This document shows, one piece after another, positions 1 through 64,000 of a stretch of DNA of 64,000 nucleotides. The notes beneath the pieces were generated by a model that saw nothing but the letters and a program-made list of their open reading frames with translations, was not told the DNA's origin and did not search any database. Source of the DNA: Vicinamibacterales bacterium (GTDB lineage Bacteria; Acidobacteriota; Vicinamibacteria; Vicinamibacterales; UBA8438); contig OZ253664.1 in the NCBI GenBank assembly GCA_965263195.1, positions 3,893,045-3,957,044 of the forward strand. The letters are read 5' to 3'. A program made the position numbers and the translations under genes. Each line of letters starts with the position of its first letter. The stretch's first letter is position 1.

Positions 1-1
1 C

Positions 2-172
2 TACGCCGGCTTCTACAACGACCTGCTGATGCAGACCCACGAGGGACGGGCGGCCGGCCGCGGCGCCGCCGAGATCGTCCGCAGCTACGCGTTGCCCGAG
101 CGCTACTCCGACTTCGCGGCGCCCAACTACCGGCTCGAGCACCTCGTCCCGCTCATGCTCGAAGGCCGCTAG
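2..172 (+). CDS. 3' end of an unidentified protein-coding gene (partial at window edge)
   Basis: Frame 2 is open from the window edge to TAG at 170-172 (...EHLVPLMLEGR*). Only 56 codons are visible and no family is recognised. Confidence 0.4.
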   Translation, partial: YAGFYNDLLMQTHEGRAAGRGAAEIVRSYALPERYSDFAAPNYRLEHLVPLMLEGR

Positions 173-290
173 CGTCTGCCGGGGGTTCGGGGCGCAGCCC
201 CGAGTTCAAGTTGACGCCGTTCGCCGGAATGGGCGATCATGCTCGGACGCATGATCGTGTCTGCCCCGCAACCATGGGTTTCCGCAGCAA

Positions 291-367
291 AGGCGCGTAG
301 CTCAGTTGGTTAGAGCGCCTGCTTGACATGCAGGAGGTCGGCGGTTCAAGTCCGCCCGTGCCTACCA
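291..367 (+). tRNA. tRNA-Val (anticodon GAC), CCA encoded
   Basis: 77-nt cloverleaf read by eye: acceptor AGGCGCG/CGTGCCT (one G-U), D-arm TAGCTCAGTTGGTTAGAGC, anticodon stem CCTGC/GCAGG with loop TTGACAT (anticodon GAC), T-arm GGCGGTTCAAGTCCGCC, then A-CCA. Confidence 0.93.
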
Positions 368-419
368 TGCCTTTCTCATCCCGCCGGACACCGGCATTCA
401 ACGACGCAATTACCACCGC

Positions 420-2345
420 ATGAGTCAGGTCACCGTCAGCACGCCGGATGGATCCACCCGGAGCGTGCCGGCCGGCACCCCGGTCCGGGACGTGGCGGCC
501 GGGATCTCGCCGCGGCTGGCCCGCGAGGCGCTGGCGGCGTACGTGGACGAGCGGATGGTCGACCTGTCGTATCCGCTCGACAGCGACGTGTCGCTCATGG
601 TGGTGACCCCCAGGACGCCGGGCGCGCTGGCGCTGTACCGCCACAGCACCGCGCATCTGCTGGCGGCGGCGGTGACCACCCTGTTCCCGGAAGCGCAGTG
701 CGGCATCGGCCCGCCGACCGAAGAGGGCTTTTTCTACGACTTCATCGTCCACCGCCCGTTCGTCCCCGAGGACCTCGCGGCCATCGAGGAGAAGATGCGC
801 GAGCTGGCGTCGCGCGACCTGGCGTACGAACGGAAGATGCTGCCGAAGGCCGACGCCAAGGCGTACTTCGCCGACCGGGGCGAGCCGCTCAAGGTGCAGC
901 TGATCGAGGAGAAGGGCGGCGACGTCGTCTCGTGCTACACCATCGAGGACGCCTTCATCGACTTCTGCACCGGGCCGCACGTGCCGTCCACCGGCCGCCT
1001 CAAGGCCTTCAAGGTGCTGAGCAGCTCGAACGCCTACTGGAAGGGCGACGCCGCCAACCAGCCGATGCAGCGGATCTACGGCACCGCGTTCTTCAAGCGG
1101 TCCGCGCTCGACGAGCACCTGAACCGGCTGGAAGAAGCGAAGAAGCGCGACCACCGCAAGCTGGGGCGCGAGCTGGGGCTGTTCATGTTCCACCACTGGG
1201 CGCCCGGCGCGCCGTTCTGGCTGCCGAAGGGGGCGTTGCTGTACGGCCTGCTCTCCGATTACATGCGCGGCAGGCTGGCCTCGGGCGGCTATCAGGAAGT
1301 GCGCACGCCGCTGGTGTTCAACAAGCAGCTCTGGGAGACGTCCGGGCACTGGGAGCACTACCGCGAGAACATGTTCCTCGTGGAGTCGGAGCACGAGCCG
1401 TTCGGCCTGAAGGCGATGAACTGCCCCGGCCACATGCTGATCTTCGCCAGCCAGATGCGCAGCTACCGCGAGCTGCCGCTGCGCATCGCCGACCAGGGGG
1501 TGCTGCACCGCCAGGAGGCGTCCGGCGTGCTGTCGGGGCTGACGCGCGTGCGGCAGTTCGCGCAGGACGACGCCCACTGCTTCGTCGCCGAGGAGCAGAT
1601 CGGCGCGGAGGTCGAGCGGCTGCTGCGGCTGGTGGACGGCGTGTACGCCGACTTCGGCCTGCGCTACACGACCGAGCTGTCGACCCGCCCGGAAGACCAT
1701 CTGGGCGACGTCGCCACCTGGGACCGCGCGGAGGCGCAGCTGCGCCAGGCGCTGGAGGCGTCCGGCCGGCCGTTTGCCCTCTCCGAGGGCGAAGGCAACT
1801 TCTACGGTCCGAAGATCGACTTCCACGTCATGGACGCCATCGGCCGCAAGTGGCAGTGCGCGACCATCCAGCTCGACTACCAGCTCCCGCAGCGGTTCAA
1901 CCTGAAATACGTGGGCGCCGACAACACCGAGCATCGTCCGGTGGTGATCCACCGCGCCATCTTCGGCAGCTTCGAGCGCTTCATCGCGCTGCTGATCGAG
2001 CACTACGCGGGCGGCTTCCCGCTGTGGCTGGCGCCGGTGCAGGCCGTGGTGCTGCCGATCGCCGATCGCCACGCGGAGTACGCCGACACGGTCCGGGAAC
2101 AATTGGCCGCGGCCGGCCTGCGGGTCGATCTGGATGCCCGCCAGGAAAAGATCGGGTATAAGATCCGCGAGGCGCAGATCGGCAAGGTGCCCTACATGCT
2201 GGTGGCCGGCGACCGCGAAGCGGCTGCCGGCACGATTGCCGTGCGGACGCGCGGCGGCGGGGACCAGGGGGCGCAGCCGGTCGGTGCGTTCATCGCAGCG
2301 GCCCTCGACGAGATACAGCGCAAGGCGCTGGCGGCCGAAAGATAG
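420..2345 (+). CDS. thrS: threonine--tRNA ligase
   Basis: 641-aa ORF with ThrRS-type N-terminal TGS/editing region (HSTAHLLAAAV, FYYDF) and class II catalytic core. It heads the canonical thrS-infC-rpmI-rplT-pheST cluster. Confidence 0.95.
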   Translation: MSQVTVSTPDGSTRSVPAGTPVRDVAAGISPRLAREALAAYVDERMVDLSYPLDSDVSLMVVTPRTPGALALYRHSTAHLLAAAVTTLFPEAQCGIGPPTEEGFFYDFIVHRPFVPEDLAAIEEKMRELASRDLAYERKMLPKADAKAYFADRGEPLKVQLIEEKGGDVVSCYTIEDAFIDFCTGPHVPSTGRLKAFKVLSSSNAYWKGDAANQPMQRIYGTAFFKRSALDEHLNRLEEAKKRDHRKLGRELGLFMFHHWAPGAPFWLPKGALLYGLLSDYMRGRLASGGYQEVRTPLVFNKQLWETSGHWEHYRENMFLVESEHEPFGLKAMNCPGHMLIFASQMRSYRELPLRIADQGVLHRQEASGVLSGLTRVRQFAQDDAHCFVAEEQIGAEVERLLRLVDGVYADFGLRYTTELSTRPEDHLGDVATWDRAEAQLRQALEASGRPFALSEGEGNFYGPKIDFHVMDAIGRKWQCATIQLDYQLPQRFNLKYVGADNTEHRPVVIHRAIFGSFERFIALLIEHYAGGFPLWLAPVQAVVLPIADRHAEYADTVREQLAAAGLRVDLDARQEKIGYKIREAQIGKVPYMLVAGDREAAAGTIAVRTRGGGDQGAQPVGAFIAAALDEIQRKALAAER

Positions 2346-2369
2346 AATTCGAGTGGAAGGGAGACTGTC

Positions 2370-2930
2370 ATAGGGTTCGCAAGAGGACCGAAGCGGGATT
2401 TCCGTGCCAATCGAACCCGGACCAACGAGCGGATCCGGGTACGCGAGATTCGCGTCATCGACGACACGGGCGGACAGCTCGGCGTGATGTCGCCCCAGCA
2501 GGCGCTGGTCATCGCCCGCGAGAAGGGGCTCGACCTCGTGGAGGTTTCCCCCACCGCGATGCCGCCGGTCTGCCGGATAACCGATTACGGGCGGTATCAG
2601 TACCTGGAGCACAAGCGCACCCGGGAAGCCAAGAAGAACCAGAAGACGATCGAGGTCAAGGAGATCAAGTTCCGTCCGAAGGTGGACGAGCACGACTATC
2701 AGTTCAAGAAGAAGCACGTGGAACGGTTCCTCGCCCACGGGGACAAGGTGAAGGCGACCATCTTCTTCCGCGGCCGGGAGATGGCGCATCCCGAGCTGGG
2801 CCGGCTCATCCTGGAGCGGCTCGTGGAAGAACTGGGCGAGACGGTGGTACAGGAAACGATCCCGCGCATGGAAGGCAACCAGATGCACACCATTCTGAGC
2901 AGCCGATCGGTTGCCCGGAAGGGACGCTAG
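2370..2930 (+). CDS. infC: translation initiation factor IF-3, non-canonical ATA start
   Basis: The track ORF begins at 2484, but the frame is open back to the thrS stop and encodes the conserved IF-3 N-terminus (...[25 protein letters not shown]...). The only plausible initiator is ATA 2370-2372, 6 nt after Shine-Dalgarno (SD) GGAAGGGAG (2355-2363). Confidence 0.85.
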
Positions 2931-2934
2931 ACAG

Positions 2935-3132
2935 ATGCCCAAACTGAAGACACACCGCGGAGCGGCCAAGCGGTTCAATACGACCGGCACTGGCAAGGTC
3001 CGACGCGCCAAGGCGTTCAAGCAGCACATCCTGACGAGCAAGACCGCCAAGCGGCGGCGGGGACTGCGCGGCACCACGATGGCGGACAAAGCCGACGTCC
3101 CGCGCCTCAAGCGGATGATTCCGTACAAATAG
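2935..3132 (+). CDS. rpmI: 50S ribosomal protein L35
   Basis: [14 protein letters not shown]... from ATG 2935 (65 aa). The track ORF starts 8 codons upstream inside infC. Confidence 0.93.
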
Positions 3133-3165
3133 CCCCGGACCGGAACCGGGTAGCGGGAGTAGGAC

Positions 3166-3522
3166 ATGCCCCGAGTGAAACGAGGCAGCCTGCGGCGCAA
3201 CAAGCGGCGGCGCCTGCTGGCGAGAGCCAAGGGTTTCTATCAGACCAAGAGCAAGCTGTACCGCGCGGCGAAAGAAGCGGTGGAGACGTCGCTCGTCTAC
3301 GCATTCGTCGGGCGGCGGCGCAAGAAGCGCGACTTCCGCCGCCTCTGGGTGATCCGCATCAACGCGGCCGCCCACCTGCACGACCTCAGCTACAGCCAGT
3401 TCATGCACGGCCTCAAGCTGGCCGGCATCGGCCTCGACCGCAAGGCGCTCGCCGACCTCGCGGTGCAGGACCCGGCCGCGTTCGCGCATATCGCCGCCCA
3501 GGCGCGCGAAGCCCGGGCCTAG
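3166..3522 (+). CDS. rplT: 50S ribosomal protein L20
   Basis: 118 aa, [39 protein letters not shown]..., a typical L20. SD GGAGTAGG lies upstream. Confidence 0.95.
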
Positions 3523-3534
3523 CAGCCCGCGCCC

Positions 3535-4590
3535 GTGGTGAATATACCCCCCGAGGTGAGCGCGCTGCGGGCGGCGTTCCGCGCGGAGCTAGCCCGCGCC
3601 GCGACCGCGCGCGACCTGCAGGACCTCCGCGACCGTTACCTCGGGCGCAAGCGCGGCCGGCTCGTCGCGCTGCTCAAGACGCTCGCCAGCGTTCCGCCCG
3701 ACCGGCGGCGGACGCTCGGCCAGGCCGCCAACACGCTCAAGCAGGAGATCGACGGCGAGCTCACGGCGCGCCGCGCGGCGGCTGCGCGGCGGCGGGGGCC
3801 GGCGGGCGCGGTCGACGTGACGCTGCCCGGGCGCGCCCCGGCGCTGGGCCACCGGCATCCGCTCTCGCTCATCCGTGAAGAGATCGAATCCATCTTCTCC
3901 GCCATCGGCTTCGAGATCCTGGAGGGCCCCGAGGCGGAGGACGACTACCACAACTTCGAAGCGCTCAACATGCCGGCGGCGCACCCGGCGCGCGACATGC
4001 AGGACACGCTGTACCTCGACGGCTCGATCCCGGCGCCCGGCGGCGGGCGGCCGGCGACCCTGCTGCGCACGCACACCTCCGGGATGCAGATCCGCTACAT
4101 GGAGACGCATGAGCCGCCGATCCGGATCATCGCGCCCGGCCTGGTGTACCGCCGCGACACGCCGGATCTGACCCATTCGCCGATGTTCCAGCAGGTCGAG
4201 GGGCTGCTGGTGGGCGAGACCGTCACGATGGGCGACCTCAAGGGCACGCTGGCGCATTTCCTCCGCGCGCTATTCGACGAGGACATCCGCGTGGAATTCC
4301 GGCCCAGCTTCTTTCCGTACACCGAGCCGAGCACCGAGGTGTTCATCACCTGCGTCTTCTGCCGCGGCGGCGGCTGCGCCGTCTGCAAGCAGACCGGGTG
4401 GATCGAGATCCTGGGCGCCGGCATGGTGCACCCGGCGGTGTTCGAGGCGGTCGGCTACGACCCGGAGCGGTTCACCGGCTGGGCGTTCGGCGTCGGCATC
4501 GACCGCGTGGCGCTGTTGAAGTACCGCGTCGACGACATCCGGCGCTTCTACGGCAACGACCTCCATCTGCTGGAGCAGTTCCCCTCTTGA
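3535..4590 (+). CDS. pheS: phenylalanine--tRNA ligase alpha subunit
   Basis: 351 aa with GTG start. Class II core present (HPARDMQDTLY, FRPSFFPYTEPS, GWAFGVGIDRVALLKY). Confidence 0.95.
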   Translation: MVNIPPEVSALRAAFRAELARAATARDLQDLRDRYLGRKRGRLVALLKTLASVPPDRRRTLGQAANTLKQEIDGELTARRAAAARRRGPAGAVDVTLPGRAPALGHRHPLSLIREEIESIFSAIGFEILEGPEAEDDYHNFEALNMPAAHPARDMQDTLYLDGSIPAPGGGRPATLLRTHTSGMQIRYMETHEPPIRIIAPGLVYRRDTPDLTHSPMFQQVEGLLVGETVTMGDLKGTLAHFLRALFDEDIRVEFRPSFFPYTEPSTEVFITCVFCRGGGCAVCKQTGWIEILGAGMVHPAVFEAVGYDPERFTGWAFGVGIDRVALLKYRVDDIRRFYGNDLHLLEQFPS

Positions 4591-6704
4591 AGATCCTGGT
4601 CTCCTGGCTGCGGGAGTTCGTCGCGGCCGACGCCGACCCGCGCGACCTGGCCGACGCCCTCACGATGCGCGGGTTCGAGGTGTCCGACATTGCCGCGGCG
4701 CCCGGCGGCGCCGCGGGGGACGCGGTGCTCGACCTGGAGATCACCACCAACCGGCCGGACTGCCTGAGCGTGCGCGGCGTCGCGCGCGAGGTGTCGACCA
4801 TCTACGGCCTGCCATTGCTGGACGGCGCCCAGCCGGCGGACGCGGAGGGGGACGGGCACGGCGGCGACGGGGGCGACGTAGAGCTGCCGATCACCATCGA
4901 GAGCCCCGACCTGTGCCCGCGCTACGCGGCGGCGGTGGACGACGTGACCATCGGCCCCTCGCCCGCGTGGCTCGCCGCGCGGCTGGAAGCCGCCGGCATG
5001 CGGCCAATCAACAACGTCGTCGACGCCACCAACTACGTGATGCTGGAGCTGGGACAGCCGCTGCACGCCTTCGACCTGGCGCGTCTGGCCGGCCCGGCGC
5101 TCCGCATCCGGCGGGCGGCGCCCGGAGAATCGCTCCGCACGCTCGACGGCCGCGACCACGCGCTCGACCCGGAGATGCTGGTGATTGCCGACGCGGAGCG
5201 GCCGCAGGCGCTGGCCGGCGTGATGGGCGGCGCCGCGTCGGAGGTGTCGCAGGCCACGCGCACCGTCGTGCTGGAAAGCGCCTGGTTCGAGCCGGTCTCG
5301 GTGCGGCGCAGCAGCAAGCGCACCGCGCTGTCCACCGACGCGTCGTTCCGCTTCGAGCGGGGCACCGACAGCGAGACGCCCGTGGCCGCGCTGCGGCGGC
5401 TCAGGCGGCTGCTCGCCGACATCGCCGGCGGGCGGGCGCGCGGGCCGATCGCCGACCGCTATCCGGCGCCGCGCGCCGGCGCGGTCATCACCCTGCGCCA
5501 CGCCCGGGTGGGCCGCGTGCTCGGCGTCGACGTCGACCCGGCGTTCATCCCGCTCACACTGCGGCGGCTCGGATTCGGGGTGGACGGCGCGGACGACGCC
5601 AGGACCTGGGCCGTGACCGTCCCGACGCACCGGGTGGACGTCAGCCGCGAGGTGGACCTGATCGAGGAGATCGCCCGGCACTACGGCTACGACCGCCTGC
5701 CGTCCACGTTTCCGGCGCTCGCGCGCCCGGCCGCGCAGCCGGGCGGGTGGCTGCGGCGCAACCGGCTCCTCACGCGCCTGCTGACGGCCGGCGGCTGCTC
5801 CGAGGCGTTCACCTACACGTTCATCGAACGGGCGGCGGCCGAGCCGTTCGCCGCGGACGCGGCCGAGATCGTGCCGCTCGCCAATCCGCTGTCGGAGAAG
5901 TTCACGGTCCTGCGGCCGTCGTTGCTGCCCGGCCTGATCGACGCGGCCGTGCACAACCGCCGGCACGGACATCACGACATCCGGCTGTTCGAGATCGGCA
6001 AGCGCTTCAGCCGCAGCGGCGGCGAGGCGGCCGCCGCCGGCATCGTCGTGACCGGCGCCGGCGCGCCGCCGCATTGGAGCAGCGCCACCCGCGAGGCGGA
6101 TCTGTTCGACGTCACGGGCATCGTCGAACGGGTGTGCGAGGCGCTCGGCGTCGCGGCGGCGTTCGAGAGCGCGGGCGCGGGCGCACCGTTCGTGGCCGGG
6201 CGCACGGCGGTCATCCACGGACGGTCGCACGACGGACGCGAGGAGACTATCGGCCGGGCGGGCCGGATAGACCCGGCGCTGGCGACCGGACGCGGCTTTC
6301 CGGCGGCGGGCGGCGCGCTGCTTGCCGCCGAGCTGAACCTGCAGGCGCTCGACCGGCTGGCGGCCGACCGCGGACCGCTGCACGCATCGCCGCTGCCGCG
6401 CCATCCGTCGATTGTCCGCGACCTCGCGGTGGTGGTCGACGCCGCCTTGTCCGCGCGCGCGGTTCGTGACACGATCCGGGCGGCGGCGGCGCGGACGCTC
6501 GTCGGCGTTCGCGAGTTCGATCGCTACGCGGGCAAGGAGATCCCCGACGGCCGTGTGAGCCTCGCCTTCCATTTGACGTTCCGGGCGCCCGATCGCACCT
6601 TGACGGATGCCGAGGTAACGCGAACCATGGCAGACATCGTGCAGCGCCTGACCGCAGAGCATGGCGCGGCGTTGCGCAAGGATGGGAGTGAGAGCGATGG
6701 ATGA
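4587..6704 (+). CDS. pheT: phenylalanine--tRNA ligase beta subunit
   Basis: True start is TTG 4587, overlapping the pheS stop (cTTGA) and giving (M)KILVSWLREFV..., the canonical PheT N-terminus. The track ORF from 4398 is an upstream extension inside pheS. Confidence 0.93.
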   Translation: MKILVSWLREFVAADADPRDLADALTMRGFEVSDIAAAPGGAAGDAVLDLEITTNRPDCLSVRGVAREVSTIYGLPLLDGAQPADAEGDGHGGDGGDVELPITIESPDLCPRYAAAVDDVTIGPSPAWLAARLEAAGMRPINNVVDATNYVMLELGQPLHAFDLARLAGPALRIRRAAPGESLRTLDGRDHALDPEMLVIADAERPQALAGVMGGAASEVSQATRTVVLESAWFEPVSVRRSSKRTALSTDASFRFERGTDSETPVAALRRLRRLLADIAGGRARGPIADRYPAPRAGAVITLRHARVGRVLGVDVDPAFIPLTLRRLGFGVDGADDARTWAVTVPTHRVDVSREVDLIEEIARHYGYDRLPSTFPALARPAAQPGGWLRRNRLLTRLLTAGGCSEAFTYTFIERAAAEPFAADAAEIVPLANPLSEKFTVLRPSLLPGLIDAAVHNRRHGHHDIRLFEIGKRFSRSGGEAAAAGIVVTGAGAPPHWSSATREADLFDVTGIVERVCEALGVAAAFESAGAGAPFVAGRTAVIHGRSHDGREETIGRAGRIDPALATGRGFPAAGGALLAAELNLQALDRLAADRGPLHASPLPRHPSIVRDLAVVVDAALSARAVRDTIRAAAARTLVGVREFDRYAGKEIPDGRVSLAFHLTFRAPDRTLTDAEVTRTMADIVQRLTAEHGAALRKDGSESDG

Positions 6705-7008
6705 GTCGGCACAGGCGCTTGACCTCGTACAGATCGAGCGGCTCGCGGAGAAGGTGAGGGGGTTGATCGACCAGCTGGAGCGAACCCGCTCCGCGCTGGC
6801 GGAGGCGAGCCAGGAGAACGCCTCCCTGCTCCGCGAAGTCGACGCGCTGCGCGCGCAGCTGGAACACGCGGGCGCGGCGCGGGCGGCGGAGTCGCAACGC
6901 CTGCTGGAAGAGCGGGAAGAGATCCGCGAGCGCGTTCAGCGGATGCTGCTGCAGCTCGAGACCATCGGCGCGTCCCTCGAGGATCAGGAAACGCTCAGCG
7001 AAGCATGA
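6697..7008 (+). CDS. ZapB-like coiled-coil cell-division protein
   Basis: MDESAQALDLVQIERLAEKVRGLIDQLERTRSAL... is all heptad coiled coil. ATG 6697 overlaps the pheT stop, and the gene ends overlapping the zapA start. Confidence 0.65.
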   Translation: MDESAQALDLVQIERLAEKVRGLIDQLERTRSALAEASQENASLLREVDALRAQLEHAGAARAAESQRLLEEREEIRERVQRMLLQLETIGASLEDQETLSEA

Positions 7009-7370
7009 CCAGCGCCCGCGCCGCGGACATCGTCACGGTAGAGATATTCGGCGGCCGGTATCCGGTCAGAAGCAACCTGAACGAGGAGTACGTCAAGCGG
7101 ATTGCGGAGTACGTCGACCGCAAGATGCACGCCGCGGCCGATCAGACGCGCGGCGGCGACAGCGTCCGCATCGCGGTGCTGGCGGCGCTCAACATCGCCG
7201 ACGAGCATTTCCGGCTGCTGGAGGCGCGCGGCGGCGGCAGCGACGCGCGCCGGCTGACGCTGGAGCTCGAAGAGCTGATCGACACCGCCCTCACCGGGAA
7301 GGCCCCCGCCGCGGACGAGTCCGACCAGCCCCAGGCGCCGTCCGCGGACGAGCCCGAAGCGCCGGTCTGA
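7005..7370 (+). CDS. zapA: cell division protein ZapA
   Basis: 121 aa. VTVEIFGGRYPVRSNLNEEYVKRIAEYVDRKM...IAVLAALNIADEHFRL matches the ZapA fold pattern. Confidence 0.85.
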   Translation: MTSARAADIVTVEIFGGRYPVRSNLNEEYVKRIAEYVDRKMHAAADQTRGGDSVRIAVLAALNIADEHFRLLEARGGGSDARRLTLELEELIDTALTGKAPAADESDQPQAPSADEPEAPV

Positions 7371-7780
7371 CACCTTGCCTGCGCTCCGGGTTCAAACTAA
7401 GATCGGGATACGGACGGAAGACGGCAACTGTTACGGCGGCTCGCGGACGGCGCTGACGGCCGGTCGCGGGTGGCCAGTGATTAAGGGTTTATCCCTGCTT
7501 TGTTTGTGATGGTCCGGGGGATCGCTTGAACCAACGCGATGACGATGAGAGCCGTGATACCTTGTGGTGTGCATGCCTCCGCGCGAGGAAGCCTGAAGCA
7601 GGGATTTCGTATCGGCTCGCCCTGCCGAGGCAGGTTCATGCGACCTCCCCACACGGCAACGCGGGGCCCTTTGGCGCTGCACCACTGACCGCGTCGAGCG
7701 CCGGCGCGCACTGTACCTGATCGCGGCCGGCACTCGGCGCTCGTCGAACGGCTGCCCGTGAGTCCGTCGGGACGACTCAC

Positions 7781-9364
7781 ATGGGCCAGTTCGCATCCAG
7801 CGTCACCCCCGCCGCCGTCGCCCTCCTGACGGGCCTCCTCCTGCTCTTCGTCTGGCTCGCCGCGCGGCGGTATGCCGCGCGGCAGATCACCGGCCGCGCC
7901 CGGGACGACGCCGAGCGCCTGTTGCGCGACGCCGAGGCGAAGCAGAAGGAACTGCTGCTCGCGGCCAAGGAAGAGTCGCACACGCTGCGCCAGGCAACCG
8001 AGGCGGAGGCCCGCAAGATACGCGCGCAGGCGGCCGCTGACGAGCAGGCGCTGGCGGCGCGCAAACGCGCGCAGGAAGACCGTGACAGGGCGCTTGCCGA
8101 GCGCACCTCCGCGGCCACGCAGAAGGACCAGGAGCTGGGCCGGCGCGAGGCGTCGCTGCGCGAGCGGGAGGCGACCGCGACCGCACGCGCCGAACGCTAC
8201 GAGCAGCTGGGCGCGGAGCGGCAGCGGGAGCTGCAGCGGGTGTCCGGGATGACCGCCGACGAGGCGAAGGACGTGCTGATCCGCCAGATCGAGTCGGATG
8301 CGCGCCGCGACGCCGCGAACCTGGTGAAGCGGCTGGAGCACGAGGCGCGCGAAACGGCCGCCGAAAAAGCGCGCCAGATCATCACGCAGGCCATCCAGCG
8401 CAGCGCGGCCGAGCACGCCATCGAGGCCACCGTCTCCGTGGTCGACCTGCCCAGCGACGACCTCAAGGGACGCATCATCGGCCGCGAGGGGCGCAACATC
8501 CGCGCCCTGGAGAACGCCACCGGCGTGGAGCTGATCGTCGACGACACCCCCGAGGCGATCATCCTGTCGAGCTTCGACCCGTACCGGCGGACCATCGCCA
8601 AGCAGGCCATCGAGCAGTTGGTGGCCGACGGCCGCATCCACCCGGCGCGGATCGAGGAAGTGGTCGCGAAGGTTACCGCCGAGCTCGACGAGTCGACCCG
8701 CAAGGAGGGCGAGACGGCCGGGTTCGAGCTGGGGCTGCACGACATGCATCCGGAGATCTACCGGCTGATGGGGCGGCTGAAGTTCCGCACCAGCTACGGG
8801 CAGAACGTCCTGGCGCATTCCAAGGAGGTGGCCTACCTGGCCGGGGTGATGGCCCGCGAGGTGGGCCTGGACGCGCACGTCTGCGTGCGCGCCGCCTTCG
8901 TGCACGACATCGGCAAGGCGATGGACCGCGACCTCGAGGGCACCCACCTGCAGCTGGGCATCGCCTTCCTCCGGCAGCACGGCGAGAGTGACGCGGTGGT
9001 GGATGCGATGGCCGCCCACCACATGGACATCGACTGGCCGTCGCTCGAGGCGATGATCGTGCAGGCGGCCGACGCCGTGTCGGCGGCGCGGCCCGGCGCG
9101 CGGCGCGACATCCTCGAGTCGTACGTCAAGCGCCTGGAGAAGCTCGAAGAGATTGCCGACTCGTTCAAGGGCGTCAACAAGGCGTTCGCGCTGCAGGCCG
9201 GACGCGAGATCCGGATCATGGTCGAGAGCGGGCAGGTGTCCGACGAGGAGGCCATCTGGCTGTCCAAGGACATCGCGAAGCGGATCGAGAACGAGCTGGA
9301 GTACCCCGGGCAGATCAAGGTCACGGTGATTCGCGAGACCCGCGCCATCGACTACGCCCGTTAG
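7781..9364 (+). CDS. rny: ribonuclease Y
   Basis: 527 aa: N-terminal TM helix, long charged coiled coil, KH domain (GRIIGREGRNIRALE), HD domain (HSKEVAYLAGVMA...FVHDIGKA). Confidence 0.95.
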   Translation: MGQFASSVTPAAVALLTGLLLLFVWLAARRYAARQITGRARDDAERLLRDAEAKQKELLLAAKEESHTLRQATEAEARKIRAQAAADEQALAARKRAQEDRDRALAERTSAATQKDQELGRREASLREREATATARAERYEQLGAERQRELQRVSGMTADEAKDVLIRQIESDARRDAANLVKRLEHEARETAAEKARQIITQAIQRSAAEHAIEATVSVVDLPSDDLKGRIIGREGRNIRALENATGVELIVDDTPEAIILSSFDPYRRTIAKQAIEQLVADGRIHPARIEEVVAKVTAELDESTRKEGETAGFELGLHDMHPEIYRLMGRLKFRTSYGQNVLAHSKEVAYLAGVMAREVGLDAHVCVRAAFVHDIGKAMDRDLEGTHLQLGIAFLRQHGESDAVVDAMAAHHMDIDWPSLEAMIVQAADAVSAARPGARRDILESYVKRLEKLEEIADSFKGVNKAFALQAGREIRIMVESGQVSDEEAIWLSKDIAKRIENELEYPGQIKVTVIRETRAIDYAR

Positions 9365-9380
9365 CCTTCCCCGCAAGCCC

Positions 9381-21017: not shown

Positions 21018-21455
21018 TTGGCGTCGGCTCCTCACGTTAGAATGCCTGCCATGGCTTCCAGGCATGCCGACTGGCTTCGTCAGGCGGACGCCGATCTGCG
21101 GCTTGCCCGCCACGCGCGGGACGGCAACGCGCACGACTGGGCGTGTTTCGCTGCCCATCAGGCAGCGGAGAAGGCGCTCAAGGCTGTTTTGATGAGTCGC
21201 GGGACGGACGCCTGGGGCCACACGGTGACAGCGCTGCTCGGTGTCGTCACGTGCGACGACGATGCCGCGGAGGAGCTGACTGTTTGCGCCAAGACGCTCG
21301 ACAAGCACTACATTCCGACGCGCTACCCGAATGGCCTCGATGCGGGAGCGCCAACGGACTTCTATACGAGGAAGGATTCCGACGATGCCATCGCCTGCGC
21401 CGAACGGCTCAGCGCCTTCGCTCGTCGTCAAGTCGAACAACGAAGCGGCCGTTGA
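21018..21455 (+). CDS. HEPN domain protein (toxin-like half of a HEPN/MNT pair)
   Basis: ...DWLRQADADLRLA...WACFAAHQAAEKALKAVL...HYIPTRYPN, a classic HEPN helix pattern. Start could be 21018, 21042 or 21051. Confidence 0.8.
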   Translation: MASAPHVRMPAMASRHADWLRQADADLRLARHARDGNAHDWACFAAHQAAEKALKAVLMSRGTDAWGHTVTALLGVVTCDDDAAEELTVCAKTLDKHYIPTRYPNGLDAGAPTDFYTRKDSDDAIACAERLSAFARRQVEQRSGR

Positions 21456-21756
21456 GCGGGCGGTTCGCCGTTGGGTGGCAGGGATTGCTGCGCAGCGGTC
21501 CGAGGTGCGGCGCATCGTCTGGTTCGGGTCGCGCGTGAACGGGATTCCGTCTCCCGGCAGCGACGTCGACATCTGCCTGGTGCTCGCGCGCTCCGACAAG
21601 CCGTTCCGGGAGCGCGCCGCCGACTTCCTGCCGTTGGGATTTCCAGTGGGGCTGGATCTGTTTCCGTACACCCTGGAGGAGCTGGACCAACTGCGGCGCG
21701 ACCAGCCGTCGTGGCACCGGACGATCACTGCGGGCGTGGACCTGTTGCCCGGTTGA
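21385..21756 (+). CDS. minimal nucleotidyltransferase (MNT) domain protein
   Basis: RIVWFGSRVNGIPSPGSDVDICLVL is the GS-x10-DxD polymerase-beta-type motif. The only in-frame start I find is ATG 21385, which overlaps the HEPN gene by 71 nt. Confidence 0.75.
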   Translation: MPSPAPNGSAPSLVVKSNNEAAVERAVRRWVAGIAAQRSEVRRIVWFGSRVNGIPSPGSDVDICLVLARSDKPFRERAADFLPLGFPVGLDLFPYTLEELDQLRRDQPSWHRTITAGVDLLPG

Positions 21757-21801
21757 CGCTGCCGTAACGGCGGACCAGCCGCCCGCGGCGCCAACGCGCG
21801 C

Positions 21802-21840
21802 AAAAAAAGCCCCGCGCCGGCGTGGCGCGGGGCTTTTTTC
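21802..21840. terminator. bidirectional rho-independent terminator
   Basis: AAAAAAA-GCCCCGCGCC-ggcg-TGGCGCGGGGC-TTTTTT sits between the convergent MNT and NHL genes. An A-tract lies on one side and a T-tract on the other. Confidence 0.85.
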
Positions 21841-21863
21841 ATTGCCGTAACTCGACTGCGGCC

Positions 21864-23069
21864 TCAGTCGCCGCTGCTGCCCGGCCAGACGACGCCCTGG
21901 TGCGGCGTCCGGATGGGGCCCTCGCCCTTGTAGACGAACTTCTGCAGCCGCTTACCCTCGAACGTCTCCGTGGTGTAGATGTTGCCGAGCGAGTCGACCG
22001 CCACGTTGTGCGTGCCGTAGAACTGGCCCGGCTGGCGCCCGCCGTTCCCGAAGCTCGACACCATCGTCAGCGTCTTGCGCTCCACGATGTACACCTTCTC
22101 GTTCACGCCGTCGGCCACGTAGAGGTACTTCTGCTCCCCGTCGTGCGAGAAGGCGATGTCCCACACCGAGCCGGCGCCCAGCGTCTCCGTCTCGATGAAC
22201 ATCTCCTCGACGAAGGTGCCGTCGGGGTTGAACACCTGGACGCGGTCGTTCACCCGGTCGCAGACGTACAGCAGCCGGTCGTGCGACATCTCGGCGCAGT
22301 GCACGGGCGTGCGGAACTGCCGCGCCGGTGGCGCCCGCGGGTCGTAGCGGCCCAGGTCCGTGTCGTCCGGCACGTTGCCGTACGCGCCCCAGTAGCGCTT
22401 GAACTCGCCCGTGTCGGCGTCCAGCACCACCACGCGCCGGTTGCCGTAGCCGTCCGACACATACGCCTCGTTCGCCAGCGGGTCGACGGAGATCTCCGCC
22501 ACCCGGCTGAAGTTCTCCATGTCGTTGCTGCCCTGGCTCATCCCCGCCCGGCCGACCTGCAGCAGGAACTGCCCGTGCCGCGTGAACTTCAGCAGGTGCG
22601 CGTCCTCGGCGTCGTTGCCGCCGATCCAGACGTTGCCCTTGTAGTCGACCGTGACGCCGTGGTTCGAATTGGGCCACTCGTACCCTTCGCCCGGGCCGCC
22701 CCAGTGCCGCACCACGTTGCCCTGCGGGTCGAATTCGAGCACCGGCGGTGCCGGCACGCAGCAGTCGACCGCCACCTGCGGGTCGGCCGCCGCCTCGATC
22801 TCCCCGGCGTTGAGCGTGGAGGCGCGGTGCACGATCCAGACGTGGTCGCGGTCGTCCACCGATACGCCTATGGCCGCCCCGATCACCCAGTTGTTGGGCA
22901 GCGGCCGGGGCCAGAGCGGGTCGACCTCGAAGATCGGTCCCCAGGTCAAACCTTCCGTCTGTGCGACGGCCTTGCGCTCCAGCACCGCCTGGCCGGCGCC
23001 GAGTGCGAGCAGCAACGCGACCCCCACGATGCCGACCCACAGCTTGCGGTTGCGTAGCAGGCTTTTCAT
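21864..23069 (-). CDS. secreted NHL-repeat six-bladed beta-propeller protein
   Basis: ATG 23069 (MKSLLRNRKLWVGIVGVALLLALGAG) follows an SD. Repeated NHL-like blades are present (e.g. GQFYGTHNVAVDSLGNIYTTE, RLLYVCDRVNDRVQVF). The track ORF is extended 60 codons upstream. Confidence 0.78.
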   Translation of the reverse strand: MKSLLRNRKLWVGIVGVALLLALGAGQAVLERKAVAQTEGLTWGPIFEVDPLWPRPLPNNWVIGAAIGVSVDDRDHVWIVHRASTLNAGEIEAAADPQVAVDCCVPAPPVLEFDPQGNVVRHWGGPGEGYEWPNSNHGVTVDYKGNVWIGGNDAEDAHLLKFTRHGQFLLQVGRAGMSQGSNDMENFSRVAEISVDPLANEAYVSDGYGNRRVVVLDADTGEFKRYWGAYGNVPDDTDLGRYDPRAPPARQFRTPVHCAEMSHDRLLYVCDRVNDRVQVFNPDGTFVEEMFIETETLGAGSVWDIAFSHDGEQKYLYVADGVNEKVYIVERKTLTMVSSFGNGGRQPGQFYGTHNVAVDSLGNIYTTETFEGKRLQKFVYKGEGPIRTPHQGVVWPGSSGD

Positions 23070-23181
23070 GGCTCTCCTTCGCTCGATGTGCATGCGCCTC
23101 CACGGGGGCGGCGCCGACGGCCGAATGGTGGCACATGCACGGCCGGCGTGCAAGTGCGGACCGGCGCCGCGGCGCAATGCG

Positions 23182-24198
23182 TCAGCGGCCCGCCGCCTCC
23201 AGCACGCGCGCCCCGGCCAGAATGCCCTCCATGGCGTAATTGCCCTCATGGCAGGCGTATTCGAACAGCGCCTCGTCCGACCGCTCCAGCGGGATCATCA
23301 GCGTCCAGGGACTTTCCCAGGTGTCCGGATCGCTGAAGGTGACGACGTACTCGAGCGTATCCGGACCGATGCGCCGCAGCCGTTCGAAGACGTGCGTGTT
23401 CCGGGTCGCGCCGCGCAGCATCGACTGGTGCGAGTAGTTGGCGGTCTCGATCACCAGCGTGTCGCCCTCCCAGCGGGCGCGCGAGTCGCCGTGCCACAGG
23501 CGGATCGACGCGTCGAGCTGCCCCGGCTTGTCGATCGGAATGATGCGCGCGTCGTGGATCAGCTCCTGCAGGAACACCAGATGATCCGCCGTCTGCATGA
23601 CCTGGAAGTAGCTGTTGTAGCCGGCCAGCAGGTTCGGCACGCCGTAGGTGATGCAGCGCTCGGTGAGCGGCAGGCTCTCCGGACCGGCCGGGTGGTCGCC
23701 CGCCGGCGGGCGCGAGCCGAACCGCTCCAGCGCCGCGGCCGTGAACGCCGGGATGCGGCCGTCCGGCGGATCGACGATGAGCGACGTGCGGTTGTCGAGC
23801 TGCCGCTCCGCCAACCAGAACGAGTTGTAGTTGCCGGTGCCGGCATCGAACTCCTTGAAGTCCGGATCCTCCAGCACCTGCTGAATGAGCAGATCGCCGA
23901 GCAGGTTGCCCGCCTGCTCGTTCTCGCGCAGCTCGGCCGCGCGCTCCTGCAGCTCGGCCAGCTCCTCGTCGGTCAGCGACTCCTTGCCGGCCAGTGCCGT
24001 CGGCCGCTCAAACGGCGTCGCCGTGTTGTTCGACCAGATGCCCTGCAGGTCCGGCCGCCCGTCCGCCGTCAGCGGCGCCGTCCACCCCGACTCCTGCGCG
24101 ACCGCCTCCACCGCCGCCAACGCCAGCGCCGCCAGCACCACCGCCGCCACCGCCGCCAGCCGCCGGCCTCGGGCCGACGTCACGAATGCAGACCTCAT
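23182..24198 (-). CDS. secreted conserved hypothetical protein
   Basis: 338 aa, signal-like N-terminus (RGRRLAAVAAVVLAALALAAVEAVAQE), protein-like composition throughout. Family not recognised. Confidence 0.7.
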   Translation of the reverse strand: MRSAFVTSARGRRLAAVAAVVLAALALAAVEAVAQESGWTAPLTADGRPDLQGIWSNNTATPFERPTALAGKESLTDEELAELQERAAELRENEQAGNLLGDLLIQQVLEDPDFKEFDAGTGNYNSFWLAERQLDNRTSLIVDPPDGRIPAFTAAALERFGSRPPAGDHPAGPESLPLTERCITYGVPNLLAGYNSYFQVMQTADHLVFLQELIHDARIIPIDKPGQLDASIRLWHGDSRARWEGDTLVIETANYSHQSMLRGATRNTHVFERLRRIGPDTLEYVVTFSDPDTWESPWTLMIPLERSDEALFEYACHEGNYAMEGILAGARVLEAAGR

Positions 24199-24313
24199 CG
24201 ATTCCTCCCCGAGGACCCACCCTGACCGGCCCTCCCTGTAACCGCCGTAACCGCCATGGTTTCCGAGAGGTGCGGCGGAGATGCAAGCCGTTGCCCGCCG
24301 CTTCCGCGTCTAC

Positions 24314-24322
24314 TGCTAGAAT
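24314..24322 (+). promoter_or_regulatory. extended -10 promoter element (TGCTAGAAT) upstream of ssrA
   Basis: TGnTAGAAT lies 21 nt upstream of the mature tmRNA 5' end. No good -35 at 17-nt spacing. Confidence 0.4.
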
Positions 24323-24342
24323 ATCCCCTACCGGTCACCAAG

Positions 24343-24694
24343 GGGGGCGACACGGCTTCGACGGGGGTGATGGATCCGCTGGATGCATGCCGAGCACCAT
24401 CGACTCGCTAATCCGATGGAACCTGATGTAACTGCGGACACGCAGCTGCCTCTGGCCGCGTAAAACGCGACCCGTCCACCCCGCCATCGCCCGCGTGACG
24501 GGATTGGGCGTCATTTAGTGGGCTGGCCTTCAGGCGCCGTCTCGACGCCTGCCGGCAAGACTTTTCGGGACTGGCTCCCGGTTTTTTTCGCCATCCTTCG
24601 ATGCCGGGAGCGAGACTTGCAAGGACGGACAAGCATGTAGATTCCGGCGGAAACGCACTTTCGGACGCGGGTTCGACTCCCGCCGCCTCCACCA
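24343..24694 (+). ncRNA. ssrA: tmRNA (ssrA), tag peptide ADTQLPLAA
   Basis: 5' GGGGGCGACACGGCTTCGACGGGG and 3' GGACGCGGGTTCGACTCCCGCCGCCTCCACCA form a tRNA-Ala-like acceptor with G3-U70. Resume codon GCG 24434 follows ...GUAACU, and the tag GCG GAC ACG CAG CTG CCT CTG GCC GCG TAA ends at 24463. Confidence 0.93.
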
Positions 24695-24700
24695 GCCTTC

Positions 24701-24723
24701 GCTCGCCGGTTTGCTAGGCGAGC
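24701..24723 (+). terminator. stem-loop just after ssrA (possible terminator or processing hairpin)
   Basis: GCTCGCC-ggtttgcta-GGCGAGC, a 7-bp stem 6 nt after CCA. No U-tract. Confidence 0.3.
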
Positions 24724-24804
24724 TACGGCTGGCGGGCCATAGCGCAACTATCAGCGAAGGCGGGCCCTGCGAGCTTCGGCAGGCGCCTTGCACGTTGCAC
24801 GTGC

Positions 24805-24996
24805 GTGGCCGGTCGCAACATCGTCTATCTCCTGCAGTCCGAGCAACACCCGCAGCAGCACTACGTTGGCCTGACGCAGAATCTGCGATGCCGGCTCGCC
24901 GCCCACAACGCCGGTCGGTCGACGCATACGGCGAAGCATCGACCGTGGCGTGTCGTTATCGCGGTCTGGTTCGGTGACGCGGCACACGCCCGCTGA
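24805..24996 (+). pseudogene. GIY-YIG nuclease family gene, 3'-truncated by an IS6 remnant
   Basis: (M)AGRNIVYLLQSEQHPQQHYVGLTQNLRCRLAAHNAGRSTHTAKHRPWRVV... is the small GIY-YIG pattern. The frame ends where IS6 homology starts (24992). Confidence 0.65.
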
Positions 24997-25312
24997 AGAT
25001 CTCCTCGCGCAGCGAGGCGTGACGGTCACCTACGAGACGATTCGGCAGTGGTGCCAGCGGTTCGGTCCGGTCTACGCCCGCCGGATGCGGCGCTTCACGT
25101 CGGCCGCCCACGTGCAACGGTTCGCGTCGGTACACGGAGTTGTGCAGAATCTCTTTCGAGTCGGGCGACATCTACTCCGGTCGAGGCACCACCGCGTGTT
25201 CCGAAAGCGGGCGTTCGTCGAATGGGATGCGGCGACGTGTGCGTGCTGAACGAGCGAGGGCGAACGACCTCGAGGCGGAGCAGCGCACTGTCCACACCAA
25301 GTTGACAGTGCC
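24992..25312 (+). mobile_element. IS6-family remnant (two joined internal/3' blocks, right IR intact)
   Basis: 24992-25080 matches 51612-51700 and 25084-25312 matches 52046-52240 of the fuller copy, implying about 345 bp deleted internally. It ends in ...AAGTTGACAGTGCC, reverse complement GGCACTGTCAAC (IS26-like IR). Confidence 0.85.
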
Positions 25313-25654
25313 GTGCCCAAAGCGATCGGTGATCAACTCGCCTCGGCTTACTATCGGGCTATGTTGCCGTGGGGGGCTGCGCGGTTCGACGACGAACACG
25401 AACTCGAGAACTTTCCCCATCTAGATGCGGTTCGGTTCGTCCGCTACGACGCACTCGATACACTTAGAGACAAGATTTCAGACCAGTCATCGCTCCTGCA
25501 GCATCGAGGTTTCGCCTTTGCATTGAAGCGAAATGAGCATGCCCGCAGTTTCATTCTCGCTGGGCGTGACACTGACGCGATCATCGACGCGATTGAGAGA
25601 CTTGGGAGCCTCAAGGCGCTGCGGGCCAACGGATTGCTTTTCCTCATCGAATAG
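25313..25654 (+). CDS. hypothetical protein, probably 5'-truncated at the IS6 end
   Basis: A 113-aa, more AT-rich ORF starting exactly at the IS6 boundary. Internal ATG at 25361. No family recognised. Confidence 0.4.
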   Translation: MPKAIGDQLASAYYRAMLPWGAARFDDEHELENFPHLDAVRFVRYDALDTLRDKISDQSSLLQHRGFAFALKRNEHARSFILAGRDTDAIIDAIERLGSLKALRANGLLFLIE

Positions 25655-25699
25655 CGTCACGTGCGCAGAGTGCTTGTACCACCGAGACAGTACGGCGTC

Positions 25700-26473
25700 C
25701 TACGGCCCTGCGGGTTCGACGTCGGCCATTTCGAGTACGCGTGCGGTAGGCGTTGCGGCCAGGTCCCCGGAGGACCGCCCGGAAGCGGCCATGGCTTGAT
25801 CCACGAGATAGGTGCCGGCCCGGAATCCTATCCATCTTCTGCCGTCCGGATGGCGATACATCCACTGGTTCAGATCCGCCGACCCAGGGAGGATCGCGAG
25901 CTCGGCCACCCAGGCCGCCACGTTGTCCGGGTAGTTGCTGAAGGGATAACGAGCCCCCGCATAGTCGCGCTCAAAGGCCGCTGCCATCCCTTCAGTGATC
26001 ACGTGATCCATCAAGGACACTCGGGGGATAGCCGCCTCCCTGACCAAGTGGTGCAATTCGTGAAACAGCATCGCGCGCAAATGCACCTCGGCGGTTGCAA
26101 GGACACCGCCGCCGCGGTTGGGATCCACTGACCAGTAGATCCTGTCCGGAGCGACGGCCGTGGCCGCAGCGTTGGTCATTGCACCCACGTTGTCGTCCGC
26201 ATCGACTCGGAGCGCGATTCTCTCGGGCAACGCGGTCAGGAGTTGCCTGACTTCGGCAATGGTGCCGCGGGTAATGCGCTCGATCGCACGGCGTTCTGCT
26301 ACGGAGAAGCGATGCTCGACCTCTCGATACTCGACGACCAATTCATCCGCCTTGCACGCCGCACACAACACGCCCAGCAGAATGCAGGCAAGCCTCGCCA
26401 AGGCTGAACGCGACGGGCTGCACCGGAGTCGTTTCCCTCCCCTTCGGCTAGCATAATTCCTATGGTTCAGCAA
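25700..26473 (-). CDS. putative lipoprotein zinc metalloprotease (HExxH, DUF2268-like)
   Basis: 257 aa: lipobox-like LLGVLCAAC, HExxH motif in MLFHELHHLVRE. The family name is from memory. Confidence 0.65.
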   Translation of the reverse strand: MLNHRNYASRRGGKRLRCSPSRSALARLACILLGVLCAACKADELVVEYREVEHRFSVAERRAIERITRGTIAEVRQLLTALPERIALRVDADDNVGAMTNAAATAVAPDRIYWSVDPNRGGGVLATAEVHLRAMLFHELHHLVREAAIPRVSLMDHVITEGMAAAFERDYAGARYPFSNYPDNVAAWVAELAILPGSADLNQWMYRHPDGRRWIGFRAGTYLVDQAMAASGRSSGDLAATPTARVLEMADVEPAGP

Positions 26474-28546
26474 GGTCTGTCATCTGCTCCGGTACCGAAA
26501 AGGCGACTATCGCGTCCCCCAGTTCGAGCCCCGTAATCGCGTTGCCGCCGGCGAAGATCACGACGTACTGGCGCCCCTCCCACATGTAGGTCATAGGTGT
26601 CGCGAGGCCGGGAGCGGGCAGATCGCCCTTCCAGCGCTCCTCGCCCGTAGCGACGTCGAACGCTCGCAACGAGTTGTCCATCGTGGCCCCGATGAAGACG
26701 AGGCCACCGGCAGTTATGAGGGGGCCACCGAGATTCGGTGTGCCGAGCGCAATGCCAATCTCGCCCAATGTCTTGCGCCAGACGATCTCGCCGCTCGCGA
26801 GATCGACTCCGGCAAGCACACCCCAAGGCGGCGGGGTGCAGGGGATACCGAGTGGTGACATGAGCAGCTCGCGCTTCATGCCGAACGGTGCACCCGCCTG
26901 TGTCGACACCTCCTCGTCGGGGAACGCCTGCCGCACCGCATCGATCTCTTCGGCCGGAATGAGCTGGACGTGATGCGCGACACTGCTCATGTTGATCACG
27001 AGGAGGTTGCGCGTCGGATCGAACGCTGCGCGCCCCAGTTTGCGCCGCCGCCGGTAAAGGGATACAGGATGGTCCCCTGCTCCGACGGTGGCGTGAAGAG
27101 ACCCTCCGATCACGCGCTCGCGATTTGCTGGCGGCACGCGCGGCGATCGAACCAGGTGATGCCAAACGCGTCGTCTGGGGAGAGTCGGTTCGGTACGACA
27201 GGCGGCGTCACCGCAGGAAAAGGCTGGGTCGGAGAGAGCGCCTCCCCGGGCGTCCCAGTCTGATCGACCGGGCGTTCCTCGATCGGCAGAAATGGCTCGC
27301 CCGTCGCGCGGTCGAGGACGAAGACAAAGCCGGTCTTGGTGACTTGGGCAACCACGTCGTGCAGTTGGGCGTCTCGCCACACCGAGTACAAACCCGGCTG
27401 CGCCGGCACGTCGTAGTCCCAGATGTCGTGGTGCACGGTCTGAAAGCTCCACCGCAGCTCACCGGATGCCGCGTCGAGCGCCACGACGGCGTTCGCGTGA
27501 CGGTTGTCGCCAGGGCGCAGGCCACCGAAGAAGTCGGGACTGGGGCTTGTCGTCGGGACGAAGACCAACCCGCGGTGCTCGTCCACCGCCAGGGGCGCCC
27601 ACGCGTTTGCGTGGCCCTCGCGGGGCGGGTATGTTCCCTGCCAGCTTGTGATCGCCGGGTCGCCCGCGGTTCGCGGAATGGGATCCCACTCCCACCGTGG
27701 AGCGCCGCTTCACGCGTCGAAAGCGCGCACCGAGCCGACCGGCGCCGCTACGCGGGCGTTGTCGCCGATGGCCGACCCGACGACGACGGTGTCACCGACG
27801 ACGACCGGCGGCGACGTCATCTGGAACTCGCCGGGCCATAGCAACTCCATTCCCGGGTCGACGTGAACCTGGCCGTTCCTGCCGAAGGTGTCGCACGGCT
27901 GGCCCGTCGCCGCATCGACGGCAATCAACCGTGCGTCGTTCGTCCCCATGAAGATGCGGCTGGCGCACGCCGGCGAAGGGTGCGGATCGCGCCAATGGGT
28001 GACGCCACGGCACACGAACTGATTGGCGGGGCGCTGGTCGAGATCAATCTCCGGATCGAACCGCCAGCGCTGGCTGCCGTTCCCAGGGTCGAGCGCGATG
28101 ATCTCGTTGAAGGGCGTGCAGAAGACGAGCGAATCTTCGACCAGAATCGGCGTCGCCTGACCGGCGGACTGGTCCATCAGCTCGGCTTTGGCGGTTAGGT
28201 CCCCGGTCCGATATTCCCAGACCGGCATGAGCGCGGCGACGTTTTCGACGCTGATCTGGCTCGCTCGGCTGTACCGGTGTCCGCCCGCGTCACCGCCGTA
28301 ATGGGACCAGCCATGGCCAACGTCGATAGTGTGTGCCGGGCGGTCGGTCAGCCTGGCAACGCCATCGATGTCCAGTCCGTGAGCGCCAGCGGCGTACCAA
28401 ACCATCGAACCGCCGAGCAGCGAGGTGATAGCAAGCGCCGTGCACCCGATGGTGAGCCACAGCGCAACGCGTCGCAACGACAATTTATCCAGATCCAAGA
28501 AGGGTCGCCAGCCGATTCTAGCAGCCCGTGGCAGAAACCCGTCCAT
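26460..28546 (-). pseudogene. membrane-bound PQQ-dependent glucose/quinate-type dehydrogenase, inactivated
   Basis: Collinear with Gcd-type enzymes but broken by in-frame TGA 27710-27712 (AFDA*SGAPRWEWDP), in-frame TGA 27110-27112 (QQIASA*SEGLFTPPSEQGTILYP) and a 1-nt frameshift just after GGGANWG (about 27030-27040). Confidence 0.85.
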
Positions 28547-28620
28547 GTAGCCCCGACGGGAGAGCCTGAATCAAGCCAAAATGCAACGTAAAATAGACTG
28601 CGGTCCCAGGAAATGTCCAG

Positions 28621-29001
28621 CTAGAACGCGACCGCGCCGACCCGCAGCAGATTGGTCAGGTAGGCGACCGCGTTCGACGTGCGTCTCTTGAAGTAGAAGA
28701 CCCGTCCCTGCTCATGCTCGCTGACGTGATAGCACTCCCACCGCTCCCGTCCCATCGCATTGAGCCGTTCGTCCACGTCTCCCAGATCAGCGTGGGCCAC
28801 CTCGAGTGACGTGTATTCGATGGCCCAGAGAGCCTGGAGCTCTGCTGCCGACAGCTCGCGCACGTCGTTTGCCCTCGTTCGCGCGTCGTCCAGGATTCCC
28901 TGAGCACCCTCTCGCAACTCAGCCAACGGGTCCTGTCGGCATCCAACCGAGAGGACTGCGAGTGACACGCCGATTAGTATGATTCGCATCATCGCTTTCA
29001 T
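28621..29001 (-). CDS. hypothetical lipoprotein
   Basis: MKAMMRIILIGVSLAVLSVGC lipobox, 126 aa, more AT-rich than the flanks. The track ORF is extended 36 codons upstream. Confidence 0.6.
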   Translation of the reverse strand: MKAMMRIILIGVSLAVLSVGCRQDPLAELREGAQGILDDARTRANDVRELSAAELQALWAIEYTSLEVAHADLGDVDERLNAMGRERWECYHVSEHEQGRVFYFKRRTSNAVAYLTNLLRVGAVAF

Positions 29002-29138
29002 CCCTTTGTAATCGGTGACAGCGCGGGGCATCCCCCGCGCGGTTTCTCCGTCGTCTGAACGAGATCCATCCGCGCAAGCCGAACATTCAGCAGTGGGCTG
29101 GTGTCCCACTGGCCCACCCTCCAGGGTCTACACCGGCC

Positions 29139-30473
29139 CGCAATGCGAGCAGCAAGGCGTCGACGAGGGCATAGGCGCGGCCCTGGAGGCCGCGCGGCGT
29201 CCCGACGCCGAGCAGTTGCCGCATGAGCAGCCCGAGATTCAAGCCGCAGACCTGCAGGAGCAGGCGCTTGAGGATGTTGCCGTGTCCGCGCAGATGCACC
29301 CGGCGCATCCCTCCGGTGGCGTAGAGATGCGCATTGGGACGTTCGAGGCGTTCACCGCGCCGACGCAGCAGCCGCTTACCGCGTGCGCCGCGAATCCGTC
29401 GCCGGTTGGCATACACCGCGTCACGGGCGACGTGCTTCCCGCGCCAGTTGCGCCGGCCCCGGTCGGGCTCCGACACGTAGCTGCGGATCTCCACCGCGGC
29501 CAACGTGACCAGTGTCTGGTTGCTGTGGTAGCCCTTGTCGCAGACCAGCTCCGCGATGCCGGGCCCCGCCGGCAGCACCGCGTCGACCTGCTCGGCGGCG
29601 GTAACCAGCGTCTCGAGCATCGTCTGGGTATCGCCCGCATCCGCGTCCTGGACACTGACGCCGACCACCGCGCCCGTCTCCAGGTCCACGGCGCGGTTGG
29701 CCTTGTGCGCCAAGCGCGTCCTGCCGTCCTTCATCTTCGTGATCTTCGCGTCCGGGTCCTTGGGATGCGTCCAGTCGTCGTTGGACCCCTTCTTCGGGCG
29801 CTTGCGGTCGAAGCGGGCCAGTTCGGGCGCGCGTCGGCGTGGGGATGCCCGACGCCGCCGCCAGTCCGCGCAGGAACGTCTCGTAATCCGCGCCCGTATC
29901 CCGGCGTACGATGCTGCGAAGCGCCGCATTGGCTTCCAGCGTCGTCGCGTCGATGCCGACCGTCTTGCCCCCGACCAGGCCCGCGTCGGCCAGCCGCTGC
30001 AGCACCCAGGTGAAGACCGCCAGGTGCGTCTCGACGTCGATCCGACGCCGCGTGCGCGACACCGTCGAGTGGTCCGGCGGCGCCGCGTCGAGCGACACGT
30101 CGAGCAGCTGCCGCAGGCTCAGCGAATCGGCGGCCCGCCACGCAATCGCCCGTTCCGAGTCCAGCCCCTCGAAGTAGCCGAGCAGCAGCATCCGGAAGTA
30201 GCGGCCCGGCGCCAGACTCGGCCGACCGACCCCGTCGGCATAGAACTTGGCGCACTGCTGCTCGACGAAGGCGTCGAAGCCCGCCGCGTCGAGAACACGA
30301 TTCAGGCGTTCGTAAAACGGATGGCCCGCGCTGCGCGGCAGGTCCGAACTGGACACCCACATCGACGGCTGCCGCCCGCAACGGCGGCGCTTGCCCATTG
30401 CCATGGAAGGAAGTGTAGTACGTCAGATCGACCCTGTCGATCCCTATCCCGGACTTTCACCACAGGCTGCTAG
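29139..30473 (-). mobile_element. IS5/IS1182-like insertion sequence, copy 1 (left 142 bp missing)
   Basis: Near-identical to 34086-35420 (constant offset 4947). It keeps the ...CCACAGGCTGCTAG end but lacks the other IR. The transposase lies in two frames (29421-30404 N-part, 29087-29929 C-part). Confidence 0.88.
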
Positions 30474-30475
30474 AA

Positions 30476-31165
30476 ATCACACCGGAGGATTTCGCGGCGT
30501 ACCTGTACGGCGTATTGGCTCATCCGGCATTTACTGAGCACTATTCCGAACAACTGGAGACACGCGAGCTGCGCGTGCCGATGACCAGGGACCGTGGTCT
30601 GTTCGAGGCATTGCGCGAGGCGGGAGTGAAGCTGCTCCGCCTGCACAGCTACGGTGAACGTTTCGTTCCCGATGGCGAACCACGAGGCCGTGTTACGACC
30701 GGATCGGCCAGGTGCACGAAGGCCGTTCCCGGCAATGCGGACGATTACCCGGAGTCGTTCCGGCACGACGCCGAGGCGCGAACCCTGCACGTGGGCCGAG
30801 GCGAGTTCGCCGGTGTCGCACCGGAGGTATTCAAGTTCGAGGTATCGGGCCTAAAGGTCGTGCAGTCGTGGCTCCGATACCGAATGAAGAACGGCGCGGG
30901 CCGGAAGTCCTCACCCCTCAACAACATCCATCCCGAGCGGTGGACCTCGGAGTTCACCACCGAATTACTCGAACTGCTCTGGGTGCTCGAAACCACCGTC
31001 GAGGGTTACCCGAAACAGCAAGAACTGCTCGAAGCCGTCGTTGCTGGCGACTGCTTCCGGGCCGATGAACTCCCCGTCGTCCCGGACGAAATGCGCAAGC
31101 TGCCGAGAGCGCAGGTCTCCAGAAACCGCCAACTGCCGCGCCATGCCGGACAGCTCGCGCTTTAG
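30476..31165 (+). pseudogene. C-terminal fragment of a type ISP / N6-methyltransferase-type restriction-modification enzyme, 5'-truncated by the IS
   Basis: ITPEDFAAYLYGVLAHPAFTEHYSEQLETRELRVPMT...LKVVQSWLRYRMKNGAGRK... begins directly at the IS end. This pattern is typical of type ISP C-terminal domains (from memory). Confidence 0.65.
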
Positions 31166-31210
31166 CCGGTCCTGAGGAACCGGAGGATCGCCTTCCAGCG
31201 CCTCGCGGAC

Positions 31211-31219
31211 TGCTAGAAT
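31211..31219 (+). promoter_or_regulatory. extended -10-like element TGCTAGAAT sharing an 11-mer with the ssrA promoter
   Basis: ACTGCTAGAAT..CCTACCG here versus ACTGCTAGAAT...CCTACCG upstream of ssrA (24311-24334). No annotated + strand gene lies downstream. Confidence 0.25.
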
Positions 31220-31332
31220 TCCTACCGATAAGTCCCGTTATCGTGAAAGATTCACTCGCCCAGATCGCCCCGGCCGACACCGCGATCGGCCGGCCGAGCG
31301 CGACCGCTGAACGATACTAGCCCGCCCGCCAG

Positions 31333-31400
31333 GTGATCCCGCCGCCCGTGCTCGGACCCTTCGAAGTCATCTGCGCGAACGGCCCGGGCGGCGGGATCAC
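31333..31400. repeat. perfect 16-bp inverted repeat with 36-nt spacer
   Basis: GTGATCCCGCCGCCCG (31333-31348) and CGGGCGGCGGGATCAC (31385-31400). Confidence 0.9.
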
Positions 31401-31530
31401 GTGGAAGCCGCCAGCGGGCCAGGGTACGAAGCGACCCCGCCGCCCTTGTTGTCACGGCTTCTGAAGTGGTCCGACGTTATACGCCCGGGCGGCGGAGTCA
31501 GGTCGAAGATAGCAGACCGGGCCGGGCCGC

Positions 31531-31908
31531 CTACGATGGCGGATTCCACGCCCGCGGCCAGACTTTTGGGGATGGCTTCGGCGCCGGCGGCGGCGCGTCG
31601 TTCCAGGTTTCGGCCATTAGCGCCAGCAACACGTGCGCCCGACGCAGCCGGGCGATATCGGCCTTGGTCAGCGCGACCGTGGTGTACGGCATGCCGGACC
31701 CGGACACCCACGGCGCAGCGGCGAAGCGTTCGCTCCCGATTTCAACGAAGCCGCCCGCCGCCGCGTCGGCTTTCAGGATGACTTCGCGCGCGTCGATATC
31801 GATCGCGCATGGGCTGAACAGGTCGCCACCGTTCAGCACCGCCTTGTCGCACAGGAACGGCCGGTCGTAGAACTTGCCGCCGCCCGGCGTCTTCTTCGTT
31901 GAAGTCAT
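31531..31908 (-). CDS. hypothetical protein (phage/integrative-element-like operon)
   Basis: MTSTKKTPGGGKFYDRPFLCDKAVLNGGDLF.... Start ATG 31908 is preferred, though the track ORF extends to 32043. The C-terminal Pro-rich tail is of doubtful frame. Confidence 0.45.
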   Translation of the reverse strand: MTSTKKTPGGGKFYDRPFLCDKAVLNGGDLFSPCAIDIDAREVILKADAAAGGFVEIGSERFAAAPWVSGSGMPYTTVALTKADIARLRRAHVLLALMAETWNDAPPPAPKPSPKVWPRAWNPPS

Positions 31909-32155
31909 CGCTCTACACGGCCGGGCGGCGGCACGGTGTAAGGCGGCGGGCCGCTCGTACTTCTCAGAGGTTGTCTGCTTCGTCTGCTCCCGCTCATGCT
32001 CGATGCTTCCCGATACATATACCCCGGCCCGCCGTGCCACCATCCCCGCGCCGGCCGGCCGCTGCCACGTAGGCGCACATCACTTCGCCAGCTCAGCCGT
32101 CGTCATGCACTTCGGGTTGCTCGGCTCGCTCACGTCGTATCCCCTTTCAGCGCGG

Positions 32156-32338
32156 CTAATCGTCGTGCCAGTCCTCGCACCAGTCGTTTTTCTTGGTCTC
32201 CGGCCACGCGCTCGTCGCGTCCAGCAGCGGTTGCGGCGGGTGCAGGCGGCACTCTCCCATGTTGGGACTTTGGTAGTTGGATGGGGACTCCTTCCAGGCG
32301 TTGCACGTTGCGCAAACTCGCCCTTTTGCTCGGCTCAT
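32156..32338 (-). CDS. small Cys/Trp-rich phage-type hypothetical protein
   Basis: 60 aa, MSRAKGRVCATCNAWKESPSNYQSPNMGECRLHPPQP...DWCEDWHDD. Confidence 0.55.
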   Translation of the reverse strand: MSRAKGRVCATCNAWKESPSNYQSPNMGECRLHPPQPLLDATSAWPETKKNDWCEDWHDD

Positions 32339-32393
32339 GGCTTCTCTCCTTGTTCCGCCAGCTGGCGCTCGCGCGTTCGGTTGGTTCCCATAC

Positions 32394-32627
32394 TCAGTGC
32401 ACCGTTGGTTCGCCTCGCAGGTCAGCCGGCACGGTGTCGAGCAGCTCGCGGCGGCAGGCGTCGAGAATCTTCGCGCCGCGCGGTTCGGGCCATGTGTCGG
32501 CTACGTTCCAGATCGCGCCGACAAGCGCCGCCATGACGATACGGCACTTCACCTCATCCGCGCCGCTGTGCTCTGCCACGTAGGCGCAGATGGCGTCCGT
32601 CAGGTCGTTCAGTGTTGGGGCCTTCAT
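32394..32627 (-). CDS. hypothetical protein
   Basis: 77 aa. Its ATG overlaps the upstream gene's stop (ATGA). Confidence 0.55.
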   Translation of the reverse strand: MKAPTLNDLTDAICAYVAEHSGADEVKCRIVMAALVGAIWNVADTWPEPRGAKILDACRRELLDTVPADLRGEPTVH

Positions 32628-32812
32628 GGCGTCTCCTCGCTGCGCTGCTGCGCCTTGCGTCGGATCACGTCGGCCAGGTGCGGCTCCCAGATGCGAATTT
32701 CCGCCGACGTCATCTGGGCCATCATGTCCAGCGCCAGGGACTGAATCTCATCCTCGGTCATGTTCGGGTGGATGCGGCCGCGGTCGATCTTGATCATCCT
32801 CGATGCGCTCAT
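32624..32812 (-). CDS. hypothetical protein
   Basis: MSASRMIKIDRGRIHPNMTEDEIQSLALDMMAQMTSAEIRIWEPHLADVIRRKAQQRSEETP. ATGA overlaps at both ends. Confidence 0.5.
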   Translation of the reverse strand: MSASRMIKIDRGRIHPNMTEDEIQSLALDMMAQMTSAEIRIWEPHLADVIRRKAQQRSEETP

Positions 32813-33114
32813 GGCGTCTCTCCCACCGCGGCGTCGTGGGCCGCGTTCAACTGCGCCACGTCTACCCCGAGATCCGCGGCCATCTTCCGGGCTATCGTCG
32901 GCGACCACTTCTCGCGGCGCTTGCTCCGGACGCTTGGCGGGCACTGCTCGCAGGCTCGGTGGCCGCGGGTCCGGCTGCCGGTGCGGTCCGGACCGTTGCC
33001 GGCAGCGCACGGCTGCGCCGTTGCTGCGATACTGGTCCAGCCGGCGCGCTTCCCGCCGGGCCACAACCGCCCGTCTTCGGCCGGCAGCCCCGGCAGCCGA
33101 GCCTGCCTTCCCAT
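32809..33114 (-). CDS. hypothetical small DNA-binding-like protein
   Basis: ATG 33114. The C-terminus ...RREKWSPTIARKMAADLGVDVAQLNAAHDAAV looks HTH-like. The track ORF to 33588 is antisense to a better + strand gene. Confidence 0.4.
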   Translation of the reverse strand: MGRQARLPGLPAEDGRLWPGGKRAGWTSIAATAQPCAAGNGPDRTGSRTRGHRACEQCPPSVRSKRREKWSPTIARKMAADLGVDVAQLNAAHDAAVGETP

Positions 33115-33153
33115 TATCGTGAATGATTCGGGAGACAGAGAGGGCGCGCGCCC

Positions 33154-33495
33154 ATGACCAACGGGCCGGCGATCGTCATCAAAGGGAAGTGTTACTTTTG
33201 GCCCGGCGGACTTCGAACCCTGACGCCGCTCGACCCCCACCGGGAACCCAACAGTCAGACTTTCTGGTTCAGTGTGCGGCTTGAGCCGGGGAACAAGGAA
33301 GTGTTTTTTCGGATCGCTTTGGAAGCGATCCAGCGGATGCCGGAGAACACGCCCCAGGGGCGCGGCAAGCACCTTGTAGAACGGCTGATCGCCTGGATCA
33401 AAGAGAGCCCAGACCATCAGTTGGAGGATCTCAACGACTTCCAGGTCTACGTCTCGGACGCCGGCGATACGAGGGTAGAACCTTACGATGGCTGA
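33154..33495 (+). CDS. hypothetical protein upstream of the recombinase remnant
   Basis: 113 aa with balanced composition (MTNGPAIVIKGKCYFWPGG...). Its stop overlaps the next ATG (ATGgcTGA). Confidence 0.55.
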   Translation: MTNGPAIVIKGKCYFWPGGLRTLTPLDPHREPNSQTFWFSVRLEPGNKEVFFRIALEAIQRMPENTPQGRGKHLVERLIAWIKESPDHQLEDLNDFQVYVSDAGDTRVEPYDG

Positions 33496-33880
33496 TTCGG
33501 GTGCCGTGGTCGTGCCGGCGGAGATGGCCATCGGCCGCCCCACGGCGACCGCGCGCCGCCTGGTCAACGCGTCGATGAACGACAACACCCGCCGCGCTTA
33601 CGCCTGCGCCCTGGGCTAGCTCGCCGGCCTCCGGCTCGATGACGCGGCCCTGGCAGCCTACCTCGCCGAGCTCCACGACGCCGGCCGCGCCGCCTCGAGC
33701 GCCGCGATGGCGGTCGCCGCGGCGCGGTTCCGGGCCAAGCTGGCCGGCCAGAAGGACCCCGCCGCCGCGCGGACCGCCCGAGTGCTCGCCGGCTACCGGC
33801 GAACCGCCAGCGATCGCGGCCAGGCCAGCTCGTTCAGCGCCGCGGCCGCCGTCGTCGATGCCGCCGCGATGGGGCTAGTA
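33488..33880 (+). pseudogene. tyrosine recombinase/integrase, N-terminal SAM-like domain only, with an in-frame TAG
   Basis: ...SMNDNTRRAYACALG*LAGLRLDDAALAAYLAELHDAGRAASSAAMAVAAARFRAKLAG...VLAGYRRTASDRGQA. TAG at 33617-33619. The catalytic domain is absent and homology stops before the IS at 33944. Confidence 0.7.
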
Positions 33881-33943
33881 TTAAGGTTTGAACTTCTACG
33901 GTTCCTACGACCCGACCAGCGACGCAGACCGGAAACTTCACCG

Positions 33944-35351
33944 CTAGCAGCCTGTGGCAGAACTGCCTTCTTGCAGCCCTGACAGAATGTGTGAATGAGT
34001 CGGCGTCATCGGGCGAATCCACGATGGAGCGGTCCAATTTTCCGACAGGAGTGCCGCTGAGCGCGATACGAGGCCCCAGAAGCGGCGCAATGCGAGCAGC
34101 AAGGCGTCGACGAGGGCATAGGCGCGGCCCTGGAGGCCGCGCGGCGTCCCGACGCGGAGCAGTTGCCGCATGAGCAGCCCGAGATTCAAGCCGCAGACCT
34201 GCAGGAGCAGGCGCTTGAGGATGTTGCCGTGTCCGCGCAGATGCACCCGGCGCATCCCTCCGGTGGCGTAGAGATGCGCATTGGGACGTTCGAGGCGTTC
34301 ACCGCGCCGACGCAGCAGCCGCTTACCGCGTGCGCCGCGAATCCGTCGCCGGTTGGCATACACCGCGTCACGGGCGACGTGCTTCCCGCGCCAGTTGCGC
34401 CGGCCCCGGTCGGGCTCCGACACGTAGCTGCGGATCTCCACCGCGGCCAACGTGACCAGTGTCTGGTTGCTGTGGTAGCCCTTGTCGCAGACCAGCTCCG
34501 CGATGCCGGGCCCCGCCGGCAGCACCGCGTCGACCTGCTCGGCGGCGGTAACCAGCGTCTCGAGCATCGTCTGGGTATCGCCCGCATCCGCGTCCTGGAC
34601 ACTGACGCCGACCACCGCGCCCGTCTCCAGGTCCACGGCGCGGTTGGCCTTGTGCGCCAAGCGCGTCCTGCCGTCCTTCATCTTCGTGATCTTCGCGTCC
34701 GGGTCCTTGGGATGCGTCCAGTCGTCGTTGGACCCCTTCTTCGGGCGCTTGCGGTCGAAGCGGGCCAGTTCGGGCGCGCGTCGGCGTGGGGATGCCCGAC
34801 GCCGCCGCCAGTCCGCGCAGGAACGTCTCGTAATCCGCGCCCGTATCCCGGCGTACGATGCTGCGAAGCGCCGCATTGGCTTCCAGCGTCGTCGCGTCGA
34901 TGCCGACCGTCTTGCCCCCGACCAGGCCCGCGTCGGCCAGCCGCTGCAGCACCCAGGTGAAGACCGCCAGGTGCGTCTCGACGTCGATCCGACGCCGCGT
35001 GCGCGACACCGTCGAGTGGTCCGGCGGCGCCGCGTCGAGCGACACGTCGAGCAGCTGCCGCAGGCTCAGCGAATCGGCGGCCCGCCACGCAATCGCCCGT
35101 TCCGAGTCCAGCCCCTCGAAGTAGCCGAGCAGCAGCATCCGGAAGTAGCGGCCCGGCGCCAGACTCGGCCGACCGACCCCGTCGGCATAGAACTTGGCGC
35201 ACTGCTCCTCGACGAAGGCGTCGAAGCCCGCCGCGTCGAGAACACGATTCAGGCGTTCGTAAAACGGATGGCCCGCGCTGCGCGGCAGGTCCGAACTGGA
35301 CACCCACATCGACGGCTGCCGCCAGCCACGGCGGCGCTTGCCCATTGCCAT
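33944..35351 (-). CDS. DDE transposase of the IS5/IS1182-like element, encoded in two frames
   Basis: N-part (35351 down): ...HPFYERLNRVLDAAGFDAF...RPSLAPGRYFRMLLLGYFEGLDSERA.... C-part: ...ELARFDRKRPKKGSNDDWTHPKDPDAKITKMKDGRTRLAHK...DKGYHS.... The frames join at a C/G run (34772-34774). The stop lies in the terminal CTAG. Confidence 0.8.
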
Positions 35352-35420
35352 GGAAGGAAGTGTAGTACGGCAGATCGACCCTGTCGATCCCTATCCCGGA
35401 CTTTCACCACAGGCTGCTAG
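33944..35420 (-). mobile_element. IS5/IS1182-like insertion sequence, copy 2 (complete, 1477 bp)
   Basis: Terminal inverted repeats CTAGCAGCCTGTGG (33944-33957) and CCACAGGCTGCTAG (35407-35420). Confidence 0.88.
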
Positions 35421-35570
35421 GCAACGACGGTGGTGAACACATTACCTAAGTTATGCCAAGCCTTAAGCACCGCCTACTGATATCAGGCATCTACACGATC
35501 TTCGTAGGCTTCATTCTTGGATGGGTGAGGCGCCCCCAGTTTTCTTGGACACGGATTAAGGGAGAATCCG

Positions 35571-36008
35571 ATGTCAAAGGAGGTGGGGGGCATGGTTCAG
35601 TCGAGGAGGGTGCAGGGAGCGGGGTCGGCGCGGACGGAGGGAGCCCGGAGGGCGAGCGGAGTCGGCGCCGACGGCGCGGCGGTTGGGGCGGGGGCCTTGG
35701 CGCCCGGCCAGCGGTGGAGCGCGAGCCGGAAACGGGACGTGGTGTTGCGGCTGCTGCGCGGCGAGTCGCTGGAGATGGTCTCGCGTGAAGTCGGGGTAGA
35801 GCTCTATCGCCTGGAGGCGTGGCAGGCGCGGGCGCTGGCCGGTCTCGAGCTCGGTCTGAAGGCGCAGGCCGGTGAGCCGCTGGCCGCCGAGCTGGATGCC
35901 GCCAAGCGCCACATTGGCGAGCTGTCGATGGAGATTGAGCTGTTGCGGGAGCGTGCCCGCGCAGCGGAGTGTCGCCTCCCTTTAGCGACGCGGAGGTCGC
36001 GACGATGA
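35571..36008 (+). CDS. IS orfA (HTH/leucine-zipper transposase N-terminal protein)
   Basis: 145 aa, ...RKRDVVLRLLRGESLEMVSREVGVELYRLEAWQARAL...IGELSMEIELLRER.... Confidence 0.85.
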   Translation: MSKEVGGMVQSRRVQGAGSARTEGARRASGVGADGAAVGAGALAPGQRWSASRKRDVVLRLLRGESLEMVSREVGVELYRLEAWQARALAGLELGLKAQAGEPLAAELDAAKRHIGELSMEIELLRERARAAECRLPLATRRSRR

Positions 36009-36904
36009 GCCGAGCGACCTCCGCGACGACGGGGCGGCGCTATGGTCTCAAGCGGGTGTGTCGAACGTGGGATAGGTCGCGCTCGGCGCTCTACGCGCGG
36101 CGGGCTTGTTTGCGGCGCCCAGAGCGGGGTGATGGCCCGGCGCGCCGCGGGCCGACGCCCGCACTGTCGGATGCGCAGCTGCTGGCGGCCATTCGCACTG
36201 ACCTGGCCCGCTCACCGTTCCAGGGCGAGGGCCATCGCAAGGTCCACGCGCGGCTGCGGATCCTCGACCGGATCCGAGTCTCCCGGACGCGGGTGTTGCG
36301 CGTGATGCGCACGCAGGGGCTGCTCTCGCCGCACCGCGGGCGGCAGGGTGAGATGAAAGCGCACGAGGGGACGATTGTCACCTCGGCGCCCGACGTCATG
36401 TGGGGTACCGACGGCGTGCGGGTGTTCACGGCGGAGGACGGCTGGGTCTGGACCTTCGCGGCGGTGGACCACTGGAACGCCGAGTGCGTGGGCTGGCATG
36501 TGTGCAAGGTGGGGAACCGTTTTGCCGCCCTCGAGCCGATCGCGCAAGGGCTCGGGCGACACTACGGCTCGGTCGAGGCGGACGTGGCCCGCGGGCTGGC
36601 GCTACGGATGGATCACGGCAGCCAGTATCTCTCGGACCACTTTCTCAACCAGCTCCGCTACTGGGGCATCCACCCCAGCTTCGGCTTCGTTGAAGAGCCG
36701 GAAACCAACGGCGTCGTCGAGCGCTGGAATCGCACGCTCAAGGAGCAAGCCATCTACGGCCGGGTCTTTCGAAACCTCGCCGAGGTGCGCGCCGCCGTCG
36801 CCGAGTTCGTCGAACGCTACAACCAGTGCTGGCGCCTCGAGAAGCTGGCGTATCGCACGCCGCTCGAAGCGCGCGAGGAATACGAGCTGCGCCATGCCGC
36901 GTAG
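35969..36904 (+). CDS. IS orfB (rve/DDE integrase-core transposase), expressed as an OrfAB fusion by -1 frameshifting
   Basis: ...WGTDGVRVFTAEDGWVWTFAAVDHWNAECVGW...MDHGSQYLSDHF...PETNGVVERWNRTLKEQ.... The -1 frame is entered at the slippery site. Confidence 0.88.
   Translation: MSPPFSDAEVATMSRATSATTGRRYGLKRVCRTWDRSRSALYARRACLRRPERGDGPARRGPTPALSDAQLLAAIRTDLARSPFQGEGHRKVHARLRILDRIRVSRTRVLRVMRTQGLLSPHRGRQGEMKAHEGTIVTSAPDVMWGTDGVRVFTAEDGWVWTFAAVDHWNAECVGWHVCKVGNRFAALEPIAQGLGRHYGSVEADVARGLALRMDHGSQYLSDHFLNQLRYWGIHPSFGFVEEPETNGVVERWNRTLKEQAIYGRVFRNLAEVRAAVAEFVERYNQCWRLEKLAYRTPLEAREEYELRHAA
35978..36025 (+). promoter_or_regulatory. programmed -1 ribosomal frameshift signal (slippery heptamer plus stem-loop)
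   Basis: C CCT TTA (35978-35984) is X XXY YYZ in the orfA frame. 4 nt later a perfect 12-bp stem forms: CGCGGAGGTCGC (35989-36000) / GCGACCTCCGCG (36014-36025), with a 13-nt loop. Confidence 0.8.
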
Positions 36905-37087
36905 CGCAAACGTGTGTCCAAGAAACCGGGTGCGGTACACATTCTTGGATGGGCTGAAAGCTTCACTTCTGGATGGCATTTCCTAAAGCTGCTCGGAATC
37001 ATCGCTCTACTGCCGATGTTTAAAGCGTTTGTCCCCGGCAATGAGCACATCTTCTTCACCCATGGCTACTGGCGACGTCTGTTCGGC

Positions 37088-37929
37088 CTAACCCTGGACT
37101 AATTTCCGAGCGGTTTTGGCTGGGGTGTTGAGACGCCGGCCGCGGCCATCCGCCGCCGTCGAAACTTCAAGCATCGAGCCATCCCGGCAGCGGTAGCGGT
37201 CCCATGCGCCGCCCCGCGAGCGGCCGAGGTAGCGCACGACGCCATCGAGCCGGATCGGCTCGTTCAGCGCTTCAACCTCCCGACACCAAGCGGCCAGGGT
37301 ATCGGCCGCCGACTGGACCCGACGCCTACCCGGCACGAACCGGACCCCCGCCGCCCATATCCTCAACCAGCCAGCGCCACACCGCCCGGCCGCAGCGCCG
37401 CACAGCGACCCGCAAAACGCCGGCAGTCTGACGCCGCCGCAGGAGCTCCACCGGCACCGCCGACGCCGACCCGCGCAGGTCCTCACCCGCCGCGGCCCGT
37501 TCCACCCACGGCCGCAGCCACTCCGCATCATCGCCGGCCGACTCGCCCAACCACTCAGCCGGCAGCGCCCGCAACCGCCGCAGGACCGCCACCCGGCCCA
37601 CGTCAGCCGGCGCGCACTCTGGATACCGTCTCAGCACGCGCAGCGCCAACGGCACACCCAAATCAGCCGCTCGAGCATCGGCCCGCAACGCCCGCACCCA
37701 GGCCAGCGAGCGGCCCATCAGCCGACGTCGGCAGGGCCGGCGCGTAACGCGGCCCCACCGGCACCGGCCCGACCGGCGGCAGCGGTAGCCACGATACCCC
37801 CGCGGCCGGCACGACGACGACCGGCACATCCCGCAGCCCGGACACGTCGACGACCGGAGTCAACACCCGGTTATCCGGACCCGGCCCGCCGGCCGGCGAT
37901 GTCCCCTTGTTGCTCATGTTGTTGCTCAT
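37088..37929 (-). pseudogene. hypothetical gene(s), reading frame ambiguous or frameshifted
   Basis: Three overlapping minus-strand ORFs in different frames each hold protein-like stretches: MSNNMSNKGTSPAGG... from ATG 37929, ...LAWVRALRADARAADLGVPLALRVLRRYPECAP..., and ...AADTLAAWCREVEALNEPIRLDGVVRY.... This cannot be resolved by eye in such GC-rich DNA. Confidence 0.3.
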
Positions 37930-38043
37930 GCTCGCCCCTCGTTCACCTGTCAAGCTCCCGCATCGGGGCCGCTGCCACCCCGCGCACCCCTATAGCCGCG
38001 TCATGGCCGCCGGGTCGGCCTGACTCACGCTTAGTTGCCCGAG

Positions 38044-38268
38044 CTAGGTTCCGTCCTTCATCAACATCTTGCAGAACAGCCTCACCACGTCGGCCATAGC
38101 ATGCTTGTACTCCTGGGACTTCTTGCGACCCTTGTACTCGACCTGCTTTTCCATAGCAGCAGCGGCCAGTTCGCGCTCCTGGGCTAGATCCTTCTTCCAA
38201 GCGAAATCCCTGAACTTATCGAGAACGATGTTGAGTGCATCTTTACAGCCTTGTTCTCTGTCAGTCAT
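38044..38268 (-). CDS. hypothetical small Lys/Glu-rich protein
   Basis: 74 aa, noticeably AT-richer. Preceded by a tandem 13-bp duplication containing the SD (ACAGGCGGAAGGT x2 on the coding strand, 38277-38302). Confidence 0.55.
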   Translation of the reverse strand: MTDREQGCKDALNIVLDKFRDFAWKKDLAQERELAAAAMEKQVEYKGRKKSQEYKHAMADVVRLFCKMLMKDGT

Positions 38269-38666
38269 GGTCGGTTACCTTCCGCCTGTACCTTCCGCCT
38301 GTGTGAACACCGAGTCTCAAATACGGCCTCGCCTTTCTAGGACGTTTCCGGGCCATTTGGATTCTACTGGTGGAGACCCCGCCACCATGGTGGCTCCCCC
38401 CCCACGCGCTGTGGGGATCGCGGCGTGACGTCCAAGGCGCCAGATGCGTCGTTTGGCCTGCGCCAGCGGACCGGCTGGGTGGTTTGGCCCCGAGGCCCTG
38501 CTGCTCACGCTGCTGACACGGCGGCAACAGACGCGGCAAGTTGCCGTAGGGCAGCTTGTGACGTAGCCCGGTCGCCGACGTGAACAAACCCGCCGCGCTT
38601 CTGCTGGTCGTCTGTGCTCATCGCCACCCGCCTTTCACGAGTTCCACCGAAGGATACTAGAGGTCG

Positions 38667-38921
38667 ATGCCAAAGGTTCGTGAGGCCATCAAGCTGATCG
38701 AAGCCGATGGCTGGCGGAAGGTGACCACGAAAGGCAGCCACCGTCAGTTCAAGTACCCGAGGAAGACCGGACGGGTCACGATTGCGGGACGGCTGTCGGA
38801 CGACTTGGCACCAGGCACGTACACCTCAAGAACGGCGCTGCGCGCGCCGTCGCCGCGGCGCCAGAGGGCCGCGTGGTTCCGCTCTCGCCGCAGGCGGTGG
38901 GGCTGCAGTTTACGGCCGTGA
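38667..38921 (+). pseudogene. HicA-family toxin with aberrant C-terminus, no adjacent HicB
   Basis: MPKVREAIKLIEADGWRKVTTKGSHRQFKYPRKTGRVTIAGRLSDDLAPGT... is canonical HicA. After PGT the frame runs into an Arg/Pro-rich tail instead of the short conserved end. Confidence 0.6.
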
Positions 38922-39005
38922 TGCTCGCGTATGAGGCAAGAACTCGTGCTGCGGTCCGACAGGATTTCCAATCGACATGTGTACCGGCACGCGGTACATT
39001 CCCTC

Positions 39006-39136
39006 ATGATCCGAAGGTTTCGTCATCGCGGACTGAAGGGGTACTGGAGCATTTCAGTTTCCGGCACAACTGGCGGGTGATCTTCCGCTTCGAAGATGGC
39101 GATGCCTACGACGTCGACCTGATCGACTACCACTAG
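39006..39136 (+). pseudogene. HigB (RelE/ParE-superfamily killer) remnant: internal deletion plus frameshift
   Basis: ATG 39006 gives [20 protein letters not shown], then a 2-nt shift into [22 protein letters not shown]. The middle roughly half of a normal HigB is missing. Confidence 0.75.
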
Positions 39137-39150
39137 CAGGAGGCAGCAAC

Positions 39151-39447
39151 ATGGCAATGAGCAATCCCCCGCATCCCGGACGCAGTATCCGCGAGAACTG
39201 CCTGGCCCCGCTCGGTTTGAACGTGACCGAAGCGGCGAAGGTGCTGGGTGTCGCCCGTCACACCCTCTCGCGGGTTCTGAACGGCCACGCGGCCATCTCC
39301 TCGGAGATGGCCATTCGGCTTGAGAAGGCGGGCTGGTCCAATGCCGAGTTCTGGCTGCGCCGACAGACCACTTGGGATCTCGTCCAGGCGCGCAAGGACG
39401 AAGACCGGATCAACGTCGAGCGATACCAGCCGCAGCCGTCGGTCTGA
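39151..39447 (+). CDS. higA: HigA-family antitoxin (XRE HTH)
   Basis: 98 aa, ...[55 protein letters not shown].... Intact. Confidence 0.85.
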
Positions 39448-39550
39448 AGTGATGCAGATCTCATGCTGCAACGGCCACGTGTCATCTCGTCAGAAGGCGG
39501 AGGGCACTCGCCGCAACGGGTCTTCAGGCAACAACACCTTATGGTCCTGT

Positions 39551-39778
39551 GGAGGCGGCGGGACCTGCACCCGCCGCCAGGCGGATCGGGAACAGGTTCC
39601 CGCCTCCTCCACTATTTCTCCACGACCCGGGTCGACTCCAGGGGACTCAGGTGGATTCCAGTAGACTCGGCGGCTGCCGACAAACGCTTGACGTCGAACG
39701 TGTTAGACCACAAACTACGCGTCGTCAGTCAGTTACCGAAACACGCTCGCACGGGTTCGACTCCCGCCGCCTCCACCA
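39551..39778 (+). repeat. ssrA 3'-end remnant block A, ending in a perfect 27-nt copy of the tmRNA 3' terminus (attR-like)
   Basis: 39752-39778 CGGGTTCGACTCCCGCCGCCTCCACCA equals 24668-24694. Upstream lie weaker look-alikes of the same end (39595-39614, 39628-39639) and of the ssrA GTAGA..CGGCGG motif (39659-39673). Confidence 0.85.
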
Positions 39779-39916
39779 CTAAGCCGTTTACGGTCAATGG
39801 CTTACGGTCGTCACTTCCCTGCGCGCGTACCCGTGTCGTCCCAATATGGCAGGTCGGCGGAAATCCGCCGCCGTCACCGATACCGCGGCCCACGGATCTG
39901 GTCGATCGCCGCTACT

Positions 39917-39935
39917 GCTTGCACATATTGCAAGC
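39917..39935. promoter_or_regulatory. palindromic operator-like site upstream of hicA/hicB
   Basis: GCTTGCA-catat-TGCAAGC, 17 nt upstream of the hicA-like ATG. Confidence 0.4.
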
Positions 39936-39951
39936 ATCCGTTAGCGTTCCA

Positions 39952-40209
39952 ATGGTGACGGGTAAGCAGCGCAAGACTCTGACGGCCGTCTTTCGTGATC
40001 CAGTGTCCGGTACCATCGAATAGGCGGCCATCGAAGGGCTGCTCATCGCCGCGGGCGCACGGGTGATCGAGGGTCGTGGGTCACGGGTGCGGTTCGAGAA
40101 AGATGGCGAGGTCGAAACGTTCCACCGCCCGCACCCGACCAAGGAGGCCAAGCATTATCAGATTCGAGCCGCCCGCGCGTTTTTGGAAAGAATGGGGATC
40201 ACACCATGA
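39952..40209 (+). pseudogene. HicA-like (YcfA-type) toxin with in-frame TAG
   Basis: MVTGKQRKTLTAVFRDPVSGTIE*AAIEGLLIAAGARVIEGRGSRVRFEKDGEVETFHRPHP.... TAG 40021-40023 sits where this family has a conserved Trp. Confidence 0.8.
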
Positions 40210-40538
40210 CGAATACCATGACTTACAAGGGGTACTCGGCCCGGATCGACTATGACGACGATGACAGCGTGTTCACCGGCCGGATCGCGGGCATCCGCGA
40301 TGGGGTCGGCTTTCACGCCGATACCGTGGACGCCCTTCGGGAAGCCTTTCATGAGGCCGTGGAGGACTATCTCGAGACTTGTGCCGCGATCGGCAAGCAA
40401 CCCCAGAAGCCCTATTCGGGCCGGATGATGTTTCGCGTCAGCCCCGAAGTACACCGCCAGGCCGCGCTCGCGGCGGAACTGTCCGGCAAGAGCCTGAACC
40501 AGTGGGCCGAAGAAGTACTCCACCGTGCTGCACAGTGA
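40206..40538 (+). CDS. hicB: HicB-family antitoxin
   Basis: 110 aa, MTNTMTYKGYSARIDYDDDDSVFTGRIAGIRDGVGFHADTVDALREAFHEAVEDYLE...RMMFRVSPEVHRQAALAA.... ATGA overlap with hicA. Confidence 0.85.
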   Translation: MTNTMTYKGYSARIDYDDDDSVFTGRIAGIRDGVGFHADTVDALREAFHEAVEDYLETCAAIGKQPQKPYSGRMMFRVSPEVHRQAALAAELSGKSLNQWAEEVLHRAAQ

Positions 40539-40597
40539 CAGGTCATGTGTGAACTCCGAAGGTTTTTCTGGCCGGTACGTGAGCTGGATGCCGGGCC

Positions 40598-40807
40598 ATG
40601 CTGATCGGCTACACCCGCGTCTCGAAGGCAGACGGCTCCCAGTCGCTGGACCTGCAGCGCGACGCGGTGCAGGCCGAGGGCGCCGGCGCAGGCCACGTCT
40701 ACCACGACTTCGCGTCCGGCGTCCGCGACTACCGCCCGGGACTCGACAGCTGCGTGCGCGCGCTCCGGACGGGCGGCGAGCCGGCCAGGGAGGACGGGGA
40801 TCTGTGA
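40598..40807 (+). pseudogene. serine recombinase (resolvase/invertase) N-terminal fragment
   Basis: MLIGYTRVSKADGSQSLDLQRDAVQAEGAGAGHVYHDFASGVRDYRPGLDSCVRALRTG.... Catalytic Ser is present, but the frame ends after 69 aa. Confidence 0.75.
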
Positions 40808-41064
40808 ATCGCAGCGAATACTTGCGCGATTTGTCCGTAGAGGCATTCATTTTGGCCGACCCGGTTCGGCGCGAGCCCGGTGCCGCATCCGCGGTCAACC
40901 CGTCGCCCGACGCCATAGGCCCGCGCACAAATGTCGTCCGCGCGCACACGCTGGGACATCGTAGCGCTGGCGCTCGCGGCCGGCGGCTTCGCTGGTAGCG
41001 GGTCGGTGCTGCTTGGCTCGATCGGCTGGCCCGGCCGGGGGCCTGGCTCTTCGGCGTCTGCTTC

Positions 41065-41325
41065 GTGCTGTTCTCGATCCAGTGGCTTGCACTGATGACA
41101 TGGTTGCCGACCTTCCTGATCGAGACTCAGGGGCGCTCGCTTGCCGGCGCTTCTCTGCTTACGGCGCTCATCGTCTCCGTCACCGCGCTCGGTGCCATCG
41201 CCGGTGCGTCGTTGATGCATCGCGGCGCCGTACGCTGGCTGCGGCATGAGGGGCGGCCTTTCGCCGGCGCCCCGGCGTTGGTGCACGAATACGGTGCGAC
41301 GTTTCGAGGCAGCAGACCAGACTGA
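41065..41325 (+). pseudogene. MFS-type transporter fragment
   Basis: Hydrophobic helices ...LFSIQWLALMTWLPTFLIETQGRSLAGASLLTALIVSVTALGAIAG... with no N-terminal half. Confidence 0.45.
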
Positions 41326-41391
41326 AAGGATGAAACGGAATGAACTAGACTAGTCTGACGTCTAGTCAGTATTCGACGGAGGTAACGCTGC

Positions 41392-41652
41392 GTGAGCAAA
41401 ACATGGCAGGTTCAGGATGCCAAGGCGCGCTTCAGCGAGTTGCTCGAGACGAGCCTCACCGAAGGGCCACAGATCGTGACCAGGCGGGGCGTGGAGGCGG
41501 CCGTGCTGGTTCCTATTGGCGTGTGGCGGCAACTGGAGAAGCGGGCCCGACCGGATCTCAAGGAACTGCTGCTGGCCCCGGAGGCGCGCACCGACGCACT
41601 GACGCCGCCACGGCCACGGCATCGCCACCGTGTGTCTCCGAGCTTCGAGTAA
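41392..41652 (+). CDS. Phd/YefM-family antitoxin
   Basis: (M)SKTWQVQDAKARFSELLETSLTEGPQIVTRRGVEAAVLVPIGVWRQLE.... GTG start. Confidence 0.85.
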   Translation: MSKTWQVQDAKARFSELLETSLTEGPQIVTRRGVEAAVLVPIGVWRQLEKRARPDLKELLLAPEARTDALTPPRPRHRHRVSPSFE

Positions 41653-41656
41653 GCCC

Positions 41657-42079
41657 GTGTATCTGCTCGATACCAACGTCGTATCGGAACTGCGCCGCCC
41701 GCATCCGCATCCAGCGGTCGTCGAATGGCTTGAACAGGTGGCCGCCGATGAGCTGTTGCTGTCCGCGGTGACGGTCGGGGAGATCCAAGCGGGCATCGAA
41801 CTCACCCGCGAGCAGGATATCGCCAAGGCCGAGGAACTGGAGGCGTGGCTCAGCGCGGTACTGGTTTCCTATAGCGTGCTCCCAATGAATGCAGACACAT
41901 TCCGGGCATGGGCGCGGCTCAAGCATCGCCGTTCAGACACCCTGCTGGAGGATGCCATGATCGCCGCGACGGCCTTGGTGCATCGGCTGACGGTCGTGAC
42001 CCGCAACGTGCGCGATTTTGACCAGCTCGGGGTCGATCTCCTGAACCCATTCGAACACGAAGCCGACGTGCGGCGGTAG
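41657..42079 (+). CDS. vapC: PIN-domain toxin VapC
   Basis: (M)YLLDTNVVSELRRP...LLLSAVTVGEIQAGI...DAMIAATALVHRLTVVTRNVRDF. An ATG at 41630 is also possible. Confidence 0.88.
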   Translation: MYLLDTNVVSELRRPHPHPAVVEWLEQVAADELLLSAVTVGEIQAGIELTREQDIAKAEELEAWLSAVLVSYSVLPMNADTFRAWARLKHRRSDTLLEDAMIAATALVHRLTVVTRNVRDFDQLGVDLLNPFEHEADVRR

Positions 42080-42535
42080 GCTGGCGGAATCAAACCCCCG
42101 GAGGTGCCGACGCGACCGTATCGAACAGCTCCTGATCTTCTACGGTCGAGGGCGTGTCCCGTCACGGGGTGGGCCATCCCACCGTCTCCGCGTGCCTCAC
42201 ATCGGTGAGGGCCGGCGGACGGCTGACGGCGCTCTGCTGAGCTCCGTGGACAGCTCTCGACGAGACGACGACTCGGGTGGAGACGACGACGACCGCAGGC
42301 CGTCCCGGCCGGGTTCACGCCTCACGCAAGACCCACGCCCGGAAGGCTTGGATCTCGGGCCGCGGCCGGGCAGCCGCCGTGGTGATGCGGCAGCAGGGGG
42401 CCCGCCGGCGATCCGGACTCAGCCTCGCGCGCGGCGGCGCAGCGCGCGTCCTCCCGTGCCGAGCAGTAGCAGACCGAGTCCTATCGCGCCGGCCACAGGC
42501 AATGCCGGTACAGGTTCCGGCGGCGGGTCGGCTGG

Positions 42536-42865
42536 GTGATTCCCCCACAGGGCAACGCGGACTTCGCGGCGGCGATGGAGAAGGTTCTCGACGTCTACCG
42601 GCGTCCCTACGATGCGGCCTTTCCGGTGGTGTGCATGGACGAGACGCCCCGGCAACTGATCAGTGAGACGCGCGAACCGGTTCCGGCGGCAGCGGGTCGA
42701 CCGGCGCGCGAAGACTACGAGTACCGACGCCGCGGAAGCTGCAATGTGTTCATGGCGACCGAACCCCTGGCCGGGCGGCGCATGACCAAGGTGACGGCGC
42801 GCAGAACCAAAACCGACTGGGCGCACTTCCTCAACGACATCGCCGAGCGCCACCCCGGTGCCAAC
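42536..42865 (+). pseudogene. IS630-family transposase fragment
   Basis: ...NADFAAAMEKVLDVYRRPYDAAFPVVCMDETPRQLISETREPVPAAAGRPAREDYEYRRRGSCNVFMATEPLAGRR.... Both ends missing. Confidence 0.75.
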
Positions 42866-43119
42866 CAGCCGTGCGCATCGCTCCCACTGCACCTGCTGGT
42901 CCAGCGTGAGCGCGTCCGCCACGTCGCCTACCAGATCGTCACGGTCGTCGGTGCTCATCGCTCATCCGGAATCCCACCGCGCAGCCGCGCAGCGCCAGCC
43001 CTCGCGCACGGCGCTCGGCCCGCGGAGTATGTCTCTAATGACGTCTGCCGGGGCGGAACCGGACGGTTTCCGCACGGTGGGCCGTCGGCGCGCGCCCGGG
43101 CGCGCCGGCGGGCGGGACG

Positions 43120-43521
43120 CTACCGGCTGGAGGCCAGCGGCATGACCGCGCTCAGCCGAATGACGGCCCGCTTGAGCGCCTTGCGCGCTGCGTCCGGACT
43201 CGGTAGGCGTTCGATCGCGGCGAGCTGCTCGTAGTTGTACCCCAGTTCCGCCCGGCCGACGATCAGCCGGCGATCGCGGACCTTCAGGCGCTTCAGGCCT
43301 TCCCGGTAACGCCCCCACATCTCATCGTGCAGGCGTTGCTGATACTGCGGCGCCGCCGAGGAGCTGCCCCGCCGCACCCGATTCAGAAGACGCTGCTCGG
43401 AGCCGGGATCCGTGGGATCCGCTCGGCCGGTATCGTTCGACGATGGGGACATGCGGGCGAGGGCGCCGTCCGGCGCGTGCCGCCGTGTGTCGTATCCCGT
43501 GTCTGATTCCATGTCTTGCAT
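43120..43521 (-). CDS. sigma-70 region-4-only protein (probable sigma factor fragment)
   Basis: ...GLKRLKVRDRRLIVGRAELGYNYEQLAAIERLPSPDAARKALKRAVIRL resembles a sigma-4 HTH. No sigma-2 region. Start uncertain (43521 or 43452). Confidence 0.35.
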   Translation of the reverse strand: MQDMESDTGYDTRRHAPDGALARMSPSSNDTGRADPTDPGSEQRLLNRVRRGSSSAAPQYQQRLHDEMWGRYREGLKRLKVRDRRLIVGRAELGYNYEQLAAIERLPSPDAARKALKRAVIRLSAVMPLASSR

Positions 43522-43553
43522 ACGTCGAGCGAACGCGCATGGCACGGCCAGGA

Positions 43554-43820
43554 TCAGACCTCCTTGAGGTGCCCGGCGGCGTACTTGTGCAACAGGCTCG
43601 AGATCAGGGTCTGGTACGGCAACCCCTCGGCCAGCGCGCGCTTCTGGATCGCCTCCAGGTCCTTGCTCGATAGCCGAATATTCAGCCGGCGGTCCTTGCG
43701 GAACGTGGCCTTGGCGTAGCGAGCGTAGCGCGTTCGTGTTTGCTTGCCGCCACCGGTAGATTTCCACTCTCCGCGCTCGACTGACTTGAGCAAGTCCTTT
43801 TCCTTGGCGTCAATCTTCAT
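43554..43820 (-). CDS. BrnA-type (CopG/RHH) antitoxin
   Basis: MKIDAKEKDLLKSVERGEWKS...RLNIRLSSKDLEAIQKRALAEGLPYQTLISSLLHKYAAGHL. Confidence 0.8.
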   Translation of the reverse strand: MKIDAKEKDLLKSVERGEWKSTGGGKQTRTRYARYAKATFRKDRRLNIRLSSKDLEAIQKRALAEGLPYQTLISSLLHKYAAGHLKEV

Positions 43821-44103
43821 GGTCCTCAGACTCCTCACCGAGATACTGAGTTGTGGCCTTCCGACTCGGAATGATCGTCTTCAGGAAGACCGTGTCCTCG
43901 TCCTCGACGTACGGCACCAGATACACGTAGTCGTCGCGTTGGACAACGAAGATGCGTTGGCCGGCGTAACGGTTGGGGTTCGGGTGTTCGAGAATGTCGA
44001 GCAAGTCACCGCGCTCGATATGGAACACGATGTCCTCGAACCCGCTGCCCCGGTCCGCTCTGAGCTTCGCGTTCTTGGCGTCGTCCCAGGTGAAGAATTT
44101 CAC
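43810..44103 (-). CDS. BrnT-type toxin (DUF497-like)
   Basis: MKFFTWDDAKNAKLRADRGSGFEDIVFHIERGDLLDILEHPNPNRYAGQRIFVVQRDDYVYLVPYVEDEDTVFLKTIIPSRKATTQYL. Confidence 0.75.
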   Translation of the reverse strand: MKFFTWDDAKNAKLRADRGSGFEDIVFHIERGDLLDILEHPNPNRYAGQRIFVVQRDDYVYLVPYVEDEDTVFLKTIIPSRKATTQYLGEESEDHED

Positions 44104-44496
44104 TCAGGACAAGGTAGCATAATGTGTGCCCAACAGGCACACATTGGCGTCAGCTAAACTACTCGTATGAGTATTAGTCCATCAGAGCAAGCGTTCGAGG
44201 ACTACTGCACGGCGGTAGGCATAGCAGGTAGACAGGAATCCCGAGGAGCAGGAGTCGGATCGCCAACTGGAAGCGACAGGTGTTGGGAAGGCACTGGGCA
44301 ACACACCAGGCCAACGTGTTCGCAAGAAAATCACCGCCGCCTCGAAGCAGTGTCAAGGCGCTAACTGAGGGACGCCACCCTGCCCTTCGTGTCCGCCATG
44401 GTCGACATCGTATTCCCCTTTCGGAAGATGTCCGCCAAACCGGATTTATGCGGAGCTCCGCATAACCGGATCAAGCCCACGGACCAGCTTTCAGGT

Positions 44497-45899
44497 TCAA
44501 GGAGCCCCGTCACGCGTGTCCCAGACCTTCCGCCACGCCGCGAACTCTCCGGGCGTGATCTGATAACGCGCGAAGTTGCCCTCATGCAGGTGCAGGAGCT
44601 CGGCTTCCGCGACTTCGCGAAAGATTTGCCGTTCGTCGGGAGCGATAGTCTGCTCCACCCGGGAAGCGATGTGAGCGGCGGCCTGCGCTCGTGGCACGCG
44701 TCCGCGCGCACAACCTCGGCGACCACCGCGCGCAACGCGTCGCGGTGCCGCAGCCGGAAAGGGTCCGGCTCACCGAGCGACTGCCGGACCGCCGCATAGC
44801 GCGCGGCCGAGCGCTCGTACGCCCAGATGAAGACATCCCTGAGCAGGTCGACCCTATTCAGCTCATACACGCCGAGGATCGCGTCGGTGTAGAGGCCGCG
44901 CGGCACGTCCGTAAAAGACAGCGGCGAGAGGTTGGTCTTGACGAAGGGGATGTTCGCCGCGATTCGCGATACGCGCTTGTTCACATCGTCGAACGGCTGC
45001 AGGTAGGGCAATTGCGCCATCACGAAGAACGACTGCTCGAACGGATCGGCGATCGCCGCCGCCGTTGCCAGCAGCTGGTCAAAACACTCTTCGACGAGCC
45101 GCGGCGTCTCAGGCGGATGGTAGACTGACCCCTCGATGCCGCCGCCGATATGCCGCAGCCTTCCTGCGGCTCCTTGGTCGGCCAGAAGGTTGTTCGCAAG
45201 GATGGCGTGCAGGTTGAGAATCGTATAGCGGTTGAATCCGATCTCCGCGGCGTTGCCCACGAGAAACTCGACCGCATCCTTGTGGTTGAGGATCATCTGC
45301 GCCTCGAGCCGGTCCCGGCCAGGCGCCTCCTGGCCGAATTCGATCAACCGCCGCGTATCGAGCAGGGAATAGGTGTTGCCCTCAAGGCGGCTTGAGTTCC
45401 ACGACAGATCAATCAGAAGCCGGCTCAGGATCTGCCGGGGGTAAGTGCCCGCCGGTTGCTGCGCGCTCACGTGGCGTTGGCCCGCCTCGGCCAGGCGCGC
45501 GCGCTCTTCGCGGGGCAGATAGAAGCTCTCTCCCGGACGGTACGAGTCCAGAAAACCCCGTTCATAGCCGACCGGATTGCGCGCTCCGGGCGGCTGGCGC
45601 AGATGCGCTCTGATTTCTTCACCGGCGCGTGAGAGCGCGATCCCGGACTCTTCCTCGGCCGGGGTTTCGGCTTTGGCGGCGGCGCGCGTTTCGGGCGCGC
45701 GATATTTCGCCCAGCGTCCCTCGCCCTCCATGACCAGACGCCCGTCATCCACGAGGCGCTTGAGCCGGTACTGCAGCGTCCGGCGCGGCATGGGCGCGCT
45801 CAGCGCCTCCGCGATCTCCGGGGCGGTAACAGCCCCGCCATGCGGGCGCACGGCCTTCTCGATTTCATCCAGCTTGTCTGTAGGCATTGGCCTTGGCAT
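44497..45899 (-). pseudogene. Fic-family protein with N-terminal wHTH, degenerate Fic motif and a C-terminal frameshift
   Basis: ATG 45899 (MPRPMPTDKLDEIEKAV...). Fic_N-like ...LLIDLSWNSSRLEGNTYS is present. The core motif reads QPFDDVNKRVSR instead of HPFxxGNGR. After ...AVVAEVVRAD the protein-like sequence continues in another frame (...AAAHIASRVEQTIAPDERQIF...WDTRDGAP*, stop 44497-44499). Confidence 0.75.
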
Positions 45900-46147
45900 T
45901 GGTGAGGTATCCTCTGAAGTTGCGCCTATACTTATACGAGCAATTAAAACCCATATACGCGCAACAATAAAGTTTACACGCAACTATTGTTGCGCGTAAG
46001 GGTCCAATCTGCCGTATGCGCAACTTCCAGAACCCTCAACACCCTAAAGACGGCGAAGTGGGCTCATCCGACGATGCGATGGCTTTTCGGGGAGTACACT
46101 GCTGCCGAAGCCGGGAACCGACCGGGGCTCGGGCGACCGACTCGTAG

Positions 46148-46365
46148 AGGAGACGGACCCGCACCCGTCGCCGCTTGGCGGCGGATCGGGAACAGGTTCC
46201 CGCCTCCTCCACTATTCCTCCACGAACCGGGTCGATTCGAGGGGACTCAGGTGGATACCAGTAGACTCGACGGCTGCCGACAAACGCTTGACGTCGAACG
46301 TGTTAGACCACAAACTACGCGTCGTCAGTCAGTTACTGAAACAAGCGCGAACGGGTTCGACTCCC
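46148..46365 (+). repeat. ssrA 3'-end remnant block B (homologue of block A, att core degenerate)
   Basis: 46181-46365 aligns with 39581-39765 at a constant offset of 6600 with about 10 substitutions. Only CGGGTTCGACTCCC (46352-46365) of the 27-nt core survives. Confidence 0.8.
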
Positions 46366-46739
46366 TGCCCCCCCGGGTGTTCGTCATTCCTCGGCTGCCG
46401 CCGCCGGGCGGTGCGTCCGCTGCACATCCGGAAGAACGACAAGCGCGGCGGTCGGCAGGACGTTCACCTGCCAGAGTATCGGGGTTTCGGCCCGCTTCAG
46501 CAGCGTTATTGGGGAACACCAGCAACGTAGAATTCGGTATACGTCGTTCCGTCCTGTCCCGTCGGCGTTCTATCGCTCATGCTGCTGCTGGCGCCGGCGC
46601 TGACGCCACTGCACGTGCGCAGTCGCTCCGCGAGGTCGACGGCGTGGAGCTGCACGGCGCGGTGCGGTTGGCGATCTCGGGAGCCGCGACCTGCAACGTC
46701 CTGGAGACGGACACCGATTACGCGGAGAGACCGGCGAAT

Positions 46740-46889
46740 GCTGGGCTTGACGGCCCCGTGCAGGCATTTCTTCTCGTGCAGGGCCGCCAGGGCGTCGGCC
46801 AGCCGGGCCCCGACAGACACCGCCTGCGCGGGGGCGAGCGGCCCGTCCCGCAGACGATCCTCCAGCGTGCCGCCGGCCGGCGCTCGCAT
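46740..46889 (-). pseudogene. Ser/Thr protein kinase fragment
   Basis: ...GGTLEDRLRDGPLAPAQAVSVGARLADALAALHEKKCLHGAVKPS... resembles kinase subdomains V-VIb with a degenerate HRDLKP. No N-lobe and no activation segment. Confidence 0.4.
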
Positions 46890-46959
46890 GTACAGAGAAG
46901 GCCGCGGCGGGGAGCGGTCCCGCCGCGGCGTTTCGTGCGTTAGGCGGCGCCTGCGTCGT

Positions 46960-47611
46960 CCTGCGGGTTGCGGAATTCGATTGCGTTCTGCAACTCGTTG
47001 CGATTGTCGAGAAGGTGCTTCACCTGCGGCCCACCTATCACCTCGGCCCCATCCGCATCATCTGGTATCTGGAGCGGTATCACGGCATCGCGATTGCCGA
47101 GGCGACCGTCTACTGCATCTTGCGGCGCCACGGGCTCAACCGGTTTTACCTCACCGGGTCGCGCGCCGCGCGGTGAGGACGCATCGTTACGCGAAGCAGG
47201 TTCCGGGCCATCGACGACGCCACCCGCATCCGCGCCCTCAAGGTCTATCCGCGCCACACCCAGAAGAACGCCATGCACTTCCTCGACCACGTGATCGACA
47301 CATTCCCGTTTCGCATTCACACGGTCCGCACCGACCGCGGTCATGAGTTCCAAGCCCAGTTTCATTGGCATCTTGCTGACCGCGGGATACGTCATGTCTA
47401 CATCAAGCCGCGTACGCCGCGGCTGAATGGCAAGGTCGAACGCTCACACCGGACGGACAAGCAGGAGTTCTATCAGCTCCTGACCTATACGGGCGATGTC
47501 GACCTCAATGCCAAGCTCGCGGAGTGGGAGCGCTTCTACAACTACCAACGTCCTCACGGAGCCTTTCGGGGCAAGACCCCGTACGAAGCGCTCCGCGAGA
47601 AGCTCGGGTGA
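46960..47611 (+). pseudogene. IS481-family transposase remnant (internal deletion and frameshifts)
   Basis: ...LHLRPTYHLGPIRIIWYLERYHGIAIAEATVYCILRRHGLNR... then ...IDDATRIRALKVYPRHTQKNAMHFLDHVIDTFPFRIHTVRTDRGHEFQ...PRTPRLNGKVERSHRTDKQEF...QRPHGAFRGKTPYEAL, spread over three frames. Confidence 0.8.
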
Positions 47612-47880
47612 GCTACAGTCTCAGCGTCCAACGAGGTCGTACCGATCACAGTCGTAGACCTCCGGAAGGAAGTGGCCCAGCGCAAGCCGGTCGTGGCCAA
47701 GGTCGTCCTCGAGAATCGGCTCCTCCAAACAGCGTGCCGGCCTTCGACTCCGAGGCCGATACCGTGGAGACGCACACCCCGGAATGGCTCATGATCCCGG
47801 AACGCGGGCTCCATACCGGCGTGGCGATTTTCGAGGCCGTCTGGTTGCTGTGCTCGTGCTGGTCATGCGAGGATCGGGAC

Positions 47881-48102
47881 ATGCTCTTGAGCCCACTTGT
47901 GGAATTGCTGAAGCTGCCGGCCGTCGATCGAGCTGAGCTGGCCATGGCGCTGTGGGAAAGCCTGACCGACGCTGATCGTGAAGAGACGCTTCAACTAAGC
48001 GAGCCGCAGCGCGTCGAGCTCGACCGTCGGTGGAGGGAACACATCAAAAACCCGGAGTCCGCGCTTTCCTGGGCTGACATTCGCTCCAAGTTGCTGGGCT
48101 GA
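47881..48102 (+). CDS. putative addiction-module antitoxin component
   Basis: MLLSPLVELLKLPAVDRAELAMALWESLTDADREETLQLSEPQRVELDRRWREHIKNPESALSWADIRSKL. This pattern matches small ParE/RelE-partner antitoxins (from memory). Confidence 0.7.
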   Translation: MLLSPLVELLKLPAVDRAELAMALWESLTDADREETLQLSEPQRVELDRRWREHIKNPESALSWADIRSKLLG

Positions 48103-48105
48103 CGC

Positions 48106-48400
48106 GTGCCGCTGCGAATCGTATTCAGGCCACAGGCCGAAGGCGAGACGCTTGCGGTGTGCGCATGGTACGAATCGCGACGGACCGGACTCGGCAGGGG
48201 AGTTCGCCGAAGCCGTTGATGCCCTCCTGGATCGCATGGCCGCCAGTCCCCGGGCCTTTCCGCGTGTGCACGGCGAAATCCGGCGCGCCGTCCTCTCGCG
48301 CTTCCCCTACGCGGTTTACTTCCATAAGGTAGCGTGCGGCACAGCGCCGGCCGCCGAGCAGGCCCGCACGCCAGAGGACGTACAGGCACGTCCTGCGCGG
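48106..48400 (+). pseudogene. ParE/RelE-type toxin, frameshifted
   Basis: GTG 48106: VPLRIVFRPQAEGETLAVCAWYESRRTGLG, then a shift into ...EFAEAVDALLDRMAASPRAFPRVHGEIRRAVLSRFPYAVYFHKV. The C-terminal catalytic region is not recognisable. Confidence 0.7.
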
Positions 48401-48929
48401 CGGTTCGGCTCTCTTGTGCCTCTGTCCGCCGGCCACGCGTACGCGTCGCTGGCCGACGCGCGATCGTCGTTCGGTGACAACGGCGGGGGTGGCGATGGTG
48501 CCCTGTAGTGCCTGATCAGCGCGTGGTCGTCTCTGCGGTCCACGATCTCCAGCCGTCCACAGAGGGTCTTCAACGCCCTCGAACATCTGATTGCGAACGA
48601 GGGGTCCGATGAGGGGAAGCGATTACAGCTACAGCTGTAAGCTATTTCTATAGAATGAGTTACCTCGACTCTATGGCAGACGACCAGTCGTCCATCAGCC
48701 GCCGCCGTCGACGAAAACACCACGTAGCGCAAGCCGCAATCGACCGTCGCACCGACCAGCTCCGCCGTCGCCACGCCCTGCCGCGCCGTGGCGTACATGG
48801 AAGTCCTGCCGCCATCTCAACCGGGGATCGTAGTCCAATTCAATTACAGAATAAATAGTCCTGATATATTATTCCTGTGCCGTAATAAAATTATTCTACA
48901 GGGTTTGGCTGGAATTGGCGGTAACTCGC

Positions 48930-48938
48930 TGCTATAAT
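48930..48938 (+). promoter_or_regulatory. extended -10 promoter element TGCTATAAT in an AT-rich intergenic region
   Basis: Lies upstream of the LysR-type gene. Confidence 0.4.
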
Positions 48939-49029
48939 CGTGCCAAAGGGTTCGTTAGCCGTCGGCGAACGCCCTGATATTGGCCAATATGTATTATCCC
49001 TGTGGACTAATTTTATTTATCCTTGGCCC

Positions 49030-50100
49030 ATGTCCAGTGGATCCGGCGGCTTCCTTCGAGCGAAAGGACTTGCCGCCGGCGCGCAAATATGCGATGACAT
49101 AATCGCGTATCGTCATTGCGCTTCGTCCGGAGGTCCTTTAGCGTTGCTGTTCCTGCCCCCGCTCGATAGCCTGCGCTTCTTCGAGGCTGCGGCCCGTCTC
49201 CAGGGCTTCACCCGCGCCGCCGAGGAGCTCGGCGTCACCCCCGCCGCCGTCGCCCACCGCGTCCGGATGCTGGAGAAGCATCTCGACGTGCCGCTGTTCG
49301 ACCGCCGCCATCGCGGCGTGCGCCTCAACCGCCGTGGCCGGGCCTACCTCAAGGAGGTGCAGCGCATCCTCGCCGAGGTCCACGGCATCTCCGAGCGCCA
49401 GCGCCGCTGGCCGCGGCGGCTGCGGATCGTCTCGGTCGAGGCGGTCGCCGAGAAGTGGCTGGTGCCGAGGCTGGCTTCCTTCAAGGCGGCGCACCCCGGC
49501 GTCGCCATCGAGATCGAGACCAACCACCGCGGCGTCGACCCCGACAGTCGGGAATTCGACGTGTGGTTCGCCTACACGGGTGAGACAGCAGCGCCGCGCC
49601 CAGTGACGCGCCGCGAGGACACGCTGCTCGAGGAGACGCTCTTTGAGGAAGATCTGCTGCCGGTCTGCAGTCCCGCTCTGCTAGCCGCACGCGGGCGGCC
49701 CGGCAAGCCAGCCGACCTCGGCGGCTGGCCACTGCTCTACGATCTGGGATGGGACGCCGACTGGTCGTACTGGTTCGCCCGCCAGGGCCGGCCCACTCCG
49801 GACCTGTCTCGGGCGTCCGGCTTCCGCCTCTACAGCATGCTGGTGCAGGCCGCGGTGAACGGGATCGGCGCCGCCATCGGGCGGCCCATGCTGATCGCGC
49901 GCGAGCTGGAAAGCAGGGCTTTGGTGCCCGTCTTCGACCGTCAGGCCGAGGCGCCCGAGCGCTGCTGCCTCATCACCACGGCAGCCGCCCGCCAGCGGGC
50001 GGAGGTGCGGGCGTTCCGGGAATGGACCCTCGACGAGGCCAGGGCCGCGACCCGGGCCGCGACCCGGACCGCGCCCGATCACGGCGCGCGCTGGCCGTGA
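49030..50100 (+). CDS. LysR-family transcriptional regulator
   Basis: ...LPPLDSLRFFEAAARLQGFTRAAEELGVTPAAVAHRVRMLEKHLDVPLFDRRHRGVRLNRRGRAY... followed by a LysR substrate-binding domain. Start uncertain: ATG 49030 or TTG 49144, the latter fitting family length better. Confidence 0.85.
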   Translation: MSSGSGGFLRAKGLAAGAQICDDIIAYRHCASSGGPLALLFLPPLDSLRFFEAAARLQGFTRAAEELGVTPAAVAHRVRMLEKHLDVPLFDRRHRGVRLNRRGRAYLKEVQRILAEVHGISERQRRWPRRLRIVSVEAVAEKWLVPRLASFKAAHPGVAIEIETNHRGVDPDSREFDVWFAYTGETAAPRPVTRREDTLLEETLFEEDLLPVCSPALLAARGRPGKPADLGGWPLLYDLGWDADWSYWFARQGRPTPDLSRASGFRLYSMLVQAAVNGIGAAIGRPMLIARELESRALVPVFDRQAEAPERCCLITTAAARQRAEVRAFREWTLDEARAATRAATRTAPDHGARWP

Positions 50101-50123
50101 GCCGGCGCGCCGCCGCATCCCGG

Positions 50124-51179
50124 TCAGCCCGCCGGCGCCCAGGGCACCTTCGAGAGCCAGGTTCCCAGCTTGTCCGCGTAGGCGAAGATGGCCGGCAACC
50201 CGCCGGTATGGATGAAGAGCACCCGGCTGCCGGCGGCGATGCGCCCCGAACGCACAAGGACGACGAGGCCCGCCATCGCCTTGCCCGTGTACACCGGGTC
50301 GAGCAGCAGGGCCTCGCGGCGCGCCGCCAGTGCCATCGCCTCGCGCACCGCGTCATTGAGCCGGCCGTAGCCCGGCGCGTGCGGCGCGTCTGAGACCTCG
50401 ACGTCGCCCGCATCGAACGCCGCCGGGCGCTCGATCATGGCTGCCAGCTCGGCCGCCACCTGCTTCACCCGCTCGCCCTGCCGCAGAGCCTCGCGCCGCA
50501 CGCAGATGCCGTGGACCGCCGCCGCCTCGCCCAGCGCCCGCAACCCGACCAGCGTGCCGGCGTGGGTGAGCCCGCTGCCCGAGGCGCAGACCACCGCGTC
50601 GAATGCGACGCCGAGAGCCCGCGCCTGCGCCGACACCTCCTCGGCGGCAACCACGTAGCCGAGTCCGCCGAGCGGCGGATGCCCGGGGCCGGAATGAATG
50701 ACGTACGGCCGGCGGCCCTCGCCGGCGAGGGCGCGGGCGCGTCGCTCCAGCGCCGCGTCCGCCGCCGCCTCGTCCTCGCCCACGGGAAACGCATGCAGCG
50801 TCGCGCCGAGCAGCCGGTCGAGCAGCAGGTTGCCCGAGGTCCGGTAGAGCGCGTCGGCGTCGTCGACGCGCTCTTCGAGCTGGACGTGCACGTCCATCCC
50901 GAGCCGGCGCGCCCCGGCGGCGGCGAGGCGCACGAGGTTCGACTGCACCGCTCCGGTCGCGAGCACCGTGTCGGCGCCGCGCGCCCGCGCCTCGCCGAAG
51001 TGGAACTCGAGCTGGCGCACCTTGTTCCCGCCGAAGGCCAACCCCGTGCAGTCGTCGCGCTTGATCCACAGCTCGACGCCGAGGGCCGCGCCGAGACGCG
51101 GCGCCGGGTCGAGCGGCGTTGGCGCGTGGCCGAGCCGGACTCGTGGAAACCGGTCGGCGGCGGCAAGCGGGCTGGACAT
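50124..51179 (-). CDS. PLP-dependent D-cysteine desulfhydrase / ACC deaminase family enzyme
   Basis: 351 aa, ...TPLDPAPRLGAALGVELWIKRDDCTGLAFGGNKVRQLEFHFGEA... Confidence 0.88.
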   Translation of the reverse strand: MSSPLAAADRFPRVRLGHAPTPLDPAPRLGAALGVELWIKRDDCTGLAFGGNKVRQLEFHFGEARARGADTVLATGAVQSNLVRLAAAGARRLGMDVHVQLEERVDDADALYRTSGNLLLDRLLGATLHAFPVGEDEAAADAALERRARALAGEGRRPYVIHSGPGHPPLGGLGYVVAAEEVSAQARALGVAFDAVVCASGSGLTHAGTLVGLRALGEAAAVHGICVRREALRQGERVKQVAAELAAMIERPAAFDAGDVEVSDAPHAPGYGRLNDAVREAMALAARREALLLDPVYTGKAMAGLVVLVRSGRIAAGSRVLFIHTGGLPAIFAYADKLGTWLSKVPWAPAG

Positions 51180-51468
51180 GACTGGAGGCGGGCTCGGCTG
51201 GAATCGTGCGGGTGATCAGGGTGAGTGTCTCACATAGCCCACCGTCCCGAAGCCGCGGGCCGAGCACGTGCTCTCCGGACGGGACGGCGGCCGGCCCCCG
51301 GGGGCTCGCGGCCGTGCGGTGGGAGCACGCATACCTCAACCGGCCTGTCTGAAATATTTTACCCTATGGGACAATTGCGTTTGGCCAAAATGCGCGGCCC
51401 TTTGCCCGCTCGATTTCTGGCGTATCTCACTGATAATAAAGGATATGCACACGAACGATCATGGTGGA

Positions 51469-52240
51469 GGGTATTGTCAGGTTGAGGCGACGAGTGGCAG
51501 AGTAGGCCGATGAGGAGTCAGTCGGCCAGCTATCACGGATATCGATTCCCACCCGACATCATCAGCCACGCGGTCTGGCTCTACTATCGATTCTGTCTCA
51601 GCTTCCGCGATGCTGAAGATCTCCTCGCGCAGCGAGGCGTGACGGTCACCTACGAGACGATTCGGCAGTGGTGCCAGCGGTTCGGTCCGGTCTACGCCCG
51701 GCAGCTGCGGCGCCGGCGCGGTCGGATGGGAGACACCTGGCATCTCGACGAGGTGTTCGTCACGATCCAGGGTCGCCAACAGTATCTGTGGCGCGCAGTA
51801 GACGAGGACGGTGACGTCCTGGACATCCTCGTGCAATCGCACCGGAATCGGCGAGCAGCCGTCCGATTCTTTCGGACACTGCTGAAAACCCAGGGCCGTA
51901 TCCCTCGCCGGCTGATCACCGACCAGCTGCGCTCCTACGCCGCCGCGTGCCGCACCGTGATGCCGTCGGTGGTCCACGTCACTGATCAGTACGCGAACAA
52001 TCGAGCCGAGGTCTCCCACCAACCGACGCGTCAGCGGGAGCGCCAGATGCGGCGCTTCACGTCGGCCGCCCACGTGCAACGGTTCGCGTCGGCCGACATC
52101 TACTCCGGTCGAGCCATCACCGCGTGCTTCGAAGGCGGGCGTTCGTCGAATGGGATGCGGCGACGTGTGCGTGCTGAACGAGCGAGGGCGAACGACCTCG
52201 AGGCGGAGCCGCGCACTGTCCACACCAAGTTGACAGTGCC
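51469..52240 (+). mobile_element. IS6-family insertion sequence (near full length, 35-bp internal deletion)
   Basis: Right IR ...AAGTTGACAGTGCC ends at 52240. A degenerate left IR GGGTATTGTCAGGTTG starts near 51469. Relative to the 25.1-kb remnant it lacks about 35 bp (tacacggagttgtgcagaatctctttcgagtcggg) near 52093. Confidence 0.8.
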
Positions 52241-52280
52241 GGCAGCGGGGCTCTTGCTGCGGGATCCCGGCGACGGCTGA
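51510..52280 (+). pseudogene. IS6 transposase with a frameshifted C-terminus
   Basis: MRSQSASYHGYRFPPDIISHAVWLYYRFCLSFRDAEDLLAQRGVTVTYETIRQWCQRFGP...DEVFVTIQGRQQYLWRAVDEDG.... After ...AAHVQRFAS the frame is shifted by the 35-bp deletion and runs through the IR. Confidence 0.8.
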
Positions 52281-52390
52281 AGCCGTGTACAATCGCGGCG
52301 ATCTCAACTGAAGCACCGGCGGCGACGGGCGACGAAGGCGCTGCTCCGGGCCTTCGACCGAACCGCCGGGACCCGTCGAGCAGGCTCCGC

Positions 52391-53883
52391 ATGGCCATCG
52401 CCGCGCAGACCGACTACGAGCTCGGGCGGGACAACATCAAGTTCCTCGGTCTCGACGTCCACAACCCGGTCTTCGTCGTCTCCAGCCTCACCGTCGTCGC
52501 GTTCGTTGCCGGGGTGCTGGCGTTCCGGGACGCCGCCGGCGGCGTCTTCGACGCGCTCTACGCCTGGCTGACCTCGACGCTCGACTGGGTGTTCATGGGC
52601 ACCGCCAACGTCTTCGTCCTCTTCTGCCTGATGCTGCTGGTGACGCCGCTCGGCCGCGTCCGCCTCGGCGGTCCGGAGGCCAGACCCGACTACTCCGCCT
52701 GGTCGTGGTTCGCCATGCTGTTCGCGGCCGGCATCGGCATCGGCCTGATGTTCTTCGGGGTGGCCGAGCCGGTCGACCATTTCCTGAATCCGCCGCTCGG
52801 CCTCGATCCGGCCGACACCGCCGCCGCGCAGCGGCTCGCCGTTGCCGCCACCATCTTCCACTGGGGTGTGCATCCCTGGGCGATATTCGCGGTCGTCGCG
52901 GTCGCGCTGGCCTTCGCCGCCTACAACCTCGGGTTGCCGCTGACGCTGCGGTCGGCGTTCTATCCCGTCCTGGGCGAGGCGGTATGGGGCTGGCGACGTC
53001 CCTGGGGCTGGGGGCCGAACAGACGGCGGCGGGGCTGGCCCACCTGTTCGGCGTGCCGGCCACCGACACGACCAGGGTGCTGCTGATTGCCGGCATCACC
53101 GCCATCGCGCTGACGTCGGTGGTGGCGGGGATGGACCGGGGCGTCAAGCGCCTGAGCCAGGCCAACCTGCTCCTGGCCCTGCTGCTGCTCGCGTTCGTGC
53201 TGGCGGTCGGGCCCACCCTCGACCTGCTCACCGGGTTCGTCACCAGCCTCGGCCACTATGCCGCGGCGATCGGACCGCTCAGCAACTGGGTCGGACGGGA
53301 CGATTCCGAATTCCTGCACGGGTGGACCACCTTCTTCTGGGCGTGGTGGCTCTCGTGGTCGCCCTTCGTCGGCCTGTTCATCGCCCGCGTCTCGCGCGGC
53401 CGCACGGTGCGCGCGCTCGTCGGCTGCATGCTGGTCGTCCCGGTGCTGGTCTCCGCGCTCTGGATGAACGTCTTCGGGGGGACTGCGCTGTCGCACCATC
53501 TTGATGCGGGCCAGACCGCCGTGGTCGCGGCGGTGCAGGCGCAGCAGCCGGAAATGGCCCTGTTCAGGATGCTGGAGGCGCTGCCGCTCGCCGGCGTGAC
53601 GTCGGGTATCGGCATCGTCCTGGTGATCGTGTTCTTCGTCACCTCTTCCGATTCGGGCTCGCTGGTCATCGACACCATCACCGCCGGCGGCAAGCTCGAC
53701 GCGCCGGTCGCCCAGCGCGTCTTCTGGTGCGCGTTCGAAGGGATCGTCGCCATCACCCTGCTGCTCGGCGGCGGGCTCGTGGCGCTGCAGGCCGCGGCGC
53801 TCGCCACCGGCTTCCCGTTCGCGCTGGTGCTGGTAGCCATGTGCTACAGCACCTGGAAGGGTCTGCGCGCGGCCAGTCGCTGA
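52391..53883 (+). pseudogene. BCCT-family (betaine/carnitine/choline) transporter with internal deletion/frameshift
   Basis: ...FYPVLGEAVWG (frame 1) joins directly to LATSLGLGAEQT... (another frame) near 52975-52995, so the conserved segment between them is missing. The rest is typical BCCT (WTTFFWAWWLSWSPFVGLFIARVSRGRT). Confidence 0.8.
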
Positions 53884-53961
53884 ACAGCGCGGCCGACAGG
53901 AAGCCGCGGGCCGGCAGCGGCGTCGCGCCACACTTTTTGTGCGGTAATTCGCACTATTAAT

Positions 53962-54900
53962 ATGCACATGTGCGCGTACCGCAGGCGCCTCCGCATCGGT
54001 CTCGCCGCGGTCCTGGTGGCGCTGCTGGCCTACGCCGGCGTGTCGGTCGTGGTCGCCGACCAAGTGACGAAGCCGTACCGCCGCCCGCTGGCCTCGTCGC
54101 CGGCCGTCTTCGGCCTGCAATACGAGGACGTGACCTTCCCCAGCACCGACGACGCTGTCCCGCTGCGGGGCTGGTTCCTGCCCGCCGCCGGCAGCGACCG
54201 CGTCGTGGTCATCGTCCACGGCCGCAACTCGAACCGCAGCGGCGACCACGGCGAGCTCGTGCCGCATGCCGAGGCGCTCGTCGAGCGCGGCTACAACGCG
54301 CTGCTGTTCGACTTCCGCGGCCACGGGGAATCCGGCGGCGTGCGCTACACCCTGGGCACGGTCGAGCAGCGCGACGTGCTGGGCGCCGTGGCCTACCTCG
54401 AGAGCCGCGGCTTCGCGCCGGCGCGCATGGGCTTCTGGGCGCATTCAATGGGCGCCGCCACCGTGCTGCTGGCGTCTGCCGCCTCGCCGGACGTGCGCAC
54501 CATCGTGGCCGACAGCAGCTTCGCCCGCCTCGATGACCTGCTGGACCGGCAGCTGCCGTTCGCGAGCGGACTGCCCGGCTTCTTCAATCCGTCCATCCTC
54601 TACTTCGCCAGGACCCTGTTCAACGCGGACGCGAGGATCGTGAACCCGGTCGACGCGGTCGCCGGCCTGCCGCCGAATTCGCTGTTCATCATCCATGCCG
54701 AGGCCGACCGGCTCATACCCGTCGACCATGCCCGCCGCATCGCCGCCGCGGCCGGACCCGCCGTCTACGACCTCTGGATCTTCCCCGGCTCGCGCCACGA
54801 CGGCGTATCGCTGTCCGCCCCGGACCGCTACCGGGCGCGCGTGCTGCCGTTCTTCGAGCGGTGGCTGCCCGAGACGCCGCGGTCTCGGCCCGCGCGTTGA
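53962..54900 (+). CDS. alpha/beta-fold hydrolase with N-terminal membrane anchor
   Basis: 312 aa: VVIVHGRNSNRSG, nucleophile elbow AHSMGAAT, and ...IHAEADRLIPVDHA. Confidence 0.8.
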   Translation: MHMCAYRRRLRIGLAAVLVALLAYAGVSVVVADQVTKPYRRPLASSPAVFGLQYEDVTFPSTDDAVPLRGWFLPAAGSDRVVVIVHGRNSNRSGDHGELVPHAEALVERGYNALLFDFRGHGESGGVRYTLGTVEQRDVLGAVAYLESRGFAPARMGFWAHSMGAATVLLASAASPDVRTIVADSSFARLDDLLDRQLPFASGLPGFFNPSILYFARTLFNADARIVNPVDAVAGLPPNSLFIIHAEADRLIPVDHARRIAAAAGPAVYDLWIFPGSRHDGVSLSAPDRYRARVLPFFERWLPETPRSRPAR

Positions 54901-55041
54901 TGAGACGGTAGGCGCTGGTTGGATCCCCCGCCCAGCCCGGGATGAGCCCCCGGCGCAGCATCGCCAGCCGGGGTCCGCCTCGCTTGACCGCCCGCGGGCG
55001 GTCGGCTATCGTCGCCGCGTCGGTCCGACCAACGACGAGCC

Positions 55042-55965
55042 ATGCCCCACAGGATTGTTTCGCTCATCTCCAGCGCCACCGAAATCGTGTGCGCGCTCGG
55101 CTTCGAAAACGAGCTCGTCGGCCGCTCCCACGAATGCGACTATCCGGCGTCCATCGTGAAGCTCCCGGCCTGCTCGACGTCGAAGGTGCGGCTCGACGCC
55201 GCGGGGCGCGCCATCGACGACCAGGTACGGTCGATCGTCGCCGACGGGTTGTCCGTGTACCGCGTCGATCCGGACCTGCTGAACCGGCTCGCGCCGACCG
55301 TAATCATCACGCAGACGCAGTGCGACGTGTGTGCCGTGAGCCTGAAGGACGTCGAGCAGGCGGTCTGCGAGCTGGTCAGCTCGCGGCCGTCCATCGTGAC
55401 GCTGGAGCCGATGGGGCTGGGCGACATATGGAAGGACATCCGGGCGGTGGCGGCGGCGCTCGACGCGCCGGCGCGCGGCGAGGAACTCGTAGCCCGGCTC
55501 GAGGACCGGCTGGAGACTGTCCGCAGCCAAACGCGACAGGCGGGCTCGCGCCCATCCATCGCCTGCGTCGAGTGGATCGACCCGCTGATGATGGCCGCCA
55601 ACTGGGTGCCCGAGCTGGTCGACTGCGCCGGCGGCGCGAACCGCTTCGGGGAGCCGGGCAAGCACTCCGGCTACCTGGACATGGAGCAGCTGTTCGCGGC
55701 CGACCCCGATGTGATTGCCGTGATGCCGTGCGGCTTCGACATCGACCGCGCCTGGCGCGAGATGCAGCCGCTGGCCGGCCACCCGCAATGGCAGCAGCTT
55801 TCGGCGGTCCGCAACGGGCGCGTGGTGATGGCCGACGGCAACCAGTACTTCAACCGGCCCGGACCGCGCGTCGTGGAGTCGGCCGAGATCCTGGCCGAGT
55901 GCCTGCACCCCGATCGCTGCGACTTCGGACACCGCGGCCGGGGCTGGCGGTACTGGAACGCCTGA
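55042..55965 (+). CDS. cobalamin/siderophore-type (class III, BtuF-like) substrate-binding protein, no signal peptide
   Basis: MPHRIVSLISSATEIVCALGFENELVGRSHECDYP...VIITQTQCDVCAV...NGRVVMADGNQYFNRPGPR. Confidence 0.75.
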   Translation: MPHRIVSLISSATEIVCALGFENELVGRSHECDYPASIVKLPACSTSKVRLDAAGRAIDDQVRSIVADGLSVYRVDPDLLNRLAPTVIITQTQCDVCAVSLKDVEQAVCELVSSRPSIVTLEPMGLGDIWKDIRAVAAALDAPARGEELVARLEDRLETVRSQTRQAGSRPSIACVEWIDPLMMAANWVPELVDCAGGANRFGEPGKHSGYLDMEQLFAADPDVIAVMPCGFDIDRAWREMQPLAGHPQWQQLSAVRNGRVVMADGNQYFNRPGPRVVESAEILAECLHPDRCDFGHRGRGWRYWNA

Positions 55966-55969
55966 GCTG

Positions 55970-56122
55970 CTACCGCTCCGGCTTCACCACCACCGTCGCC
56001 AGCAGGTAGCCGTGGCGGCGGAGCAGCGCGAAGCGGCGCGAGAGGTGGTCGAACGGGGCGCAGGCCAGGCCGGTGAGGCGGCTGACGAAGCGCGGCGCCC
56101 AGGCGTTGGCCGCCAGGTCCAC
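55970..56122 (-). repeat. orphan duplicate of the methyltransferase gene's last 153 bp (left direct repeat)
   Basis: Identical to 58048-58200 except for one synonymous C/G difference. Encodes VDLAANAWAPRFVSRLTGLACAPFDHLSRRFALLRRHGYLLATVVVKPER*. Confidence 0.92.
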
Positions 56123-56164
56123 TGACTCTTATCTGGGTTGGTTAGAATAAGTGTTGACTTGAGG

Positions 56165-56914
56165 ATGGCGTCCCCGACAGGCGCCGACGCGATCGGCCAG
56201 ATGAAAGCCAAGACGAACGGCTCGGGCGGAGATGGACAACGCGTCAACCTCGTTGAGTTGTCTGTCGTCCTGGTCGCCACTTCCAACAACCCTTCGATCA
56301 TCAATCGGGACTTCCTGATCCACAACGAAATCGTCGGCAAGGACTGTCCACTCCGAGAAGATTCCCTCGCCACACCCGTTTTCTCACAGGTCGCATTCGA
56401 GGGTGGCGTGACCGTTCGCGCAGACCCGGACCGGGTCATGTTCATTCAGTCAACATCTGAAGTGCGCCTGACAAACATCATCTGTGCGGACATGGCGGAA
56501 CGCTATGTGCGAACCGTGCCGCACGTTCCGTACCGGGCCGTCGGCATCAACCCCAAGTTCCACCTCGGTATGGACGAGGCCACGAGTGGTAGTGTGGCGA
56601 ATGCGCTTAAGGATCGAGGCTCGTGGCTTTCCTACAAGGACAGCGAGCCGGAGATTCAGCTTAAGGCAATTTATCCGTTCAGTTCACGTAAGATCATCAT
56701 GGACGTGCTTGGCGCGACAAGACGTCTCCGGAACGGACAAGGAGTTCCGGGCCTTCTGTTCACAGGCAACATCCACCGAGATCTTGGACAAACCACCCAG
56801 CAGGGGCGCATCGAAGCTCTGGTTTCCATCATCCGTAGTTGGGAAAATGACGTGCTTGATTTCGGAACGCTCGTGCACAAGTTCGAGTTACACGCCGTGC
56901 AGGATTTGACATGA
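56165..56914 (+). CDS. cassette gene 1: hypothetical protein, family not recognised
   Basis: First of three coupled ORFs. Start options are TTG 56138, ATG 56165, ATG 56201. It encodes ...VNLVELSVVLVATSNNPSIINRDFLIHNEIV...YRAVGINPKFHL.... Mixed beta-rich pattern, vaguely like TIGR04255-type proteins (weak recollection). Confidence 0.65.
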   Translation: MASPTGADAIGQMKAKTNGSGGDGQRVNLVELSVVLVATSNNPSIINRDFLIHNEIVGKDCPLREDSLATPVFSQVAFEGGVTVRADPDRVMFIQSTSEVRLTNIICADMAERYVRTVPHVPYRAVGINPKFHLGMDEATSGSVANALKDRGSWLSYKDSEPEIQLKAIYPFSSRKIIMDVLGATRRLRNGQGVPGLLFTGNIHRDLGQTTQQGRIEALVSIIRSWENDVLDFGTLVHKFELHAVQDLT

Positions 56915-57591
56915 CATCGCTGCAGACGACACCGGACTGGACCGAGACTGCCTCGGGAGAATCCGAGTCCATTTTTCACACTGAGGACACTGTGCCATTT
57001 CGGACTGGCTCGTTCGTCTTCAGTAACCCAGTTGACTTGGGTTGGTCGACGAGCGAGGAGGCAACCGAGTGCTGGCGAAGACTGATTCGAGGCCCCCATC
57101 CCTCTACCGATGTCCGGACGCTTGATGACATGTCGAGTGTAGACATACGGCGACACGAGTTTTTCGCTCTTGTACTGCGGTCGGGACAAATCCAGCCGGC
57201 GATCACGTCGGCCACGCTTACTGCGAACGCCGATCTGCGTGCCGCCATGCAGGATCTTGACGGGGCAATTGAGGAGGCACGAGAGGAAGGCTACCCGCAA
57301 CCGTCGAGCCTGGCGCTGAAGAATGCGGAACGCCTGCTGCGGGACCTCTACAGGCTTCGCAACTGCCGTTTCGAGGTCTATCCGACGCCGGACGCCGAAA
57401 TTGCCATCGTCGTGCCTGGCGGGCATGGGCAATCGCTGCTTGTGCTATGCGACTCGGACGGCGGTGCCTTGTGCTCCGTTAACCTGAACGGCGAGCATCG
57501 CCGCGCCCGGTACACCACCGTAACAGCGCTGCCCGATGGCTTCGTTCGGGAAGCTCTTGATGAACTGGACGAACCAATCCAGGTTTCGTGA
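56911..57591 (+). CDS. cassette gene 2: hypothetical protein, family not recognised
   Basis: 226 aa with ATGA overlap onto gene 1. The acidic C-terminal half (...FEVYPTPDAEIAIVVPGGHGQSLLVLCDSDGGALCSVNL...) is reminiscent of small antitoxin/immunity-type domains. Confidence 0.65.
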   Translation: MTSLQTTPDWTETASGESESIFHTEDTVPFRTGSFVFSNPVDLGWSTSEEATECWRRLIRGPHPSTDVRTLDDMSSVDIRRHEFFALVLRSGQIQPAITSATLTANADLRAAMQDLDGAIEEAREEGYPQPSSLALKNAERLLRDLYRLRNCRFEVYPTPDAEIAIVVPGGHGQSLLVLCDSDGGALCSVNLNGEHRRARYTTVTALPDGFVREALDELDEPIQVS

Positions 57592-58010
57592 GTGTTCCCG
57601 ACAGCATCAGTCACGAAGAAGAGCTTGGGCGTAGTGTCTTTTCGCACCGACACGCCAACCGCGCTCTACGATCATCGGTTCCTCACCACGTTTTCCTGAC
57701 CAAACCGGGCGATACCCGCATCTCTGTCGACAGGCTCAGCGTTACACCGCCGGACCAAGCCATTGCCTTGGCTCTGGCAGCCGCTACCGACCGTGGGCGC
57801 ACGTTCTACGGATGGGCCACCGTCAACGCCGATGCGGTCCGAAGCAACGGAAGAAACGTCATGGCCACCCCTGTGCCAGACAAGAATCCGTATCACGCCG
57901 ACATCATCCTTCCGGAATCGGCTGCGTCGGATCGTGAAGAGCAGACGCGCCACGCTCAGGAACTTGCGGATGCGTCACGCTGGCGTGCACACCAGAATCC
58001 ACACACTTGA
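57588..58010 (+). CDS. cassette gene 3: hypothetical protein, family not recognised
   Basis: 140 aa with GTGA overlap onto gene 2. It encodes ...ELGRSVFSHRHANRA...ISVDRLS...RTFYGWATVNADAVRSNGRNVMATPVPDKNPYHADIILP.... Confidence 0.65.
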   Translation: MSVPDSISHEEELGRSVFSHRHANRALRSSVPHHVFLTKPGDTRISVDRLSVTPPDQAIALALAAATDRGRTFYGWATVNADAVRSNGRNVMATPVPDKNPYHADIILPESAASDREEQTRHAQELADASRWRAHQNPHT

Positions 58011-58047
58011 GGAGATGCCGGGCGCGGCGTCGCGCTGACCGCTCTCT

Positions 58048-58200
58048 CTACCGCTCCGGCTTCACCACCACCGTCGCCAGCAGGTAGCCGTGGCGGCGGA
58101 GCAGCGCGAAGCGGCGGGAGAGGTGGTCGAACGGGGCGCAGGCCAGGCCGGTGAGGCGGCTGACGAAGCGCGGCGCCCAGGCGTTGGCCGCCAGGTCCAC
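58048..58200 (-). repeat. right copy of the 153-bp direct repeat (functional 3' end of the methyltransferase gene)
   Basis: See 55970-56122. Constant offset 2078 bp. Confidence 0.92.

Positions 58201-64000: not shown

Follow-up and report, generated by a model that had tools for sequence, protein, structure and literature searches.

A probable remnant island at the tmRNA gene of a Vicinamibacterales bacterium

The tmRNA gene (ssrA) of this genome, which belongs to a soil acidobacterium, is followed by a 15-kb interval which ends in an exact copy of the 3′ end of the gene. In all likelihood, one or more integrative elements entered the tmRNA 3′ end through site-specific recombination by a tyrosine integrase, and the interval 24695-39778 is what remains of them. 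This reading is built on the repeat itself, an empty site in a sister species, the homology of the arm next to the distal repeat, the absence of the integrase and the decay of the interior. Positions refer to the window, which is the whole 64,000-nt stretch of DNA analysed here (for an overview of the features see Table 1).

Table 1. Features of the ssrA locus and of the DNA downstream of it
Feature	Position	Strand	Evidence
ssrA (tmRNA gene), proposed integration target	24343-24694	+	ARAGORN; Rfam RF00023, 173.7 bits
Proposed attL core, regenerated ssrA 3′ end (T-arm, acceptor 3′ strand, ACCA)	24668-24694	+	exact 27-nt repeat
Hairpin and small GIY-YIG nuclease gene	24695-24991	+	ORF 24805-24996; PF01541, 35.4 bits
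IS6-family remnant, internally deleted, truncates GIY-YIG gene	24992-25313	+	95-98% identity with parts of an IS6-like copy (PF13610; window 51469-52280) and with other genomic copies
DUF2268 gene (predicted Zn protease)	25700-26473	-	PF10026, 45.4 bits
PQQ-dependent dehydrogenase pseudogene, three frame-shifted pieces	26460-28546	-	PF01011
IS5/IS1182-like copy A (DUF772 and DDE_Tnp_1), ~150 bp missing at one end	29139-30473	-	Pfam; blastn
Type ISP restriction-modification enzyme, C-terminal fragment cut at IS end	30474-31165	+	PF18135 positions 201-342 of 342, 104.7 bits
Block of small genes, function unassigned	31256-33117	-	blastn against genome
Tyrosine recombinase N-terminal stub, cut by IS copy B	33482-33823	+	tblastn; no PF00589 match in window
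IS5/IS1182-like copy B, full length	33934-35423	-	Pfam; blastn
IS3-family element (HTH and rve)	35522-36940	+	Pfam; at least 6 near-identical genomic copies, 99.4-99.8%
Toxin-antitoxin remnants	38667-39447	+	HicA-like ORF 38667-38921 (PF07927, 48.3 bits); HigA antitoxin 39151-39447 (TIGR02607, 93.1 bits)
Proposed attR arm (P arm)	39580-39751	+	alignable with the arms that precede distal ssrA repeats in at least 8 genomes
Proposed attR core, displaced original ssrA 3′ end	39752-39778	+	exact repeat; right-flank junction identical to the ssrA/flank junction of G003
Flank common to G003, with two TTACGGTC repeats	39779-39886	+	88-89% identity, directly after G003 ssrA
Further mobile-type DNA	39887-46179	.	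Pfam: HicB 40206-40538, PIN 41630-42079, DDE_3 fragment 42536-43234, Fic/HTH 44361-45983 (-)
Further arm copy (third arm and partial core)	46180-46366	+	93-95% identical to first arm

The repeat and the empty site

ARAGORN and Rfam agree on the limits of a one-piece tmRNA gene with the tag ADTQLPLAA, whose Rfam score lies far above the gathering score of 47 and covers the model at full length (positions 1-374). Copy 1 of the repeat is therefore the ssrA 3′ end. The same sequence, CGGGTTCGACTCCCGCCGCCTCCACCA, recurs at the distal boundary on the same strand with 0 mismatches (27/27 nt). It is present just twice in the whole 5.04-Mb genome, no third site at up to three mismatches was found in the window, and the number of matches expected by chance is 0 (100 shuffles). 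The first-pass annotation had described a perfect direct repeat of the tmRNA 3′ end with differing sequences on both outer sides. Both statements hold, as identity extends 0 further bases either way. Its description of the repeat extent was right for the acceptor 3′ strand and CCA and too narrow for the T-arm, of which it had named the 3′ half alone: the 27 nt cover four of the five nt of the T-arm 5′ stem strand, the loop, the 3′ strand, the acceptor 3′ strand, the discriminator and CCA. An intact tmRNA gene at one boundary and a displaced ssrA 3′ fragment as direct repeat at the other are both part of the Islander definition.

In the sister species G003 (tmRNA 93% identical, upstream synteny over 17 kb at ~89%), the tmRNA gene runs directly into 108 nt which are 88-89% identical to 39779-39886. 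This junction is a precise empty site for the island, and absence from a close relative at the exact junction also belongs to the Islander definition. At 89% identity, the flank is as similar as syntenic core DNA (88-90%). In a comparison of 301 genomes from the order, a full-length match to 39779-39886 is confined to G003 and the genome studied here (G000), the other seven matches being short pieces of at most 49 nt. The segment would be the ancestral ssrA flank of the lineage formed by these two genomes.

The comparison with related genomes that had been suggested earlier thus yielded the uninterrupted ssrA flank sought, and the DNA right of 39778 is indeed an ssrA flank in a relative. The opposite outcome, the same gene order without the repeat, was not seen in relatives, as the tested island proteins have no orthologue near ssrA in G003, G010 and G001. 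Of the island, the first ~300 nt alone (hairpin and GIY-YIG gene) recur behind ssrA, in G001. The polarity may be a gain in G000 or a precise loss in G003, as the ssrA flanks differ in the outgroups G001 and G010. Relatives often have duplicated ssrA 3′ ends. Together, the empty site and an attR arm common to other ssrA islands support the original interpretation of an attL/attR signature left by an element integrated in the tmRNA gene.

Composition of the interval

The interval is a mosaic and not demonstrably one element; it may combine several. Its G+C content is 61-66% in parts, compared with 68-71% in the upstream core. Within the interval lie four whole or partial IS elements, the pseudogene of a PQQ dehydrogenase, remnants of toxin-antitoxin genes, a recombinase stub and a fragment of a type ISP enzyme. 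Most of this content had been recognised at first pass: Pfam and blastn confirmed the IS copies, and the type ISP fragment (C-terminal, PF18135), the toxin-antitoxin remnants (HicA and HigA), the truncated GIY-YIG gene (PF01541, with a full-length counterpart in G001) and a tyrosine recombinase reduced to its N-terminal part were likewise recovered. The exception is the ‘small phage-like genes’. The small genes of 31256-33117 gave no Pfam or PHROG match; their block has two counterparts on the same chromosome, at 1.634 and 1.644 Mb, with 98.6-99.6% identity. Genes for phage structure or replication, by which a prophage would be recognised, were not found either: 10 unassigned ORFs have no PHROG match and no phage Pfam families are present. 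In the dehydrogenase pseudogene, PF01011 positions 1-197, 236-392 and 420-595 are split over three ORFs. IS5/IS1182-like copy A is 99.6% identical to copy B and to many genomic copies. The recombinase stub (118 aa) corresponds to residues 18-135 of a paralogue at C1:2661122 (73.7% identity by tblastn); it has a mid-island position and belongs to a clade unrelated to the integrase discussed below.

The ssrA-proximal end has a character of its own. The GIY-YIG gene starts 111 nt after ssrA, behind a hairpin GCTCGCC...GGCGAGC, and misses its last ~24 codons where the IS6-family remnant cuts it. A full copy of 87 aa lies behind ssrA in G001 at 96% nucleotide identity, without a distal repeat. Across phyla, this family is found just downstream of a tRNA or tmRNA gene at 64 of 80 loci (15 of 20 in the order). 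Typically, the cassettes consist of a stand-alone GIY-YIG gene of ~84 aa, 70-550 nt downstream of the tRNA/tmRNA gene, on the same strand and behind hairpins, a layout which 24695-24991 fits. The truncated gene is probably a separate cassette targeting tRNA/tmRNA gene ends. Since G001 carries the same hairpin and gene without a distal repeat, and since the left end lacks both integrase and arm motif, the first ~300 nt after ssrA may not be island DNA.

The distal arm and the missing integrase

To the left of the distal repeat lies a conserved arm of ~170 nt with a terminator-like hairpin GGGAACAGGTTCCC, a paired CCTCCAC-N4-TCTCCAC, a pseudo-core GGGTCGACTCC and an AGTTA box. Such arms precede distal tmRNA-end repeats in at least eight other Vicinamibacterales genomes. 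The alignment comprises 11 copies from at least eight genomes, each directly followed by a T-loop core of the tmRNA or tRNA type, and the paired TCTCCAC, pseudo-core and AGTTA box mark the arm studied here as carrying this trait of the Vicinamibacterales ssrA element family. Copies in other genera and families are 92-97% identical, G032 and G233 having this arm subtype, and the segment 39028-39769 is 96.5% identical to G233. The tDNA ends next to near-identical arms are, furthermore, of several kinds. No conserved RNA fold was found in the arm. The paired (T/C)CTCCAC motifs and the T-loop-like pseudo-core are putative integrase-binding sites.

In intact relatives among the other Vicinamibacterales, the gene for a tyrosine integrase of ~367 aa follows ssrA at a distance of 35-130 nt and is oriented toward it (L060, L061, L064, G028; PF00589 at 98 bits for the L060 ORF). 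This L060-type clade, present in nine of 31 relatives, also adjoins ssrA ends in G023 and G014. The region of the integrase stop codon contains CCTCCAC-N4-TCTCCAC, the same motif as the arm. An intact element combining this exact arm subtype (the 92-97% copies, G032 and G233) with its integrase was not found, so the arm is tied to the L060-type integrase through the motifs and architecture they have in common; the clade would be the candidate maker of this particular insertion. Behind ssrA of G000, the GIY-YIG cassette and the IS6 remnant stand in place of such an integrase. No close homologue of the clade exists in the genome (best match 34% identical), and the PF00589 catalytic domain, the integrase component of the Islander definition, has no match anywhere in the window. 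The earlier description of the island as ‘immobilised and decaying’ fits these absences.

We propose the following history. At its attP site, the element would have had its own copy of the terminal ~27 nt of ssrA, and a crossover in the T-loop/acceptor region would have regenerated ssrA at attL while displacing the original 3′ end to attR, behind the ~170-nt element arm. The integrase and the original left arm would then have been lost, leaving the GIY-YIG cassette, cut by the IS6 remnant, at the left end. One IS3 and two IS5-like copies would have broken up the interior, of which pseudogenes and fragments remain. With no cognate integrase in the genome, such an island could not excise alone.

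Alternative readings and known systems

The variable region continues to ~53.96 kb, with mobile DNA again beyond 39886. One alternative reading is a tandem array: two successive ssrA islands, 24695-39778 and 39779-46366, the second being older and ending in a second arm and a degraded core (46180-46366). We regard this as conceivable and on balance doubtful. The two arms share 93-95% identity, the second leads in register into the partial core CGGGTTCGACTCCC, the intervening toxin-antitoxin, Fic and transposase debris is typical of islands, and tandem ssrA arrays occur in the relatives L059 and L063 as well as in the literature (PMC3146451). The DNA of 39887-46179 was not found in G003, G010 and G001, and pieces of it are common to an island beside tRNA-Ala(ggc) at 1.73 Mb. 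However, this third core turns after 15 nt into a foreign tDNA-like end, TGCCCCCCC, which a few point changes from the ssrA end cannot yield although the adjacent arm is still 93% identical, and which matches none of the tRNA/tmRNA genes of this genome. The left end with its TTACGGTC repeats and the right arm are also different arm types. Moreover, 46201-46998 unites the arm, the core and right-flank DNA of 630 nt in one block, which is 95-96% identical in G265 and G098 (another genus), so that the junction at 46180-46366 was probably imported ready-made.

A further reading takes the interval for a still-functional cis-mobilisable cassette whose intact attL and attR could be moved in trans by an incoming ssrA-specific integrase, the Vicinamibacterales ssrA locus serving as a cassette platform. 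Both cores are perfect, and from genus to genus the cargo changes while the arm stays highly conserved. An integrase is also lacking in several further ssrA islets with this type of arm, whose cargo is of the defence or toxin-antitoxin kind (TOTE primase-helicase, AbiE-like pair, HigBA). The restriction of the integrase clade to 9/31 relatives and the concept published for Dehalococcoides ssrA islands (PMC3146451) point the same way. We nevertheless find it improbable. The left arm (P′ side and motif) is missing at attL, replaced by the GIY-YIG cassette and the IS6 remnant, so one half of the recombination substrate is probably defective, which argues against functional att sites; in addition, the genome lacks the cognate integrase, and the heavy IS and pseudogene load suggests no selection for mobility. 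It is more improbable still that the GIY-YIG cassette, and not an integrase, made the repeat, everything between cassette and distal copy having been inserted later. The cassette does sit exactly at the ssrA end, and in G140 a ~970-nt GIY-YIG module is bracketed by tRNA-Leu 3′-end copies. Yet a tRNA-end copy lies downstream of only three of 64 cassettes, the cassette of G001 has no repeat, the G015 gene lies outside the repeat pair, and the distal-repeat arm occurs at ssrA islets without a GIY-YIG gene (L059, L058, L063), the arm-core junction being thus already seen independently of such cassettes. Least credible is that arm and core (39541-39778) are the gene of a small RNA, or a mini-tmRNA copy in decay, and no recombination site. 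The Rfam tmRNA model gives an end-to-end alignment for 39641-39778, with a 5′ GGGGACUCAGGUGGAUUC (21.6 bits), the fold z-score is -2.57 and Acido-1 matches weakly (26.3 bits), but every score is below the gathering thresholds (47 and 50 bits) and the 5′ look-alike is missing from diverged arms. The consensus fold is almost without covariation (-0.26 kcal/mol), its long-range helix consisting of near-invariant positions. Acido-1 was not matched in 26 whole genomes, which is weak evidence of absence as 14 control genomes were also unmatched.

As the probable remnant of an integrative element, the island is of a kind already well known, and the case is ordinary. Islander-type islands in tmRNA genes were reportedly treated by Williams in 2003 (‘Traffic at the tmRNA gene’). 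The E. coli cryptic prophage CP4-57 and V. cholerae VPI occupy the ssrA 3′ end, as this island does, and show a directly repeated tmRNA terminus. Both are able to excise and have, right behind ssrA, P4-type integrase genes which point away from it, whereas no integrase is left here and the related clade reads toward ssrA. The CIMEs of Streptococcus thermophilus ICESt1/ICESt3 are deletion derivatives of integrative elements, flanked by att sites and devoid of genes for recombination and transfer. The present interval resembles them in these respects, its att sites having perfect cores with no integrase between them; in contrast, its attL side appears damaged and mobilisation by accretion is only putative here.

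The CIME concept is cited in the study of Dehalococcoides ssrA-specific islands, which are bounded by 20-bp ssrA 3′ repeats (McMurdie et al. 2011, PMC3146451). Shared with these are the place behind ssrA, a conserved motif just upstream of the repeat, a hypervariable downstream region, an integration module adjacent to attL on the reverse strand, and integrase-less members read as cis-mobilisable or fixed remnants. The differences (PMC3146451) lie in the enzyme, a CcrB-like serine recombinase there and a ~367-aa tyrosine recombinase in the relatives here, in the phylum (Acidobacteriota here), in the 27-nt repeat, in the far longer arm (~170 nt) and in near-identical arms on several tDNA ends. 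Islander-type islands in tRNA/tmRNA genes (Hudson, Lau & Williams 2015, PMC4383910) similarly regenerate the target gene at one end, leave the displaced 3′ fragment as an exact direct repeat at the other, and share the tyrosine-integrase chemistry (here in relatives), the foreign variable content and the ssrA hot spot. Unlike them, the island has no integrase left inside, an IS mosaic as interior and a replaced left arm (PMC4383910). An Islander-style finder requiring an integrase would therefore probably miss it. As no cognate integrase is encoded in the genome, the interval would be an immobilised remnant, effectively fixed behind ssrA.

The ssrA repeat and the empty site

The one-piece tmRNA gene ssrA (24343-24694; tag ADTQLPLAA) is recognised by both ARAGORN and Rfam (173.7 bits; gathering score, 47). 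Its 3′ end, the 27-mer CGGGTTCGACTCCCGCCGCCTCCACCA, takes in the T-arm almost completely, along with the acceptor 3′ strand, the discriminator and CCA. It occurs at 24668-24694 and, with 0 mismatches, at 39752-39778, and identity stops abruptly at both edges. A pattern search of the window found no third site with three or fewer mismatches, chance expectation was 0 matches (100 dinucleotide shuffles), and the genome (5.04 Mb, 5 contigs, 67.7% G+C) holds these two sites only. On it, the window occupies C1:3893045-3957044. The perfect direct repeat described in the first-pass annotation is thus borne out. Such a signature is textbook for islands in tRNA and tmRNA genes (PMC4383910).

ssrA was located in 30 relatives, and 26-55 kb around it were compared in the three closest genomes (G003, which is a sister species, G010 and G001). 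In G003, the tmRNA is 93% identical and the 17 kb upstream of ssrA are syntenic with the window at 88-90% identity. The 108 nt directly behind its ssrA correspond to window 39779-39886, the stretch that follows the distal repeat, at 88-89% identity, which is no different from the syntenic core. When 301 genomes of the order were sampled, only the source genome (G000) and G003 matched this flank over its full length, the other seven matches being short pieces of at most 49 nt. Restricted distribution and core-like identity together argue that 39779-39886 is the vertically inherited ssrA flank of a small lineage. It follows that 24695-39751 was either inserted exactly where the tmRNA gene ends or lost with equal precision from G003. 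The proposal that the sequence right of 39778 is the ancestral ssrA flank therefore stands, as ssrA of G003 joins the homologue of 39779-39886 directly.

The proteins tested from 25.7-53.9 kb all lack an orthologue around ssrA in the three relatives (G003, G010 and G001), and gene content shared with these regions begins with an alpha/beta hydrolase at 53962. This gene is part of a block which is inverted in G001 and G010, where only 1.8-5.3 kb separate it from ssrA, far less than in G000 and G003 (compared with loci L015, L017 and L019). The varying distance between ssrA and this block and the lack of shared cargo delimit a hypervariable region of about 29 kb, from 24695 to ~53960. A PQQ dehydrogenase was considered as native ssrA neighbour and rejected: the G010 copy near ssrA is 30-47% identical and hence a paralogue. 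To the right of the island, about 1.5 kb (42879-44382) are 90-97% identical to C1:1734540-1737375, downstream of tRNA-Ala(ggc) at 1.7386 Mb, a likeness which points to exchange between tDNA-linked islands inside the genome. Further right, a BCCT-family transporter gene is broken into two overlapping ORFs (frameshift pseudogene) beside an IS6-family element.

Features of the window and position of the shared hydrolase block relative to ssrA
Feature	Window position	Distance from ssrA	Remarks
6S RNA gene	7489-7671		Rfam RF00013, 72.6 bits
DUF2268 gene	25700-26473
PQQ dehydrogenase	26460-28546		three frame-shifted pieces
IS5/IS1182-like copies (two)	29139-30473 and 33934-35423		99.6% identical to each other
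Type ISP C-terminal fragment	30474-31165		flanked by the two IS5-like copies
Repeated block	31256-33117		~99% identical to 1.63-1.645 Mb, same chromosome
Recombinase stub	33482-33823		residues 18-135 of paralogue at C1:2661122, 73.7% identity
IS3-family element	35522-36940
HicA-like ORF	38667-38921
HigA antitoxin	39151-39447
IS6-family element	51469-52280
BCCT-family transporter pseudogene	52391-53883
Hydrolase, periplasmic binding protein and methyltransferase block, G000	53962-58930	29.3 kb
Same block, G003		21.6 kb	same orientation as window
Same block, G010		5.3 kb	inverted relative to window
Same block, G001		1.8 kb	inverted relative to window

Island content and the GIY-YIG gene

G+C content drops to 61-66% in parts of the island (24695-39778), against 68-71% upstream. 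The first-pass inventory of its content holds for the IS copies, the GIY-YIG gene, the type ISP fragment, the toxin-antitoxin remnants and the recombinase stub. The label 'phage-like' for the small genes finds no support in profiles, as PHROG and Pfam searches gave no matches; ten ORFs without family assignment lack a PHROG match.

The GIY-YIG gene deserves separate treatment. The full 87-aa protein of G001 belongs to a family of stand-alone GIY-YIG proteins of ~84 aa found in 123 of the 301 genomes of the order. At 64 of 80 loci across many phyla, and at 15 of 20 within the order, the family gene follows a same-strand tRNA or tmRNA gene at a distance of 73-541 nt. Fourteen of the 64 are at tRNA-Ala(ggc) and another 14 at tmRNA (loci L066-L165; window copy 24695-24996), and REP-like hairpins usually precede the gene. 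The GIY-YIG segment is 96% identical between G000 and G001, whereas their ssrA genes are only 87-89% identical. In G015, the gene falls outside the pair of ssrA repeats, beyond the distal one, and only 3 of the 64 cassettes are followed by a tRNA-end copy of their own. On these grounds, sequence comparison suggests a separate cassette lodged at the ssrA end, which would be neither cargo of the island nor the source of its 27-nt repeat.

A mini-island with its own repeats describes the cassette in G140, but the low count of downstream copies speaks against it as a general model. In that genome (C1:947100-978500; L166 and L167), a 990-nt direct repeat of 98.9% identity holds the GIY-YIG gene together with a tRNA-Leu 3′ end, a hairpin and ~570 nt. 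Both units close with another, partial copy of this tRNA-Leu end and bracket a 28-kb interval, in which 50 tyrosine-recombinase queries gave no tblastn match (E < 1e-6). In the literature searched, no description of GIY-YIG genes downstream of tRNA genes was found, the lone GIY-YIG match being the Tsy transposons at comM.

The putative att arm and the integrase of relatives

An arm of about 170 nt (39580-39751) adjoins the distal repeat. The stretch of some 190 nt that ends at this repeat on its left side is present again at 46180-46374 (93% identity), and two more copies lie in G000 outside the window. The copy at C1:2552699-2552936 (-) runs into a tmRNA-like end that carries two changes, CGCCGCCCCTACCA; the copy at C1:3376892-3377089 (+) has no core and abuts a truncated integrase beside tRNA-Asn. 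Arms 92-97% identical occur in other genera and families (G032, G233, G265, G098, G015), and more diverged versions are widespread across the order. When 11 arms, which come from at least 8 genomes, are aligned, the conserved blocks are (T/C)CTCCAC-N4-TCTCCAC(G/A)AC, a T-loop-like pseudo-core GGGTCGA(C/T)TCC, GGAC-type repeats and an AGTTA box, followed by the core GGGTTCGACTCCC.

We considered the arm as an RNA gene and rejected this candidate. The consensus fold shows essentially no covariation (-0.26 kcal/mol), and the Rfam matches remain below threshold (mini-tmRNA alignment, 21.6 bits; Acido-1, 26.3 bits against a gathering score of 50). The Acido-1 match covers the double hairpin with which the arm begins on its outer side (39554-39613, -), and is probably due to chance. 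Acido-1 has no match in 26 whole genomes, which is weak evidence of absence since 14 control genomes had none either. Given the sub-threshold matches and missing covariation, we read the arm as a putative protein-binding att arm. In G032, G233, G265 and G098, 20-40 kb of interior sequence beside the same arm subtype contain no intact element, partner tDNA or second core copy.

Relatives carry a plausible enzyme. In G089 (locus L060), G171 (L061) and G296 (L064), an opposite-strand ORF of 363-373 aa sits 35-130 nt behind ssrA and is read toward it. The L060 protein is a tyrosine recombinase (PF00589, 98 bits; SAM-like N-terminal domain). Its stop codon falls within the motif CCTCCACTATTTCTCCAC, which recurs in the arm of the same island, where ~125 nt separate it from the distal ssrA repeat on its right. 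The family attP would therefore consist of the motif, ~125 nt, the core, 35-130 nt, and the motif with the integrase gene end. The clade is present in 9 of 31 relatives and adjoins ssrA ends also in G028, G023 and G014.

G000 has no member of this clade; its best match is 34% identical over the catalytic domain only. A PF00589 search found no integrase catalytic domain in the window and 52 elsewhere in the genome, many of them clustered at 3.8-4.08 Mb around the window; three neighbouring matches at 2617190-2619602 show a recombinase-in-trio layout. The recombinase stub of the island falls outside the L060 clade and is cut by IS copy B. ORFs near both island ends encode GIY-YIG, HicA and HigA only. 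At attL, the integrase position is occupied by a hairpin and a truncated 63-codon GIY-YIG ORF, then by an internally deleted IS6 remnant. The cognate integrase and the left arm of the island are gone.

Probable integration at ssrA and its wider reading

Taken as a whole, the interval 24695-39778 is probably the remnant of one or more integrative elements which entered at the ssrA 3′ end by means of a tyrosine integrase. The ssrA-anchored island of the first-pass annotation is supported, with some refinements, by the empty site in G003, the att arm and the absence of an integrase. A close described parallel is found in Dehalococcoides (PMC3146451). There, islands lie behind ssrA, some in tandem; each repeat has a conserved motif beside it, the integration module at attL is encoded on the reverse strand, and integrase-less members are 'cis-mobilisable' or fixed. 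However, their recombinase is of the serine type, whereas the enzyme of Vicinamibacterales relatives is of the tyrosine type.

The second arm with its partial core (46180-46366) raises the question of a true tandem ssrA array formed by the island and this third junction. At 46352, likeness to ssrA is limited to CGGGTTCGACTCCC, after which the sequence runs TGCCCCCCC; the foreign tDNA-like end is GGGTTCGACTCCCTGCCCCCC, and this end matches no tRNA or tmRNA gene in this genome. Moreover, 46201-46998, which takes in the arm, the core and 630 nt to their right, is matched as a single block of 95-96% identity in G265 and G098, of another genus. Near-identical arms stand on other tDNA-type ends in G032 (…TCAAGTCCCTGCACCGGCACCA), G233 (…CCCGGCGAACGCCA) and G000 at 2.55 Mb (…CGCCGCCCCTACCA). 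We consider a tandem array unlikely. The simplest reading is that the arm family crosses over in the T-loop and has used several tDNAs, and that the 46.3-kb junction arrived ready-made in foreign DNA.

Small integrase-less ssrA islets, bounded by tmRNA 3′ repeats, exist in G079 (L059), G278 (L062), G187 (L063) and G015 (L066). Their cargo includes a TOTE AEP-helicase (953 aa), an AbiE-like nucleotidyltransferase, an AbiEi-domain protein and HigBA, and the same arm type precedes the distal repeat in G079, G187 and G015. Like the island of G000, ssrA islets of this arm type in the Vicinamibacterales lack integrases, which makes mobilisation in trans a faint possibility for them. Across different genera and families, arms of 92-97% identity adjoin unrelated cargo and tDNA-type 3′ ends of at least four kinds, and a bolder, quite improbable extension builds on this. 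Arm and T-loop core would then be a modular recombination end, loosely like integron attC, defining exchangeable integrase-less toxin-antitoxin or defence cassettes. One tyrosine-integrase clade, encoded right behind ssrA in some genomes only, would insert and shuffle them in trans, targeting ssrA and several tRNA genes with a GGGTTCGA(C)TCC T-loop.

The case is ordinary in itself, but it documents ssrA as an integration hot spot in the Vicinamibacterales, a poorly studied order of soil acidobacteria. The analysis delimits a 29-kb hypervariable region and identifies an att arm and a likely integrase clade, which is useful for annotating islands overlooked by integrase-dependent finders. Within the literature searched, the GIY-YIG gene at the ssrA end adds one more case of a seemingly undescribed nuclease family of tRNA and tmRNA ends. 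If the defence and toxin-antitoxin islets were indeed mobilised in trans, they would provide a route for exchanging defence genes.

Follow-up and report, generated by a model that had tools for sequence, protein, structure and literature searches.

What are the two homologous, non-coding blocks that lie downstream of the tmRNA gene ssrA in a Vicinamibacterales bacterium? The window considered here is the whole stretch of 64,000 nt analysed from contig OZ253664.1 (GCA_965263195.1), and all coordinates below are window positions. In a repeat search of the window, 39580-39774 (block A) matched 46180-46374 (block B) with 93% identity over 195 nt at an offset of 6600, and direct counting between 39581-39765 and 46181-46365 gave exactly 10 substitutions in 185 nt, bearing out the colinearity and the approximate number of differences given in the initial annotation. 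The resemblance is far above chance and extends leftward, with indels, to ~39549 in block A and to ~46144 in block B. Block A terminates in CGGGTTCGACTCCCGCCGCCTCCACCA (39752-39778), identical at 27 of 27 positions to the end of ssrA (24668-24694), and block B retains CGGGTTCGACTCCC (46352-46365), the first 14 nt of this core, before diverging. Both of these ends had been described initially and were seen again here, as was the inverted copy GGAGGCGGCGGG (39551-39562) of the CCCGCCGCCTCC string in block A, which the repeat search returned as a repeat pair.

The features between ssrA and the end of block A are as follows.
24343-24694, plus strand: ssrA (tmRNA gene), the integration target, with tag ADTQLPLAA (ARAGORN; Rfam RF00023, 173.7 bits).
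24668-24694, plus strand: attL core, comprising the last 27 nt of ssrA (T-arm/acceptor/CCA), with an exact repeat at 39752-39778 (repeat search, comparison with G026).
24695-39548, no strand: cargo of island 1, absent from the closest relative, G026.
39549-39751, plus strand: block A, which closes island 1 on its right (far) side and is very probably the attP P arm.
39752-39778, plus strand: attR core of island 1, matching the ssrA 3′ end, with the T-loop TTCGACT at 39756-39762.
39779-39886, plus strand: flank found directly 3′ of ssrA in G026 (88% identity), marking the pre-insertion junction.

The empty site is preserved in G026, the closest syntenic relative, which lacks window positions 24695-39779; there, the 110 nt following ssrA match window 39780-39886, with 88% identity over 138 nt including the core. 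Island 1 (24695-39779; 15.1 kb) entered at ssrA, ahead of older mobile DNA, and the 24.7-54 kb stretch 3′ of ssrA is made up of stacked, decayed mobile elements. Two identical IS5-like copies and one IS3 form part of the island 1 cargo, alongside HicA and HigB/HigA genes and what remains of a restriction-modification system. The only recombinase trace is an N-terminal stub containing a stop codon, and integrases of the block's family are missing from the cargo. A profile search of the window returned no PF00589 matches between ssrA and block B, and neither a family integrase (tblastn) nor a P′ arm was found anywhere in this genome. The window accordingly shows only half of the structure expected of an attP site, an observation that we counted against the attP reading.

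The initial annotation derived the blocks from decayed copies of the ssrA 3′ end, with internal look-alikes of the tmRNA terminus left by serial integration. Indeed, the block contains short strings resembling that terminus (CCTCCAC, GGGTCGACTCC and GTAGACTCGGCGG, plus the inverted CCCGCCGCCTCC). However, block A without its core aligned to the ssrA body with a local score of 14, compared with 14.3 ± 2.5 for random genome segments, and to the 90-nt ssrA terminus with a score of 14, compared with a null of 10.5 ± 1.8, 6% of random segments reaching 14. Moreover, the ssrA-like strings are conserved also in relatives targeting selC or tRNA genes, and their spacing and phasing are fixed, an order that decay would not preserve. 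A stack of decayed fragments from many rounds of integration is thus highly unlikely. The similarity to ssrA is at chance level, and the motifs are nonetheless real, conserved features of a family.

The arm of block A displays the following elements.
39549-39612, plus strand: inverted repeat GTGGAGGCGGCGGGACC ... GGTTCCCGCCTCCTCCAC bordering the arm on the left, read from the sequence.
39607-39623, plus strand: CTCCACTATTTCTCCAC, a pair of CTCCAC units at 11-nt spacing that is proposed to provide arm-type sites for the integrase.
39627-39640, plus strand: T-arm look-alike CCGGGTCGACTCCA.
39641-39668, plus strand: three 10-nt-phased units, GGGGACTC / GTGGATTC / GTAGACTC.
39696-39709, plus strand: conserved box GAACGTGTTAGACC.
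39724-39736, plus strand: position of the IHF-consensus-like motif, degenerate in block A (GTCAGTCAGTTAC).

The left arm of the inverted repeat is a CTCCAC unit in inverted orientation, and its consensus in other copies, GTGGAGGAGGCGGAACC, is a near-perfect complement of the right repeat arm. Within this genome, the CTCCAC pair at 11-nt spacing is confined to the four blocks. The T-arm look-alike hardly varies within the family, and in every member 126-128 nt separate it from the true T-loop downstream. In relatives, the phased units appear as GGAGAC or as GTGGAGAC, the reverse complement of GTCTCCAC, and the IHF-like motif reads ATCA(A/C)NNNNTTA, 31-32 nt ahead of the T-loop; 9 of 25 members match it strictly, each of them from the divergent clade. 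The helically phased repeats are most likely arm-type sites for the N-terminal domain of the integrase, and the ATCAAnnnnTTA motif ~31 nt ahead of the T-loop most probably serves IHF as a bending site; that proteins would bind these repeats and the IHF-like motif we infer from sequence.

Blocks of this family, ~170-230 bp in length, occur in four copies in this Vicinamibacterales genome and in dozens across Acidobacteriota and beyond. All of the ~35 members end in GGG-TTCGAnT-CCC followed by a tmRNA- or tRNA-type 3′ end, which may be that of ssrA (CGCCTCCACCA), selC (GCGCTTCCGCCA), a tRNA-Ser-type gene or others. Arms from different genera and classes are 87-98% identical, a figure that drops to ~70% where the elements have different targets. 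Arms of the main type, 87-98% identical over Vicinamibacterales genera and Terriglobia, reach four or more copies per genome, many of them at a distance from ssrA. An intact P-core-P′ arrangement, combined with common right flanks of 0.5-0.9 kb, is seen for some of these arms. The conservation of the arms is unusually high and even, which we weighed against the attP-arm reading.

Three relatives (G020, G065 and G104) display a layout in which the target gene is followed by a tyrosine integrase gene, 15-41 kb of cargo, and the block with a repeat of the gene's 3′ end. In G020, a 377-aa integrase (Pfam PF00589, 99.6 bits) starts 10 nt beyond tRNA-Sec (selC; 1204869-1204965), and the block, 15 kb away, closes with 37 nt that repeat the selC end. 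G065 carries selC and an integrase 75% identical to that of G020, with the block and the selC 3′ end on a separate contig; G104 carries ssrA and an integrase 62% identical, with a block variant and the ssrA 3′ repeat 41 kb downstream. The cognate integrase also lies beside the target gene in two metagenome contigs (L183 and L185) and is absent from the window and its genome. In G020, G065 and G104, the tandem (G)TCTCCAC n3 (G)TCTCCAC recurs 43-66 nt past the target gene, in the same orientation, within the 3′ end of the integrase gene. In G020, GTCTCCACAATGTCTCCACGA is present in the P and P′ arms (25 of 27 positions identical), the motif is likewise found in both arms of G065, and in G104 the P′ arm carries TCTCCAGCATATCTCCACG and the P arm TCTCCACTATTTCTCCAAG. 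The exact motif of the window blocks was found within integrase 3′ ends in metagenomes, namely in L183, L185 and seven partial cases, one of these 3′ ends adjoining tRNA-Asp. The P′ arm sites overlap the last codons of the integrase (RGDIVET / RGEIVE tail).

The blocks are therefore very probably the P arms of attP sites of tyrosine-integrase islands that target tmRNA and tRNA genes, inserting around the T-loop. The proposal of a conserved attP arm shared by related elements, already made from the window, is sustained by the island-end blocks of G020, G065 and G104 and by the empty site in G026. The island family is hosted by Acidobacteriota and some other soil phyla. The predicted circular form would consist of the P arm (the block), a core identical to the 3′ end of the target gene, and a P′ arm overlapping the last codons of the integrase; integration would leave the integrase gene and P′ arm beside the regenerated target gene, with the block and, after it, the gene's displaced 3′ fragment marking the island's far end. 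Excision and the formation of a circle are predicted steps. In the window, a 15.1-kb island would have entered ssrA ahead of older mobile DNA ending in a related arm, block B. Neither window element keeps an integrase or a P′ arm, and both would therefore be stranded, att-flanked remnants resembling cis-mobilizable elements.

Could the block instead be a structured non-coding RNA gene, such as an island-borne tRNA- or tmRNA-like RNA with a T-arm/acceptor/CCA 3′ end? It does comprise ~170 nt of conserved non-coding sequence with a tRNA-like 3′ end and an encoded CCA, three sequences have C-G swapped to G-C at one predicted pair, and there are weak, sub-threshold Rfam matches to tmRNA (21.6 bits, cut-off 47) and, on the minus strand, to Acido-1 (26.3, cut-off 50); in the Rfam search of the blocks, no family reached the gathering score. 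However, RNAalifold yielded -12.9 kcal/mol with a covariation term of ~0 for 15 sequences (207 columns) and only -1.9 (forward) and -2.3 (reverse) kcal/mol for 24 non-redundant diverse members, which share no common RNA fold. These two analyses uphold the earlier preference against a structured RNA. Furthermore, there is no conserved 5′ acceptor strand complementary to the 3′ end, the tRNA-like end varies with the target gene exactly as expected of an att core, and the conservation falls on phased repeats, direct and inverted, which are found again in the P′ arm within a protein-coding gene. An RNA gene is thus extremely improbable. The 10-11-nt phasing, the fixed distance of 126-128 nt and the fixed position of the IHF-like motif constitute an anatomy of the DNA type, which we counted in favour of the attP reading. 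What the blocks represent is ordinary mobile-element anatomy rather than a new RNA gene, and no new kind of biology.

It had been anticipated that homologues far from ssrA or tRNA sites would speak against an att arm. Such homologues exist: copies C and D of this genome, together with several near-identical ones elsewhere, lie far from ssrA, some of them with an ssrA-type core. These copies keep tDNA-type ends within island mosaics, and the att-arm reading stands. In three cases (L064, L099 and L113), block and core were seen joined to the C-terminal stub of an integrase, as expected of tandem arrays. The dispersed copies, at least four each in this genome and G104 and some away from any tRNA or tmRNA gene, could also suggest that the block and core form an independent small mobile or recombinogenic unit, MITE-like or a hot spot of illegitimate recombination. 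The terminal inverted repeat at the left edge of the main type and a duplicated 2.37-kb block-containing unit (99.9% identity) in Terriglobia OZ244973.1 are consistent with such a unit. However, no target-site duplications were seen, the left boundary is not fixed (left flanks differ and the start of homology varies by copy), the right boundary is always in the T-loop/T-stem, and the duplicated units are far larger than the block, with different ends of their own. We consider this explanation very unlikely.

Block B and its surroundings comprise the following features.
39887-46143, no strand: cargo of putative island 2, without an integrase.
46144-46351, plus strand: block B, the second copy of the probable P arm, with CTCCAC units at 46207-46223.
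46352-46365, plus strand: half core CGGGTTCGACTCCC, in which identity to ssrA stops just past the T-loop/T-stem.
46366-46998, plus strand: right flank of block B, with a protein-kinase gene fragment on the minus strand.
48326-48710, plus strand: non-coding-looking segment.

Putative island 2 carries a HicA-like gene with an in-frame stop, HicB, PIN/VapC and a BrnT/BrnA-like pair, as well as a Fic protein and an IS630 fragment. The block B junction and 600-800 bp of its right flank are 95-96% identical in two other genomes, G087 and G088, where they are located away from ssrA. Simple in-situ decay of the block B core was rejected, because the same junction is conserved in these two genomes. The right junction of block B is a conserved alternative sequence rather than a decayed ssrA end, an observation weighed against the attP reading. 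Homologues of 48326-48710 are found directly 3′ of block and core in several other genomes (91-93% identity); in the window, this segment has been shifted 2 kb away from block B and is joined to a truncated ParE/RelE-like ORF. Given that the junction recurs in G087 and G088, the limits and history of putative island 2 are uncertain: of the initial proposal of two related elements in tandem, with a second island at 39779-46365, the relatedness of the arms holds, and the limits of that island are tentative.

The attP sites of heterobivalent tyrosine integrases (lambda, HP1, L5, P4-like) consist of a P arm with arm-type Int and IHF sites, a core, and a P′ arm. Similarly, the ~170-230-bp block arm adjoins the core and the integrase gene abuts the core's other side; short repeats phased by one helical turn are present in both arms and both orientations, and an IHF-consensus motif lies between the arm sites and the core. 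The block family differs in that its integrases are only distantly related to the lambda protein, the P′ sites are inside the last codons of the integrase, and the arm contains a conserved T-arm look-alike 126-128 nt from the true T-loop. Islands in tRNA and tmRNA genes, attP sites in the T-stem region and tandem arrays have been documented by Islander, in which the tmRNA gene is the most favoured target and one integrase is required per island (PMC4383910). The window islands share with them the regenerated target gene, the displaced 3′ fragment at the far end, the T-stem/loop crossover and stacking at ssrA, but have no integrase and would therefore be filtered out or scored as damaged under the Islander criteria. 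CIMEs, defined in Streptococcus ICE systems, have lost the integration and transfer genes and keep attL and attR (PMC6323972). Like them, island 1 has a perfect 27-nt att repeat at both ends and an apparently intact P arm without an integrase; unlike them, its P′ arm is gone and the genome has no partner element carrying a matching integrase, and any mobilization of it is hypothetical.

The attP-arm reading explains the conspicuous non-coding repeat 3′ of ssrA for annotation purposes and provides a signature for Acidobacteriota island ends, even integrase-less ones: CTCCACnnnnnCTCCACGAnCnGGGTCGA and, ~126 nt later, a T-loop and tDNA end. The family offers natural att sites and integrases with varied tRNA and tmRNA specificities and a common arm, of possible interest for genome-engineering integrase mining. 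We regard it as unlikely, if conceivable, that integrase-less islands of the main type are still moved among Acidobacteriota classes by integrases supplied in trans or by accretion, in the manner of CIME hitchhiking; were this true, selection for mobilizability would be preserving the arm, which would not be a fossil.

The initial annotation had described two homologous blocks separated by about 10 substitutions, and a direct count of 39581-39765 against 46181-46365 gave exactly 10 substitutions in 185 nt. A repeat search of the window returned the same pair as 39580-39774 and 46180-46374 (195 nt, 93% identity, offset 6600), and once small indels are allowed, the homology reaches left to about 39549 in block A and 46144 in block B. 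The perfect att core attributed to block A is present: CGGGTTCGACTCCCGCCGCCTCCACCA (39752-39778) is the last 27 nt of ssrA (24668-24694). Block B, as described, keeps the first 14 core nucleotides (46352-46365) and is divergent beyond them.

7489-7671, plus strand: 6S RNA gene (Rfam RF00013, 72.6 bits)
24343-24694: ssrA, the one tmRNA gene in the window (ARAGORN; Rfam RF00023, 173.7 bits)
29139-29438 and 34086-34385: IS5-like copies in island 1, 100% identical, 4947 bp apart
39955-40202, plus strand: HicA-like toxin ORF with an in-frame stop (...SGTIE*AAIEG...)
40206-40538: intact HicB antitoxin gene directly downstream of the HicA-like ORF (Pfam HicB, 80 bits)
46366-46998: right flank of block B, containing a Ser/Thr protein-kinase-like gene fragment, minus strand, ORF 46506-46889

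We consider it very probable that the blocks are the P arm of the attP of a tDNA-targeting integrase family. The att-arm reading, already favored in the initial annotation, is borne out by an empty site in the closest relative (G026) and by the succession of target gene, integrase and far-end block with repeat in two others (G020 and G104). G026 is the sole same-genus genome in which the upstream gene and ssrA are syntenic with the window (89% identity), and the 110 nt after its ssrA match window 39780-39886 at 88%. Because G026 has this empty site, 24695-39779 (15,085 bp; island 1) is an insertion flanked by the 27-nt repeat, and block A forms its right end. The two genomes become syntenic again only near 53976, and the whole 24.7-54 kb stretch is thus stacked mobile DNA. 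Besides the two identical IS5-like copies, island 1 contains an IS3 element, genes for HicA and HigB/HigA, and further remnants; between it and block B are genes for HicB, a PIN toxin, a BrnT/BrnA-like pair and a Fic protein. In G026 itself, about 21 kb of unrelated mobile DNA without a block lies 0.2-21.7 kb downstream of ssrA (contig C1; L119, L120), including a piece 94.7% identical to the region upstream of block copy C in the genome under study.

The 5.0-Mb genome carries four block copies, A and B in the window and two elsewhere:

C1:2552699-2552936, minus strand: copy C, 96% identical, with an ssrA-like core bearing two changes at its end
C1:3376892-3377089: copy D, 91% identical, 600 bp from tRNA-Asn and beside a truncated integrase

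In the taxonomic family, nine other genomes from several genera have near-identical copies (87-96%), and others have relatives of about 70% identity. In a wider survey, 185,579 species genomes were scanned for a pattern and a profile search was then run; about 35 members emerged, from Vicinamibacterales, Terriglobia and other Acidobacteriota, together with single contigs labelled delta-proteobacterium and Myxococcales. A weak tmRNA-like match at G104:1897724 proved to be no block. For the expectation that block homologues sit at island ends next to ssrA, the search of the genome and its relatives gave a mixed answer: every member has a tDNA-type end, but copy C lies at a non-tRNA site and the junctions of the block B type in G087 and G088 lie far from ssrA.

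All members close with a T-arm-like GGG-TTCGAnT-CCC followed by a tRNA- or tmRNA-type 3' end, which may be that of ssrA (CGCCTCCACCA), of tRNA-Sec (GCGCTTCCGCCA, whose 8-bp acceptor is characteristic of selC), tRNA-Ser-type or another. The T-loop letters vary jointly with the ending of the member, which is the behavior of an att core and not of a gene's own 3' end. The island in G020 (OY759970.1) spans 15 kb, with the block at its far end:

1204869-1204965: tRNA-Sec gene
10 nt past tRNA-Sec, opposite strand: tyrosine integrase, 377 aa (Pfam Phage_integrase, 99.6 bits, plus a SAM-like N-domain)
1219942-1220115: block, closed by a 37-nt repeat of the selC 3' end

G104 encodes a 62%-identical integrase directly after ssrA, and a block variant with the ssrA 3' end follows 41 kb downstream in the same orientation. 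In G065, selC and a 75%-identical integrase share one contig, and a block ending in the selC 3' end is on another. At three further loci, block, core and an integrase C-terminal stub stand in a row, as expected for tandem-array junctions.

The anatomy of the arm was read from an alignment of diverse members. A variable hairpin comes first, then two (G)TCTCCAC units 11 nt apart (CTCCACTATTTCTCCAC in window-type blocks), and then a nearly invariant T-arm look-alike, GACCGGGGTCGATTCC, which lies 126-128 nt from the true T-loop in all members. Three 10-nt-phased units follow (GGGGACTC, GTGGATTC and GTAGACTC in the window), which in relatives read GGAGAC or GTGGAGAC, the reverse complement of the first units; after them stands a conserved box, GAACnnGTTAGACC. 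In 9 of 25 members, all from the divergent clade, ATCA(A/C)NNNNTTA occurs 31-32 nt before the T-loop, in agreement with the IHF consensus WATCAANNNNTTR. Hairpins near the ATCAAnnnnTTA region were considered as a covarying stem and rejected: their register varies among members, and the letters that are conserved match the IHF consensus.

Most telling, the tandem CTCCAC motif reappears on the other side of the core, again in the same orientation and 43-66 nt beyond the target gene (G020, G065 and G104). It lies there within the last integrase codons and encodes an RGDIVET-type tail; in G020 this region is identical to the P-arm copy at 25 of 27 positions. A metagenome scan located the exact CTCCAC motif of the window's blocks in P arms as well as in the 3' ends of integrase genes: 48 nt after tRNA-Asp with a full-length integrase (L183), with another full-length integrase (L185), and in seven partial cases. 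Within the genome under study, the spaced CTCCAC pair is confined to the four blocks. The attP site of a lambda-type integrase classically has short repeats in both arms, phased by one helical turn, and a bending-protein motif between the repeats and the core. The block family shares with this layout the repeats in both arms, the helical phasing and the IHF-like motif; judged from these motifs, the arm repeats would be bound by protein.

Alternatively, the blocks could be a gene for a structured RNA, which the initial annotation had rated less likely; the folding results agree, with no conserved structure and covariation near zero. For 15 sequences (207 columns), RNAalifold gave -12.9 kcal/mol and a covariation term of +0.12; for 24 non-redundant members, run with column-shuffle controls, it gave -1.9 (forward) and -2.3 kcal/mol (reverse), with covariation of about 0. 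The Rfam scan of the window matched no RNA family to the block at gathering score, and a permissive scan of seven loci yielded only sub-threshold matches, to tmRNA (21.6/47 bits, due to the core) and, on the other strand, to Acido-1 (26.3/50 bits). ARAGORN found no tRNA or tmRNA gene hidden in the block at 15 loci. A 'mini-tmRNA' composed of 5'-like and 3'-like ssrA parts was also rejected: its presumed 5' acceptor strand lacks complementarity to the 3' end, and the resemblance does not exceed chance.

The proposal that the blocks are built from decayed copies of the ssrA 3' end did not hold. Without its core, block A scored 14 against the ssrA body (random genome segments, 14.3 +/- 2.5) and 14 against the 90-nt ssrA terminus (10.5 +/- 1.8), the latter marginally better, with 6% of random segments reaching 14; moreover, the same strings are kept in relatives that target selC or tRNA genes. 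The three ssrA-like strings correspond to the CTCCAC unit, the T-arm look-alike and the third phased unit and are, on their sequence, functional-looking arm features and not decay products. The 12-nt perfect inverted match reported in block A exists, but its pairing with the core is partly accidental: other copies carry GTGGAGGAGGCGG as the left string, the complement of the internal CCGCCTCCTCCAC and not of the core.

The right junction of block B, GACTCCC followed by TGCCCCCCGGGTG, recurs with 600-800 bp beyond it at 95-96% identity in G087 and G088, far from their ssrA. Block B was therefore probably imported with its right flank and did not decay in place. The flank 46366-46998 accompanies the block in both genomes. 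Two kilobases from block B, window 48326-48710 is 91-93% homologous to DNA directly after block and core in several other genomes; it is joined to a truncated ParE/RelE-like frame whose last residues are RFPYAVYFHK, and unusually AT-rich stretches follow (48620-48940).

After copy C comes a 944-nt flank; 7.67 kb upstream stands a second copy of this flank (98% identity), with the core-like TCGACTCCCGCCGCCCCCACCA. C1:2552699-2560393 has a tandem-like attL ... P-core-P' layout and does not lie at a tRNA gene. The start of the flank repeat falls within the T-loop, and this makes the T-loop the likely crossover region. This unit contains a DNA methyltransferase-like ORF, an ArdC-like ORF and IS5, and no integrase; six-frame reading of the conserved ~780 bp upstream of copy C produced only an unconvincing 112-aa ORF. 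At C1:3376203-3377089, tRNA-Asn is followed on the opposite strand by the last 201 aa of another integrase, whose truncated 5' end adjoins copy D; the core of copy D is degenerate (AAGTGTTCCGCTCCC). A Terriglobia MAG (OZ244973.1) has two copies, 99.9% identical, of a 2.37-kb unit that encloses the block (L096 1271-3638, L068 3576-5944). Over the 2.3 kb up to the core, the unit matches Vicinamibacterales copies (L095, L111) at 97.6-98.4% identity, implying that DNA has recently passed between classes.

In a PF00589 scan of the whole genome, ssrA and block B had no tyrosine-recombinase catalytic domain between them. A tblastn search with the G020 integrase as query found no family homologue in the genome or, at E up to 50, in the window; matches inside the blocks are the arm motif that in P' arms encodes the integrase tail. 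The stretch has a single recombinase trace:

about 33490-33980, plus strand: tyrosine-recombinase-like N-terminal (SAM-like) stub with an in-frame stop

This stub is truncated by the second IS5 copy and is unrelated to the N-terminus of the block-family integrase. Thus, the islands are att-flanked, integrase-less remnants, a state termed cis-mobilizable elements in the ICE literature (PMC6323972). Among 104 genomes of the taxonomic family, no cognate integrase was seen with main-type arms, those nearly identical to the window's blocks; integrases matching such arms exist in metagenomes. That integrase-less main-type units are still mobilized in trans appears unlikely. The general principles of islands of tDNA-targeting integrases have been described (PMC4383910); as P arms, the blocks are ordinary biology and represent a new, well-delimited member.

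What the first reader, a model, noticed from the sequence alone, without database searches (positions are those of the whole stretch)
55970..58200. Three-gene operon of unrecognised proteins inserted at a methyltransferase 3' end and bracketed by a 153-bp direct duplication
The last 153 bp of the methyltransferase gene (58048-58200) recur at 55970-56122 with one synonymous mismatch. The 1925 bp between them (56123-58047) is visibly more AT-rich than both flanks. It carries three same-strand ORFs joined by ATGA and GTGA stop/start overlaps, which points to obligate co-expression. I cannot assign any of the three proteins to a family. Gene 3 has a distinctive ISVDRL...FYGWA...NPYHADIxLP pattern, and gene 2 has an acidic C-terminal domain of the kind seen in antitoxin or immunity proteins. 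No recombinase is present. This architecture (gene-end duplication, compositional shift, tight three-gene operon, TA- and IS-rich neighbourhood) is what a horizontally acquired defence or toxin-immunity cassette looks like.
Basis: partly seen in the sequence, partly recalled or inferred. Interest (0 to 1): 0.85.

Follow-up and report, generated by a model that had tools for sequence, protein, structure and literature searches.

The report
Toxin-antitoxin-like cassette with long target duplication
A foreign 1.9-kb three-gene cassette of unannotated proteins, built like a toxin-antitoxin pair plus an accessory gene, sits at the end of a methyltransferase gene and duplicated 153 bp of it on entry; the same cassette family entered several other bacterial genomes the same way, with no recombinase of its own.

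Summary
A 153-bp direct repeat (55970-56122 and 58048-58200, one synonymous mismatch) brackets a 1925-bp insert with 59% GC against 70% in the flanks. The insert carries three overlapping genes. At least nine other contigs from several samples span the whole structure, so it is not an assembly artefact.

None of the three proteins matches Pfam, NCBIfam, PADLOC, PHROGs or PDB sequences. A confident model of g3 has no structural neighbour.

The conserved core is a pair: the acidic C-terminal domain of g2, followed directly by the 140-aa g3. This pair occurs in 79 of 80 related genome loci, at 49 unrelated chromosomal sites and in at least 8 phyla. g1 together with the N-terminal extension of g2 is an optional add-on. 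One g2 relative carries a Phd/YefM antitoxin domain.

My best reading is a new toxin-antitoxin-like addiction or abortive-infection module, with g2 as neutraliser, g3 as effector and g1 as accessory. Function is inferred, not shown.

The architecture matches "insertion with long target duplication", previously described for restriction-modification genes. It recurs in this family with 43-1138-bp duplications and one verified empty site. In 5 of 5 resolvable cases, one edge of the duplication lies within 10 nt of the target gene's stop codon. The insertion mechanism is unresolved.

The parts
55042..55965 (+). Flanking host gene: BtuF-like periplasmic binding protein (307 aa). It converges on the methyltransferase gene, and its stop lies 4 nt before the left repeat.
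   Evidence: Pfam Peripla_BP_2, E 1e-22. The same neighbour is present in all related contigs.
55970..56122 (-). Left copy of the 153-bp direct repeat. It is an orphan duplicate of the last 50 codons plus the stop of the methyltransferase gene, and it is still contiguous with the original downstream DNA (the BtuF-like gene).
   Evidence: Across strains it differs from the right copy by 0-3 bases.
56123..58047 (+). Inserted cassette: 1925 bp, GC 0.586 against 0.697 in the flanks. It holds three genes and no mobility gene.
56165..56914 (+). g1 (249 aa): an accessory first gene from an uncharacterised family. The model is a two-lobed alpha/beta sandwich. Distant relatives head a different three-gene operon.
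   Evidence: No Pfam, NCBIfam, PADLOC or PHROGs hit. It has 101 homologues. The AF2 model has pLDDT 85.6. Foldseek gives only a weak AdoMetDC-like match (E 2e-4, TM 0.34). An alternative downstream gene pair is found in L184, L188 and L190.
56911..57591 (+). g2 (226 aa, pI 4.6). It has a variable N-terminal extension (about residues 1-104) and a conserved C-terminal domain (about residues 105-221). It is the putative antitoxin or neutraliser.
   Evidence: The C-terminal domain sits directly upstream of g3 in 79 of 80 loci. The family has short (115-166 aa) and long (209-330 aa) forms. One relative carries a Phd/YefM N-terminal domain (E 1.6e-8). It is acidic family-wide.
57588..58010 (+). g3 (140 aa, GTG start overlapping the g2 stop). 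It is a highly conserved alpha/beta protein with no known fold match, and the putative toxin or effector.
   Evidence: More than 521 homologues. The family has 802 clusters at 50% identity, all standalone proteins of about 135-150 aa. Mean column identity across phyla is 64%. The AF2 model has pLDDT 92.3. There is no PDB or BFVD structural neighbour and no Pfam hit even for distant members.
58048..58200 (-). Right copy of the repeat. It is the functional 3' end (last 50 codons plus stop) of the methyltransferase gene.
   Evidence: Eighty methyltransferase homologues align through residues about 268-271, so this C-terminus is native to the family.
58048..58863 (-). Target host gene: a class I SAM-dependent methyltransferase (271 aa), left intact by the duplication.
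   Evidence: Pfam Methyltransf_11, E 2e-21.

Best explanation
The 1925 bp between the repeats is a horizontally acquired cassette. It entered at the junction of two convergent host genes by 'insertion with long target duplication'. The last 153 bp of the methyltransferase gene, ending exactly at its stop codon, were duplicated, so both host genes stayed intact. The cassette carries no recombinase.

Its conserved core is a two-gene module organised like a type II toxin-antitoxin pair. An acidic protein domain of about 120 aa (the g2 C-terminal domain) is followed, with overlapping stop and start codons, by a 140-aa protein (g3). I infer that g3 is a toxin or effector with a new fold, and that g2 neutralises it by direct binding. 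I further infer that g1, together with the g2 N-terminal extension, is an optional accessory such as a regulator, sensor or stabiliser.

Such a module behaves as an addiction element, and possibly as an abortive-infection element. Cells that lose it are penalised. Such a penalty could account for its persistence between 153-bp repeats, which would otherwise permit precise RecA-mediated deletion.

Shown here: the insertion architecture, the foreign composition, the pair conservation, the spread across phyla and sites, and the recurrence of long target duplications. Inferred: the toxicity of g3, neutralisation by g2, the role of g1, and the molecular mechanism of insertion. That mechanism might involve staggered breaks with fill-in, template switching, or another break-repair route.
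For: Architecture:
- The repeat, the insert and the GC shift are confirmed.
- The structure is present in at least 9 other contigs from several samples.
- The insert and its surroundings contain no integrase, tRNA or Rfam RNA.

Mobility and horizontal transfer:
- g3 relatives occur in 80 of 80 sampled genome loci, which fall into 49 unrelated flank clusters.
- The host lineages include Acidobacteriota, Latescibacterota, Nitrospirales, Chloroflexota, Gamma- and Alphaproteobacteria, Binatia, Rhodothermales and Entotheonella.
- Cassette GC is lower than flank GC in 66 of 79 loci.
- Two copies at 92% identity lie at two sites in one genome (L020 and L022).

TA-like organisation:
- The g2 C-terminal domain lies immediately upstream of g3 in 79 of 80 loci.
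- A minimal form is a g2 of about 115-166 aa plus g3.
- g2 is acidic.
- One g2 homologue has a Phd/YefM antitoxin domain in front of the g2C domain.
- g3 is broken or N-terminally truncated in 3 of 80 loci (L050, L072, L075).

Recurrent long target duplication with different targets:
- L065: 175 bp of an AcrB 3' end, with the empty site verified in L077.
- L059: 74 bp of ComEC.
- L083: 52 bp.
- L062/L057: 43 bp.
- L093: about 160 bp of hsdM.
- L042: 1138 bp.
- L091: about 950 bp.
- Flanking repeats were found in 13 of 80 loci. Shifted control positions gave 6 of 75 and 1 of 76.

Literature: the same mode is described for RM gene complexes, with repeats that often span the target's stop or start codon (PMC2853133).
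Against: - No experiment or homology links g3 to any known toxin, or g2C to any known antitoxin.
- The window's own g2 has no recognisable DNA-binding domain. Only 1 of 36 sampled relatives has one.
- The g2C domain is well conserved and probably folded, unlike many antitoxin C-termini.
- g3 is near-neutral in charge (pI 6.75, family median 6.6), not basic.
- No empty site was found for the window's own insertion. The single-copy ancestral state is therefore inferred from the geometry and from the sister case L065/L077.
- Only about 9 of 50 independent sites retain detectable flanking duplications.
- At least one locus, L051, is instead flanked by two copies of an IS-like element.
Confidence: 0.55

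Rival explanations
1. Functional rival (it overlaps with the best explanation): the operon is a dedicated three-component anti-phage defence system. In this reading g1 is the sensor, g2 the adaptor or inhibitor and g3 the effector, and it is not a plain addiction module.
For: g1 is a shared first module with at least two alternative downstream gene pairs, a modularity typical of defence systems. One such distant operon lies beside a Drt8 defence reverse transcriptase (E 1e-144), a PDC-M19A-like gene and a phage integrase. Some cassettes sit in or beside type I RM loci (L093, L014/L017, L008-L013). Among 94 flanking genes, HsdR was hit 3 times, DNA methylases 3 times and AAA_21/AAA_15 ATPases 2 times.
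Against: There is no PADLOC hit for any of the three proteins. Most flanking genes at the 49 sites are housekeeping. About 30 loci carry only g2C plus g3, without g1. The family is absent from 50,697 phage and 72,556 plasmid records. No phage data exist.
Confidence: 0.25
2. Mechanistic rival: the repeats are attL/attR sites of a small integrative element. A site-specific recombinase encoded elsewhere would move it, and the element would carry a surrogate 3' end of its target gene.
For: Duplications at gene 3' ends are typical of integrase-mediated islands, and one repeat edge lies at the stop codon. A Phage_int_M fragment lies a few kb upstream in related contigs.
Against: Related cassettes sit in different target genes (methyltransferase, AcrB, ComEC, hsdM, a HEPN-DUF499 gene and others). 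In each case the repeat copies the local host sequence, and repeat lengths vary from 43 to 1138 bp. Cassette ends are not conserved, and they differ between copies. The space downstream of g3 is 0-40 nt in most cases, leaving no room for a common att site. No tRNA is involved.
Confidence: 0.05
3. Mechanistic rival: a circular intermediate carrying the cassette plus a captured piece of the methyltransferase 3' end integrated by a single homologous crossover (Campbell type). The repeat would then equal the homology carried on the circle. This fits the 'virus-like life cycle' proposed for RM complexes.
For: It gives exactly the repeat-insert-repeat topology. It accounts for variable repeat lengths and near-identical copies (152/153). 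Recombination between repeats would regenerate the circle. The idea is discussed for RM units (PMC2853133).
Against: It does not explain how the first circle acquired host sequence ending at the stop codon. No circular or tandemly amplified form was seen in the assemblies examined. It cannot start an insertion in a naive species that lacks homology.
Confidence: 0.1
4. The duplication is an assembly or scaffolding artefact, or the three ORFs are an ordinary host operon with a chance local duplication.
For: Short-read contigs of the same organism end inside the repeat.
Against: At least nine other contigs from several samples span the whole structure without gaps. The cassette family is patchily distributed across at least 8 phyla and 49 contexts. 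Eighty methyltransferase homologues lack it.
Confidence: 0.02

Closest known systems
Insertion with long target duplication of restriction-modification gene complexes (Nobusato et al. 2000, Gene 259:99; Furuta et al. 2010, PMC2853133)
   Same: In both, a small selfish-type gene unit without mobility genes is flanked by long direct repeats of variable length. Furuta's survey required repeats over 30 bp and lists examples of 46 to about 420 bp. The repeats correspond to single-copy sequence at the empty site and often span the stop or start codon of the target gene, leaving it intact. The insert composition deviates from the host. The mechanism is unknown in both.
   Different: The cargo here is not an RM system. 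It is an unannotated TA-like pair plus an accessory gene. The repeats reach 1.1 kb. One repeat edge lies within 10 nt of the target stop codon in 5 of 5 resolvable events, which is tighter than selection alone predicts. For the window itself no empty site was found.
Type II toxin-antitoxin modules (e.g. Phd/Doc, YefM/YoeB) and tripartite variants
   Same: Two small co-directional genes have overlapping stop and start codons. The acidic protein comes first. Distribution is patchy and driven by horizontal transfer. Chromosomal copies sit among housekeeping genes and other TA modules. One relative of the first protein carries a Phd/YefM DNA-binding domain.
   Different: Neither protein is homologous to a known toxin or antitoxin family by sequence, and g3 has no match by fold (the g2 C-terminal domain was not modelled). 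The putative antitoxin domain is strongly conserved and usually lacks a DNA-binding domain. About half of the loci add a third, upstream gene (g1), which also serves a different downstream pair elsewhere.
Genomic islands integrated at gene 3' ends by tyrosine recombinases (attL/attR direct repeats)
   Same: Direct repeats derived from the 3' end of a host gene flank foreign DNA, and the target gene is kept intact.
   Different: There is no integrase and no conserved att core. The targets and repeat lengths differ from locus to locus, and the insert is only 1-2 kb.
IS elements with long, variable target duplications. Examples are IS1630 at 19-26 bp, cited in PMC2853133, and, from my own knowledge, IS1634 of Mycoplasma mycoides at up to several hundred bp.
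   Same: The target duplication is long and variable in length.
   Different: Those elements encode a transposase and have defined inverted-repeat ends. This cassette has neither.

Membership tests
Insertion with long target duplication (criteria of Furuta et al. 2010) | The insert is flanked by direct repeats longer than 30 bp. | tested here: met
   153 bp, 152/153 identical.
Insertion with long target duplication (criteria of Furuta et al. 2010) | The repeat corresponds to a single-copy sequence at an empty site in a related genome. | tested here: inconclusive
   No empty allele was found for the window. The criterion is met for the sister event, where L065 is filled and L077 is empty.
Insertion with long target duplication (criteria of Furuta et al. 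2010) | The insert is shorter than 20 kb and holds no mobility gene, and the repeat is not an IS or a tRNA. | tested here: met
   The insert is 1925 bp and holds three non-mobility genes. There is no tRNA. The repeat occurs only twice in the window.
Insertion with long target duplication (criteria of Furuta et al. 2010) | The cargo includes restriction and modification genes (the class was defined on RM systems). | tested here: not met
   None of the three proteins hits an RM family. The mode applies, but the cargo class differs.
Type II toxin-antitoxin system | Two adjacent, co-transcribed small genes that are always found together. | tested here: met
   The g2C domain and g3 are adjacent in 79 of 80 loci, with 4-bp overlaps in the window.
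Type II toxin-antitoxin system | The antitoxin has a DNA-binding domain and autoregulates. | tested here: inconclusive
   Only 1 of 36 g2 relatives has a Phd/YefM domain, and the window's g2 has none. Autoregulation is not testable here.
Type II toxin-antitoxin system | The toxin belongs to a recognised toxin superfamily. | tested here: not met
   No Pfam, NCBIfam, PADLOC, PHROGs or PDB sequence match. No fold match in PDB or BFVD.
Type II toxin-antitoxin system | The toxin arrests growth and the antitoxin neutralises it by binding. | not testable with these tools
   This needs expression assays.
Known anti-phage defence systems (PADLOC-DB v2.0.0) | At least one protein matches a model of a known or candidate system. 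| tested here: not met
   0 hits at E up to 1 for g1, g2 and g3.
Integrase-mediated genomic island | An integrase gene and a conserved attachment core at the element ends. | tested here: not met
   There is no integrase in the insert. Junction sequences and targets differ among family members.
Diversity-generating retroelement (template and variable repeats at a gene 3' end) | A reverse transcriptase nearby, and adenine-specific mismatches between the repeats. | tested here: not met
   No RT lies in or next to the insert. The single mismatch is C versus G, and it is synonymous.

The most novel reading that the evidence does not exclude
g1-led operons are a new, modular class of addiction or defence systems. 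A common first component is coupled to interchangeable neutraliser-effector pairs, of which g2-g3 is one. The long target duplications are not passive scars. They would result from the module's own activity, for example effector-provoked DNA breaks or stalled forks near gene ends that capture the cassette. That would make such cassettes self-mobilising without a recombinase. It would also explain why one duplication edge falls at the target's stop codon.
Probability: 0.12. Interest if true: 0.88.

Novelty: new variant of a known kind. Interest (0 to 1): 0.6.

Why it matters
Three points make this finding useful.

1. It defines a large, completely unannotated protein pair. g3 has at least 802 clusters at 50% identity and a confidently predicted fold with no structural neighbour. 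The pair has spread across at least eight bacterial phyla. Judging from the MAG names, and from my own knowledge rather than any test here, many hosts are sponge or coral symbionts. If g3 is a toxin, it is a new toxin fold with an unknown target.

2. It extends "insertion with long target duplication" from restriction-modification genes to a different kind of selfish cassette. That mobility mode was described in 2000 and its mechanism is still unexplained. The family supplies a set of natural events, including a verified empty site. It also supplies a sharp regularity, one edge at the target's stop codon, that any mechanistic model must explain.

3. g1 appears to be a reusable module with alternative partner pairs, which hints at a wider family of three-gene systems.

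Tried and rejected
Family and structure searches
- Pfam, NCBIfam, PADLOC and PHROGs found nothing for g1, g2 or g3.
- Pfam also found nothing for distant g3 relatives.
- PDB sequence-profile searches with the g3, g1 and g2 alignments found nothing meaningful.
- Foldseek of the g3 model against PDB gave a best E of 0.26 with TM below 0.26. Against BFVD the best hit had E 0.047 and TM 0.45, to an unnamed protein.
- Foldseek of the g1 model gave only weak AdoMetDC-like and START/Bet v 1-like matches with TM 0.34 or lower. I do not base any function on them.

Searches around the insert
- The Rfam scan of 54500-59500 gave 0 matches.
- The sigma-70 promoter scan gave 0 sites, and terminator-like sites were at chance level.
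- The tRNA scan gave 0.

Empty-site searches for the window
- Exact look-ups of the methyltransferase and the BtuF-like protein returned only filled alleles.
- A metagenome scan with the methyltransferase returned 80 homologues at 59-75% identity. None had the cassette or conserved synteny, so none is informative as an empty site.

Vector search
- g3 has no match in 72,556 plasmid or 50,697 phage records.
- It has one distant relative (38% identity) among IMG/VR viral contigs.

Rejected ideas
- A DGR template/variable repeat pair: there is no RT and the mismatch is not adenine-specific.
- A composite transposon for the window: there are no IS copies at its ends, although L051 does have that arrangement.
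- Fixed cassette termini: the ends differ between the window, L020/L022 and the other loci.

Exclusions from the target-duplication count
- L090 and L066 have flanking repeats that are partial tandem copies of cassette genes, so they were not counted as target duplications.
Full report
**1. The observation**

The window holds a 153-nt direct repeat at 55970-56122 and 58048-58200 with one mismatch. The mismatch is C at 56039 against G at 58117. It is synonymous, because the orphan copy translates to the same 50 residues as the methyltransferase C-terminus. A 42-nt probe from the repeat occurs only at these two places in the 64 kb, against none expected by chance.

The repeat begins with CTA, the reverse complement of the methyltransferase stop codon. 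The left copy lies 4 nt after the stop of a convergent BtuF-like gene at 55042-55965. The 1925 bp between the copies have GC 0.586, against 0.697 in the flanks.

The insert carries three same-strand genes joined by ATGA and GTGA overlaps:
- g1, 56165-56914, 249 aa
- g2, 56911-57591, 226 aa
- g3, 57588-58010, 140 aa, with a GTG start

The structure is not an assembly artefact. At least nine other contigs, from several ENA samples, align without gaps across BtuF-like gene, repeat, insert, repeat and methyltransferase at 98.7-99.96% identity (L094, L096-L101, L191). Short-read contigs of the same organism break inside the repeat, as a real repeat would cause.

**2. What the genes are**

None of the three proteins matches Pfam, NCBIfam, PADLOC or PHROGs at E up to 1. 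Profiles of each family find nothing meaningful among PDB sequences.

*g3.* It has more than 521 relatives in the word-indexed search. A full HMM scan of 1.84 billion representatives finds 802 clusters at 50% identity, all standalone proteins of about 135-150 aa. Conservation is high, with 64% mean column identity across phyla. Invariant residues include R25, R49, R69, W76, R89, N100, Y102, H103, D105, R116 and R121. The AlphaFold model is confident (pLDDT 92.3, pTM 0.85). It has no structural neighbour in PDB (best E 0.26, TM below 0.26) or BFVD.

*g1.* Its model is also good (pLDDT 85.6). It resembles known folds only weakly: an AdoMetDC-like sandwich at E 2e-4 but TM 0.34, and START/Bet v 1 more weakly still. 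I draw no function from this.

**3. Which parts belong together**

I examined 80 genome loci that encode a g3 relative. In 79 of them, the C-terminal domain of g2 (about residues 105-221) lies immediately upstream of g3. g1 is detectable in about half. Gene lengths separate two architectures:
- g1 plus a long g2 (209-330 aa) plus g3
- a short g2 (115-166 aa, the C-terminal domain only) plus g3

The conserved core is therefore the g2C-g3 pair. g1 travels with the N-terminal extension of g2.

g2 is acidic, with pI 4.63 and a family median of 4.75 for the C-terminal domain. g3 is near neutral. One g2 relative (P0155) has a Phd/YefM antitoxin domain in front of the g2C domain (E 1.6e-8).

The g1 family reaches further. 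A g1 relative at 39% identity is still followed by a g2 homologue. g1 relatives at 30-34% identity head a different three-gene operon: g1', an acidic protein of 146-157 aa, and a protein of 217-236 aa. The third proteins are 41-53% identical to one another and unrelated to g2 or g3. g1 is thus a reusable first module. One of these distant operons lies next to a Drt8 defence reverse transcriptase and a phage integrase.

**4. Distribution**

The 80 loci fall into 49 clusters by flank similarity, so there are at least 49 independent chromosomal contexts. The host lineages include Vicinamibacterales, Bryobacterales, Latescibacterota, Nitrospirales, Dehalococcoidia/SAR202, Gamma- and Alphaproteobacteria, Binatia, Rhodothermales and Entotheonella. 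Many MAG names suggest sponge or coral symbionts. That is my own knowledge and was not tested here.

- Within some lineages the cassette is inherited at a fixed site across species-level divergence. Examples are seven to nine Latescibacterota or Dehalococcoidia loci that share flanks.
- One Bryobacterales genome has two copies, 92% identical over 1.14 kb, at unrelated sites (L020 and L022).
- Cassette GC is below flank GC in 66 of 79 loci. The mean difference is 4 points, and it is 11 points in the window.
- Flanking genes are mostly housekeeping. A minority are type I RM, DNA methylase and AAA_21/AAA_15 genes.
- g3 is absent from 72,556 plasmid and 50,697 phage records. It has one distant relative in IMG/VR.

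**5. The duplication is a recurrent mode of entry**

Flanking direct repeats occur in 13 of 80 loci. Shifted control positions gave 6 of 75 and 1 of 76. After inspection, the following are duplications of local host sequence:

| Locus | Duplication | Target |
|---|---|---|
| L065 | 175 bp | AcrB 3' end |
| L059 | 74 bp | ComEC 3' end |
| L083 | 52 bp | hexapeptide transferase |
| L062/L057 | 43 bp | one event, unknown 982-aa gene |
| L093 | about 160 bp | hsdM 3' end (NPPF and DPACGTGG motifs visible) |
| L042 | 1138 bp | HEPN_Swt1-DUF499 gene |
| L091 | about 950 bp | 5' part of a DNA methylase gene |

For L065, the related genome L077 provides the empty site. L077 carries a single copy of the segment, and that copy aligns to both L065 junctions.

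Some cases were set aside. L051 is flanked by two copies of an element of about 830 bp with terminal inverted repeats, which is a composite-transposon-like arrangement. L090 and L066 carry partial tandem copies of cassette genes.

Cassette ends are not conserved. The distance from the g3 stop to the repeat is 0-40 nt in most cases, and the left ends differ. This argues against a site-specific recombinase.

**6. An unexplained regularity**

Where the target's stop codon can be located, one edge of the duplication lies very close to it:
- window: 0 nt
- L065: -2 nt
- L042: +7 nt
- L059: +10 nt
- L093: -6 nt

The cassette lies in either orientation relative to the target. Suppose the edges were random and constrained only to include the stop codon. 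The chance of five events within about 10 nt of it would then be of the order of 1e-6. This is my rough estimate, the product of 11/L over the five repeat lengths.

Selection for intact genes requires only that the duplication contain the stop codon. It does not require an edge at the stop codon, so selection alone does not explain the pattern. In the window and in L065 the target converges on a neighbouring gene with only 4-13 nt between the stops. In L059 the gene end abuts another TA-like cassette, a PIN-type one.

**7. Comparison with what is known**

The architecture matches "insertion with long target duplication", defined by Kobayashi's group for restriction-modification gene complexes. 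In that class, small units without mobility genes are flanked by long, variable direct repeats (46 to about 420 bp). [quoted passage not shown] The mechanism is unknown. The authors hypothesise a life cycle of invasion, amplification through the repeats and release (PMC2853133).

In the searchable library, papers that mention this mode together with toxin-antitoxin systems do so only with reference to RM systems. The cargo here is organised like a type II TA pair, but it belongs to no known toxin or antitoxin family. PADLOC does not recognise it either.

**8. Conclusion and confidence**

I am confident, at about 0.9, that this is a real, horizontally acquired cassette inserted with a long target duplication.

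I hold the functional reading with moderate confidence, at about 0.55. In that reading the cassette is an addiction or abortive-infection module, g2 neutralises a g3 effector, and g1 is an accessory. The reading rests on gene organisation, pair conservation, one antitoxin-domain fusion and distribution. It does not rest on homology or experiment.

A dedicated defence role is a live alternative and overlaps with this reading. Integrase-mediated integration and an assembly artefact are unlikely.

The finding is a new variant of known kinds: a new TA-like family with an optional modular third gene, and a non-RM example, in fact a series of examples, of long-target-duplication insertion.

Noticed in passing
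window 59292-60707 and 35525-36940: Two copies, 99.8% identical over 1416 bp, of an IS with a two-ORF rve-type transposase. The copy at 59292-60707 splits a PNPOx-family gene that is intact (170 aa) in other strains (L094). It is flanked by a 14-bp target duplication (CCGGGTCGGTGGAG), and the other copy has a duplication of about 13 bp. These are unusually long for IS3-like elements.
   Followed up: partly
window 29139-30473 and 34086-35420: Two direct copies, 99.6% identical over 1335 bp, of another IS (DUF772 transposase domain), 4.9 kb apart.
   Followed up: partly
window 39561-39765 and 46155-46365: A 211-bp direct repeat at 91% identity brackets about 6.4 kb of lower-GC small genes. These include a Fic/DOC-HTH protein (44361-45983) and a DDE_3 transposase fragment. 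This could be a second long-target-duplication event or simply paralogous gene ends.
   Followed up: no
window 24992-25313 and 51612-52241: Short dispersed repeats 26 kb apart (102 bp at 97% identity, 235 bp at 82%). They may be a miniature element.
   Followed up: no
window 15203-15765: Three tandem-like copies of a unit of about 152 nt, at 73-83% identity.
   Followed up: no
window 52391-53883; L191-L193: The BCCT transporter gene upstream is a single 514-aa ORF in one related contig (L191). It is split into 157 + 299 aa in two others and appears broken in the window. This suggests ongoing pseudogenisation that varies between strains.
   Followed up: no
L184-L188, L190 (g1' at L184:3001-3702; partners at 3693-4133 and 4138-4791): Distant g1 homologues head a different three-gene operon whose middle and third proteins are unannotated. 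In L184 the operon lies beside a Drt8 defence reverse transcriptase (664-2256), a PDC-M19A-like gene and a phage integrase.
   Followed up: partly
L093:10488-11034: The orphan copy of the hsdM 3' end downstream of the cassette is itself interrupted by about 550 bp. This piece encodes a small antitoxin-like protein and the start of a PIN/VapC-like protein. In L059 a PIN-type pair also abuts the cassette. TA-like cassettes seem to pile up at the same gene ends.
   Followed up: partly
L051:7693-8491 and 10692-11518: Here the cassette is flanked by two direct copies of an element of about 830 bp with terminal inverted repeats (CTAGGG..GTTAACACTA / TAGTGTTAAC..CCCTAG). This composite-transposon-like arrangement is a second route of mobility for the same cassette family.
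   Followed up: partly
L020 and L022 (same Bryobacterales chromosome OZ252099.1): Two g2-g3 copies, 92% identical over 1.14 kb, lie at unrelated sites. Both share an internal deletion that removed most of g1. Both end in a conserved hairpin-like motif (TGTAAGC...GCTTACA) about 120 nt after g3.
   Followed up: partly
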